Assembly: GCA_035221665.1 (NCBI GenBank)
Contig: CM069155.1
Span: 40,858,001 to 40,922,000 of the forward strand
Direction of reading: 5' to 3'
DNA length: 64,000 nucleotides
Source of the DNA: Okamejei kenojei
Taxonomy: Eukaryota
In this document: piece after piece, positions 1-64,000 of the stretch
Position numbering within the stretch: position 1 is the first letter of the stretch
Layout of the letters: each line of letters opens with the position of its first letter
The notes under the pieces: model-generated
Told to the model about the DNA's origin: nothing
What the model saw: only the letters and a program-made list of their open reading frames with translations
Database searches by the model: none
Made by a program: the position numbers and the translations under genes

Positions 1-215
1 TATCCATGAACCTGTCCAAATGTCTTTTAAATGTAATTGTACCTGCCTCTACAGCTTTCTCTTGCAACTCATTCACCATAGACATTTGGACATACATGGA
101 TAAGGAACGTTCAGAAGGATAAGAATCAAATAGTCACATGGAATTATTTTAGATGGGCATCTTGGTCATTTTGGGTGAGTTGTTCCAAAGAGTCAGTTTC
201 CGTTTTGAGTAACTC
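1..215. mobile_element. Degenerate CR1-like LINE 3'-end fragments in opposite orientations
   Basis: 1-80 resembles the minus-strand CR1 3' region at 28140-28215 (tccatg..tctgtccaaatgtcttttaaa); 80-215 (agacatttggacatacatggataagga...) resembles the same region on plus. Confidence 0.5.
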
Positions 216-929
216 GCCGAATCAATGGAGTAGACTTGAGGAATCAATTGGCCCAACCCTGCTTCTGTTTTTTATTGTTGAACTAAATAACCTAAAGAAC
301 ATTTGAATGCATTTGCTTCGGTATGGTTGGGACTTTGAATATGGTGTTATTCTTGTTAAGCATAAAATTGTGTATTATTTACAAACGACATTATTCCTTT
401 TCCAAAAGATAGGTCCAACATTAAAAGGCTCTCACATGGATGTATATGCCACACAAAATAAACAAGATCTTTATATCATGGCAGGAGGTTTGAAAATGGA
501 CCATAGGCAGCTACACTAAGATTTTACAAAGCGTTGATGGAAAACAGCACCTTGTAAAATGAAAATGTCTTTTAAATTAGGAGCACGTTTTGTTACGAGG
601 TCGTATAATACCATTTGAACTATATAGATAAGACACAACTGTAGATTAAATGAATCTTTATCGAGAATCAGGCCTGGCCTTCGTTACCACTGAATTAGAT
701 ACAGATCTGTGTTCTGCCCTCCCACAGCCTCTAGATATTTAGAAAGGTTTTTCTGCTGGTGCTTGAGGTTCATCATCAGATAATGTTTCATTGCATGCAC
801 TACATTCATTTCCTAAACTTCTGCAATGTGGAAAAACTTCACTGAAAATTAACAAATGAAAATAGAGCATCAAAGCCACGACTCAAAATTGTAAAATTGT
901 CTTAAGGAGGATATTTACAGGGAATGGCG

Positions 930-1088
930 TACATATAGTTCCCCAACACACAAATCAGAGCACCAGGAAACTATGCACTTTCTGGGAGAATGAGAAAATT
1001 CCAGGGACAGCGTGAAAGGTCAGTTTTGAACCCAGGTTGTGAGAGTTGTGGGGCAGCTGCTGTTCTGTTGCACCACTGTGCCACCCCA
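930..1088 (-). mobile_element. tRNA-derived V-SINE/HE1-like 5' fragment
   Basis: Reverse complement begins ggggtggcacagtggtgcaac (A box) and has ctgggttcaaaact (B box); similar to copies at 60930-61218 and 63672-63958. Confidence 0.6.
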
Positions 1089-1469
1089 GCAGACTGATGA
1101 GTTTAGCTTCTCCAAAGTGGAGACTTCAGTCTATCTTCTGCATTTAAGAGGGTGAGATTTCCATGGCCTATGAGTGTGTGCAGAAGCTGGGCGTGGAATA
1201 TTACTGCAGTGACAACTCAACTTCTCATAAGAACGTGATAGAATCTAAATGTTATTTCTTAAATCTACAAATGTGGGGAGTATTTCTGATTTTTTTTTAA
1301 AATGTCCAACTTTTCTCATAATCGTGGATTCTAGGTGTTAAGAGTAGTTCAGAAGCATTCAATATCAAATTTCAATGTTGTACCTCACCCGTTGCCATAT
1401 GTCCCCAATGACATCTTACAGGTACAGCACCTCTTTATTCTCTTGCATTTTGTCAGTCCCTCTCTACTT

Positions 1470-1712
1470 TTATTCATCTCCCATTTAGAACTCCTCCAGA
1501 CAGATCATCTCCGATCAACATGCCCACATCATGTCCTTCATGTGTCCTTCACCCCTTTAGTCTCCAGCCTATTGCAGACCATCCACATTCTCTTTACCTT
1601 TCCCCCTTCTCTGCAACTTCAAATGTTGCACTTCCAACTTTCATGTGCCCTTTTCTCTTGCCACAGATTCTGCCTGACCCGATTAACATTTCCAGCATTT
1701 TCTGTTTATATT
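1470..1712 (+). mobile_element. Highly decayed Penelope-like 3' terminal fragment
   Basis: Pyrimidine-rich tract followed by ctgcctgaccc...tttccagcattttctgt, the terminal motif shared with 6229-6719. Confidence 0.4.
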
Positions 1713-2414
1713 TAAGAAAATTTGTTATAAACATTCATTGCTCAAAGAGGTGTAACAACTACTAAGATAAGAGGCTAAAAACTCGTTGGAATAGACCACT
1801 CCCGTTAGATCAATTTAAGCATCAGAACCAGAGGCAATGAAGACACATCATCATTGCTGTCATTACCCCCCAGAATCATGCCAGAATAATGGAAAAAAAA
1901 ACTCCAGTATCACAGCCTGGCACACTCACAGAATTGCACTTTTCTGATAACATTCCAGACTCTTGTAGCACAGGTCGTAGATGTAACCAATTGCACTAGA
2001 AGATTCAATCACCAGAGCATGCAAGTACAGTGACTCTGGGAGTACTCAAACTCGACCCCGAATCTTCAAAGTCTTGAGACACTGATTGTATATATCCACA
2101 TTAATAATTTTTGAAAGACCATCATATCACCTTTACAGATAAAAGACCCATCTTCAGATTATCCATCATAGCACCACTACTGCGTCAAATGGGATAAATT
2201 CAAAGGCACAAACACTACTGCGTCAGCAATCTGGGATAAACCCTTCTTCAGACCCCTCAAAAGAAGTCAAGGAACACAAACTGAGCGGTCAGAGGTTCTA
2301 ATGGCTACCGGCAGTAGATTTGCCTTTGACCATAACCAATAGCATCATGGGTCTGGCATATCCCATATTATATAATGACCACCAAACCAAGTGACCAACA
2401 CTGGCTCCAAAAAG

Positions 2415-3456
2415 GGATCATGGCTGATCATCCCCAATCAGTACCCCGTTCCTGCCTTCTCCCCATATCCCTTGATTCCACTAGCCCTAAGAGCTCTATC
2501 TAACTCTCTTTTGAATGCATCCAGTGAATTGGCCTCCACTGCATACTGAGGCAGAGAATTCCACATATCTCTGGGTGAAAAAGTTTGTCCGCATCTCAGT
2601 TCTAAATGGCCTACCCTTTATTCTTAAACTGTGGCCCCTGGTTCTGGACTCTCCCAAAAATGGGAACATGTTTCCTGCTTCTAGCCTGACCAATCCCTTA
2701 ATAATTTTATATATTTCTATACGATCCCCTCTCATCCTTCTAAATTCCAGTGAATACACACCCAGTCGTTCCATTCTTTCATCATACGACAGTCCCACCA
2801 TCCCGGGAATTAACCTTGTGAACCTACGCTGCACTCCATCAATAGCAAGAATGTCTTTCCTTAAATTAGGAGACCAAAACTGCACATAATACTCCAGGTG
2901 TGGTCTCCCCAGGTAGTGTGGTAGAGCTGCAGAATGACCTATTTGCTCCTATACTTAAATCCTCTTGTTATGAAGGCCAACATGCCATTGGCTTTCTTTA
3001 CTGCCTGCTATAACTGCATGCTTACTTTCAGTGACTTGATGCACAAGGACACCCTGGTCTTGTTACACTTCTCCTTTTCCTAATCTGACACCATTCAAAT
3101 AATAGTCTGCTTTCTTGTTCTTGCCACCAAAGTGGATAATCTCACATTTATCCACATTATACTGCACCTGCCATGCATCTGCCCACTCATCCAACCTATC
3201 CAAGTCACCCTGCATCCTCTTCACAGTTCACACTGCCACCCAGCTTTGTGTCATCTGCAAATTTGCTAACGTTACTTTTAATTTCTTCATCTAGATAATT
3301 TATATTGTAAATAGCTGTGGTCCCAGCACCGTGCTTTGCGGCACCCCACTAGTCACTGCCTGCCATTCTGAAAGGGACCAGTTAATTCCGACTCTTTGTT
3401 TCCTGTCCGCCAACCAATTTTCTATCCATGTCAATACCTTACCCCCAATACCATGT
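2415..3456 (-). mobile_element. CR1-clade LINE (HER1-like), 5'-truncated RT/3' fragment
   Basis: ORFs 2496-2885 (QFWSP..RKDILAIDGVQRRFTRLIPG..RTRGHSLRI) and 3300-3527 (WIENWLADRKQRVGIN..VTSGVPQSTVLGPQLF); KFADD codons at ~3250-3265; disrupted frames. Confidence 0.93.
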
Positions 3457-3524
3457 TGAAGAGGATCCAGACACTGAATCAAAAAGAGCCAACCTGGTGA
3501 AACTACAAAACTGAAGTAAAAATA

Positions 3525-3650
3525 CAAAGTGATCTTCCAGCAAACACATCAAGCTCTACTTCCTCAGAACTTTGGGGAGATTCAGCACGACACTGAACAA
3601 TATAATTGAATTTCCACAGGTGTACAGTGGAGAGCATACTGACTGGTTTC
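3525..3650 (+). mobile_element. Rex1-like LINE fragment (DUF1891 region)
   Basis: ctctacttcctcaga...acaggtgtacagtggagagcatactgactggt encodes LYFLR...RCTVESILTG. Confidence 0.7.
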
Positions 3651-3699
3651 TGTAAACTGTTCACATTCCCATCATTTCAAACAAATCCCCCCCCCCCCC

Positions 3700-3880
3700 C
3701 CCCAAGATCCTACCACTTCCACATTAAGTGCAATTTAAAGTAACCAATGTTATGCCAAGATGTTTTTGTGAGGCAAGTGGAAATAAGAGCATCCATAGGA
3801 AACCCATAGAAGAATTATAAATACCACTCGAGGTTGGGATTGAATCTGGGTCACTGCAGCAGTTGGCCAAAAGCTCTACT
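3700..3880 (-). mobile_element. Decayed V-SINE-like fragment next to a poly-C tract
   Basis: ggaaataagagcatccataggaaaccca...ggttgggattgaatctgggtcactg matches the minus-strand SINE pattern at 61110-61218. Confidence 0.5.
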
Positions 3881-4735
3881 GGGTTCAATTTATAAGGTCA
3901 GAAGTGGGAATGTTTGGTAACAATTGCATAATGCCCAATTCCATTCATAAATGAAGCTTGCTGCAGCAAGACCTTCCCACATTCTGGCGTGGGCTGAATG
4001 TGGCAAGTAATAACGACCCCAAAAGCGTCGCATGATGACCTTCTCAAAAAGAATCGAACCATCAACCCTGGATATTCAATAGCATCATCAAGTCTCCCAC
4101 AATCAGCATTTTGGGAATACCGATCAGAAGTACAACTTATGGATTATTTAAATAGACAATGACATGAAATGAAGTCCAATATTATAAAGACTTTTCATGT
4201 ACATCATGCCTTGCAAAAATCAATCTTAAACCCTCAGTTTTATGTTTCTTGTACACAATCCCTCATCTAATTTCAGTCCACTTAGAATGAATGTACATAA
4301 AGACTAAATATATATGGTATTAATTAGGTCAGGCAGTATCTAAAGAAAGAGAAAGAGTTAACATTTCAGGTTGAAGATCCTTCATTAGAACTGGGAAGGA
4401 GAGAAAACAACTTGGAGGTAGGAAAGGATAACATGGCTTTAGTTTAGAAAAATGACAAAATAAAGGCAGTTAAGAGTGTGAGCACGCATACAAAGGATTG
4501 TACAATGCAGGACATGCCATCAGGTCAGGTTGTGCCGACGGTAGAAAAACAAAGCCAATATTACCAATAGATGACATAGTCCATTCAGAAAAAAACTAAT
4601 TACTGAAGTTGAAGAACTCAGCTATGTCCGATCTCCCTAGAGCAGAGGTGGTTAAGATTGTACATGTTGACTCTAAATTTTCTAGATCTTTATCAATTAA
4701 TATTCAGTATACTAAGGTGTACTCAGTATACTAAG

Positions 4736-4870
4736 ATTAGTCTGAAGAAGGGTCTTGACCTGAAACTTCACCCATTCCTTCTCTCCAGAAATGCTGCTTG
4801 TCCTGCTGAGTTACTCCAGCATTTTGTGTCTACCTTTGATTTAAACCAGTATCTGCAGTTTTTTCCTACA
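4736..4870 (+). mobile_element. Short Penelope-terminus element with hammerhead-like core
   Basis: gtCTGAAGAagggtcttgacctGAAActtc...ctgagttactccagcattttgtgtc; flanked by cagtatactaag (4724-4735) / cagtacactaag (4871-4882). Confidence 0.8.
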
Positions 4871-4907
4871 CAGTACACTAAGGCAACAACCTTCACATTT
4901 ACAATTT

Positions 4908-4962
4908 TGTATAGGAAGGAACTGCAGATGTTGGTTTAAACTGAACATAGACAGAAAAAGCA
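4908..4962 (-). mobile_element. Inverted copy of the Penelope-terminus 3' end
   Basis: taggaaggaactgcagatgttggtttaaa is the reverse complement of 4840-4868. Confidence 0.7.
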
Positions 4963-6228
4963 TGGTTACGAAAGCTGAATTCTGAAAACATATTTTAATA
5001 TTTAGGAGATTTTCATTTTACAAAAATGGCCATGTTTTGTCACAATTCTATATTGGACAAATATAAACAGGCTGAAAATGGTCCTCAGTATGCCTTCTGC
5101 AACAAGCCTTTGTGATGTTTGGCAATTTTTTTTTGTTGTAACTGGAATCCATCACCAATTCTTTGTTACAAGGTAATGATCATAAATACACAATGTTTAT
5201 CATATTTCTTGTGAAGTTGGCAAGACAAAGCACATTTGATTACTTTTTTTTTTGCAAGAACAATACTCAATTGGATAACAGAACCCCCACCTCTGCATTC
5301 CAGAAGCTCTCACAGTCGGAGTCAGGAATTCTGTTGTGATCTTTGACCAAATTGAAAGTTTTATAGAAAATTATTTTAACCCAACAATTGCAGCTGTTTC
5401 ATGACCCAACAATTGCAGCATGGTTTTAATTTGTCGTCATGGTCAGCACAATCACGGTGGACCAAGAGCATGTTACACTTTTCCGTGTTTACCTACATAT
5501 AATTCCCATTCAGTTTTATTTGAAGTGCTACGTGCAAATGCTATCACCTTCTCCTGACACTCCTTTAAGTTCACATACAAACATCCATGTCCTTGTCGTG
5601 TCAATGATGACTCACTGAAACTATATATTTTCAATTTTGTCTATAACTGGTTGTACAATATTGGCATTCACCTTAAATTTGAAATAGATGGCTTCTGGCG
5701 AGAGACTGTATTTATTTTGTTCAAGTATCAGTCCTTTATGATATAGACATCTAAAGACCTCTTCTAAAAATCAATACCTTTCATTGTCAGGAGTATTGGC
5801 AATGAGGAGGTTGTCCTGACTACAGAGGCAATGGTCTCTACCTTATAGGATCTTGCCCACGGTCAACTGGAACATTATTGGTGATGACATAACACCAAAT
5901 GGTAATTTAGCATTTGAATATAGGCCCTTGCGCACATTTCGTTTATTAATGCCACGTGCACAGAGACTTGGGAATAGCTTTGTTTGCACGTTACCCTGTC
6001 AAATACAAGAATACAATTAATCCATACACAGTACAATAGGTAGTGCAGAGAAAAATATCAGAGTGCAGAATTTACCATTCATTCTGATATTGAATAATTA
6101 TTCTATTGCTGAGTCTCCCATCATCAACATCTTAGAAATTCAACTGGATCAGACACTAAATACCATGGCTACAAGAGGAGGCCAGTGACTAGGTACATTG
6201 TGCCGAGTTACTCACATCCTGATACCGC

Positions 6229-6719
6229 ATGATTTACACCTCCTCCAACCTCATCTACTGTATCCACTGTTCTAGGTGTCAACTTCTCTACATCGGGAAA
6301 CCAACCGTAGGCTTGGCAATCGTTTTGCTGAACACCTCCGCTCAATCCGTCTTAACCTATCTGATCTCCCGGTGGCCCAGTACTTCAACACCCCCTCCCA
6401 TTCCCAATCTGACCTTTCTGGGCCTCCTCCATTGTCAGAGTAAGGCCCAGCGCAGATTTTAGGAACACCACCTCATATTTTGCTTGGGTATTTTATACCC
6501 AGCGGTATGAACATTGACTTCTCTAACTTCAGAAAGCCCTTGCTTTCTCTCTCCTTCCCCCTCCCAGTTCTCCCACTAGTCTGTCTCCGCCTACTGTCTA
6601 TCTTTGTCCCTCCCCTGACACAAGTCTGAAGAAGGATCTTGACCCGAAATGTCGCGCATTCCTTCTCGCCATAGATGCTGCCTCACCCGCTGAGTTACTC
6701 CAGCATTTTGTGTCTACCC
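6229..6719 (+). mobile_element. Penelope-like element 3' fragment: GIY-YIG endonuclease remnant plus terminal repeat with hammerhead core
   Basis: ORF 6229 TSSNLIYCIHCSRCQLLYIG, then after a frameshift RLGNRFAEHLRSI; hammerhead-like core at ~6624-6653. Confidence 0.88.
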
Positions 6720-7289
6720 AGGAAAGTCAAGTATTCCGTCACACTCGGCTTACATATGGCGGTAAAGTTAGCGGTATCAGGAAAGTAACTCATCACAAAT
6801 GTACCCAGTCAATACCTAAACACTTAAAATAGATTAGCACTTTGTACAATATCTGAAACATTCTCAATATCTGAAACAATGGCGGCAGTGCACAACATAT
6901 AGAAATATGACACATTCCTGCAAATTACGTGGGCACCCTTGACAGCACCACCAGAAAGACAGGGTGGCAGGTGCAAAGAAACACAGGTCAGTCTGCAGCA
7001 GCCAGGCTTGGAAATACCCTGCCATCTCTTCATAATCATCAAATCAAAATCCTGCAACTGTTGACTGAACAACACTGTGTATGTTGGTTCACCACAAAGA
7101 CTACAGCAGTTAGCGACTGTGCTAAAGGTCACTCAGTTTGGATTTTAAGAAAATTGTGCACCTTATCACGTTTCCAATATCTTGTGAATGAATAAAAATG
7201 TAATATGGAGTGAAATGTGATTATTAATGAAGCATATTAAGAAAAATAAACCTAAATATTAGTATACATGATAATGCACGGTGACAATC

Positions 7290-7625
7290 AAGCCATACAG
7301 GTACAGGATAATGGTATCATATTTAGTGTGATAATAAAGTCTGAATAAGATAGTTCGAAGGTCTCCCATTAAGTCAATGGAAGAGGGGCTGGTTTGTGTG
7401 AAAGTCTGGGCTACATTCCCAAATCTCTACAATTTCTTATGGTCTTGGATGGAGTTGTTCAGCAATCATGGTGTGGTGCATCCTGATAAAATGCTTTCTA
7501 TGGCGCATCTGTATACGTTGGAGGGGGTTGTTGGGGACATGCCAAACTTTGTTGGCCTTCTAAGGAAGTAGAGGCTTGGTGTGCTTTCTAGGACATTGCT
7601 TTGATGCGGCTGGCCTAGGACAAAT
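7290..7625 (-). mobile_element. Rex1-like LINE fragment
   Basis: ORF 7466-7669 LYFLRRPTKFGMSPTTPSNVYRCAIESILSGC. Confidence 0.75.
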
Positions 7626-8332
7626 TGCTCACATTTATACCTTTTACATATATCAACCATATGAACCAATAGTATGCACCTATTGAGTCATAATTGAGAC
7701 TGATGGAATGACTTGCATCTTCTTGAACTCCACCATCATTCCAACTACTAAGCAAACTATGTGTAGGCGAGACGATTACTGCCTCAAACAAAATGTCACA
7801 AGCTATTCATGTCATCAACTCTTGAGCACGCTTCTGACTACAGGAAAGTGACCCCGACAGGGAAATACATAATCGACCAACCTATTGACCCAGACAACAG
7901 GAAGAGAAAATCAGTAACACCAACAAAAGACAGATTTATTTAATGTTTTTTAGGACCTCAGGATGCCCCAAACAGTCTTTAAATATTCTCGTAACATTGG
8001 AAGTGGAATATGTTTTATATACACTAGGAACTGACCAGTTCACATTTAATTTCTAATGTAAAAGACATACAAACTGCAACCAATAAATCACCTCTAGTTG
8101 TAAACCACTGAAAAACCTCCGGGTGCAGCTTTTAAGCAAGTTGGTGTGAAGCTTTTCTCTAAACGTTGACGGCGAACTATGACTAGTTTGTTTTGGAAAG
8201 TAAACAGCAAATATTGGATTCAGTCTGGATCTAATCTTCAATGTAAACAGAGTCATTCATTTGTTGAAAATAAGTAACTATTTAGTGGTTGACCAGAAGG
8301 GAGACTTCATGAGTTCTCCCACCTGACCCATA

Positions 8333-8736
8333 TGGGCCTTTCCCACTTTAGGCTATTTTAAGGCGACTGTCATAGTCGTAGCAGGTCGCCAAAACATCCG
8401 CGACTGGACCCCCTTCGACATAAAATTTGAAATAGAATAATTATTTTAACAAGAAAGTCAGCACCGGCGACAACCTACTTTAACCTGGCGACAACTACGA
8501 CAGCACGTATGGCAGCAGAAGTCAAGCTACGCTCATTGGCGTCAAACCCACTGTCGCCAACTGTCTCTGAAAAAGTTTCAACATGTTGAAAATCCAGCGG
8601 CGACCAGAAAGACGCTATGACTCTTTGGGCAACTGAGGAGACGACTCACAACTATATATAGGCGACTGCCGGCAACCATGTGGCAACAGCCCAGTTGCCT
8701 AAAAAAAAAAAAAATCGCCTAAGTGGGACAGGCCCA
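8333..8736. mobile_element. Non-autonomous DNA transposon (MITE, ~404 bp; Harbinger-like TIR)
   Basis: Imperfect TIR tgggcctttcccactttaggc / gcctaagtgggacaggccca, TA on both flanks; internal ggcgac/gtcgcc repeats; CpG-rich relative to flanks. Confidence 0.85.
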
Positions 8737-10047
8737 TAATTCTCCATTACAATGCAATCAGATATTTTAACATTTTTTAATCTGGTTAAAATAGAAGCAT
8801 TTTTATCTGTTGATTTGAAGAAGTAATCATCAGTGATATCAGCGTGTGATATGACAGTTCTACTTGAAGCAATCTTGGTTTAGAAAAGAGTTATTAATCA
8901 TTACACTGTGGCTAAAGCTCTATTGTTGCTGATGAGTTATATTCAACCCAAAAGCCAGCTGCAACAGTGTAGCTTTGTCACATTGGCATGTAATAAATTC
9001 ATGGCTTCAATAAGTTTTCTTTCTTCAAGAACAGGACCAAAATGACATAATCTGTGAATAATCCTTGCAGCATGTAAAGTTAGCTTTCTGTTCCTTTCCT
9101 CTGCTATGAATTCAATCTTCAAAGACTTTAAACCAGACCATGAATGAGCAGCAATGTCAGACTTTGTGAATATTTGAATCTTTTAAATATATAAAATAAA
9201 ACCGGCACCATAAATTGACTTGCAATTTTGCCTGGGAAATATGATTAATAACTAAAAGGCAGGATCTTGTCACTGTAATTGTCAGTATTTTATACCCACT
9301 AACAAACTGGAGATTTTGAATGTTAATATTCTGGCTAAATTTCTAACCTACAAAGAATGCCACATTTGTATGCACTTAGATCTTGAAGCAATGTAGAAAA
9401 CATCCAAAAACAAATCTAGTATCACTGAACATCTAATATCACCGCTACCGACCAAACTCTGGCACAGCACTTTTACTCACATGATTATCAGGCCATACAA
9501 CCAAAAGATCAGATCCACAACAGTATCAGCTTGCACATCTCATCAAAAACTTAGTTACGAGTGTAATTAGACAGGTTAATTTGTGCAATTAGTCGTGACC
9601 CACCTAGAATGGTAATTTCAATACTGTGGGAAAGTACTTTTTATCTTGACATACAAATCAATAATTCAGTAGTGTGGGAAAGCATGAAACCGTTTCTCTG
9701 CAACCACGAGACTGACATCCCGCTGATGCTGGTTAATGTGCTCGTAGATCAAACCTGATACAGGTTCATGGTTCACAAATTATGAAAATGCAGTTACTGA
9801 GGTGAGAGCAATAGTTTTGAAAATAAGCACAATTTTGAAGTATAAAATAATTGACTAACTCAGGTTAGCTATAAGATGAAGCTCTCATGCTTAATTTTAA
9901 CGTGAAATTCAGTATTGAAAGATTACTGAAATGAAAAAAGGCAAAAGAGGTCAGAAAAAAATGTTAATTCTGCATAATGAACATAAAAGAACTCCAGTAC
10001 TATAAGCAAGTACATTTGAGAGCTTCTGAAAGTATGCAGTCATATTG

Positions 10048-10870
10048 GTCAAGAGTGTTTTATTGCCACATGGATTGAAACAGAACAATTAAATTCTTAC
10101 AGCAGCAGCACAACAGGTTTTGTAAGTCTGTAGAAGGGTCTTGACTGGAAATGTCACCTATTTGTTTTCTCCAGAGATACTCCAGCATTTTGTGTTTATC
10201 AACAGGCTTTGTAAACACAATACTCGATGGATATGTACAAACAAAAAAAAGTTAAATAAATAGAAAACCTAATATTGTGCAGAAACAAAGTCCAAAGTCC
10301 CGAGAGTAAGCAAGGCAGTTCATAGTTTAGAGTTTAACATCAGTTGTAGCCTGATGTTTGCTGGAAAGAAGTTGTTCATGAACCTGAACCTTGGAGTTTT
10401 CATACCTTCTTCCTAACAGCAAGAGCGAAATGAGAGGGTGGTGTGGTTTGAATCTCCTCAATCTTCTAAGGAAGTAGAGGCAATGATGGTGTTTCTTTCC
10501 GATTGCATCAATGTGCTGGGTCCAGGACAGATCTTCAGAGATATACACTTCAGAGGTCTGAAGAAGGGTTTTGGGTTCTGCCACCATTTAATTGATCTCC
10601 TTCTATACTCTGACTCCCCATTATCCGTAACTCATCCAACAATGGTGGTGTCATCAGCTAATTTAAAGATAGTGTTGGGACTGTGACAGGCATGGGTATA
10701 GAGCAGAGGGCTGAACATACAGCCTTTCAGGTGCCTCTGTGCTGAGGAGGAAATGTTGTCAATTCGTACTGATTGTGTTTTGTTAATGTAAGTCCAGGAT
10801 CCAGTTGCAAAGGGATGTGCAGAGACCCGGTTCCCTGAGCTTGGTGATAGGTTTTGGGGGGAATGATGGT
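10048..10870 (-). mobile_element. Rex1-like LINE remnant (RT C-terminus and 3' tail) with nested insertions
   Basis: ORF 10327-10587 ISEDLSWTQHIDAI..LYFLRRLRRF; KLADDTTIVG (decayed KFADD) at ~10636-10665; tail gtcaagagtgttttattgc at 10048. Confidence 0.78.
10126..10199 (+). mobile_element. Short Penelope-terminus (hammerhead) insertion inside the Rex1 tail
   Basis: gtctgtagaagggtcttgactggaaatgtc...ctccagcattttgtgt; TSD caacagg(t/c)tttgtaa at 10111-10125 and 10200-10214. Confidence 0.8.
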
Positions 10871-13800
10871 GCTGTCAAGGGACAGAAGGCCATTGTACTT
10901 GTGCAGTTAAACATAATAAAACATCATGCAGCTATGCTGCCAAGATTTGTGAAAAGTGAAAATCTGTTGAATTTGCTAGGAATCTTGTTTTGATATTAGA
11001 AATTAAGGTGACTCAAAGGCCGCTAGGTTGCGCTGCAGTTGCTTTCATGCTGCAGTCAGGGTGAAGTTAAAAGTTTCTTAGAGGCTGTCTCTCACCTTAT
11101 GGCAAACCACAGATGTCAGTTAAATAGTTAAATATTGCATCCTGTGTGTTGCAACACTAAACATTTAGCAGAGGGTTCCTTGGAGACTAATTTGTATATT
11201 AAAAGAAATGATTAAAAGCAACATTAAACATAAACTGCAACATTTCCACAATTGTAAACCTCCATTAAGTCACAGTAAAATCTCTAATACTTCAATGTAA
11301 TTAATATGACTATATATGGAGCAGTTGCAGTCCAAAAGGATTTTTAAAAACTAATCTCCATGTCACATTTAACCATAGCAATTAGGATTTTTAATTTATG
11401 TTACTTACACCTAAATGTATACATATTCATCTAATCTTCCTCAGAAGCTATAATTTTAGGAAAAATAAATTAAAAAGGCAGATGCATTAATGTCCACAGT
11501 GCAATAAGATAATTCAAGTTGCCCATCTTAATTTTACGAACACTGAATTTGGAGAGAGAATGAAAGAATCCCAAATTGTTAAGGATGGACATCATCTAAA
11601 ATTTATGCAAGCATTCAATTCTTGGTTGCTGTTAGAATACCACTATAAAAGGCAAAGTCAAGCCAATCGCCTTGTGTTTCATGCTGTTCCTACCAGGCTA
11701 TCAGCCTGCAGGCATTGTCAGCACAGAAGCTAATCCAAGTCTCCCTCAGTTTTGGCCTTGTAGCTCAAACAGCTAGCACGAGAAAAAAATGAAAGGCTTG
11801 GCAGTGAAAGGCAAACCAGCTTATCCCAAGTTAAAGGGATATGCTGCTCTCTTTAATCTGTTATCAGTTTGCTTCAGCTTTATGGAATTGTATTTGAAGT
11901 TCTTCCTTGCTCTGGATGAATTGTAGAAATCACAGTGTACCAAATTTCAGAAGAGGAGTGAAACAGTAAATGGGTTAATCTTGTCTCTATTGTGTCCCCA
12001 CAGGACAAGACGATTCAACATGCTATTTTACACCATGCTTCTTTAGGATACTGCTCCCCTGCCCCCATTCTCTACACTTCTGCATCCCCAGGAAAACCAT
12101 ACCACCTCCTGGCAGCTTCCAACAGCTTTATCAGTGCTCAGATCTAATCAGCTGTGAAAAGCTGCACAGTCACAGCAGGGGAACCATTCCCTTATTTCAT
12201 CCCTTTAGCTTTTTCTTTTACACAACCTGAGAGTTAGATAATTAGGTATCTCGGTGAGCACGCTTAAATGCGTAAGCGCTTCTTCCTACGAGAAAGCCTT
12301 ATCAGGTGTGGGCTAAGTCGCTCAGCAAGCCTCCGCACCTGCTGCGTTGCTCTGGCTTGTAATTAGAAGGATCCACACTTTGCTGCACAAAAGCAGACAG
12401 GGTCAGCATGAGGCTTCATGGAGGTTTGGTGCAAAATTGCAGCTGGCATGATTGATGGAAGGAATCAAAGACAGCAGAGACAAGTCAGCTATCAGTATTT
12501 AATATTTTAAAAAGCCATAGAGGCTGCAGTTGATCATGCAGAACATCAGTGAATAGATGAGCTAACCTGTGCTTGCTAATGTGCCATTTCTCGATTAATG
12601 AAAGGGCAGATGATCTGCAGTCGCCTGTCTGGCTGCAAATGTGAACGTGCTATCAGCAAAAGCCGCTATCCTAGTACCCCTGCAGCTAGAAGACCATCGC
12701 AATTTTATTCCTCATCTCTCATTCTTCACTTTCCATTGCCCAGGAGCAAAGTAATTTCATAAATGTAATGCTACCCAACCGATAAACAAATTATCTACAT
12801 ACTCTACAAGGTTTTCTATTAGCCAGGACACATTCCCAATTCCATTTGCCTTTGGACATTTTTGATCAGATTAAGGCTTTTCTTCCTCTGCGGGAGTGTT
12901 CTTGTATGTTTACTGAGCAAAATATCTTTGTCAAATTAAAACACAAAAGTTGCAAATCAAAGATCCATGCTCTAGCTGAAGTCATCAAGCACGTAGTGTA
13001 AGGTTCAACTTCTCTCACATCATCTGCTTTCAGCTACCCTGGGGACTTCACAAGGCAAACTATAATTTCTAGTAAATATATCCTGGGGACACAATTAGTT
13101 TTCAGTTGGGGGGGATGATAAATTGATCATGCATAATTCAGGACCGGCAAGAGCTAGAAAACAAACTGCCCGAACTTTGCTTCCAACCCCTTGACAAGAG
13201 AATACAAATGTGAATGTGGCCTGGGGTGGATGAAGAGTAGTAATGCTGCTTGAGTGCAGTGTAATGATAGGAAGGACATCGCTGGCAGCATCTATTTTGT
13301 ACTCTGCTTCTGTGTGTTATGTGTAAGAGTCTGACATAAGAGTTAAATGCACAGATGTTCAGCAATCTGCACTTGTGTTAATTACCCTAATGTGAACAGA
13401 TCACAGCTAATGAAGAAGCCCATTTTTCCAGACCTTGTATCACACCTTCCTTTGTGGGCATTCTTGAGTATTTCTGTACATTCAGCCTAGCTTTCCTCAC
13501 AAGAAAAGCAAAATTAGAGCGACAAATGAAATATTGACTGCAGAAACCACAATCACATGACTGATATGCAAATAGATTCGGGCAATATCCGCGTCATGAA
13601 AGGGTGGGGGTGGCATTTCCAGAAAATGGACTGTATCACGATTTTCTGTAACGCAAAGCCATGTCATCTGTACATGTTTCAATAAGTGTTATAAATGTAA
13701 TTTATGTTTATTTACACCAACCCCCACAAAAAATTGTAAGCAATTTAATTTACATCTCAGAATTTGTATTTGTAATTGTAATTTTGAATTTTGTAATGGG

Positions 13801-16629
13801 AAATATCCATTACCCAATGTAACTAAGGGGCTGCATGTATTTTATTACCTTGGTGCTTTTATGACATAAGACACGGGTTATAATTATTATTTGCTTGAAA
13901 AAATATCTATTTTTCTTTACTTTTCATTTTAAAACATACTAATCAGTAAATCATACTTCTTTTATAAAAAAGACAATGGCAACACACCATTTTGGCAAGC
14001 ACTGGTTTTATCTCAAGGATATAATTTGGGTTTTAAGGTTTTAGGTTTATTGCTATCATACATACTGATGTACAGTGAAAAGCTTAATTTTGCATGCTAT
14101 CCAATCAGATAATACTATACATAAATACAATCAAGACAAACTCAAGTACAGGGAGCAAAGGAGAACATACAGTGCAGAATATAGTTCTCAGCATTATAGC
14201 GCATCAGCTCCATGACGTGTTACAAACTGGAGTATGGGGATCGGGATAGGAAAACACAGCAGATTTACATCTTTCAATGTGGCAAAAATACATACATTTC
14301 TCTTTTAATAAGGTGAGAATAATAAGGGCATTTTTCTAACAAAATTTGCCATGCGGTTTTACAAGAGCCAGCGTGGAAAAAATGCAGGCTGTAACACCCA
14401 AGATGAAGGCCCTTTGCTATTTTTGGAGCCCACGCTTTCCACCATGAGCATGGGGGGAAAAACATCTGGTAAATGGTAACTTCAGCAAGCCTGCAGGCAT
14501 ACAAGTGACATTTACCAAACATAAACCAATGCAGAACTGATTTAATTACTGCACTTAAAGGTAACAAAAGACAACTCAATTTAATCCACAATGGCAGCAG
14601 AAAATCAAAATGCAGCTGTAGGATAACAAGACGCAAGCTATCAATAAGAAACGCCAGTTCGCTTCAGTGTCATCTGCACCTACCAATAAAAGTACAAGAA
14701 ACACTACTTTTGCCAAATCAAAAGGAAACTTTATGGTTACACTGATATTAGATTAATTTAATGTTAATAATAAAAGACGGAATCAAAAATAAAATTAATG
14801 AATTATTAGAAAATGAGGGATGTTGGCTGAGGAGGATACATTGGGGCAAAAGTGCACAATGAAGAACGGCTTTTACTTTCATTGTGGTGTCACACTAATG
14901 GAAGGGAGCATGTGACAACATACAAATGACTTCTCTAGGGAACCAGCCTCAGGCTCTTCATCTGTTTTCCTCCATTTCTGCAGGAATTAATCAGGAGTGA
15001 TAAGAACGTTTGTCTTGTAAATGCTGCATCAAAAGGAAACACCGTTTTAACGTATCGTGCCAGACACTGGTGAAGAAGGAATGGCTTTAAGCCTGGAATA
15101 ATAAGATGCTTTTTGTGTAGTTCTAGAGGCCTCGTGAGACAGGGAAGCACAATGATGTGACCTTCAGTGTTGAAAGCAACAAAGCCCACCCCAGAGTCTT
15201 TGGTAGAACAGTGGATTTTGTAGAAAGGTCATCTTTCCAACAACAGAATACCTTTTTAACATTACTACCAACCTCAATGGCTTTGATATGGCCAGTATAG
15301 AGACAGCTACGGCACTCCAGTACCCAGTGGCTTAAATACAGCCTACAGCATGTCATTCAGCCTGCATCAATGAGCACTTCTGAAATAAAAATGAAGCTAA
15401 TATTCAATATCATTTAGCCTTACTGTTCTGGTTTCTGCTTGTGAAGGCAATTGCAAGAATGCTGAAGACCAGTCACCACAATAAACGCCTATGTTTCAAC
15501 CAAGTCTCTTACACGCTGTACTCAAAAGACAGTTTTTTTCTGCATGTACTCTGTACTGTTCAAAGGTTATACTAACTGCAAGAGTTTACGTGCAGGCTAC
15601 AATGTGCAGTCTTTGTCTTTTGTACATAAACATTTTAGTCCCATGATCGTGGTTGCAAATAAGCTCGGCTTTAGTCTTTTACTATGTATGTCTAGCATCA
15701 TTCTGAAAGAAACCATTTGAAAATTAAAATGAAAACTTTAATGTCAAAATGCTTAATGGAAATCCCTTATTAACTAAAGTACTACTAGTCAATTCCAGGA
15801 ACTGCTTTCTTCCTATGTTAATATTGTGATCATGTAATTTCAGTTGACACATAGTTAAGCAGCAACCGTAAAGGAACCTATACAAAATAGTAGAGGCATT
15901 TCTTGCTCCTCAGAAGAAATTCAAGACAAGAAGGTTGGGATTCTAAAGGCTATCTATCCAATTAGTTAATAAGAAAATCAGACTGAGAAATATGTCTGCC
16001 TAAGGAAACTCAGATGCCTCAAATATTTTCCAGTTACAAAATACATATTCAGTAGTATTTCAACAAGCTGGAAGAAAACAGACAGGCAGACCTGTTTAAC
16101 AGCTGCATGAGTATTCACAGCAACAAGGTACCAGAGAGAGGAAACAAAGGACTCCAATGATTTTACAAGAAATTATTGATTTCTATTATACAAGCAGCTT
16201 TTCAACTGTCCAAAGTTATTGGTTTCATATTTGATAAGAAAGCAGCTCAGAGAACTGACAAAGGGCTTCCTGGACTCATTTCCCCATGACTCATTTCTGC
16301 TTCACTCCGAGCATGCAGCCTGCTCCGAAATGTTTAACTTTGTTGTTCAGTAATGCCAACCAACTGCTTCAGCCCGTGTGTCTTTGACCAAATAGCGGGA
16401 ATAACGGTATACATATATATATATCTTTTTTAAACACGAGGTAAAAATGAATCCGGCATCGTTCTGAGCTGTTACTTTGGTGAAAAGGCAAGAAGCCAAC
16501 AGGGAGGATTCCCTTTGTTACCGATCTCAAAGACAGAGGAGTATACAATAAAAGAAACAAACAGTGGAAGCGACAGAAACAACGGCATTTTCTTAAATAG
16601 ATAAAAGTGAAATATATTTTGTATCTTAC

Positions 16630-16810
16630 CAACACTGGGTTTATTTTCCTAAACACAAACAATGAATGATAACCTCAATCCACGCTGCAAAAGCGCAGTA
16701 ATCCCAACCATTTAGGAATCCACAATTATCCGGCACATTCCCTTCGCAGCGAAACAAAATCATTCTTCGTGAAATATGGCCGTATTCTCGGGCTTCTAAG
16801 ACCGTGCTGC
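16630..16810 (-). other. Candidate second 5' exon
   Basis: Acceptor ctga-poly(T)-gtaaAG| with branch-like CTGAT; strong donor TTG|GTAAGA; implies a 92-nt intron 16811-16902. Confidence 0.35.
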
Positions 16811-16902
16811 CTTTACAAAAAAAAATCAGTTTTCTTTCCAGGGAGGTGGGGGGAGGGGGAGACAGCAGAATTGGGAAACGGGCAGAGCGAAGAAAAACAA
16901 AC

Positions 16903-17250
16903 CTGATATGCCCGTCGTCCAGTTAGTAAGGCAGAGCGGCGCTGACGCTGCCTCCAAACCTCCGTACAAAGCCAGCAACTCGGAGCAACCCCCTCCCTCT
17001 CGGTTTCTCCGTTTTAAAAATAAATATATCTCTCTCTTAATGTGGCCGAAGTAAATCCTTCCGCGTCTGAGTGTTGTGCGAGACTGTGGGGCGCGGCGGC
17101 GGGGCTGGGCTCAGCGCTGCCCAGCTGCTCCGCTCATTAGCCCGGCGCTCGCACACGCACACACTGAACAAGAAGCCACTTCCAATCCTCACTCGGGTCC
17201 GCAAGCCGCTTCCCTCATACAAACTGCGCTAAGATGATTTTCTCAGGTCT
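16903..17250 (-). other. Candidate non-coding first exon of an unidentified minus-strand gene (5' end approximate)
   Basis: Lies in the CpG island; ends at CAG|GTTTGT donor (GT = 16902-16901). Confidence 0.4.
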
Positions 17251-17724
17251 TGATATCCATAATTCCCATGATGAACGAAGAGCAATATCCTCTGCACATT
17301 GTAATCTCAATCTTGTTACTGTTAAGCCTCCAAATCAGCTTTGGAGCCGCTCTGGACAACTGCCGCTTTCAACCTCCTAAGGTAGCTTAGGGTGTAATGC
17401 CAGCGAGCAGACTGAACCGATCTATTCAAGAAAGATGGATTACACAGACGGCTTCTTGTTCTTAAAGGGGCCACGCAGCATCGCCTGTACAAGTGTCAAT
17501 TAACTCCTCGCTCAGAATTGTCAACTAGTTGTAGAACAAATAACTTCTTCAGCACACTGCAACGCTATAAATGTAGACATATGGTTTTAATGATTACTAT
17601 TCATTTCTGATTGCCAGCAGAATTTTGAAATACAATTGCAGATGTGTAACTCAATTCCGATCTACTGTCAAACTTTTTTTAAAATAATGTAAACATTCTA
17701 CATTTTCTCCAATAAAATCTATAA

Positions 17725-17950
17725 AAACTCCAAATACTCAGGTGAGCAGCATCTATGGGGATTGAACTAACCTTTCAGGTCAATGATGTTTCATCAGAAG
17801 TTATTTATGTCCCTTCTGAACGCCAAAGATCAGAGACCTGAAATGTAAGCTTTGTTTCTCTTGCCATGGGCACTGACTGATCCATTGAGAATTTCCAGCT
17901 GTTTCTCTTTTTACTTTAGATTTGCAGCATCTTCAGTTTTGATTTTCTTT
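17725..17950. mobile_element. Old head-to-head pair of Penelope-terminus repeats
   Basis: Minus-strand ctgatgaaacatcattgacctgaaa (17773-17797) and plus-strand ..gacctgaaatgt..tttccagc..cagcatct. Confidence 0.5.
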
Positions 17951-18084
17951 TCAGCAACAATTCTATGTAATAAATATACGTAAGGCCGATAAAATGGCAA
18001 TAGCATAGTTTATTGTTCTATTTGGAAGGGATAAAGCATGGAAGAAACTGATTATCTAAGCCTGGATAATAAAATGCAAAACTG

Positions 18085-18340
18085 AAGCATGTCACAAGAG
18101 GGTTATAGCATGGAAGGAGGTCACTCAACTTGTTAAATCCATACCAAATACACGTCAGAGCAATCCCGTTAGTTCCACTCGATCACTCTCTCTCCACAGT
18201 CCTGTAAATCCTTCCTTTCAGATATTTATCCATCTCCATTTTAAATGTCACAGTTAAATTTGCCTCCTGTAATCCTGGCAGAGCATTACAGGTACTAACC
18301 ACTCAGTCTGCAAAAGACATTTCCCTCAACTCACTTATAC
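18085..18340 (-). mobile_element. Old CR1-like 3' end
   Basis: atagcatggaaggaggtcactca...tatttatcc...ggcagagcattacaggtactaaccactc pattern. Confidence 0.5.
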
Positions 18341-19361
18341 TGAAGAATGTTTCTTGGTGAGGGAACAGAATACAACATTTTAACTGCTCCAATTTATTCT
18401 TTGTCTCCAATTTTCAACAGCATTCAGCAAGAATAACTCGGATAAATTGGCGCCACTTAATACCTCCACTTAATATCCTACTTCTTGGAAATCCATCCTA
18501 CTTGGTAGCACAGAATGAGATATTTAGTATCTTCAGCACATTGTAGTCACCTCCAACAATTTCAATAATTTTGAAGGAATGAACTTTGGTGATAGACTAC
18601 AACACAAAGTCAATTTTGGTGGCTGAAGTTTTAATGATTTTCTGATCTGCTAGTGAACAGAACCTTTGAAGCACTGGAAATGTCAATTTCAGAATAAGTT
18701 CACTGAGAGTAACTTTCCTCAAGCAGTAGAAAAGTTCAAGAGAAAAATTCAAAAGCTTCTTGGGTGAAGCTATTGATAAACTGGGTTAAATATACACAAA
18801 GTGAAGGAGTGGACAAAGATGCCACAATAGAGTAAAATCACTCAATAGGTAATTTTTGTTTATTGTTTGCTAAGTTTTAATCTTCATATATCCAAAACGA
18901 GGATTCATCAATCAATGAGCAATATTAAGCTCCATGAATATCCAACATGGCAAACCACTCAGGCAGCATATATTAACAGGTACAGAAATGTGCTACTTGA
19001 TTGCTGAGGCTTACAGAACACCATGAAATTCAAATTCTGGATCTGCATAAAGGGTCTGGATCCTTTTACCATATATGGCTCTGCCTTATTTATTGTCAGT
19101 AGATGGCCAAGAGTACAGCTGCTCCAGGGTTTGGGGATTGCAGCCAAAAATACATTATTTTTAGAAAAAGGATATTTCCATTTTTTAATATATAAATGTA
19201 TACTATCCAGAGGATGCCATTGATTACTGAACTACAGAGGAAATATAAAGTGATTTATTTTTGTTCTCCTCACAGGTGAACATTGCGATTATACACAGCC
19301 AAATTTCCTTACTTGCAACTGGGATCAGCTTATTCAGTCTGAGCAAGAAATACATCAGGGA

Positions 19362-19515
19362 TTTTTTTTTTAAAGAAGGAACTGCAGATGCTGGAGAATC
19401 GAGGGTACACAAAAAGCTGGAGAAACTCAGCGGGTGCAGCAGCATCTAAGGAGCGAAGGAGATAGGCGACGTTTCGGGTCGAGACCCTTCTTCAGACCCA
19501 AATCAACACTGATTT
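19362..19515 (-). mobile_element. Short Penelope-terminus element with an intact minimal hammerhead core
   Basis: Reverse complement of 19468-19497 = GTCTGAAGAAGGGTCTCGACCCGAAACGTC; perfect 14-bp TSD aaatacatcaggga at 19348-19361 and 19516-19529. Confidence 0.88.
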
Positions 19516-21789
19516 AAATACATCAGGGAAACTGGCTGGTGTGATGGTAGATGTGGTGCAGTGCACTCACTCTTGTGATATCAGGAAAGTTATCCCTCCC
19601 AGTTCTGCATTTTGATGACCATGTTAGAATTTGCAGCGTCTGCATTCTAGAGCTTGATCAACACACATACTGTAAGTACTGCCGTTGATTTAAACACTTA
19701 TTTAAAATGGTCTTATTTGGTCTAAAATCTGGAGCAATCTTTCAGTAAATACTTCCAAATGTTGAATCAACATTTAGTCACGATGCCAAGACATCCACAT
19801 TAAACTGCAACTATCTATAATGTAACGTCTGTTGAGAACTGGGATGCCATGATGTCACTGCACAATACAAAGAAAACGAGTTCAGGTTACAAACTGTTAT
19901 ACGAGTTAGTTTTGTTCCTTCAATACAAAGAGATGGAGGGCATTCAAGTTATTCCTTCAGGACCAACACGGTTTAAACTGTTGTATGGCAGTTATGGAAA
20001 TAGAACATCAATATGGAATTCACAAAGGCTTAATTTACGCTACATGTGTTTGGAATTCAAATTGGTGGGTTGACGTTCAGGAGAGGTTTCATACCTACAG
20101 GGTTCAACATGCTCAATAAGTCTTTAAATTTACACTTACAAAAGTTCTGATGTGCTCATATAACTCTTTTGCACTGATGCAAATGAAGCCAGCATGAATA
20201 CAGTATCAAAAGGACTATTTAATATCTAATACAGCAATGAATACTCAAATTGCAGAACCAATGAGATTGACTCATACTGGCTGATGTATTCAAGGTTTTT
20301 AAACCATTCAAGAGGTTGACTGCTGTCTGAATGATAGTGCAGTTTTGACTTTAGAAAATACCTCCCTCCCAAAAAAACTCTGGGTTGGAATTCTATTTCT
20401 CATATTTTACCAACACCCACATTTTCTGCGAAAACATCTTATAAATTCCTGAAGCAAAATATATCAATAAATATATGAATGGCTCGCTTTCACATTCTAA
20501 TTGAGGTTTTTTTTTAAACCACCATATTTTAAAACCTATAATTCCATCAGACATATGATTAAATAATTTTCAAAGGTTATAAATATCATTTACCTTTAAA
20601 AGGAATTGTAAATAAAACCTATTCCCTGAATACACTGATGGTATAATTCAGCCTACTGGCAAGCCAGCTCCTTGATGCTTTCACAGTCTGAGTGTAAACT
20701 ACTTCCATATATTTCTAATTTCCGCACTGAGGATATTTCAGTCACAACACTATATTTTATATTTCACAATATTGAAGTGACAAACTTGTTTCTAATATTT
20801 GAGAAGCTGTTATCAGCATTGTCCTTTCGCTCCCTCACTTTTCAAATATAAATGTCCACACCATTTGCATACAATATATTTAAGTAGCTGCGTATAACCC
20901 CGCCTTGTGTTAGATGCATTTTAAACCAACTGTGGTGGCTCCACCTAGACTGTCAGATATTATTTTGACGCTTCATTTTTCTCACCAGTGCTCAAACACA
21001 GTTGTCATCAGACCTAACTCATGCATGACGACCTTTGGTTACTGCAAACACAGATCGTTTGGATGATAATAGTGAGAAAATGGATTGCTTGCCAAGTACA
21101 TCATGTGAAGATCCTACATTCCACCTTCAAATATCATCCATTTTAACCCATAATGCACAAGCACAATATAAAACTGAAAGATAGATTCACTAATAAATTC
21201 ATAATTGTCTTTCATTATTAACCTGTTACTCAATAATCACATTGGCTTATATTATTATATTTATACTGTTGAGACATTTGGATTTGATTTTCTGCAACTT
21301 AAGAATATGGGTTTGTATTATTTCATTTCATTTTCAAGAAAAGGTATCAAAATTATCATGCAGTATAAAACATAATTTCTGGATTGTTTCATCTGTTTTA
21401 ACTGGATATCTGAAAATCACTATTTTTAAACCATACAGCTTTTCAGCAAAAGGAAAACAGAAAATATAAGGAATATTTACTCTTTCATTTAATACAACAT
21501 TCATGAAGGCATGCTAAGCCATATCACTGTTATTAATTATCTTGATGCCTGACTTCCATGTATGCAGCAATAAAATCAAGAAAAATATCATGTAGCAAAA
21601 TTCAAAACTTTTCAGAACACCATCAAGAGAGAGTATTTGCATTGCTTACTTATCTCTTAATTTCCTTTGCTTCTGAAACCAGAATTTAAAATGCCAAGGC
21701 AGGCAAATAGTAGTTAAGTTGGTAGCCTGACAAAAGGCTGTGGGTTTAAGGCCTATTAAGGACAAGGTCTTAATAATCTAGGCCGACAT

Positions 21790-22240
21790 TACTGCAGATA
21801 CAGGTGAAGGGGAGGAGTTGATTGGCACATAGGTGGAGTAAGTGATAAAGGCTAGGTATGAAAAGGAGACAAAAGGGTGTCACATACGGAAAGGACCAAA
21901 ATGTAATTCTGGAGGGAGGGACATGAGTGGAAGGGGGCAGCGGAGAAGGAAAGAAAGAGGAATAAAAGGGAAATATGGGTCTTGGGGATAGGAGATTAGT
22001 GTACAGAAGAGGTGGGAAAAGGAGCAGGGTGATTGGGGTGGTGGGAGATACTCGGAGAAATGTGTGGACACTATGTTGGGGGGTAGGAGGGGATGGTGTT
22101 TGCCATTGGGGTTTGAGTTACCCAAGCGGAACACGGTGGTGCTCCTCAACTTTGCTTGTGGTTTCACTCAGCCAAAGGCGGCAGCCCAAAGCACAATGAT
22201 CGGTATGGGAATGGGAAGCTGAGTTAAAACAGTTAGCAGC
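21790..22240 (-). mobile_element. Penelope-like 3' fragment
   Basis: ORF 21880-22167 begins PQAKLRSTTVFRLG (cf. KLEEQHLIFRLG at the end of the PLE ORF); similar to 37470-38282. Confidence 0.65.
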
Positions 22241-22244
22241 CAAT

Positions 22245-22680
22245 CATCAGATTTTAGAAGAATGAGACGATCTCATTATTCTCATTCTCAAGGCAAATTC
22301 CTTGTAAGTGTGCATACTTGGTCAATAAACTTATTCACTCATTCATTCATTGAACACAACTAACTAATTTCTCCAACTGGAGAAACTAGAAATCGGGGCT
22401 ACTTTTCCAGGATAAATGGTTGGACATTTAAATTTGAAACTAAAAGATTCTAAATCTTCATAATTTTCTTTAACCAGGAGATGATATTTAATGATGAATC
22501 TAATATATTGTGGAACATTATGGAAATCAGAGGATCTAGTGATTAAGTGGAAAAGTGGAGTTTATGTGGAAGAACATTTGTTATCTCTTTAAATGGCAGA
22601 ATAATGTTAATGTGCAGGAATTGCTGGTTGGTGTGGACGCATTGGGCCAAAGGACCTGTTTCCATGCTGTATCTCTAAAA
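22245..22680 (+). mobile_element. Old CR1-like 3' fragments
   Basis: ttagaagaatgagacgatctcatt; 3' tail ttgggccaaaggacctgtttccatgctgtatctctaaa. Confidence 0.5.
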
Positions 22681-23014
22681 TTAAAATGGAACAAGTAAAG
22701 TTGTTAGGTATAGTCAGTGGTAGGTGGAGTGGTGTAAGATTATTCCTATTTCTATAACTTGATTTAATATTGTGAAATTACTTCCCTCATATTGACATAT
22801 TAAATTATCCTTCAGTAATTGTACTTTCCACCAGGGAGTTTACACTGCAATGGCTCAGTCCTTCAGCTCTTTAAACTGATTTGCAGCAAAACTCCTGTAT
22901 TCCAACCAATTCTAATTACTCATTGGCACTTAAAATAATATAAATTCTAGGTACTACATAAATGAAAGTACCATTATAAATAAGGCATGTTATATATGCA
23001 GTTTGTTCCAGTTC

Positions 23015-23100
23015 AAAACATGAAGTGCTGGAAGATCTCAGCAGGTCAGGCAGCATCTGAGGAAGGAATATACTGAGGAAGATGACATTTTGGGTCTTGT
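23015..23100 (-). mobile_element. Penelope-terminus fragment
   Basis: gtgctggaagatctcagcaggtcaggcagcatctg...gacattttgggtc. Confidence 0.6.
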
Positions 23101-23849
23101 CCAATTATTGGTTGAATCACTCTTCATCAGTATCTTGACTTCCCGTGAGAAGCAACGGAAGGTTAATTAGTGTTTGATTCTTTATATGTTTCTTCCCTTG
23201 GCTTACTTCTCATTTCTTCCAAATGTGGTTATAGTGTGGCATACGTGCCAGTTACCAATTTATCATCATATGCATGCCCCATTTAAAATAAGCAAACTAT
23301 TCAATCATTAGGACAGAACAGATGAACTTTATTCTATCATTTTCAGATGCAGAATTTGAAGAAAAGGTCACTGTGCAATGTTCGGTAAAAGAAGATTTAG
23401 CACAGGATTGCTGACATTAATTGTGGTACTGCAAATCAGCGAACTCAGCACGAGCGCAGACCAGGAATTCTGAGCCCATGTGACCGACTTCCACAATGAG
23501 ATACAAGAAAAGCAAGAAATGCTTACTCAGTGAAAAGTATATAGTATGCTGGGTTCCGACTCCTCTGCAACCTGATTTCCCAACCAGTTAGCAAACGGGG
23601 CAGAAGTCTCTCTCTGCTTCTCCAATGGGGCCATTATAAATTGAGTTTATAAGACTCTGCACCTTATTGTAGGCACATGTCTGTCTGCCCTAAATTCAAT
23701 GCTGATCAATCCAACACGGACAAAGTGGGCGAAATGTCCTCCTGTGTTGTAACTACGCTATGATTAATTAATAACATCACGTTATGGCATATTTAGCTGG
23801 GGTGAGAAATGAAACAAAAATGTCACAAAAATGATGCAGTAGAATGTGT

Positions 23850-24737
23850 CATAGAAACATAGAAAATAGGTGCCAGAGGAGGCCATTCGGACCTTTGAGC
23901 CAGCACCATTGTGATCATGGCTAATCGTCCCCAATCAATAACACGTGCCTGCCTTCTCCCCATATCCCTTGATTCCACTAGCCCCTAGAGTTCTATCTAA
24001 CTCTCTCTTAAATCCATCCAATGATTTGGCCTCCATTGCCCTCTGTGGAAGGGAATTCCACAAATTCACAACTCTGGGTGAAAACGTTTTTTTCTCACCT
24101 CAGTCTTAAATTGCCTCCCCTTTATTCTAAGACTGTGGCCCCTGGTTCTGGACTCGCCCAACATTGGGAACATTATTCCTGTATCTAGCTTGTTCAGTCC
24201 TTTTATAATTTTATATGTTTCTATAAGATTCCCCCTCATCCTTCTAAACTCGAGTGAATACAAGCCTAGTCTTTTCAATCTTTCCTCATATGACAGTCCC
24301 GCCATCCCAGGGATCAATCTCGTGAACCTATGCTGCACTGCCTCAATCACAAGGATGTCCTTCCTAAAATTAGGAGACCAAAACTGTACACAATACTCCA
24401 GATGTGGTCTTACCAGAGCCCTATACAATTGCAGAAGAACCTCTTTACTCCTATACAGAAATCCTCTTGTTATGAAGGCCAACATTCCATTAACTTTCTT
24501 CACTGCCTGCTGTACCTGCACGCCAACTTTCAGTGACTGGTGTACAAGGACACCCAGGTCTTGCTGCACCTCCCCCTTACCTAACCTAACCCCATTGAGA
24601 TAATATTGTGCCCCCTTGTTTTTGCCGCCAAAGTGGATAACCTCACATTTATCTATATTATACTGCATCTGCCACGTATCTGCCCACCCACCCAACCAGT
24701 CCAGGTCACCCTTCAACCTCCTAACACCCTCTTCACG
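23850..24737 (-). mobile_element. CR1-clade LINE, young 5'-truncated copy with 3' tail
   Basis: 216-aa ORF 24066-24716 (DLDWLGGWADTWQMQYNIDKCEVIHFG..RPHLEYCVQFWSP); 3' repeat catagaaacatagaaa. Confidence 0.95.
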
Positions 24738-24877
24738 GGTCCTTTCAAAATTGGGATTGAAAAAATTAATATTTCAGTGCAACCCACATTCTACTTCCCA
24801 AATGCCACCAATGCTCCATTCCAATCTAAAAATCTAAGCTTCCTAACCAGCAGCAAAATGGCAACTAGATGGAGCCC

Positions 24878-24995
24878 AAGTCAAGAGTCAAGAGTGTTTT
24901 ATTGTCATGTGTCCCAGGTAGAACAATTAAATTCTTACGTGCTGCAGCACCACAGAATATGTAAACATAGTACACTGTAAACAATATGATAAACG
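24878..24995 (-). mobile_element. Rex1-like 3' tail fragment
   Basis: agtcaagagtcaagagtgttttattgtc...gcagcaccacag; same tail as 10048. Confidence 0.6.
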
Positions 24996-25717
24996 AAGAC
25001 CTTATTCACGTATAGTTGTGAATGAGCTTTTAGATTAACAATCACATACTTTTCATTCAAGTTTGTGCATAATTGTGATGGATTGCTTAAGTTTAATATA
25101 ACAACGTAAGATTCTGTTGACAGAGCATTTGATTATTCAAATAATTAATCAACCTAATGAAGACAATAAACAACAGTAACAGGGTAAAGAATCCTAGATT
25201 ACTTATGGATAGGAATATAGTTTCTTTGAATAATGCATTTTGCAGTCAATACAATTATAGGCTGCCCAAAAATCACTTGTATTTTATACAATATAAGTAA
25301 CCAATTCAAATGAATGTCTGGCCACGTGTTGCACAATAGTAATTCATATGAATAGTTCTCATTTCATAAATAGCGAGGGCAAATGAGCATCTATTTTATG
25401 AACATCAAGAGGATTCAATTATTGAAATATTGTGTTGAACTTAATACTAGATTTGATGTTGTGTAACAACATGTAATTTAATTTTTTTCCTTCAATATGC
25501 ACCTATACACGAATTGAGTAATGGCAAGTGACTATGATAAATACAAAGGTACAAATAGGTTAGATAAATAACTATTTGTACCATCATGTTTGGCAGGATG
25601 TTCAACAACCTAATACAGAAAATGAGCAACATTTATTTAGTGGAAGGGGAATATTTCTTCCATTTTAATGTCATGCTATTTGATATGTTGCAGAGATATT
25701 ACAAGCTATATGAAGCT

Positions 25718-26100
25718 ATACTGATGAAGGACCTGGGGATCAGCGGACAAGCCCTACGCCAGGCCATCAAAGAAACATCACGGGTAGCAGAGCGGAGTAG
25801 CCAGTGGCTCTGGCTGAAGAGGAAAGACCCCATTTGGTCTGCCAAATAACCGACTAGACAGATGCAGAGCGGGGTGGTTCTGGGACGCCAGAATGCACCG
25901 CTGAGCCTACTGGAGACGTCGTGGGTTCAATCAGCGAAACGTTGATGAAAGTAGGTGCCCACTTGATAACCCCAATGACGTGTCTGCCTAGCCTTTCTCA
26001 ACATCGGAGGAGCATAGGTGAGTGCAGAAGGCTCCCATCACCATCGGGAGTAAATTGATATTTGGCACCTTGGATTTTAACATCTAGTCCTGTGTATTTG
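25718..26100 (+). mobile_element. HERO-like (restriction-like endonuclease) non-LTR retrotransposon 3' end; 3' boundary approximate
   Basis: ORF ends LMKDLGISGQALRQAIKETSRVAERSSQWLWLKRKDPIWSAK*, which resembles the HERO C-terminal AE.AS.WLW.KR...W motif; GC-rich 3' UTR. Confidence 0.75.
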
Positions 26101-26139
26101 CAAACATTGTGCTTGCGATGTTTTACAACATTACAGATA

Positions 26140-26560
26140 ATAGCTAATATAAACATTGATCCTTTAGAATCCGACATTGGGGAATTGATAATTGGGAACA
26201 TGGAAATGTCAGAGATCTTAAGTAATTATTTTGTACCAGGCTTATTGTTTTGTAGCAGGCACCTCTAAAATATTAGAAAATCAGAGGACAAAAGGAATGC
26301 AGGAATTTAAAACAATCACAATTGGCATACTGTTTAGCCTGTGGCTTCTGCTTCTAAATGGAATGATCGGAGAGATAGTAGAAGTGTTAGATGTTCCCAA
26401 GATTCCCTTGAAGAGGAAGAGGGAGAGGGAGAGGGAGAGGGAGAGGGAGAAAAAAGTCTGATTTATATCTTTAGAAAATTGCTGAACCCATTACTGCAAA
26501 AGGACACTTAGAATAATGTGGTTAGATAGTCAACATAATTTCAGAATGGAAACAGTGTTT
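26140..26560 (+). mobile_element. Old CR1 ORF2 fragment containing a (GAGAGG)n microsatellite at ~26418-26450
   Basis: NIDPLESDIGELIIGNMEMSEILSNYF resembles the CR1 ORF2 linker. Confidence 0.6.
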
Positions 26561-26959
26561 AAATTTGTCAAATGTAATAGCATTTTTCAAATATACAGAA
26601 AAAAAACATGAAAATGGCAGGACATTTGTTTTTTGAGTTCTGTTCTGTCATTCAATACAATCACGGTTGATTATCTCCCTCAATACCATATCCCTTGACG
26701 CCTTTTGTGTCCGGAAATTTATCTCTTTCTTGAGTATATTTGACGACTTGGCCTCCACAGTCTTCTGTGGTAGATAATTCTACTGCTGGAATGAAGGAAT
26801 TTCTTCTCATTTAAATGTCATAAAACATATCCTGAGCCGTGACTCCTGGTACAAGGCTTTACATTGCCAGGCAAAACCCCTAGTGGAAATTCATTTCCTG
26901 GAAGTTATATTTTGTCTTTTTCTGGTAAGACTGAATCAAAGTATTTGTGTAATGTTTTG

Positions 26960-27080
26960 TGTAGGAAGGAAAAGAGGAAGGAGAAGTCTGAAGAAGGGAC
27001 TCGACCCGAAACGTTACCCATACCTTCTCTCCAGAGATGCTGCCTGTCCCGCTGAGTTACTCCAGCATTTTATGTCTATC
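26960..27080 (+). mobile_element. Short Penelope-terminus (hammerhead) insertion
   Basis: gtCTGAAGAagggactcgacccGAAAcgtta; TSD ttgtgtaatgt(t/a)ttg at 26945-26959 and 27081-27095. Confidence 0.82.
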
Positions 27081-27629
27081 TTGTGTAATGTATTGCTCTT
27101 ACTTTGTTCCCCATTCTATATTCTCCCATTTCTCCCAAATACTCAAAAATGGGATCGATGATTGTCTTCACATCTTTTTCTTTACACTTACTTAGAGAAG
27201 CGTTTACACTCCATCTTGCCCTTTCATAGTCTATTTTCACTCTCAATCTCCCTTGGTCTGTTTTTACCAAATTCGAAACTGCTGCCAATCCTCAGGCATG
27301 CTACTTATACCGGCCACTTTATATAACTTTATGTAACTCCTCTTTGCATCTAATATTTCCTCATATTTTTTTTGCTATTTCATGGAACCAATAAGATGGA
27401 TTGAACATTTAGAAAACGTATTTGGAGTTTAGAAGATAAGGGATAAGTTTACTAAAGTCTGCAAGACCCTCAGGAACATGATAGAGTAGATGTTGAGAAG
27501 TTGTCATTTGTGGAAGTCTGAATTGAGGGGATATAGTTACTTAATAAGGGGCAGCCATTTAAGATTTTTGTTGCAGAGAATGGTGAATCATTGGTGTTTT
27601 CATTGGAAGGCTGAGGTTCAGCAGCTTCA

Positions 27630-27990
27630 AGTTCCTGGGCCCAGCACATAGATGTAACCACAAAGGTGGCACACCAGCACCTCGACCTTCTCAGAAGAGA
27701 TTCAGAATGCAACCGAATACTCCCAACAAACGTCTACAGATGCACTGCAGAAAGTATCCTGACTGGTTGCATCATGGCCTGGTCCAGCAAGTTCCAACAC
27801 AAGGCAATGCAAGATACTACAGAGTGGTATCTCAGTGCAGTACACCCCACGATCGAAAGCATCTACATGATGTCTTGCCTGAAGAAGGCAGTATCTGTCA
27901 TCAAGGATCCGCACCATCTGGGCCAGGCCCTCTTCTTGGTGCTCCCATCAGGCAGGTGATACAGAGGCCTGAGGTCTCACACCACCAGGA
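27630..27990 (+). mobile_element. Rex1-like LINE fragment
   Basis: ORF 27666-27959 NVYRCTAESILTGCIMAW..IKDPHHLGQALFLVLPSGR. Confidence 0.8.
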
Positions 27991-28021
27991 CAAGGATGGC
28001 AGATGTCCTCTTCTGTGAGAT

Positions 28022-28620
28022 GTTACAGAGTCATAGCGCTAAACAGCATAGATACAGGCTCATCGGTCCACGCCCACCAAATTGGCATACTAAGCTGATC
28101 CCATTTGCCTATATTCGGTTCAACGCCCTCTGACCCCTTCCCATCCATGTATCTGTCCAAATGTCTTTTAAAGCCATAATTGTATCCACTTCTGTAGCTT
28201 CCTCTTGCAACTAATTCAAGATACGGACTACTCTCCGAGTGAAAAGGTTGCCCTGAGATCCCTTTAAATTTCTCCAAAGAAAAAAGTCTTAACCTATCCA
28301 ACTACTCCCTTTAGCTCGTCCACAAGTCCAGGAAACAACCTAGTAATCTTTTCTGCACCCTTTCCAACCTAATGACATCCCTCCTGTAGCTAGGCAACCA
28401 GAACTGCATACAGTACTCCAAGTGTGGTCTCACCAATGACTTGTATATCTGCATCATGATGTGTTAATGTTAGTACTCAATTCCCTTCCTTTTGAAGGCA
28501 AACGTGCCAAACACCTCCTTCACCACACTGTCCACCTAACTTGCCATTTGCAGTGAGCCATATACCTGTACTCCCAGATCTTTGTTTTGCAAATCTCTCC
28601 AGGGCTCTAACATTTACCAG
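28022..28620 (-). mobile_element. CR1-like LINE 3' fragment (older subfamily)
   Basis: DRLRLFSLE..FKRHLDRYMD; tactccaagtgtggtct (RPHLEY on minus). Confidence 0.8.
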
Positions 28621-29479
28621 ATTTACCAGAGCAGTTTCAATGGGACCTTATGCTTACCCTTGCTCATTTCCTTCTATAAAAAGGCAGTTAATAAATGTAA
28701 AATGTTATTGTATAATATCAGATTTTATTCTGTTTTGTAATAGCATTGTGACCAGTAGAATGACAAGTCTATTAGTTTAAGCTTAGGCTGAATTAGCTAT
28801 TTGAATACATTGAAATACCTACATTGATTCAGTGCTTTCAAATTTAAATGGAACATAAAACGGAATGATTGACATTACAACTCACCAAGTGTCTCATGGG
28901 TTGCAGTTTCATCTTGATGAGTGAGGATTAAGGTTTGTCAATTATTGTGCAACATATCATTTTATATTATAACAATCATACTGTAATAATCATGCTGAGC
29001 AAATAAGCCATTGTAGTTATCTTTCTTATTATCTGTACTAATTAGGCACTAATTTATGCATCTGTTTTATTCCAGAAAATTCAGCACGGAACTAATGCGT
29101 CCATTTTATTTAATTATAAAACAGCTAAACCTGCACTTTGAAGCTTCAATCACATGTTTGTTAATGAGGTTCTGCACAGCAGCATAATGCTGAATTAGTT
29201 CACAATATAACATCAAATTCTATTAACATACATGGAAAAAGGCACTAATATTTTTGTTATTCTTCTTACTCAGCAGTTTAGCCAATGTCACAATCAATAG
29301 TGTTTTCTCATGTCAGCTCCAACCCTTACATTGAACTTCACCGATTAATTTGTTTGTTAATGAAATAAATTCCTGAGTGAATTGAGTACGGAAAGAAATG
29401 AGACCACCTTGTGTTGATATGATGCATCAGATTTGCAGGACATGAGGTGTTCCACCAAAGACATTATCCTTGAATTGCA

Positions 29480-29740
29480 GTCAAGTACACTGTGCACATA
29501 AACAATGCAACCAGTGTGCATGAGAAGATCCCACAAACCAGAAGTGAAAAGAATGGCACTTTTATAGTGCCATTAACAAAGGGATGTACACCACCTCGGG
29601 ATCTTTTAATAAAGCAGCGGAATGGGGCCTGATTTAACTTATTTTAAAATGTTGCTTTAAATTATTTTGCAATGCATTCATTGGAGCAGGATTTGATCTC
29701 ATAACCCATCATTTCAGCAGGGACATTTCTACCAACTGAG
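29480..29740 (-). mobile_element. Deu-domain SINE relic
   Basis: aagatcccacaaac...ggggcctgatttaac...ggagcaggatttgatctcataacc...ctaccaactgag (reverse tRNA head). Confidence 0.5.
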
Positions 29741-30224
29741 TTTGATTTTAAACTGTAAAAGCGTTTTTTTTAACACATGGGATAGATCAGATTGGAACGT
29801 ACTCCTGATAAGTGCAATAAAATCTACTTAGTGTCTTACTTGCCACTCTAGATAATGTAACTTGCGTTAGAAAGCAAATTCTCATGGCTCAGTGACATAA
29901 TTGTATTTACGAATGGAGCCATAATGGAACTCTGTGATTTTTAATTTACTGTGGCATCACTGAATTATGGGATAAATTCAATTCAGCAGATTGTTTATTG
30001 TGCACGAGTTCAAAAATTGGCTCCACCACACAATGGAAACAGGTCAATAACAGAAACAGAATTTAATTTGGATCTTAAATTACATAATTTATTTAGTGTA
30101 GTAAATCCTACATTAATTTGAATTTAAATATGTTTTCAGAAGAAGTTAGACAAATGTGTAGTGTTAGAATATTAATGTAATTTTAACGCTGTACATTTTT
30201 CTCACAATCTTTTCCTCCAAGTAT

Positions 30225-30902
30225 TAGAAACATAGAAAATAGGTGCAGGAGTAGGTCATTCAGCCCTTCGAGCCTGCACCGCCATTCAATATGATCATGG
30301 CTGATCATCCAAAATCAGTACCCCATTCCTGCTGTTTCCCCATATCCCTTGATTCCGTTAGCCCTAAGAGCAAAATCTATCTCTCTTGAAAACATCCAGT
30401 GAATTGGCTTCCACTGCCTTCTGTGGCAGAGAATTCCACAGATTCACAACTCTCTGGGTGAATTGGTTTTCCTCAACAGTTCTAAATGACCTACCCCTTA
30501 TTCTTAAACGGTGACCCCTGGTTCTGGATTCCCCCAACATGGGGAACATTTGTCCTGCATCTAGCCTGTCCAATCCCTTAAGAATTACATATGTTTCTAT
30601 AAGATCCCCTCTCATTCTTCTAAATTCCAGTGAATGCAAGCCCAGTCAATCCATTCTTTCATCGTATGTCAGTCCCACCATCCCCGGAATTAACCTGGTG
30701 AACGTACGCTGCTCTCCCTGAAAAGCAAGAATGTCCTTCCTCAAATTAGGAGACCAAAACTACACACAATACTGCAGATGTGGTCTCACCCGAGCCTCGT
30801 ACAACTACAGGACCTCTTTGCTCCAAAACTCTAATTCTCTCAAAATGAAGACCAAAACGAAGAATTAGTTTTCTTCACTGCCTGCTGTACCTGCATGCTT
30901 AT
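30225..30902 (-). mobile_element. CR1-clade LINE 3' fragment with tail
   Basis: ORF 30364-30639 SLEFRRMRGDLIETY..QRVVNLWNSLP; tail tagaaacatagaaa. Confidence 0.93.
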
Positions 30903-31299
30903 TCTGGAAATAATGTAAAATGTAAGTATTTAATGTATGCAGTCTACAATATCATTGTAGATATACATGTAGCCTCACCTTTAACAAATAGGAATAAATT
31001 GTGAAGTTGTCAACATACTCAGCTGGAAAACATGGCATAAAGATGGAAGAAAATCACTGGCAGCCACAACTGACCAAGATAAATGATCTGATATAAACGA
31101 TCAATCAGCAACTGCAATATACATTGGCATCTCTGCAAGAAAAGGGGAAGTGTTTTAACAAAATTATTATTGACTGTTAAGTCTTTATCTCTTCAAACAC
31201 AGACTAAGTTCCATGTTTTTTTTAAATTGTCACATGTACCAAGATACAGTGAAAAACTATTTTACGTGCTATCCAAGCTAATCATACCATTCATGAGGA

Positions 31300-31850
31300 C
31301 ATAAAAGATGGCATTTTTATTCAAGAAAGGCAGGGGGAGCAGCTAGGTAATTACAGGCTAATGAGTCTAACATCAGTGGTGAGGAAATTATTGGAAAGAA
31401 TTCTGAGGACAATTTTAATCTGCACTATGGTAGGCAGATATTAAATCAAGGATATTCAGCATTGTTTTGTTGAATTTAGATGACAATTTTTGAAGCCATA
31501 ACTAAGCATGTCAATGAGGATAATGGATTTGAGGTAGCCTCCATGAAGCTTTGATAAGGTCCCAAGTGAGAGACTTGTCCGAAAGGTTCAAGCCCATCGG
31601 ATCCAGGGCAATTTGGCAAAATTGGTATGGTGATAAAAGGCAGAGAGGGACGACCAAGGGTTGTTTTTGTGATCATATTTTTGTGACTTGTGGTGTTCTG
31701 CAGTAATTGCCGTTGTGATCTTTACTGTTTGTTATATAATCAGTATAGGAGACATGATTGTTAAATTTGCAGAAGATATTCAATTGGTGGTTGACAGTTG
31801 TCTTAGGCTAAGATAGTATTTGGCTGTTATGGATATTGATGAGTTGACTG
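31300..31850 (+). mobile_element. Old CR1 RT fragment
   Basis: tattcaagaaaggc..ggtaattacaggcta..agtctaacatcagtggt (FKKG..GNYR..SLTSV); aaatttgcagaagat (KFAED). Confidence 0.7.
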
Positions 31851-32439
31851 AAAAAAAGTGTGTAAATTTCCTCTAATGGTGATTAATGGACAGCTCAAAT
31901 TTGAATTTGCTTCCAACACACTTTCAAAGCAATTGCCCACAGTTTATAATTCAATTTGTTGTTAAAAATCTAATTTCTGGCATTTACTCAGTTAGCTGAA
32001 ATCTGTTTCATGATTACTGACAATTCTGTGGTATCTGGAAACAATTTCTCAGCACATATACAATGAAAATTTTTAATGCTTTTTCATATCTTTATTCATT
32101 TTTACCCCAAATTTTCAATGTAAATTCCAAGATGAAAAGCTGAATTTCTAGTCTCGATGCAATTGGTCCTGAATCACTTATACCACCAAAGTAAATCTCC
32201 TCTGCACCCTCTCCAAGGTTTCAATATTCTTCCTAATTGTGTTTTCCAGAGGTGGACTCTTCTCCAACTGGTGGGGCATATTCAGTGATTTCTAAAAGTT
32301 TAGTATAGCTGCCTTGCATCCATTTATGAATGCAATAATTCCTCTTTTTGTTTTTACACACCTTTTCCACTTTTCTCGCCATTTTCAAAGATTTGTATAG
32401 CACACCACCAGTGTTTCTGCACCCATTTTACAATTATAC

Positions 32440-32601
32440 CATCTCTGGAGAGAAGGAATGGGTAACGTTTCGGTCTGAAGAAGGGTCTCGACCTGAAACA
32501 TCACCTATTCCTTCTCTCCTGAGATGCTGCCTGTCCCGCTGTGTTACTCCAGCATTTTGTGTCTATCTTCGGTGTAAACTAGCATCTGCAGTTCCTACCT
32601 A
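32440..32601 (+). mobile_element. Short Penelope-terminus (hammerhead) insertion with a 5' inversion
   Basis: 32440-32474 is an inverted copy of 32490-32526; TSD cat(t/a)ttacaattatac at 32424-32439 and 32602-32617. Confidence 0.85.
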
Positions 32602-34794
32602 CATATTACAATTATACAACTTAGATTACGTGCTAACGCTTCATTCTTCCTCCCAAAGTACAGTATGCCACCCTTCTCTGGTTTATTTTTTAATCTGCCA
32701 TGTGTCTATTGTGGTCCTTTCTTAATGCCCTTTGAAAGTTCACATACAGTATCAATTGTCCTGCCCAACATCAACCCACCAATTTACTTTGGCAAAGAGC
32801 TGTCGAGATAGCTAACTGTGATCTTCTTAACCTAACCTTTACAGGGTGTCATTTATTAATTCATGTTTTTCATTGATAATTTTGACACAGATTATTGTCT
32901 CAAAACAAATCTCAATCATTGCCATCCAGCTCTTTGATCTATTATGGTCTGGTTTATCAGTCACCGCAAACTGTCCAAAAATATATATTTCTTAGTGATC
33001 GACTTTGATCCCATTAGTTTCTTTTCTCCTGGAGCTGGAGTGCTTCATTATGATAAAGTAGTGTAATTCTGTAAAAATTAAATAACACACATCCAAAAAC
33101 CTGGGCCAATCTATCTGTCAAAAATAGATTCAAATTCTGGCCTTCCAGTTGTAATTTCAACAGTTTAACCAGAGATCTTTGAGGTTATCTGATGCATAAC
33201 TAAGGTTAAAAATCAATAGCAGTCCCTCCAAATATTTTACTGTATCATGATACAGGTAACAATAAACCAATACACAAAAATGCAACTATAAAATGTTATT
33301 GGAGTAACTGCCCAGAACAAAATATTAATGAGAAATGCAAAGTGGGTTATTTTCATGAACAACACATTGATACTTAAGAATAGACTGAACTGAAATAACC
33401 AGATAAAACCTGTGACCTAGCCACTCAAAAACATAACTCAGCAATCATAGCACCAGCAGGATCTGGAAAAATGAGTTTCAGTAGTGCCTTTGCCAAATAA
33501 ATTTTAGAAAAATGAACAGCCCCCATGTTGTGATGTGTCCCAGAGGATCCCAAGTCAGCCATTCTCCTTTCCTTCTATCCATCATATTCACACAAATCCC
33601 AGGGGTGGACCAGTTTCTGAGGACTTGCACAACGCATTATCCTCGAGCTTAACAATCCAATATCAGTGTAGCAGGGGATAATTACTTTCCATTGATGATA
33701 AAATGCCTCAAACCCTGTCAAGCATAGTAATTTGCATCTTACAGCATTCAAGATCAATAGAAACAGTAAAAGCTTTTTTTTACAAAGAGAGCAGGCAATG
33801 CCTGCACTGGACTACAGTGGTTAGAAACCCAAGAACAGGAATGAATATATAACAAAGGGGAATCAGGACAGATAGACAATAAAATAATATTGTCAAGAAT
33901 AAATAACAAAGAATGAAACTCGGGACGGTGTACCAGTCAATTTGAAGGAAGAAAAATCAGGGCACTTGTCATAGAATGGAATAGAGATAACCACTCGAGA
34001 TTAGGCTGGTATTAAATATTGGATTACCAAACAAAATATATAATCCATTTAGAGGCACCGATGGCAGTTCTCTAAAGCACATTTATTTGCAGCCTACGGT
34101 TCAACAACTGCCATTATAACTCAATTTCTCATCATTAGAAGAGCAGTATCAATGTCACAGTGGTCTGCTGGAGGAGGTCAGTTTCACCAAAGGAGTGCAT
34201 TCATCAGGGACAGACAGGAACTGAGGAGCAACTCAAACTATTGTCTGTTGGCAAATTTCTTGATGAGTGGTGAACATAATATTTTAACATCACAACAACA
34301 TCATATAGAGCAACTAGCCCATCCTGTAGAAGAGCTATGATGAGAACATAATTTTCAACTGAAAGTGGTGAAAAATATTAATGAGTAAGTGGGAAATAGG
34401 CTTTTTGCAAAATGTCATCCGCAAATGTGAAACTGAACTATTCCCTTAACTACAATTACAGATAAAAATGTCCTCATGCTACAAGGATTATCTCCATTAC
34501 TACAATATATTAATTATTACATTATTATGATCCTCTTCCTATTCTCCACACACAAAAATCTAACATTAAAGTTTCAATACTGGAGAGAAAGATCAAAGTT
34601 GAGATTTCCCAAATTGCGATAACATTCTGGGATCTTTGATTAGATAGCCTAAATTTCACACTTAGATTTATTTTGTTTTTTTGTTATCCTTTCCTCTGAC
34701 ATCCTTCCCACACTTACACAGTTGGAATCACTTGCAAGCAAACTCACCGTATCTCCAATAAATCACCTGCGTGTTGAAGGTCAGCCATCTGGAC

Positions 34795-35114
34795 CAGGGG
34801 TGGGTAACCTTTTCATGGTGGAAGGCCGCATTAAGTTAGCTGTAATCTAATAAGGCCGCATCCACGAAACTTCAATTAGATATACTTCAAAATGTACATT
34901 ATTTTGTTAAAATAGCCCTCATGACTTGCTAATGTTTTAATTGTGGGGACGATTATTTCGTTGAATCTTCTTTTACTCTTTTAAACACATTCATTTTAAG
35001 ATTAAAATAAAAATAATAAAAGATGAACAAAAACATAATAATAATAATAAAAATTTGGATTCATTCAAAAGGCCGCACTTAATGGCTTAGAAGGCCGCAG
35101 GTTCCCCACCCGTG
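34795..35114. mobile_element. hAT (Charlie-type) MITE, 320 bp
   Basis: TIR caggggtgggtaacct / aggttccccacccgtg; 8-bp TSD atctggac (34787-34794) / atctagac (35115-35122) fits NTCTAGAN; subterminal aaggccgca x4. Confidence 0.9.
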
Positions 35115-36644
35115 ATCTAGACAATGAAAGTCTCCGCTTCCATCCACGTCTTGATTGAGAGTAGCTAACGTCAAAGGTAGCTGCAAGGATACTACAATCA
35201 ACTTGATGGACCTAAGCTATACACATGAAAAAATGTGTAGCATGGAACTGCAGATGCTGGTTTAAACCGAAGATAGATGCTTCCATCCATCTCAATTCAT
35301 TTGACTGCTAGGGAGCAAGCTCCACAAATCCTGTGGAAGAGCTCAATTCCATTCCCAGCAAGATAATTCCATTTGGAGTCAGGCAATATTGCATTAATAA
35401 GGAATTGCAGATTAAAAATTATAATGTGGATCAGGAATTCCAGAGGAAATGTATCACGAGACAAACATTGAAAGTCACATCAGCAGAATTAGTTAAATAA
35501 TTACTAGTTATGAAAAATAAATTCTCTGCTCTCTATTCACAAATCTCATTTATTTAAATCAATATTCATTCTTTGTTAAATTACATCTCTTAAAAATTCA
35601 TTTGTTAAATTTCTGTATTCATCAGAAAAATTAGATTAGTTCATTTAACAAAAATTTTGAACTGAATTTGCATCCTTCATTGTGCCTGAAGCGGAGTACC
35701 ATTGCAGGTGATGTATTTCAACGTGAAAGGTGGGAGTGCTCAAAAAGGGTATATTTAAATACTTACTGTTTATGTTTCAAGACCAGCATAATTGCTATAA
35801 AATTGAAGATAGATGACATTTCAATTTAAGATGCTCTAGTTTAATTAAATAATGTAAAAAAATCTTGTTATATTCCTTCAATCGAATGAATTTATAAATA
35901 TATAAATAAGGTCTTCTCATTTACTGTCAACGATGGGGTGATTTTCTATGTCATAAATTCCACATTCCTCTAGGTTTAAAATGATAAATTCTTGACGGGA
36001 CATTAATGGAAATGTGGTGTTGATGGTAAAATAGCTGTGGAACATATTCACTATATATTCACTATAGTATCATGTTTGTATTGTACACAATAGCATATAC
36101 CTTTTCAGCCAATTTAACTATATTCATGGTTCTTTGCTTAACAAAATCATTGTAATGCACAAAATAGCACCCGTTTTTCTTCACGCACAGAAAATCATCC
36201 CCAATAAATATTTTATGAGCTGTCAATATTAGTTGTGAAATTATTTTTTCCCCAGAAATAACATGTAAAATTCAACCACATCAGGATCCAGTGGTGCAGA
36301 GGGGCCGGTGGCATACAGCATTAGACACATACCTTTTAGATCTTTGACTACAATCAACATTTTGCGCAGACTGATGAGATGGTTTGTTTGTTTGCTGTCT
36401 GCCAGAATTTTACATTATAAGATTGCAAAGAGCCGTTTCAATTCTTAACAGGCATGGCCTCAGAAAAGAAGTTGTCAATAAATGACAATGCTAATCAGGC
36501 AGGTCCCAAAATGGCTTATGTGGGAAATGGAAAACTTTAAATTATTTCTCCACAGCAAACATAAGGAAAAAATAAAGAAAATGTTAATACCTTGTAGGCT
36601 TTCAGTAATACAGAACATCAAAGGAAAACACTCAAATGGTCACA

Positions 36645-36835
36645 CTGTGGATGCATCCCAGACCATCATACAAACCAACCTCTCTTCCATTGACTCCATC
36701 TATACTTCAGGCTGCTTAGGCAATGCCACCGGCATAATCAAGGATAGGTTTCACCCTGGACATTCCCTCTTCTATCCTCTCCCATCAGGCAGGAGGTACA
36801 GGGGTGTGATAACGCACACCTCCAGATCCAGGGAC
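36645..36835 (+). mobile_element. Rex1-like LINE C-terminal fragment
   Basis: LSSIDSIYTSGCLGNATGIIKDRFHPGHSLFYPLPSGRRYR. Confidence 0.8.
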
Positions 36836-37028
36836 CAGCATACACAGTATTCAGGCATGTACTGGTGTAGCAAGTAACATTTCTATCACACAAGTGCCTT
36901 GCCATGACAATCTCCAAGACGGGAGACTAAAGCTACCTACATTTGAAAGTAACAGCAGTGTCTTCACCCACCATCACATCCTGGGGGTTCATATTTAACC
37001 AGAACCTCCGGTAGAACAGCCATATAAA

Positions 37029-37194
37029 GAAAGGTAGACACAAAATGCTGGAGTAACTCAGCAGGACAAGCAGCAACGTCACATCACCCATTCCTTTTCT
37101 CTAGAGATGTTGCCTTTCCCGCTGAGTTACTCCAGCATTTTATGTCTACCTTCGATTTAAACCAGCTTCTGCAGTTCTTTCTTACACATTTTAT
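37029..37194. mobile_element. Fold-back Penelope-terminus insertion (hammerhead core deleted)
   Basis: aaggtagacacaaaatgctggagtaactcagc / gctgagttactccagcattttatgtctacctt; TSD ccatataaa at 37020-37028 and 37195-37203. Confidence 0.8.
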
Positions 37195-37469
37195 CCATAT
37201 AAATATCATGGCTACAAAGAGCAGGTCACATGATGGCTATCATCTGACAGGATAGTACTGCACAGGAACAGGCCTTTCGGTCCACAATGTTTGTAGCAAA
37301 AAGAATATGATCCCAATATTTTAACTCCAACTGCAATTAAGCACAATGCCATTTATTTCACTCCAGCCAGATAATTTTGTACAGGTTGATTTGTTGACTG
37401 TAGTACATGAAAAGAACAATAAAGAAATTATGCTTTCAGGAGCTTAAATACATTTAAAATAATGATAAA

Positions 37470-38282
37470 AGATACAAAGTGCTGGAGTAACTCAGTGGGT
37501 CAAGTAGCATCTCTGGAGAACATGGTTAAGAGACATTTCGAGTCGGACCCTTCCGCAGATCAATTGTAGTAGGGAGGAGAAATCTGGAAGAGAGGTTGGG
37601 ATGGGACAAGGCTATCAAGTGATGGGTGAATACAAGTGAGAGAGAATACTGATCGGCAGCTGGATGGACAAAGGACAGAGATGAAAATACCAAAAAGTGA
37701 GAGATAAGGATAGAAGAAGCATAAATGTGGTTAGAAAAAGGAATACAGGTGGAAGGGGATTGGGAGAGGAGAGGGGAATTGGAAGTGCATACAGATGGGG
37801 CACAGGGAAGAGAAGTTGGAAAATGGGGAGCAAATGGGGAGGGGGGTGTTAGTAGGTAAGTTATCTAAAATTGGAGAATTCAATGTTCATACCGTTGGGT
37901 TGCAAGCACCCCAAGTGAAATAAGAAGCTCTCTTCTTTCTATTTGCTTGTGGCCTCACTCTGACAATGAAAGAGGTCCAGGACTGAAAGGTCAGTATGGG
38001 AATTGGAAGGGTAGTTTAAATAGTTAACAACCAGGAGATCCAGTATGTCCTGGCGGACCGAGCGAGATGGTCACTTAGTCTATGTTTAGTCAGGAGGTAA
38101 AGGGACAACTGTTACATCTCCGGCTGTTGCAGAGAAGAGTACCTGGGGAGGGGGTGGTTTTGGTGGGGAGGGATGAGTGAAGCAAGGAGTTGCGAAGGGG
38201 ATGGGAAGTTGTGACTGGTGTGGTGTGATAGAAGATGGCGGAAACGTCAGGGAATGACATGTTGGATGTGGAGTCTGATGGG
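37470..38282 (-). mobile_element. Penelope-like element 3' fragment (GIY-YIG remnant plus terminus)
   Basis: Terminus gtgctggagtaactcag..gacatttcgagtcggacccttccgcagat; aattcaatgttcatacc..ggcctcactctgacaatg..tatgggaattggaaggg mirrors 6390-6530. Confidence 0.75.
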
Positions 38283-38405
38283 AGGTTGCGGAGAGAAGGC
38301 AGAAGAATGGGGTTGAGAGGAAAATATTCGATTGGTTGACATGATCGATTGGCGGAGCAGACTCGATGGGCCGAATGGCCTCATTCTGCTGCGATATCTT
38401 CTGAT
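38283..38405 (+). mobile_element. CR1 3' UTR fragment
   Basis: ggagagaaggcagaagaatggggttgag..ggcggagcagactcgatgggccgaatggcct. Confidence 0.75.
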
Positions 38406-41292
38406 GGGATGGAAGGTAAAATAAATAAAATTATTTTGTTCTTGCAATTGATCCGGTTATCTTTTCCTCAATCTCTTCATTCCCCCCCCCCCCCAACTGT
38501 TCAATTTTTTTGCATGCATTTATTTAAGAATATAATCTTCAAATTTGTGTTTTTATTTCTCCCTTCTTCCTGGACCTCTGAAGCAAAAAGGTACTTCCAA
38601 AAAACAAGTATTTCAATTGCAGAGCAGTTTTAGAAAATGCATTTCAGTTAAGCAAATGAACAAAATGAAAACGTTGCAGACATTTGTTGACACCCAACAG
38701 TGCATCAAATACAAAAACAGCTTCTGTACTTTTGTCACTATCTCATGTGGGCACTTCCCATGTGGGAAGGTAACTGTTAAGTACAATTCTCAGTGGATCC
38801 CATCAAAATAAATAAATCATACATGGTTGTGTACTTTTCACATACAAGCCATTAAATGGGTTAAGTTCATTGAGAAGCTTTCAAATTCTCCACCGTGGAC
38901 AATAACATACAGAATCTCCTGCTAAATGATTCTATTATATTTGAAGCAAAATCTGTACAGAGCTTCCTTAATCATTATCATAGTAATTTCAAACTGTATG
39001 TGACATACATCCTCAAAACCACTTGTGGGCCTTGAACTGAAAGTGTTAAATTACTTGTTTTGGTAGCCTCTACGTTTGGGAGTCCACCAACAGCACTTCA
39101 GACAAGCAAGGTCAGATGCTTGGTTCAAACTGTATGCTCAATCAGCTAAGAGGCCTGCATTAAAGCCAAGAGAACTGCAGACCAGGTCACATATGGAAAT
39201 CACTAAAGCTATTTCACTTGCCAGAGGTTATTAATAAATCTCCAGCTATTTCCTTAAGTAAATAATAGGATCCCATCTTTCAAACAAGTAAAGTCTGGAT
39301 CTGTTATGGTACCAATTTTATCCTTCCTTTTTTCCCCAACAAAGAGGAAATACAAATCTCTGGTGACAACAATTGCAAACTGTGAATTATAAACATGCAT
39401 GTGTCTTGGTAAAGGGCCTCTTACAATTTTCCTGACAGCTGCTAGTGCCTCATGGTTTATTTAATGGACGCAATATATGTTTTCTCAGGGACTCAGCCGC
39501 TGTGGTAACACTAGCCAGCTGTTGCACTATGATAAAGTTAAACATTCTGAATCAGATATGTAGGCTGAAATTTCACAATAAAATATATGCAGAGCATTGA
39601 ACAACACATTCCCCATTTTATCTCATATAATTAAATACAATATGTGGTTGAAGTAGAAAATGTGATTGATATCTTCTTATAACAATTTAGATTTATAGCC
39701 AAGTTTTAATTTTAGCTGTTATAAAATAAAATGTGTGTGAAAAATTCCTGATCTGGTAAAAAGCAAATGTCAATGGACTTTTGAAATAGATGTTATTTGT
39801 GCCGTACAGTGTTCCTGATATATTATAGGGCCATAATGCAACAGAGGATGGCTTGTGAGTCTCTACTGGCTTTCTATGGAGGAATCCAGTCAGCCCCACT
39901 CCCCAGTTCCAGTCCCAACGTCCTGCAGATCTATTGTGTTCAAAACTATTTAATTTAATTTCATTCTAAAATCACTGTTCTACTTTTACCACTTTCAGAA
40001 GCAAAAAACTGTAAGTCATTACTACTTGTTGCAGAATAAAGTTCTTCCATGTATCTCCTCTGTACCCCCCCCCCCCCCCCCCCCGAGTCCTTGCATCATC
40101 AACTAATGAGAACACATTGTAATCAAAACATTTCTGTCCATATCTGTTTGAGGACATCTTACTTTCCAAAACTACAATGGTTTATCTCATCAGTACAATC
40201 ACCATACTTCCCTTTTCTCTTCAATAACTTTTCTGATCACTTTGTATCCATGAATATTCAGAACCATCCCCTTTTAATCTACAGTTCCATTATTGGTATG
40301 GCAACATATTCCCATATAGCTATCTGTGCCTGCAGCTCATTAACCATGAACACCACGGACCAAGTGGCGCTGTTGACGTAAATGCATTCTTTGTGACTAC
40401 CATGTCTACTACTCTCTGGAATCTTGTACTACTTTCTCTTGTATAATCACCACAGACATGCTCCTTTCTGCACCTTCTGAACCATTTGTACATCTATATG
40501 CTTGTATTCAATCCACCTGCAAATTAGTTTAAACCTATCCCAATTTTACAAAGGTGAGACAGTCCCTTTTAAATTAGGTGATTGCTCACCAATACATGAT
40601 TCAATATCACTCGAACCTGAAGCTATACTATGGTGCAAACCATGCTTTGATCCTCCTCTTCCTCCCATTTTCTAACTTGCTGAAGTGCATAACACTAGAT
40701 GTACTGAAAAGATAATATTTGAGATATTTCTCTTTCTGTCATTGGTATTGGCATGTTCAGAGTACCAGCAAAGATTAGGAAAGGAAATCAGTCAAACTGC
40801 ACTCGCTGCCAAATGAAACCATTATTGGGTTAAAACAAGCATATCTTGTTAGCTCACATTTTCTGCGTATTGGAAGGTGATGACAATTGCTATTGACCGT
40901 GAAGAAGCAAGGCACGGTGTTGCAGTGGTAGAGTTGCTGCCTCATAACTAAACTAAAAAAAACTAAAGCACGAAGCTTTAGGTTGCTCTGTTTCATAGAT
41001 TTTCCAATACCAAATATTGCTTTTAATTGGTTTGAAACATCATGTTGTAAGAAGAGCTTCAGATTCTTAAGGCATTGGACCTGTTCTTGTTAAAATGGGA
41101 CTGTTTTCACCCAACAAGAATGACCAATGCCCACACGGGAGATTTAGTTTACGAGTTTAAATTGGCTTGGGCATGTGGGGGTAGGGAATTAGGCATCGGC
41201 ATACAAGTGTAGAAAAAGAGACAGAAGTTTGCTTAAAGAATATTGATAGCACTAGGTAAGGAATGGACATAAATAAAACAGGATTGCAAAGA

Positions 41293-41390
41293 GTCTGAAG
41301 AATGGTCTCAACCCAAAATGTCATCCATTCCTTCTCTCCAGATATGCTGTCTGTCCCGCTGAGTTACTCCAGCATTTTGTGTCTGCCTAA
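41293..41390 (+). mobile_element. Short Penelope-terminus (hammerhead-like) insertion
   Basis: gtctgaagaatggtctcaacccaaaatgtc...; TSD tgcaaaga at 41285-41292 and 41391-41398. Confidence 0.78.
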
Positions 41391-43814
41391 TGCAAAGACT
41401 GGGCTCAATACCATCACAAAATGGTAATATCATCAATATGGTTGCACAACCAATCAAAATTAAGATTTTTAATGATAACGAACCACGAAATAAAAGGCTT
41501 TAAAAAAAACTAATTTTAAAGAGTGCATTATAAAGATGAAGACATAAACATGGATTGAGGCAGCTGAAGTGCCTTAAACGTTACAGAACAAATCAAATTG
41601 TTTTAAGAAATCCTTGAATATTTCTCTGAAGAAGTGACAATAAATGCAAAGGTAGCTATTTGGAACCAGGGAGGATGTTCCGCACTAATTGTTGTTCTAC
41701 ACTTAAAATCTAGATCATAATGTGTAACATTTGTGTGTAAGCAGTGAAAATAGCGTGTTAAAAAACTTTAAATGTTTTTTTACCGATTTTATATTGATTC
41801 CTCAGCAAAGACTGCAATTGTGCAATGTGTGGCAAAGCAGGAAATCATAAGAGCAGTCTCTGGATTTCTTTATTTAACTATGCATGGGTGTAGTTACTAA
41901 GATAATTCATCTTTTTTAAACAAAAACAGACATTGCCAATAAACTGTTATAGTCATCCAAAATCCCAGGCCAATAAGCGCATCAAAATGAATCATAGTAG
42001 AACGAGGCATTCACAAAAACGGATTGACGGCCAAAACGACAATCCCATTTGGCCTTCAGAGAAACTCTAATGTGACCTTCCTGCTTGATTTCCTTTCCAG
42101 TGATTAGGACATCACTGTTGACAACATTTTGGAAAAGAAAAAGACAGAAAGCAAAGAATAATAATAAATAATGAACTGAAAGAAGAACTGACATCAGCAG
42201 GGGTGATGATAGGGATGTTAACACTTATAGAGTGGGGAAACACTGACTCAGATGCCTGATTGGCACCCAGAGACTCCATTTGATATTCCATGTGAGTACA
42301 TTTGATGATTTAGTTGATATTTGGCAGAGTGCTCCTGAGGTCAAATGGACTGTTTATACTCACCACTTGGGGGTCAGACATAAAGAAGGATAAGGTATGG
42401 GATGTACACAATGGAACCATACTGCAGCAAGGAGCCCACTGCTATTAAGCAAATTAGAAGATAAAAGATAAAATTAACAGAAAAGAAAAAGATCTGCAGA
42501 AAAAACAAATATTTCCAACCAAATAATTGAATTTGGAAAAGTGAACATCTGTTATACAAAGTCAAGCTAGTCTCAAATAGATGCATAAGACCACAAAACT
42601 CTAGTGAAAAAATAAAAGTGAGCAACAGTAGCTCAAAGTCTTTCTACTGACTAGTTAGCACGCAACAAAAGAATTTCACTGTACCTTGGTATACGTGACA
42701 ATAAACCAACCAAAACTGAACTGCTGACCTATAGAAAACTGCACTCTCAACCTTGTTCAGGACTATATGTGCACTTAAACAAAAAAAGGGGGGTTTCCCC
42801 GAACTTAAGATAAAGTCAAGTAGAAATGAAAGAATACATTCATTTAGTACCATGGTAAATACCTTTATGCATGTTCAATGAAGCCCCTGGCCACATTTCA
42901 ACACTTAAAAAATGATGTTTTTGCACAATAGTATTTCACAATTGATGTAAGAAATATTCAGGCTATAACACAGTGTGCTCATTTTTTTCCAAAAAATGTT
43001 ACAAGATATGATTTGACATGGTTAAGTGTCATGAAAGCTGCTGCATACACAGTTTACAAAAGGATAACAATTTATATTCCACTTCTCAGCAAAGGTACAA
43101 TTGTTAAGTCGGATATTTTAGCGTATATCCTCCCCCTTTCTGAATCACAGAAATCAGCAGTTGGCAAGCCGGTAAAAGGGTAACCACAAATCAGCTAAGA
43201 TTATCCAACTTCCTCACAATGTCAGAAATTGTTTACAGCAATATTGAGCCAAGTGGAAGAAATGAGGGGAAAAGCTTTGATCTTGAAATATCAATGCAAA
43301 ACCCAAGCTCCTCCCTCTAGGTTACCAATGAGACCACTGTAATCTCAGCTCTAATCTTATAATTTATTACATATACACTTCACTTCCTTGCCTACATTGT
43401 TGAACAACAAGCTTTAAAAAAATATTTCACTGACAACCAAAATGGATATAATTAGAAGAGAGCTATATGTTCTGATAAAGTACAGTGCCCTCCATAATGT
43501 TTGGGACAAAGACCCATCATTTATATATTTGCCTCTGTGCTTCACAATTTGAGATTTGTAATCACATGTGGTTAAAGTGCATGTCAGATTTTATAAAGCG
43601 TATTTTTACACATTTTGGTTTCATCATGTAGAAATTACATCTGTGTTTATACATAGTCCTCCCATTTCAGGGCACCATAATGTTTGGGACGCATGGCTTC
43701 ACAGGTCTTTGTAATTGCTCAGATGTGTTTAATTTCCTCCTTAATGCAGGAATAAGAGCTCTCAGCACCTAGTCTTTCCATCACCTTTGGAAAGTTTTAT
43801 TGCTGTTTATCAAC

Positions 43815-46463
43815 ATGAGGACAAAAGTTGTGCCAATGAAAGTCAAATAAGCCATTATGAGACTGAGAAACATGAATAAAACTGTTGGGAGACATCAGCC
43901 AAACCTTAGGCTTACCAAAATCAACTGTCTGGAACATCTTTAAAAAGAAAGAGAGCACTGGTGAGCTTAATAATCGGAAAGGGGCTGGCAGGCCAAGGAA
44001 GACCTCCACAGCTGATGACAGAAGAATTCAATTCAATTCAACTTTAATGTCATTGCACAGATACAAGTATGGGTACAACAAAATGCAGTTTAGTGTCAGT
44101 ACGTAGTGATAGCAATATATAGATAAATACAGATAAATAAATACAGATGTGGAAATCTATCGGCGGGACTCCAAGTTCAGCAGTGAGAGGGTGTTATTAT
44201 AGAAGCTGTTCCTCATCCTGCTGGTGCGGGACCTGAGGCTCCTGTACCATCTCCCTGATGGTAGGAGGGCAAACAGTCCATGGTTAGGGTGGGAGGGGTC
44301 CTTGATGATCTTCCCGGCCCGTCTCAGACACCGTTTTCGGTGGAGGGCATCCATGGCAGGGAGCGGGGCACCGATGATGTACTGGGCGGTTTTCACCACC
44401 CGTTGTAGTGCCTTCCTGTCTGCTACGGTGCAACTGCTGTACCAGACCGTAAAGCAGGTGGTCAGGATGCTTTCCATGGTACAGCGGTAAAAGTTGGTCA
44501 GGATCTGGGGGGACAGGTGGGCTTTTTTGAGCCTCCTCAGGAAGTAAAGGCGCTGCTGTGCCTTTTTGATCAGCTTGGAGGTGTTGAGGGACCAGGACAG
44601 ATCCTCCGAGATGTGTACCCCGAGGAATTTGTAGTTGGAGACCCGCTCCACCTCAGTCCCGTTTATATGGATGGGAGTGTGTCTGCCCCCTCTGTTCTTT
44701 CTGAAGTCGACAATGATTTCCTTCGTCTTCTGGGAGTTGAGGACGAGGTTATTATTGGCACACCAGGTTGTCAGGTGCTGGACCTCCTCCCTGTAGGCTG
44801 ACTCGTCGTTGTCGCTGATCAGTCCTACCACCGTGGTGTCGTCGGCAAATTTTATGATGGCGTTGGAGCCATGCTTAGGGATGCAGTCATGGGTGAAGAG
44901 GGAGTAGAGGAGAGGGCTGAGCACACAGCCCTGTGGCACACCGGTGTTCAGTGTTATAGTGGAGGAGGGTGACCCTAACAGACTGGTTTGTTAGTGAGGA
45001 AATCCAGTGTCCAATTGCAGAGGGAGGTGGAGATGCCAAGACCGCTGAGTTTGGTGATCAAGCTAGCGGGTATGACAGTGTTAAAGGCGGAGCTGAAGTC
45101 AATGAACAGCAACCTGATGTAGGTGTTATTGCTGTCCAGGTGGGTCAGGGCCGAGTGTAGGGCCACCAATATGGCGTCCTCTGTAGACCTATTGGTCCGG
45201 TAGGCAAACTGATGGGGGTCCAGTGTGGGGGGGGAGGCTGGCTTTGAGGTGAGCCAAGATCAGCCGCACTTGGCGATGACAGGGGTGAGTGCCACTGGCC
45301 GGAAATCATCGAGACTCCCTGTCATTGATTGTTTGGGCACTGGCATAATGGTAGATGTCTTGAGGCAAGTGGGGACGACACACTGGGCCAGTGACAGATT
45401 GAAAATGTCAGTGAGGACCAGGGATAGTTGTCCAGCACATGCCCTGAGCATCTGCCCGGGGATGCCATCGGGGCCGGCAGCTTTGTGCTCATTCACCTTG
45501 CTCAGTGCATCTTGTACAGCAGAGGTGGAGAGACTGAGGGGTTGTTCATGCGGGGGTGGGGCAACTTTGATGGCTGGGGTTTTGTTGTCCCGGTCAAAGC
45601 GGGCGTAGAAATGGTTTAGCTCGTGTTGACTTTACGGTAATCGGCAATGGATTTGATTCCTCTATAATAAAGAAAACCCCCCCAAACATCTGTCCGAAAG
45701 ATCAGAAACACTCTTCAGGAGTCAGGTGTGGATTTGTCAATGACCACTGTCCGCAGAAGACTTCATGAACAGAAATACAGAGGCTACACTGCAAGATGCA
45801 AACCACTGGTTAAAAATAGGATGGCCGGGTTACAGTTTGCCAAGTGCTTAAAAGAGCAATCACAGTTCCGAAAAAAGGTCTTGTGGACAGATGAGACGAA
45901 GATTAACATATCAGAGTGATGGCAAGAACAAAGTTTGAGAAGGAACTGCCCAAGATCCAAAGTATAGCATCTCATCTGTGAAACACAGTGGTGGGGGTGT
46001 TATGGCCTGGGCATGTATGGCTGCTGAAGGTACTGGCTCACTTATCTTTATTGATGATACAACTGCTGATGGTAGTAGCATAATTAATTCTGACGTGTAT
46101 AGACACATCCTATCTGCTCAAGTTCAAACAAATGCCTCAAAACTCATTGGCAGGCGGTTCATTCTACAGCAAGACAATGAAGCCAAACATACTGCTAAAG
46201 CAACAAAGGAGTTGTTCCAAAGTTAAAAAATAGTCAATACTTGAGTGGCCGTCAATCACCCAATCTGAACCCAATTGAGCATGCCTTTGATATGCTGAAG
46301 AGAAAACTGAAGGGGACTAGCTCCTAAAAACAAGCATAAGCTAAATATGGCTGCAATACAGGCCTGGCAGAGCATCACCAGAGAAGACACCCAGCAACTG
46401 GTGATGTCCATGAATCGCAGACTTCAAGCAGTCATTGCATGCAAAGGATATGCAACAAAATAA
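43815..46463 (+). pseudogene. Tc1 transposase pseudogene (split, with stops and frameshifts)
   Basis: ATG 43815, premature TAA 43848; HTH ISQTLGLPKSTVWNI, GRPRK; TVRRRLHE, VLWTDETK, KHSGGGVMAWACM, ILQQDNEAKH, SPNLNPIE; ends KGYATK*. Confidence 0.92.
44031..45660 (-). mobile_element. Rex1/Babar-clade LINE, 5'-truncated, inserted in the Tc1 transposase
   Basis: 260-aa ORF 44157-44939 PQGCVLSPLLYSLFT..KFADD..LPSGRWYR; upstream pieces [28 protein letters not shown]; (TTGAA)n 3' tail at ~44026-44041. Confidence 0.95.
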
Positions 46464-48107
46464 TAAACATGACTACTTTCTATGTAAGACACTGCTGTAA
46501 TTTCTACATGGTGAAATCAACATGTAAAAAAATGGTCTTTATTACAATCTGACAATTACACTTTATCCACCTGTGATTTTTTCTATTACAAATCTCAAAT
46601 TGTGGAGTACAGAGGCAAATAAATAAATGATGGGTCTTTGTCCCAATCATTATGCAGGGCACTGTATGTTACCGGAAAATTAATTTATATTGCAGGCACA
46701 ACAATTGATTAGCAATATTTATTTTTATAATTTATAAAGGCAACATTTTAACCTGTACTTCTTAACACAACTATTATTTATAGGAGTTACAATTGGAAAT
46801 AGGAAATAGCTTCAGATGGACATCTATTGAATCAGTGCTGCTACAGTATCATTGAAATATTGTACTTCATAGTAATTCTGTGGAATAGTATAAGCAATAT
46901 TAGTTATATTGAACTGTGGCATTTGTAATGGCAAAAATATATACTTGAATTGTTGCTTTATTTTGAATTATTGCTTAATTATTGTTTAATTTTTAAAATG
47001 CCTTTAATATGATCTTATTTAAGAGGTATTATCAATGCTGAAGACAGTGTTTAGGTGCGAAATGCATGCTGTTGCTATTGGCCTATTATGCAGCGAGTGC
47101 CATAAAAGCCTGCCACACTAATGAAACATTTACAAAATTTATGCTTGCAGATGTATGGTTTCCCACTTCCATGTTTACTGTTTCATATCTGCACAGCAGG
47201 CTTCAGAGTAGCTTGTCTGCTATAGTCTACATTTTACATAGGATATTAGATTATTTAATAGAAACAACTGTGTTAATGGGAGGATTAGTTGTACATAATG
47301 GCCAACAGTTAATTTGAAAAATCATTTTAATTTGTGTACAAATTCACAGAACTAAAAGTAGCTTATATTAGCAAACCATTTTTTGGGCAGAGCCAGTATT
47401 GGGGATTAGAGAAGATTGGAAATTGGTTACAGATGTGGAACCTACAGATATAGATAATGGAAATATGGGCATTCAGAATACGAGAAAGTACTCGCATTTA
47501 TCTATTTCTTTTTCCCAGGTTGTCCATTCATACTGTAGATTTGTGATTATGCCAGCTGACTGTCACCACTCACATTATGAACTTAATTCTCTTCAAATAT
47601 ACATACAAGACCACTCAATCATATCCATCAGTGAACATCAACATACTTCTCAATCACCATCCCTGGATATACTCTATGCCATTTAAAAGACTCAGCAATG
47701 GTGTTCATGGCTTAGCTTTGGGAGTCCTCAACATCCTCAAAATAAGATCTATCGCCTCAGGTCAAAAGGTATTTTAAGACACACATATTGGTATTTTCAA
47801 TAATCAATCACATTATAGCTGATAAAAAAAGTTGAAAAACTACAAAAGACACAGCAAAAATATATGGGGCAGAACAATGTTCCATCTGTAATGTTAAAGA
47901 CCCATGCACAACTAGTTGTTCATTGACAAAACTATCTTAATATATGTGCAATAACGCAATTCAAATGACAATGTGCAAGACTGGCTAGGGACGGCAGGTT
48001 CACAAAAAAAGGATAAATCTAACCAAGCCAATTCATGCACTATCAGGCATCATCCTAATCACCAGCAGCGGGAAATAATCTTCAATACTACAATTAAGCA
48101 CTGTGCG

Positions 48108-48114
48108 GTGCGTG

Positions 48115-48145
<31 letters not shown>

Positions 48146-48147
48146 GT
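48108..48147. repeat. Alternating purine-pyrimidine tract (GC/CA microsatellite)
   Basis: gtgcgtgcacgcgcg followed by (CA)n; 40 bp of uninterrupted RY alternation. Confidence 0.85.
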
Positions 48148-51100
48148 TATCAGCTTGCCAATCCTCATTTTATATATCCTCAGAACCAACTAGATCAGAC
48201 TACATTAATCTTAAAACTTGCACCTCCATTAAGCATTGGACTAAATCTTTTTTTCATATATGCACTGGGCTTGAACCTGCAACCTTTGGTCTGAAGTACA
48301 AACACACAATGACTTCCACAAAAGGAGATGCCATGTGCTGCATCATTTAAATTCCACACTGCATTTAACCACAACAAAAAATGACTCAACAAAATCTCAG
48401 CATGGTTTGGTACTTGGTTTATTTACACTGAATGTTCAGCATTTATATTGATTTTTTTGCTTCTTGGTAAAGCTCTAAAACCGATCAACTAAATGAGAAG
48501 TGTTTTAGCAGTTCATAGGGCTTTTTAATTAACACTACCAACAGTCGGACAGAATTACTTGGAATTTAATAACTCTTTTATTATATATCAGTTAATAAAA
48601 TCAAATGCTAAACTAGATTTTGGCAGAGAAGTTGTATTTCGCATCCAGGTGAAGAATTTTGTGTATTTTTCAATGCAGTCTAAAAGAACAGAAGCATTTG
48701 TGAAAGATAAGCTTTCTTTTAAAGGGCTCCTGAGACTGTTAACTTCTGTATGCTAAGAAGGCTCCTGCCAACAGGTATGACCTTCACAATAACAGCGAAA
48801 TGCATAATGAATAGCTTTTCCTCCTATCAACAAAATGGCACATAAAATAATGATATCCTTTACCATAATTAAGGTACATCACCTTTTCTGTGAACAAGGA
48901 GAGTGCTGACCCTCAGTTGAACCAGAGGCATTTTCCTTCTTTGCTTGAATGCTAACCGCACCCGAAACTGGATAGTCAAATTAATAAAACACTAACAATG
49001 CAGCAAATTGGTGCCTTTCTATTATCAAACAATGCCAATGAAGGTTTGGAAATAAAAATCTCCTGAGTAATTGAGTCCTTGCTCCTGAATCAAGACATTT
49101 GATGCTAATTTAGAGTTATGTCTTATCACATTACCCACAAACACAGACCCATATATTGTCTGTTCACCAGGGAACAAAATAGCTACACACAGTATTATTA
49201 ATGAAGTCAATGTATTAATTTCCTATTTATGAGAAGATAACCAACTGGCTACCTTGCTGACAGCACTATTAATGATCTTTAATGCCCCACAGGCTGTAAT
49301 GGGTCCCAATGGGACCACAGGGAGCTCAGCAATTTGTATTGAGGATTTAGACATAACAAAAAAACTGTGCTCCTGGGAGTAGGCATTTGATCAGCAGTCG
49401 CCCCCGTGGAACACAGCAGACAAATAATAAATGACAGCTCAGCGATTAAATCAAACCTTCTACCTTAAGTGTTAAAGTGTCTGATTGTCACTAACAATCT
49501 AGTGCTTGTTAAAGCCCTTGGGGCCTTGGAACAGATGAAGCCAGCTGAAAGCCAAGGAGGGAAAAGGAGTGAATAGGAGCCCTTCTGTCTCAACAATTGA
49601 ACTCAATGTTCCTCTGTGCCAGCAAGGTGTTCCTTCATTTTCCCCGGAACAAGATAAATTTGTTGGGATGCCAGCTAAGCATAACAACTTTCAGCAATTC
49701 TCCATTCACACAGTCTCACTTTGAACTAAAAGTGACACGTTTGAAAGTACAGAATGAGTTGGAGGTGGTGGCGTGTGGAAATTGGAGGGTAAAAATATCT
49801 GTTAGCTTGAATGAATCCATCATGCTATTAGTAGATATTTATAACCACATAATCAGCACTCACATTATTGCACTTTATGGCAAACAACTGGTGGCAAAAC
49901 TGAGCAATTACTGCAGTACGCTTTTAAATAGGCGGTGATAACATTAATGTGCCATTCTATTTGCCTTGATGGAGCTTTATCAGGTACTTCAGTGGAGCAC
50001 AAAGCTCCAAAGTGAACCACAGTTCTTCTGGGGTCATCGTGCAAAATCACTAACAGGCTTGTTCATTAAAAAACATGATCATCAAAAGAAACATTACCAA
50101 GCGCAAAACACTGATTGCAATTTGTATTTCTCGAGGCCCACATGAATAAGTTAGAGAGGATGTAGCCACTTCTGTCAGCCCCATTCTTTTTAACAGTCCT
50201 CTGAGCCTTGTTTTACCATGCATTTTCCATTCCTTGCAGACTGAGAGGAAGAAACATAATTGTGACGATGCTCAGGAGAATACCAGGAGGCCTTGTAAAG
50301 TGCACTGCACAAATGAGCATGTCTGCTCACTCATCACATTTAGCATTTGTGCTGCCACTCTCTGTCAAATTAAACTACAGCCAACAACTCATTTTTCCCC
50401 CTTCCAGTTACAAATTAGTCCATTAAGCTGTCTACAGTAAGCCTTTTTCCTCTTCCTGGTAATGGCCTAAGAGAATTCCTTCATAATCACAAAGGCTCCC
50501 AGTACGCCCATGGAAGCAGATGGAGAAACTCTAGGGTAATGGATTGCACTTTTATGACATACCATGCTTCTCTGCTGTTTCATATTCTTCTGGAACAATC
50601 AAGATTAAAAAACAGCATAAAGAAAGGAGAAAGTACGACAGGCCAGGGGCTTTGATTTAAGATGCTGTTTAAAATTTACAGCACTATGTCTCGATCTGAG
50701 CCACGCCATGCAGATTGGCTGATCAGAACCACAGCAGGCCTGGCTAATGAATCCCACACAGTTTTTCACCGCCATCCCCCCTGCCATATTTTACTAATAA
50801 AATAGCAGTTGAATACCAACTACAGCTGCAGCAGCTCCTGCCATCTGTGCATTTTTGTCTCGTTTTTATGAAATAGTTCTTGGCCATTTACACCTTTCTC
50901 TTCTGGTGCAGATGTGCAATGAATTTTCTGACACTTCAGTGATGAAACTCAGGACCATGTATACTCTACCCAGCTTTATGGATTAAACGGACTTTGTGTG
51001 TTGCAAGGTGAACCACTGGGGAGCAACTAGAGCTTCTGAGGCTTTTGCTAACATTAACAGCAGTTAGCGCCATATTTGCTCCCCTCAGTGAATGGCTGTT

Positions 51101-53870
51101 TTTTTTTTGCCATTAGCAGTAATCACTTCTCCAACTGTCTAATCCACAAATTATTTTCCTCCCTAGTGCAGAAAGCACATGCTGACGAAACAGTCCTCAT
51201 CAAAGTGATAACACACCTGTAGTGTCCAGCTTTCAAGCTCATTTTCCTTGGTAGAGCACATCTCTCAAACATCAAAAGATTTCACTTGTGTGAACGCACA
51301 TGTATTCCATTTTAAGTTAATTCAACGCAGCTGAGAAGTTGTTTGGCATTACTCAGACATGCTGATTGTTTCTTCCTTCCCACAGCACCTCCACACCACA
51401 GAAAGATATTTAAAATAAATGCCAAACATGGTAGCAAAGCAGAGTGTTCTGGGCATGAGCATTTGGTGACTCAGATGACAAGAACTGCCCTTCAAACAAA
51501 CGCTCGGTTTCAGCCTTGTGTTGGCCCAGTAAGAGGAATCAAATGCTTAAAGTTGTTTAAATTGCCTTGATTGTACCAGGAGGCCAAACAGTACAATATG
51601 AATGATGTCTGGTTTTCATTTACAGTACTGCAAATCTGAAACTAATTACTGTTGGGTCATGTTTGTTGAATAAAAGCACTTCAGTATTATGCTCATACCA
51701 AACTAAGGATATTAACAGCCAGCAATAAAAAATGTTTTACAATGCACATCTGTAAGCAATGTGAACTGAAGTCTGCACCCGACCATTTAAAGCACTGCTG
51801 CTCGTAGTGGAAACACTTTGACCAATTCTTTTAAGATGTAACTAAGTCAGATGAAATGCAACTCACACCCATATTCACCTGGCAACAGTGTCGTTTATGG
51901 TCACAAACATTCACACAATCACACAAATCTGTACCAGTGTTTCATTTAAATTCAATGAATATACAAGAAATTTAAAGAAAAAGCCATAACTAGTCAATTT
52001 TAATATTTAACTCTGAAAGCTTCCAGTGATGTTGTGGTGCATATCTTCATCTGCATTCAACAATAGAATACACTTTTATTACAGGTGCTACTAAGGCATT
52101 TTAATCTGTTTAAAAATATTTTTTCAGCTAACTCTGTATTAAACACCATTCCTTTTACCATAGTAGTGCACCAAGCATTAAGAAACCCTCCTCCTCTGAT
52201 CTTTAAATCCCTTCCTGCTGAACCTGCTGCTTCTCCTGAACACTTCAGTTCTCTGACCTCTTCTTTACAGCCCATCTCATTGGCTGCCATGCCTTGTCCA
52301 CCGCTCCAAAATTCTCTCTCAAATTCTCTCCCCCTTCACTTCCTCAAATGTTTTTCTTAAAATCCACTCGTGGTTGCAAACTGATGTCATCTGTCATAAC
52401 CTCTTCATTTCAGTTTGAAATGTTCACGTTTTCTTCAAATACATCAAAACTTTTAAAGGTACTAAAGAAGTCTACATTGTTATTATCGAGTCACACGAAT
52501 ATGAAATTGATTGCAATTTTTGTTCATTGTGCATAGGTATCTTCTAACAGATTGGTAGTACAATTGAGAACTAGAATGCATCGCATGAACAATGGCGAGC
52601 TGAAACCCATGTTCTTTCATCAACACACAGCATGTATTATAAACATCTAATGTGTCTCATATGGGTAGAATAGATTATTGTAACTCTTTGCCACCCAAAT
52701 ATGATGGTAGTACATTGTTGCATTACTTTACTAGTAACACTGGTATCCAGAATACGAGTCCGAATTTATTTTTCAGTTAAAAATGATCTGATATTTCAGT
52801 AATGATGTCCATGCGGCTGCACATCTGTTCACCAATTCCTTCAGAGAACACAATGCGCCATTTTAACACATAAGTGACCTCATACCGCTATGTGGTTGAT
52901 TCTTAAATACTCCGTTAAATAGTTTACCAAACTTCTCAGTTGTCATTATAACCTTGACATTAAAATAGAAAAAAGATAAAATCAGATGAAGCATGGCATT
53001 CATGCAGATATCAAATTCAGACATGGAAAAGTAAAACCGAGTCCTACAATCCTGTAAAATTGTCCTCACAAACATTTACGGCAATGTCCCACAGACATGT
53101 CAAAAACAGCCTTACATCATCCTCAAAGAATCACACCATAAGGACAACATGTACAATGGTACATGATTATCACATGTAGAAGTAGTGCTTTGTCCTGGAA
53201 TACATTCAAGTTTATATGTTTGACATTGTTTGGACATTGCTCTCAGGGTAAATGCCAAAGCCCTTGAGCATTTTACTACATTGTAAAACTCATCGAGTCA
53301 TCATTTATTCGACATTTGAATTGCAGAAGAAATTGGTTACCACATACTACTCCACTGCTTATTTTATGAATGCAATTCAATAACAATGCTTTATGGGCTT
53401 AACTTTAAGTCAATTTACATCTGTAAGAAATGTGGGGCCCAACTTTTATTACCAAAACGTGTTGTTGGAAATTTGGATTTTTACATCCAGTTTAGAATAA
53501 ATTAGTCACATCTTTCAAAAGTGCAATTAGTAATTAGTTTCACAATGACGACCAAATTTCCACAAGAAATTCAGCAAAATATAAGCACAAGACATTCATT
53601 TTATAGGCTAGGCATGAAATGTTGTAATTTACTAGGAAGTGATACAATGGGATCAGTACTAAATTAGGGGTTTTAAAATTGGCCATAGCAACACAACCAC
53701 ACAGAGTTCAGTTTTATTTTACAGATATTAGTAAATGGGAAAATGTAATAGATTCATAATGTTCAGATACTTTTACTTAAATAAAAGACCAAATATTAAT
53801 AAAAACAAATTTTGATAATTTTGGATACGAAATTGGCTTGAAAGGCAGAAACAGAGGGTGGTGGTAGAGG

Positions 53871-54150
53871 GTAGACAGAAAATGCTGGAGAAACTCAGCG
53901 GGTGAGGCAGCATCTATTGAGGCAACGTTTCGGGTCGAGACCCTTCTTCAGACTGATGTCGGTGTGGGGTGGGGGGGAGAAGAAAGGAAGAGGTGGAGAC
54001 AGCAGGCTTTGTGAGAGAGCTGGGAAGGGGAGGGGAAGGTAGGAAAAAGCAAGGGCTATCTAAAATTAGAGAAGTCAATGTTCATACCGCTGGGGTGGAA
54101 AGTACCGAAGCGAAATGTGAGGCGCTGGGTCTCACTCTGGCAATGGAGGA
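53871..54150 (-). mobile_element. Penelope-like 3' fragment with hammerhead core, nested in a CR1 RT remnant (~53825-54335)
   Basis: caacgtttcgggtcgagacccttcttcagac (53923-53953); CR1 text runs ggcagaaacagagggtggtggtagagg | ctttcagactgg..agtggtgcaccatagggatcggtg across the insert. Confidence 0.82.
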
Positions 54151-54739
54151 CTTTCAGACTGGCCTTTTACAAGTGGTGCACCATAGGGATCGGTGTTGGT
54201 TAGGGTCTACTGATCGTTACTTTTATTAATGATTTGGATGCGAATGTAAGGAACATTGTTAGTACAATACATAAATTGCTGGTATAGTAGTATAGTATAA
54301 TGAAAGTGGTCACCTCCGATTACAATGGGATCACATTTTTGTATTTTACAAATGTATTTGAGTGTTTCCAACACTGGAAAAATTCAACAAAAAGGATGAT
54401 GCATTATATGCTGAAGGATGTTCCAGTGTAGTAAGTAGATTCAGCAGCTGTAGCGGGATATAGAGGAAGTAATTCAAATCATAATTCCATGAAGTTAATA
54501 CCAGCATTTTTTTGAATATGCTGTGCCATGAAGCAAGCTTGATAGTGGATTTATTTATACCGGCCTAAATAGTCCACCACATAAATTAAATATCTCTTAA
54601 TTCTGGATGGTGTGTTATACAAGATAGCCAGCAAACCTATGCTCTTTCGAAATATAAAGGAAGAGGATTCAGATTCCTCTTTTTGTTATGAAATATGAAA
54701 AGAAACTAACCTTTCACGAAGAGGCAGTGTCAGATCACT

Positions 54740-54982
54740 GAAGAGTATTGAAGTGTTAAGTCCCCAAGACCTGATGGGATCTAGCCTAGGTTATTGAGAG
54801 AAGCTTTGACGAAGATTATTGTAATCTCTCAACCTCAGGCGAGGTCTTGGAGATTAGACAATGCTGTTCCTTTGTTTAAGAAGGGAAATAGAGATAATCC
54901 AGGAAGTTCTGGGCCGGTGAGCTTCACATCGGCAGTTGTGTCATTATTGGAGAGGATTCTTAGGGATAGGGTTTATCTGTAG
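54740..54982 (+). mobile_element. CR1 RT fragment
   Basis: WRLDNAVPLFKKGNRDNPGSSGPVSFTSAVVSLLERILRDRVY. Confidence 0.82.
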
Positions 54983-55572
54983 AACTCCCAGGACATGAAA
55001 ATATGTGGTCAAAATCACCGTCATAGGTACTGGTGTTGCTAGGTGTTGATAAGGTGTTGACTCTTCAGGGGAGATTCAATGCAAATGTCCTTGCAGCTCC
55101 AAACTTGATTCAGGTAAGACAACTACTCACTGAACGCCATGGTATGTCATACCATGCAATGTGGTATCCTGCCGAAAGCTCTTCTGTTCTACTTTTCCAT
55201 CTTCCACTTAAAGACGTTTGTTCTCCTTTGAGTGCCTTTTCTCATTTAACCAACAAATTACCAACAAGATCACCTAATAATATGCTCACATCTGGAAACT
55301 AGTGGCTTGTGCCGAGGCTGTACAGAAATAAAGACCCTCAGAAGCTGCTACAGTGTTCTCAGTAGACTAAAGCAATTTCAAAGAGTTCATGGAAGCACCA
55401 AATATTTTGGCAAATGCACAAATTTCTGGTATATAAAAAAAATCAGTAGCTATGTAGAAAGCACTACTGGGAGCTCTTCCTGCTGCTAAATCAGGTTCCT
55501 CTGCGAAGACTCAAAATCATGACTTTGTGCTTTCAGCTCCAAACAACAGTATTGCCCAATTACTGACAACAG

Positions 55573-56362
55573 TAGTTCAAGTTCAAGTTTCAAGTTTACA
55601 TTTACTGTCACTGTACCAATTGGTACATGAATATTTGGGTTAACGTACAGCCATACGAATAAAATAAAGAACACAACACGTACCGATAGAATTTAACATA
55701 AACATCCCCATACAGCAGAATCTTCCTCTTTGTTCACCTGTTGTCGGGGCCTCCGCAGTCGCCGCTACAGCAGCCCGATGTTCGGGCCTTCTCGCCAGGA
55801 TGATCAAAACTCTAACGTCGGAACGGAAGAACATTCTCAGCGGCTTGGAGTTCCGAATCGGCCACTTCTTACCAGAGATCGTGACTCTCGAAGACCACAG
55901 GCCGAGCTGGGCGGAGATTCAACACTGGTGGCCCTCGGCAAAGGAATCACCAGGACTCCGCGGCTGGAAGCTCCGCAACCACAGGTCCACGATGATAAAG
56001 CAGCAGGCCCAACACTCCGGAGCTTCAACAAGCGATCCCCGGTAAGGCATCGCCTGCTCCACGATGCTAAATCAATGCTGCTCCACTGCTGAAGCTCTGG
56101 TCGGTCTCCGGCAGGAAAGGCCGCACCAATCCAGATGGTAGGCCGTGAGGGGGTGGGGGGGGGGGGGGGGGGAGGGGGGCGAAGACGTGACTCGGAGAAT
56201 AGACACATCCTCACCAGGAAGTGACTGAGAAACGGTTTCCCCCTTACCCTCCCCACCTCCCCCACATAAAACTACTAAGAAACCTCCAAAACATACTTTT
56301 TAAACTGACCAAAAATAACAAAAAGATGAAAACTGTACAGACACACTGTAGGCAGAGGCTGC
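55573..56362 (-). mobile_element. Non-coding CpG-rich retroposon with Rex1-like tail
   Basis: Abrupt GC/CpG-rich block; minus-strand end catgtaccaattggtacagtgacagtaaatgt plus (aacttg)n; no RT ORF. Confidence 0.6.
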
Positions 56363-57654
56363 TCCTGCTGGTTATCCCCCAAATAAGGGCTTCAAAAGCA
56401 AAATTTATGCCCAAAGAATTCATAATCATAATGCCGTTCAGAATCCTACATTGTACGCACATTTGCTCATCTCTTTATATGAAAAATGCTGTCAACTGGT
56501 CAATTCTACTGCAATTATAACATGTAATGGAACTTCATTACTTACAACTTTATTAGTCCTGCAACACATTCATGTCATTTCAGTATTACAAATGCTCGCA
56601 ACTTGAGTCACTCGCTAATAGGACAAATTATATTATTTTGGCAATGAAACACACCAGCTAACTGTAGGAGACTGGCACTTCTTCCATTGATTCAAGCAAA
56701 ATGTGACCTTAGACACAGTATCATTAAAAGCGTTGTCGACATATTAAATTTTCAATCAGAGCTCTCTGTTGTTATTTTTATGCTGCGGACGGACAGAATT
56801 AAAATTATCAGCACAAGTCCAAATGGATTTGCTCTCATTCAGCTTCCCGCTTCAGAGAATATTTCTGCAAATTGGTTTTAAATTAAAGGAGGCGGTAGGT
56901 ATTGTGCCTTCTCAGCATTTTCCCAGGTGCACTTAATCTAATTTCATTAAGGATATCAGGACAGATGATCACTTGTGAGGAAGCATTAAGTCTGTCCATT
57001 TTTGTATAAAACCATTAAGTCTGTCAATGTGTCAGCAGGTAAGCTGTTTATTATTTGAGATGAGCACTGGGCTAGTTTCCCAATAATCTGTCAAGAATAG
57101 TCAACCACAAATTAAGTCTGCTGCCAAGGAACAACTACAATTCAATGCTAATTTGAAAAAAATATTCATACAAACCCACATTCTAGGCCATACCAGTGTG
57201 ATTTGCAGAGCTATAACATGAACATTCAGCCTATGAATGTGCTTGGAGTTAACTAGAAAAAAATATCACTGGGTAGGCTGAAGAATAAATATAAAATAAA
57301 CTCATAAAACATGATAAAACTGCTTTCCCGATGTCTTACATTGCACAGCTCTCTGGTAATGACCAAATTTGCCACCATTTTCATTTTAAACACAAACGAA
57401 AATCAAACTTTACAATTAAACGTTTCTATATATGTTTCTGCTAGGTAAAATTAAAAGGCATTATAAATTCAAAATTGAATCACTTTGTTTTGCTGCTCTT
57501 GCCTCTGTTCTCAATTTTACTTCCCTTTTTCCAGACACTAAAGATCGGTTCCTGCCATTTATGCAGTGATGATGTGTGCCATTCGTTCAATGGGATATGC
57601 TTCTTGCGCATTGTGAATGTTAGAGATCTAGGTTTTTTAAATATAAGCACCACA

Positions 57655-57985
57655 GTTGTGCACTGGGTATTGCTGATGCCACCTCACAGCTCCAGTCATC
57701 AGGTATAATCCTGACCTGTGCTGTGTGTGTGGAGTTTGCACGGTTCCTTGTGACTGGATGAGTCTTCAGCAGGCGTTCCAGTCTCCACCCATGACACAAC
57801 GCATGCTATTGGGTTGGAACCTTGGTTGTAAATTACTGAAGTGCATGTCCGGAGACACAGGATGGGGTTCATGGGTATATGGGAGAGAATAGGTTTCTGG
57901 GAAATAAATGAAGGAATAGGATCAATGAGATTTTTCTGAGAGCCAGCACAGGCTCAATTGGCTGAATTGTCTCCTACATCATAAG
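57655..57985 (+). mobile_element. V-SINE-like element (older)
   Basis: gctgtgtgtgtggagtttgcac..ttccttgtgact; tail tgggagagaatagg..gagccagcacaggctcaattggctgaat. Confidence 0.65.
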
Positions 57986-58402
57986 AAAATATAAGAAAAA
58001 TATGAGATGTTGATACATTAATGTGCAAGTTAGAATAGATCTCTCATGATGTGATGCACTATATTAAAAACAAATACTTTTGTTATTGAAAACAAATCCT
58101 TTGTGTCTGTCTTCACAGAAGGAGATACAAAAAAAACTGCCAGGTATAATAATCAAAAGCCTGGTGAGAATAAGGAAGTGAAGGACATCAGTAACAACAA
58201 TACTACAAGACATTTGTGAAAATGAAAATTGATAAATGTCAGATCCAATAACCTACATCCCAGCTTTTTGAAAGAGATGCTTATAGAGAAAGAGGATGCC
58301 CTCACCAAGTTCCAAAACTGCAGGTATGGAACTGCTTCTGCAGATGGAGAGTAACACATGCAAGCTCAATATGTAAATAAAGAGAGAAAGCAAGAACAGC
58401 TT

Positions 58403-58790
58403 TGGGCAGTAGAGCGTTGCAACAGTTAATGCTGCTGCCCACAGCTCCAGGGACATAGGTTTGGTCCTGAGCTCGGGTGCCATCTGTGTGGAGTTTGCAC
58501 ATTCTTTCTGCACTGTTCGAATAGCCTCTGGATGTTCTGGTTTCCCCCAACATTCCAAAAGACATTTTGATAGATGCATTAAAAGCGATGTTGACATTTT
58601 AAATTCTCACTCACAGTCCTCTCTAAATTACCCCTTAATGTAGACTAATGGCAAAATGAATCAAAGTGGAGATGATAGCATGTGAGAGAGAGAATAAATT
58701 GCAGGGCTGCAGGGAAACAAGGAGGGATAATAGGACTGATGGGATTGCTGTCTGAGGAGGCAGGTACCACATAGGCTGAAGTCTTCTGTC
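58403..58790 (+). mobile_element. V-SINE-like element interrupting an old CR1 fragment
   Basis: gctgcccacagctccagggac..tctgtgtggagtttgcacattct..ctctggatgttctggtttcccc. Confidence 0.7.
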
Positions 58791-58969
58791 TTAGTAAATG
58801 TATAAAAGAGCACCCACTTGTTTACCTAACGTTGGGACAAAAAAAATCCTGGAATCTAAAATGCAGAATCTCATAACAGAAAACATGGAAAAGAATAACA
58901 GAACAGTGCAGAATTTGCATGATTTATGAAAGGGAAATGATCATTGACTAATCCAAGAAAGAATGGAAG

Positions 58970-59590
58970 AGTAAATCACAGGAACGGACCCTAGAGCCAT
59001 CAATGTCTGAGCTGAACATGATGCCTTATTAAATTAATCCCTTCTGCCTGCATATGATCACGATCTACAAACATTCATGTGCCTATCTAAAAATATCTTA
59101 AATGCCATTTTCATATCTGCTTCCATCACCACCTCTGACAGCACATTCCAGGAACACACCAGTCTGTACAAAAAACCTTACCCTGCAAATCTCCTTTAAA
59201 CTACGCCCCTCACCTCAAAACTATGCCTTTTCGTCTTTGACATTTCCCCTCTGAGCACAAAGATTACGACTGTTTATCCCATCTAAGCCTCTTGTAATTT
59301 TACATACTTCTATTTGTTCTCCACACAGCCTGCGATGCTCCAGAGAAAGCAATCCAACTTTGTCCAACCTCTCCTTATGGTTAATAGCTTTAATCCAGAC
59401 GGCATCCTGGTAAACCTCGTCTGAACCCTCGCCATATCCTGCACATCCTTTGTGTAATGGAGGAACCAGGACTGCACATAATACTCCAAATGGGGGCCTA
59501 ACCAAAGTTTTATAAAGCTGCAACTTAACCTCCTAGCTCTAACACTCAATGTCCTGATCGATGCATTCCACTCGCCTTCTTTACCACTCT
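58970..59590 (-). mobile_element. Old CR1-like 3' fragment
   Basis: ORFs QLYKTLVRP / PHLEYYVQSW..RVQTRFTRM / ERLDKVGLLSLEHRRL. Confidence 0.82.
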
Positions 59591-60929
59591 CTCTGGATGT
59601 AGGAGAATGGGTGGGCCTCTCTCAGATTGGTTCTTGCTATTGTCATTCTCTCTTTGTCACTCCTTTCATGCTTCAAGAATTTTCAAAGCACTTCAACAGT
59701 TTTCTGCTCCTCCTCCCACCCTACTGACCATACTTTTCACCCCTTTCCCTACTGATTTGTAGCCATGTTATTGTGAAACAATGGTCCAGAGTCTTTTAAA
59801 AAATTGTGAGTAGGTAAGGAAGAAGATGTCAGTAACCTCTCATGCATCAAAGCTAAATTTCAAACATTTAGACAGCAAATCTACCAACTGTTTGCAAGAT
59901 GATTCCTTGCCACTGACTTCAAAACTACAGTCAAATTTGACATTCTTTTAAGTTTTCCTGGTTGTGAAGAAAAAAAGCAGTTTTTGATCTTTCAAACAGC
60001 ATTTGATATTTTTTTCTATCAGCAAGTGCATGATTCTAGTAAACTAGGTCACTGTGCTTTAAATCTCCATATCCCGAAGGAAGCTCTAGAGTTTGGATGT
60101 TCATTTAGGAATGTGAAGCTATTCCTACTGGAATAGGCAACTCCTGTGAATTTCATTGAACTGCACAATTTGGGTCATTTCATATTATACATCATTCTTA
60201 ATTTGTAGATGTAATATTCTCTTCCAAGAGAATCAGTTTATAAACTGTGCAAGAACTGACTCTTTTTGTGTTTTTCCCAGATATTTTTCATACATAATTA
60301 TACATCACTGTATAAAAAATAAATGCTACACTTATTATGGAACTCAGCAGGTATTTAATTATCTTATAGCATTTTCAAAAATAAAATGTGGTCTTTTGTT
60401 TACAATTAAAAATGTTACAGACTATTTTACTGGATAATTATGGCAAATTAATCATGTTTTAAAACTTGATATTAAAACTTTGTGATCCAATATAATGACT
60501 AACTTCAAAAATATTTAACAATAACTGAAAGGACTGATGAGACACAAACCCTAAAATAATCCACATGCAGTGAATATGCAAAATGATTGAAGCTGCTCCT
60601 ACATTCCATAGCTGTTTACATCCAAATGCTAAATTTGTGTAATCTACATTTTTTTTTCAAATTCTGAACCTTGTCTATTGAATGAAAATTTTGTAAAGTT
60701 TTTAATAATTTGCAGGTTTACAAATTGTCTATATCGTGCACGTTGTGGCCAGCACTCAAGCAGAATTTCTGGCTATCGTCCATAGGAAATCTCAGACTTG
60801 TCCAAACACGCTGAATTTCCTAACAGACTTGGAGTGCCAAAGTTGTTAGTTTGCTATAATGCTGTATGCTTCCTTTTTGGAATCAAGAGACGATAAGGCT
60901 AATTTTGTCACCTAGTTCTGGTCACATGG

Positions 60930-61218
60930 GGTTTAGATTAGTTAGAGAAACAGCACGGAAACAGGCCCTATTGCCCACCGAGTGCATGCCGGCCATCGAT
61001 CACCCATTCACACAAGTTCTATATATTCCCACTTTCTCATCCACTCCCTACACCCAAGGGGCAATTTACAAAAGCCAATTAACCTACATACCCACACGAC
61101 ATTCGGATGTAGGAGGAAACCGGAGCACCTAAAGGAAACACGCATGGTCACAGAGAGAACGTGCAAACTCCACAAAGCAGCCGAGGTCAGGATTGAACCT
61201 GGGTCTGTGGCACTGTGA
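60930..61218 (-). mobile_element. HE1/V-SINE
   Basis: Reverse complement: gacccaggttcaatcctgacctcgg (B box), V-like ggtgctccggtttcctcc, CR1-type tail ggcaatagggcctgtttccgtgctgtttctctaa. Confidence 0.82.
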
Positions 61219-61468
61219 AGCATATTTCTTCTTAAGTATCTGGCCAATTCTACATGGATTATTTTACAATGAAATGAAAATAAAAAATAGAAAAAATAGA
61301 ACTATACCTGTAACTTTCCTGGGATAATGGGTGGTACATTTATCAAAAATATCAATCCACAAACCAATGAAAAGCCAAATATTCCAAAATAGAGAATATT
61401 CAAAATGTAGCATTGCTGAATGAAAGCTTATTGATCCTAAGGCAACTCAATAAATTAAAATTATACCC

Positions 61469-61544
61469 ATTACATTATATATATTTGGATATTATATATC
61501 CAATTAAATATATTTGGATATTATATATCCAATCATAATGTAAT
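61469..61544. repeat. Nested AT-rich palindrome with a tandem duplication
   Basis: attacattat..ataatgtaat enclosing two copies of atatatttggatattatatatccaat. Confidence 0.85.
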
Positions 61545-61977
61545 ATATCTACTTTAATATTAGATTTATAATTAGTATTTAGAAATGCTATTTTTACGTT
61601 GAAAACCTGTTGCTCTTCGGCTAATGTGGCATATAAAAGTGCTTGGAGTAGAAATGCTGCAAGTTATGAATGTCACAGCAAAAACTCAAGCAAGACATCA
61701 CGTACTAAAAAGGGAGAAACTGTCCAATATTTTGCGAATAGACAATACTTTGTGGAAAGATACACTTAATAGACAAAAATGCTTGAGAAACTCAGCTACT
61801 GTGACTCACAAGTACTGCAAACAGAAAACATCAGGAGATCAAAAACAGAAATACTATAGGATGGGAAGTGATGGGTTGCTTACTTGTGATGCAAACAAAG
61901 GTAATTATGCATCAGCCAGTGGGCCATCGGGAGGCCTTACATTGATTTGATAAGGATTAACTGGAAAAATAAGTACA

Positions 61978-62240
61978 AACTTGCATTTGTACAGCATTCA
62001 TTCATGATCACTGGATATTCTAAACAAGTTTAAAACCAATTTAGTGTATTGTCAGTTGCATAGAAATATGCAGCCAAAATTGTACACAGCAAGCTCCCAC
62101 AAAGAACAGAATGGCTCTCAGATCATTTCTTTCAATGATGTTTAACATAAAATGGATAAACAGAGATAAATGAAGCTTAAATAGTTGGGTCATTTCCCCC
62201 CGGACGGCATGACAGCATCAAGCAATTTTATCATTGGATT
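61978..62240 (-). mobile_element. Deu-domain SINE relic
   Basis: aacttgcatttgtacagc...gcagccaaaattgtacacagcaagctcccacaaa resembles the DeuSINE core as I recall it. Confidence 0.6.
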
Positions 62241-63671
62241 GTCAAATTTGCAGATGCTGTGCTCCTCTAACTGACAGTTCTCAAATTACCACATTATTAG
62301 TATTAAACTTACAGTCGGTTAATAGTTTAATTCCCAAATCTTGCCCTTTCACAAAAAAATGTCAAGGAAATATCTAGTTTTCATCTGTTAATATTATTAG
62401 TTTGGAGGCGATTTGTCAAAAAAATCTCTTCTTATTCAAATTTTCTTTCCCCCTCTCCTGAAGAAACTGTAGCAAATATTGGCATATATCCAACTAATTT
62501 AAATGTATGTGAATGTTTTATACTTTTTCAGTGCTTGGCAAACATTCTGTAATGGATTAATATTCTTTAATTACGTAACTGAATGCATCACAGTGAAACA
62601 TTATGTTATTTTATGGTATTCCGCTTCCTAGTTTCTCACCATTCACTGTAAGTGACAAATGCAATTTTCTAGTATGTTATTTCCACACTAACATTAAGGC
62701 TATATAAACCAGAGGTTAGTGCAGGAGTAATAATGATTCAAAATGGTAGTTAATTCCTTATGTGCTTTAAACTATTCAGGTGCCATTAAGACAGATCCTG
62801 TCTTGAAGTTTGATGCTTTTTGGCCAGGTTACAGGATGCAGACTTACATAACTGCAATATATTTCATATCTTTGGAGATGAAGAAAATGATTAGATCAAC
62901 CATCATTTTAGTCAACGGCGCGACAGGCTCAAGTGGTACATGGACTAATCATGCTGCTGCTAAAATCAACCATAGTCTACACAAGAGCCAGTAATGTCTG
63001 TTGGACAGATTTTAATATTCATCTTTTGTGAAAAGACTTCAGTATTCTACACGATTTCAAATAGTATTGTTTAACAAATAAAATTATAAATGTCGTCAAG
63101 TTACCCATCTTTCCAGTGGTGCATTGCTCTACTGATGCACTGATTTCAAAATACAGTTTATAACTGGATTTCTACTCAGCATCTATATTCCCTATATTAT
63201 GAGAAATAACATTTAATTTGAACATTGTAAAGATGATTAAATAGCTAGTCTCCAATATCACTGTTTAAAAGGCAATCAACATTGTTTGAATTGTAATTTC
63301 ATCAGTGTATTCCAAAGGCCAATCTAATCTGCGAGATATCAATCATACGAGGTAAAACATTTTATTGGCATATTCACCTTCCAATTAAACTGTTGTTAAT
63401 TCCATCTTATGAAAGAAAACTAAACTAAATATCAGTTTAGTAGCTGGTTGGCTGAGAGGTTGACAAGGATCAAAATCATAAGAAATGTCTGCTATTTAAA
63501 CCTATATGCCTTCATTTATTTGTTATAGATGTGCCTCAATTTATTTGCCCAGCATATTAATGCAATCACAAAGAAAATTCTACTTCCTCAGAAGATCAAG
63601 AAGATATGGACAGTCACCGAACATCTACAGGTGTACGGTGAAAAGCATACTGAATGGCCTGGTCCATCTTG

Positions 63672-63958
63672 AATAGTGCAGTTGTAGAGTTACTGCCTTA
63701 CAGTTCTAGAAACCCAAGTTTGATCCTAATTATGGATGCTTTCTGTACGAATGTTCTCCCTGTGACCACATGCGTTTTCTCTGGGTGCTCCGGTTTCCTC
63801 CCACATCCCAAAAACATACAAGTTGTAGGTCAATTGGCTTCAGTAAGATTGTAAATTGTCCCCAGTGTGTAAGATAGCATTAGTATATGGGGTGATCGCT
63901 GGTTGGCACGGACTCGGTGGGCCGAAGGGCCTGTTTCTGCACTGTAGCTCTAAAGTTT
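63672..63958 (+). mobile_element. HE1/V-SINE, near full length, following a short Rex1 fragment (~63575-63670)
   Basis: A/B-box head, tgggtgctccggtttcctcccacatcccaaa core, CR1-shared tail ggtgggccgaagggcctgtttctgcactgta. Confidence 0.85.
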
Positions 63959-64000
63959 AAAATAATGCCCAAGAATGGAGGCGGCTGCAGCAAATGGTGA

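Follow-up and report, generated by a model that had tools for sequence, protein, structure and literature searches.

Short repeats that carry a hammerhead-like motif but no open reading frame recur across the 64,000-nucleotide stretch of Okamejei kenojei DNA that we analysed (the window), and they raise the question of what they are copies of and why their 5' ends gather a few bases before the motif's CTGAAGA. Searching the window with a 28-nt motif and up to six substitutions returned eight copies, on the + strand at 4742, 6626, 10128, 26988, 32475 and 41295 and on the - strand at 19495 and 53951, while BLAST with natural copies gave 16 matches, a count in which tail-only stubs are included and each arm of a two-armed insert is entered separately. 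The features are as follows, with signed positions given relative to CTGAAGA and TSD denoting a flanking target-site duplication.

4705..4883, +, solo copy with tail B; CTGAAGA at 4742, insert about 4736-4870, right repeat 4871-4883
4705-4717, doubled at 4724, +, left repeat of the 4736 copy
4905..4960, -, tail-only stub, about +82..+133; no TSD found
6229..6719, +, broken GIY-YIG fragment, 3' UTR, hammerhead motif (6626) and tail A; an ordinary 5'-truncated copy, no TSD found
10111..10214, +, decayed solo with tail A and an internal deletion; insert 10126-10199, start -2; 15-nt repeats at 10111 and 10200
19348..19529, -, young-subfamily solo with tail B and an A run; start -2 plus 18 extra nt, CTGAAGA at 19495; flanked by a 14-nt TSD without mismatch (19348 and 19516)
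26945..27095, +, solo with tail A after a short inverted tail-B stub; start -3/-2 (26986); flanked by 15-nt repeats (26945, 27081)
32424..32617, +, two-armed insert; the inverted arm spans 32440-32473 (+19..+52) and meets, at -2, a direct arm that ends at tail B; flanked by 16-nt repeats (32424, 32602)
35231..35280, -, tail-only stub, about +87..+131; no TSD found
37018..37203, +, two-armed insert without CTGAAGA; its inverted arm spans 37030-37077 (tail A) and its direct arm runs from +24 to tail B; flanked by 11-nt repeats (37018, 37193)
37470..38040, -, older copy with GIY-YIG remnant, 3' UTR, decayed hammerhead motif (about 37559) and tail A
41283..41398, +, solo with tail A; insert 41293-41388, start -2/-3, preceded by G; flanked by 10-nt repeats (41283, 41389)
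53867..54150, -, end of the GIY-YIG region, pyrimidine-rich 3' UTR, hammerhead motif (53951) and tail A

The short repeats are separate insertions of a Penelope-like element end

The original prediction named seven copies without an open reading frame as bearing flanking duplications of their own, and all seven do show direct repeats, of 10-16 nt with at most one mismatch (scores 8-14); among 200 random control positions a score of 8 was reached by six and a score of 11 by one. By the same scoring the three copies with GIY-YIG fragments and six stubs have no flanking repeats above chance. Moreover, the 19362 copy is missing at the orthologous site in four of four runs, from three organisms in three studies, with one contig per run skipping 168 nt and 14 letters fitting both sides. 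The duplications and this empty site bear out the prediction that the copies are independent insertions. The 26960 insert also counts as two-armed because of its short inverted tail stub, and the copy at 37029, whose direct arm begins at +24, lacks the 5' half of the hammerhead motif.

What was inserted is the hammerhead-to-tail end of an autonomous Penelope-like retrotransposon, as the predicted Penelope origin had it: the short copies are its terminal ~100 or 135 nt, and the unit is identical letter for letter. Its young subfamily gives 28,054 exact matches and includes full-length copies with matched ends and a unit of ~3,935-3,992 nt (~4 kb), one of them with a natural open frame of 1,190 codons (L154). 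A further copy (L102) holds a 727-aa frame with RYIDD and YIGET motifs, that is RT followed by a C-terminal GIY-YIG in one ORF, for which Pfam gives RVT_1 at E=2e-6 and GIY-YIG at E=0.002, both below the cut-offs. The linker before its nuclease, CNRKKCNTC, fits the CX2-5CxxC that the available part of PMC8557442 gives as the Neptune clade motif, and by this motif only the element would be of Neptune type. Its pseudo-LTRs (pLTRs) are direct (L153-L159) or inverted (the inverted arm of L102 is 99.5% identical), two-unit tandems occur (L415, L416), and an ATG lies at about +163 of the unit. Solo variants match the pLTR variants of the autonomous subfamilies along their whole length. Among 62 copies in 464 kb of unselected DNA, 37 were solo, 12 inverted, 11 long and 2 unclear, and by rough extrapolation from the 133 matches in those 464 kb the repeat may total several hundred thousand copies. 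The repeat itself is thus ordinary, a very abundant and known kind of jumping gene. At the 3' side, 153 of 171 young copies end at two tail points (85 at +90..96 and 68 at +124..133), and these two end classes show that the optional 30-40 nt tail of EN+ Penelope-like elements is present here.

The hammerhead motif decays like neutral DNA

We read the motif as a putative self-cleaving hammerhead from its CUGANGA/GAAA core and from its agreement with the minimal type-I pattern given in PMC4209133: it has the core CUGANGA...GAAA, a stem II that folds in the minimum-free-energy (MFE) structure, an NUH site and a palindromic 15.2-16.2. An Rfam scan gave no match at the gathering score, and folding showed no excess stability over shuffles (z 0.03 for the 41-nt motif; range across motif and unit 0.03 to -1.1). 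The core decays like neutral DNA, with its base G12 mutated in 19% of 149 copies and a CpG neighbour in 16%. In stem II one recurrent variant keeps pairing via U-G with a UUCG loop, and the remaining changes are mostly CpG decay. Indels at the cleavage site were found in 15/63 copies, compared with 5/75 and 3/69 at control positions (p=0.09 once six identical deletions are merged into one), which may be a weak hint of self-cleavage; 3' ends are not enriched there (2/63 candidate copies compared with 2/75 and 1-2/69 in controls).

The 5' ends pile up just before CTGAAGA

We tallied 5' ends by eye in the first 100 of the 28,054 matches, which lie in the initial 8.5 Mb of a single contig, with both arms and a few duplicated loci counted, and found 40 at -7..0, 17 at +1..+12, five further 3', six at -8..-60 and 32 longer; a script run on the first 30 copies agrees with the tally by eye (15/30). 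Random 5' truncation is typical of Penelope-like elements, and long copies here do end at scattered points (-330 to -982), but 8 of 90 positions hold 40 of the 68 ends, against an expected 6 (p=7e-25), so that the predicted non-random boundary holds and uniform truncation is refuted for the pile-up class. Recombination between two pLTRs would retain upstream pLTR sequence, and the solos are without any; we therefore consider it extremely unlikely that either process left the solos. In the window, the predicted start at the GT before CTGAAGA is found at 10126, 41293, 26986, 19497 and 32473, whereas the copy at 4740 starts at about -3/-6.

The pile-up lies ~30 nt upstream of the cleavage site (+28) and 5' of all helices, with at most 5 of the 100 ends near the cleavage site. 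A G precedes the unit in a modest excess of plain solos (32/66 and 19/48, by eye), weaker against dinucleotide expectations. In the young subfamily TATAT stands 25-29 nt upstream of A(-3), and every subfamily examined keeps YCAGT; set beside the TATA and Inr consensus sequences, both are imperfect matches. Contigs from three presumed RNA runs and one probable DNA run cover along the element, although assembled contigs do not show starts.

Long copies and loops point to a probable RNA 5' end

Long copies cross the same motif twice, and at the second crossing only 3 of 35 stop, one of which proved to be a loop, against 57 of 95 at the first (p=8e-8). Additional evidence comes from looped copies, which come back to one 5' position: in 13 of 20 pairs the two ends agree within 2 nt (shuffled mean 4.2; 0 of 20,000 shuffles), including odd points at -43, -34, -31 and +2, and the partner's upstream reach is exceeded in only 1/37. 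This agrees with the template switching that had been predicted at the boundary. Of 18 junctions near the pile-up, 10 have a G before the restart (p=0.005) and 6 have A-rich linkers, with one more such junction in L312/L412 (A3G, +2/+2, TSD). Among the 13 concordant loops, L292, L298 and L307 have one and the same junction, and a small circle or a genomic tandem would account for these three as well as a jump would. Jumps between different RNAs appear rare, as only one clear subfamily chimera (L164) was seen among ~102 copies with young-type upstream sequence. Recurrent identical junctions were also considered as a new mini-family and rejected, the copies being carried inside other repeats.

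What sets the boundary

The second-crossing test and the loop concordance favour the RNA's own 5' end, an alternative that the original prediction did not consider and that fits best, over a boundary set by RNA structure at which the RT stalls or switches template on the folded hammerhead. For such a structural stop one could cite that the boundary adjoins the motif, that many inverted junctions lie at -4..+20 and that stem II is present in the MFE fold. However, 32 of the 35 long copies pass this motif without a stop, the ends fall upstream of every helix instead of at stem II's 3' foot (+19), the 41-nt motif is no more stable than its shuffles, and the loops repeat molecule-specific ends such as -43 and -31; this part of the original prediction is largely refuted, and we regard it as very unlikely. 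Its other proposal, a SINE- or retrozyme-like RNA cut out by its own hammerhead and mobilised in trans, fares no better. Retrozymes derived from Penelope-like elements are known in the literature, copies without an ORF do outnumber long ones (37 against 11 of the 62), a few mini-tandems have a repeated junction (L300, L307, L292, L298), and one loop (L285) starts at the cleavage site. Yet the 5' ends as a whole lie ~30 nt upstream of that site, the 3' ends reach it about as rarely as in controls, and G12 has mutated no less than its CpG neighbour. Moreover, the solos are the end of an autonomous element, with no lineage of their own of the kind that a SINE would have, and they stand singly or head-to-head with no unit-length tandem arrays seen, all of which leaves this proposal with little chance of being right.

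The boundary could also be a 3' splice site (pyrimidine tract, CAG/T), with solos arising from spliced RNAs or splicing intermediates. All subfamilies have pyrimidine-rich sequence upstream and the CAG, the Drosophila virilis intron ends at helix I, a donor-like AAG/GTATGC lies at about +161, and the spread over -4..-1 resembles exon-end bias. Against this, in 30 of the 32 solos with a resolved TSD, at most 8 extra nt separate it from the unit, so no upstream exon is left in them; the young 3' UTR has no GTRAG donor, no GT..AG joint occurs among the 15 joints listed of 687, and restarts at +2 and -43 go unexplained. Splicing, too, thus strikes us as improbable.

A proposed mechanism

The solos are probably best explained by internal priming at the tail, run-off at a likely capped RNA 5' end and an occasional jump within the same RNA. 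The RT would begin synthesis internally, at either of two tail sites in the RNA, as in vitro with anole Poseidon in the literature, and run off a few bases before CTGAAGA, where a Pol II start cluster would lie in CCAGTCTG at about -4, -3 and +2. The G could come from the cap or from non-templated addition. On reaching the RNA 5' end the RT could jump to the 3' end of that RNA, which would often be prematurely polyadenylated, and a two-armed copy would consist of two cDNAs of this kind, primed from both strands of the target. A template that continues across the 5' point would be needed for long and full-length copies: a circle cut by the hammerhead and then ligated, a read-through of several units, or a jump guided by homology. 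Full-length copies from the same capped RNA, which would thus often start at -3, were rejected, with only 3 of 35 doing so.

In LTR elements, minus-strand strong-stop DNA starts internally near the RNA 5' end, runs off it and is transferred to the RNA 3' end. It is conceivable, although we hold this only tentatively, that Penelope-like elements replicate in a similar retrovirus-like two-step manner, with a short, target-primed strong-stop cDNA that reaches from the tail to the capped RNA start and then a transfer to the RNA 3' end, by a jump or a hammerhead circle, to copy the ORF; solos would be failed transfers. If so, the solos, in their hundreds of thousands, are a genome-wide record of where transcription starts, loops with oligo(A)+G linkers are transfers caught mid-act, and pLTRs and partial tandems are explained. 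The genome has a young and near-identical subfamily with tens of thousands of insertions whose ends separate two template classes, and the mechanism makes predictions at the level of single bases: the transcription start site, stopping set by template and not by structure, and jumps to the same RNA.

Comparison with known systems

Penelope-like elements are the sister group of telomerase, and the results bear on the origin of their pseudo-LTRs and partial tandems and on the role of their hammerhead. That role is called unclear in the available part of PMC8557442, and later steps of insertion are left unvalidated in that of PMC11167929. The EN+ elements of Neptune/Nematis type, as far as PMC8557442 is available, share with the skate element a single RT-GIY-YIG ORF, a CX4CxxC before the nuclease, pLTRs, inverted 5' arms, an optional 30-40 nt tail and heavy 5' truncation; here, however, about half of the young insertions share one sharp 5' point, a peak that this part of the paper does not describe. 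In Anolis carolinensis Poseidon (Frangieh et al. 2024, PMC11167929, in its available part) two internal RT start sites likewise match the genomic tail ends, both strands are primed, a hammerhead lies near the ORF start and insertion proceeds without need for cleavage, but the ORF starts within stem II and not, as here, at an ATG about +163. The same part of that paper proposes a multi-copy mRNA and does not address 5' ends and jumps, although its Fig. S2, a coverage of genomic ends, may bear on the 5' peak. In D. virilis an intron runs up to the hammerhead, and transcription starts 46 nt upstream of that intron. The published arrangement is therefore not one in which the start sits at the hammerhead edge, and a search of the literature outside most subscription journals and supplements found no published mapping of such a peak.

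The minimal type I hammerheads of metazoan Penelope-like elements (Cervera and de la Pena 2014, PMC4209133) share CUGANGA, the extra A, a short stem II, GAAAC-GUC without stem III and a 2-bp stem I. The available part of that study finds mostly single dispersed motifs, ascribes them to truncated elements and proposes a circular template; it maps no insertion ends, whereas the start of the solos in this genome lies not at the cleavage site but upstream of it. Metazoan non-LTR retrozymes (PMC7229834; bioRxiv 10.64898/2026.07.22.740005; both in part) are similarly non-coding and pLTR-derived, with a type I hammerhead and long TSDs, but are described as tandem cleavage-to-cleavage units in place of the single or head-to-head run-off pieces seen here, which only the rare mini-tandems L300 and L307 resemble. 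Transfer onto the RNA 3' end may be likened to the template jumping of R2 (PMC11371274, in its available part), as an analogy and not as membership. Unlike the strong-stop DNA of LTR elements, the cDNA would here be primed by nicked target DNA, without a tRNA primer or integrase, and failed transfers would for that reason end up inserted in the genome.

The unit in the window and its surroundings

Numbering the unit from the C of CTGAAGA as 0, with the predicted hammerhead cut between +27 and +28, a motif search of the window recovered eight hammerhead copies with at most 6 substitutions, and BLAST with natural copies as queries gave 16 matches there, arms and stubs counted. One of these, at 19362, is a solo (a short copy lacking an ORF) of the near-identical young subfamily, and the rest belong to older subfamilies. 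As originally predicted, seven ORF-less copies carry their own flanking duplications, all seven having repeats of 10-16 nt with scores of 8-14, where random positions reached a score of 8 at 6/200 and 11 at 1/200. Moreover, in contigs from four runs and three organisms 19347 adjoins 19516, 168 nt being absent and 14 letters fitting either side; this unoccupied site, sought for the 19362 copy only, indicates a true insertion with a 14-nt target-site duplication (TSD). One exact 30-mer has 14,101 matches in the 2.76-Gb genome, and unselected DNA gave 133 matches per 464 kb. The repeat types point to a cartilaginous fish as the probable host.

Older, diverged relatives of the unit lie at 17740-17920 (one with a CTGATGA core, in head-to-head arrangement), 1640-1712 and 23018-23100, which suggests that elements of this kind have also spread in earlier waves. 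Other repeats in the window are:

2416-3225, 23852-24773 and 30225-30901, minus strand: LINE 3' fragments, which we take to be CR1-like, with ORFs at 2496-2948 and 24066-24773
43467-46680: inverted repeats of 96 nt (90%) flanking a GC-richer segment of 3 kb, perhaps a DNA transposon into which a LINE has inserted
44157-44990: reverse transcriptase (RT) fragment of 277 aa inside that segment, presumably Rex/Babar-like

Elsewhere, copies have travelled inside other repeats. At C1:18.99-19.55 Mb (L222-L224) another repeat, 1.8 kb or longer, contains a solo that bears an inverted tail stub and has an 11-nt TSD; this repeat was amplified after the insertion (10 of the first 100 GT-boundary matches). 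A two-armed young insert (L202, L204, L206) was amplified along with the GC-rich, MITE-looking repeat of ~0.6 kb that holds it (4 of the first 100 matches).

The parent element

Upstream of the motif we find a pyrimidine-rich 3' UTR and then GIY-YIG and RT coding sequence. Full-length young copies have a motif-to-motif unit of 3,935-3,992 nt; of eight measured, seven have ends that are identical at 89-90 of 90 nt, and an ungapped count gave 62 for the eighth. One full-length copy has a natural open frame 1,190 codons long, its ATG near +163, and Pfam matches to RVT_1 and GIY-YIG both fall below the cut-off. Between the N-terminal domain and the RT region (ORF ~+800..+1,550 in copies L120 and L115) lies a long, internally repetitive, proline-rich linker whose length differs among copies. 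The young element L115 (C17:26.24 Mb) is inserted directly after the last exon of a gene that, judged by a motif, is presumably IL-17-like.

At least five subfamilies exist in which tail type is tightly tied to upstream type. The one clear chimera, L164, joins a young ORF and 3' UTR seamlessly to the hammerhead and tail of another subfamily, with the crossover upstream of +12.

The 5' ends pile up just before the hammerhead

With an anchor at +30..+59, for which the hammerhead need not be present, we obtained 28,054 exact matches. Among the first 100, judged by eye, 40 begin at -7..0, 17 at +1..+12, five further 3' at +13 or beyond, six at -8..-60 and 32 beyond -61; the sample covers 8.5 Mb of one contig, counts two-armed inserts by both arms and includes a few duplicated loci. 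End density is ~6% per base inside the peak and 0.3% on either side, and uniform truncation predicts 6 of 68 ends in the peak where 40 were seen (p=7e-25), in agreement with the recurrent boundary first proposed. A scripted recount of the first 30 anchor copies placed 15 in the peak. Upstream the peak breaks off sharply, downstream it has a shoulder, and it lies 5' of every helix, 30 nt from the predicted cleavage site. TSDs flank 32 of 47 non-inverted peak copies (mostly chosen via anchors with a GT or AGT boundary), and since no more than 8 extra bases stand beside the unit in 30 of these 32, there is no space for an upstream exon.

What sets the boundary

The original prediction offered a structure-determined RT stop, which would act each time the motif is copied. 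Copies containing the ORF start have crossed it twice, and in 35 of them (anchors +151, +515 and ~+790; extending to ~+780 or more and reaching +30, short loops and copies whose truncation lies before +30 not being counted) only 3 stop at -7..+12 on the second crossing, compared with 57/95 on the first (p=8e-8); one of the three is a loop (L312/L412), and including one older copy the count is 4/36. The structural stop is thus not borne out, and stopping is the property of a template class. The same count led us to reject a common RNA for full-length copies and solos.

Nor do ends gather at the predicted cleavage site: of the 63 copies whose +28 is a non-purine, two stop there, like controls. 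Small indels are found there in 15/63 copies versus 5/75 and 3/69 at two control positions, but one recurring microhomology deletion accounts for six of them, and once these are merged the excess is not significant (p=0.09); at best this hints that long copies may pass a cut-and-joined site. The motif matches the minimal type I hammerhead, described as needing a dimer (PMC4209133). Of 149 genomic copies with at most 5 substitutions, 19% have lost the core G at +20 and 16% its CpG partner; the expected excess conservation of the core is thus absent and no selection acts on it after insertion.

Splicing was also considered. The unit could act as an exon of ~165 nt; no splice joint of it stood among the 15 of 687 joints listed. 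In copy L153 the start codon lies inside a donor-like AAG|GTATGC (~+155..+168), and an acceptor-like CAG|T precedes the hammerhead.

An RNA start fits the context. YCAGT at -5..-1 is kept in all subfamilies, preceded in the young one by TATAT 25-29 nt before A(-3) and in others by a GC-box-like CCGCCC, which we take to resemble an initiator with upstream elements. A rotifer pseudo-LTR is described with an Inr-like TCACT and a TATA box, and in D. virilis the internal promoter of Penelope starts 46 nt ahead of an intron whose end is at the hammerhead. In plain solos G stands before the boundary in 32/66 ahead of GT and 19/48 ahead of AGT, a modest enrichment (host-flanked copies only, scored visually among the first 100 of 3,311 and 2,737 matches).

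Looped copies

After 37 of 109 aligned segments with an end at +150..+1040, a further unit from the motif region follows immediately; this is no rate, many segment ends being alignment breaks in the repetitive linker. Because cDNA grows from the tail backwards, these loops would be read from the tail to a first stop b', a jump onto a 3' end within the start of the ORF, and copying back to b. Where the second pass reaches +30, b lies within 2 nt of b' in 13 of 20 pairs (shuffles gave a mean of 4.2 and reached 13 in 0/20,000), including at the unusual points -43, -34, -31 and +2, and b is >3 nt upstream of b' in only 1/37 loops. A cap gives an extra G. Among the 18 junctions with b' at -6..+5, G directly precedes b' in 10 (p=0.005 vs 0.25) and six have A-rich linkers, e.g. 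eight A then G; a further case, L412, has an A3G linker, +2 on both passes and a TSD. The simplest reading of these junctions is a linear RNA template, probably capped at b' and ending 3' in oligo(A), that was copied over its full length at least twice. In three of the 13 concordant loops one junction, with microhomology, recurs; small circles or genomic mini-tandems could have produced these three. In L285 the restart falls at the predicted cleavage site. In the mini-tandems L300, L307, L292 and L298 one junction is repeated (e.g. +231 to ~-275, +188 to -34), and these are candidates for nascent retrozymes or small-circle products.

Proposed mechanism

In 171 young copies the 3' end lies at +90..+96 in 85 and +124..+133 in 68, and nine run on into the ORF; these two end points, tails A and B, are the known optional tail of Penelope-like elements (PLEs). 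Most likely the protein nicks the target and begins synthesis at tail A or B, close to the RNA 5' end, copying 100-135 nt of cDNA up to a putative capped start at ~-4..+2. Solos would result when the cDNA is joined and up to a dozen bases are lost, priming from both strands would give head-to-head pairs, and an occasional jump to the RNA's own 3' end would give loops. Long copies would require an RNA continuous across the start, whether a circle, multi-unit read-through or homology-guided transfer, and the existing tandems of two full units favour none of these.

Comparison with known systems

Taken together, the repeat family is real and ordinary, and the signal of a putative RNA start is, at the level of sequence, well supported. 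The suggested SINE- or retrozyme-like identity did not survive, as the elements fail both tests. In the main texts of open papers we found no mapping of this 5' peak or of same-template jumps in PLEs. The in vitro work on an anole PLE describes RT initiation at two internal sites that match the tail ends, extension of both target strands and a requirement for RNA downstream of the RT start sites (Frangieh et al., PMC11167929). Solo minimal hammerheads from truncated PLEs, their tails and inverted arms are all already published, and the elements belong to a known kind. In the parent PLE a CX4CxxC motif precedes the nuclease, a likeness by motif to the Neptune and Nematis elements as described in PMC8557442.
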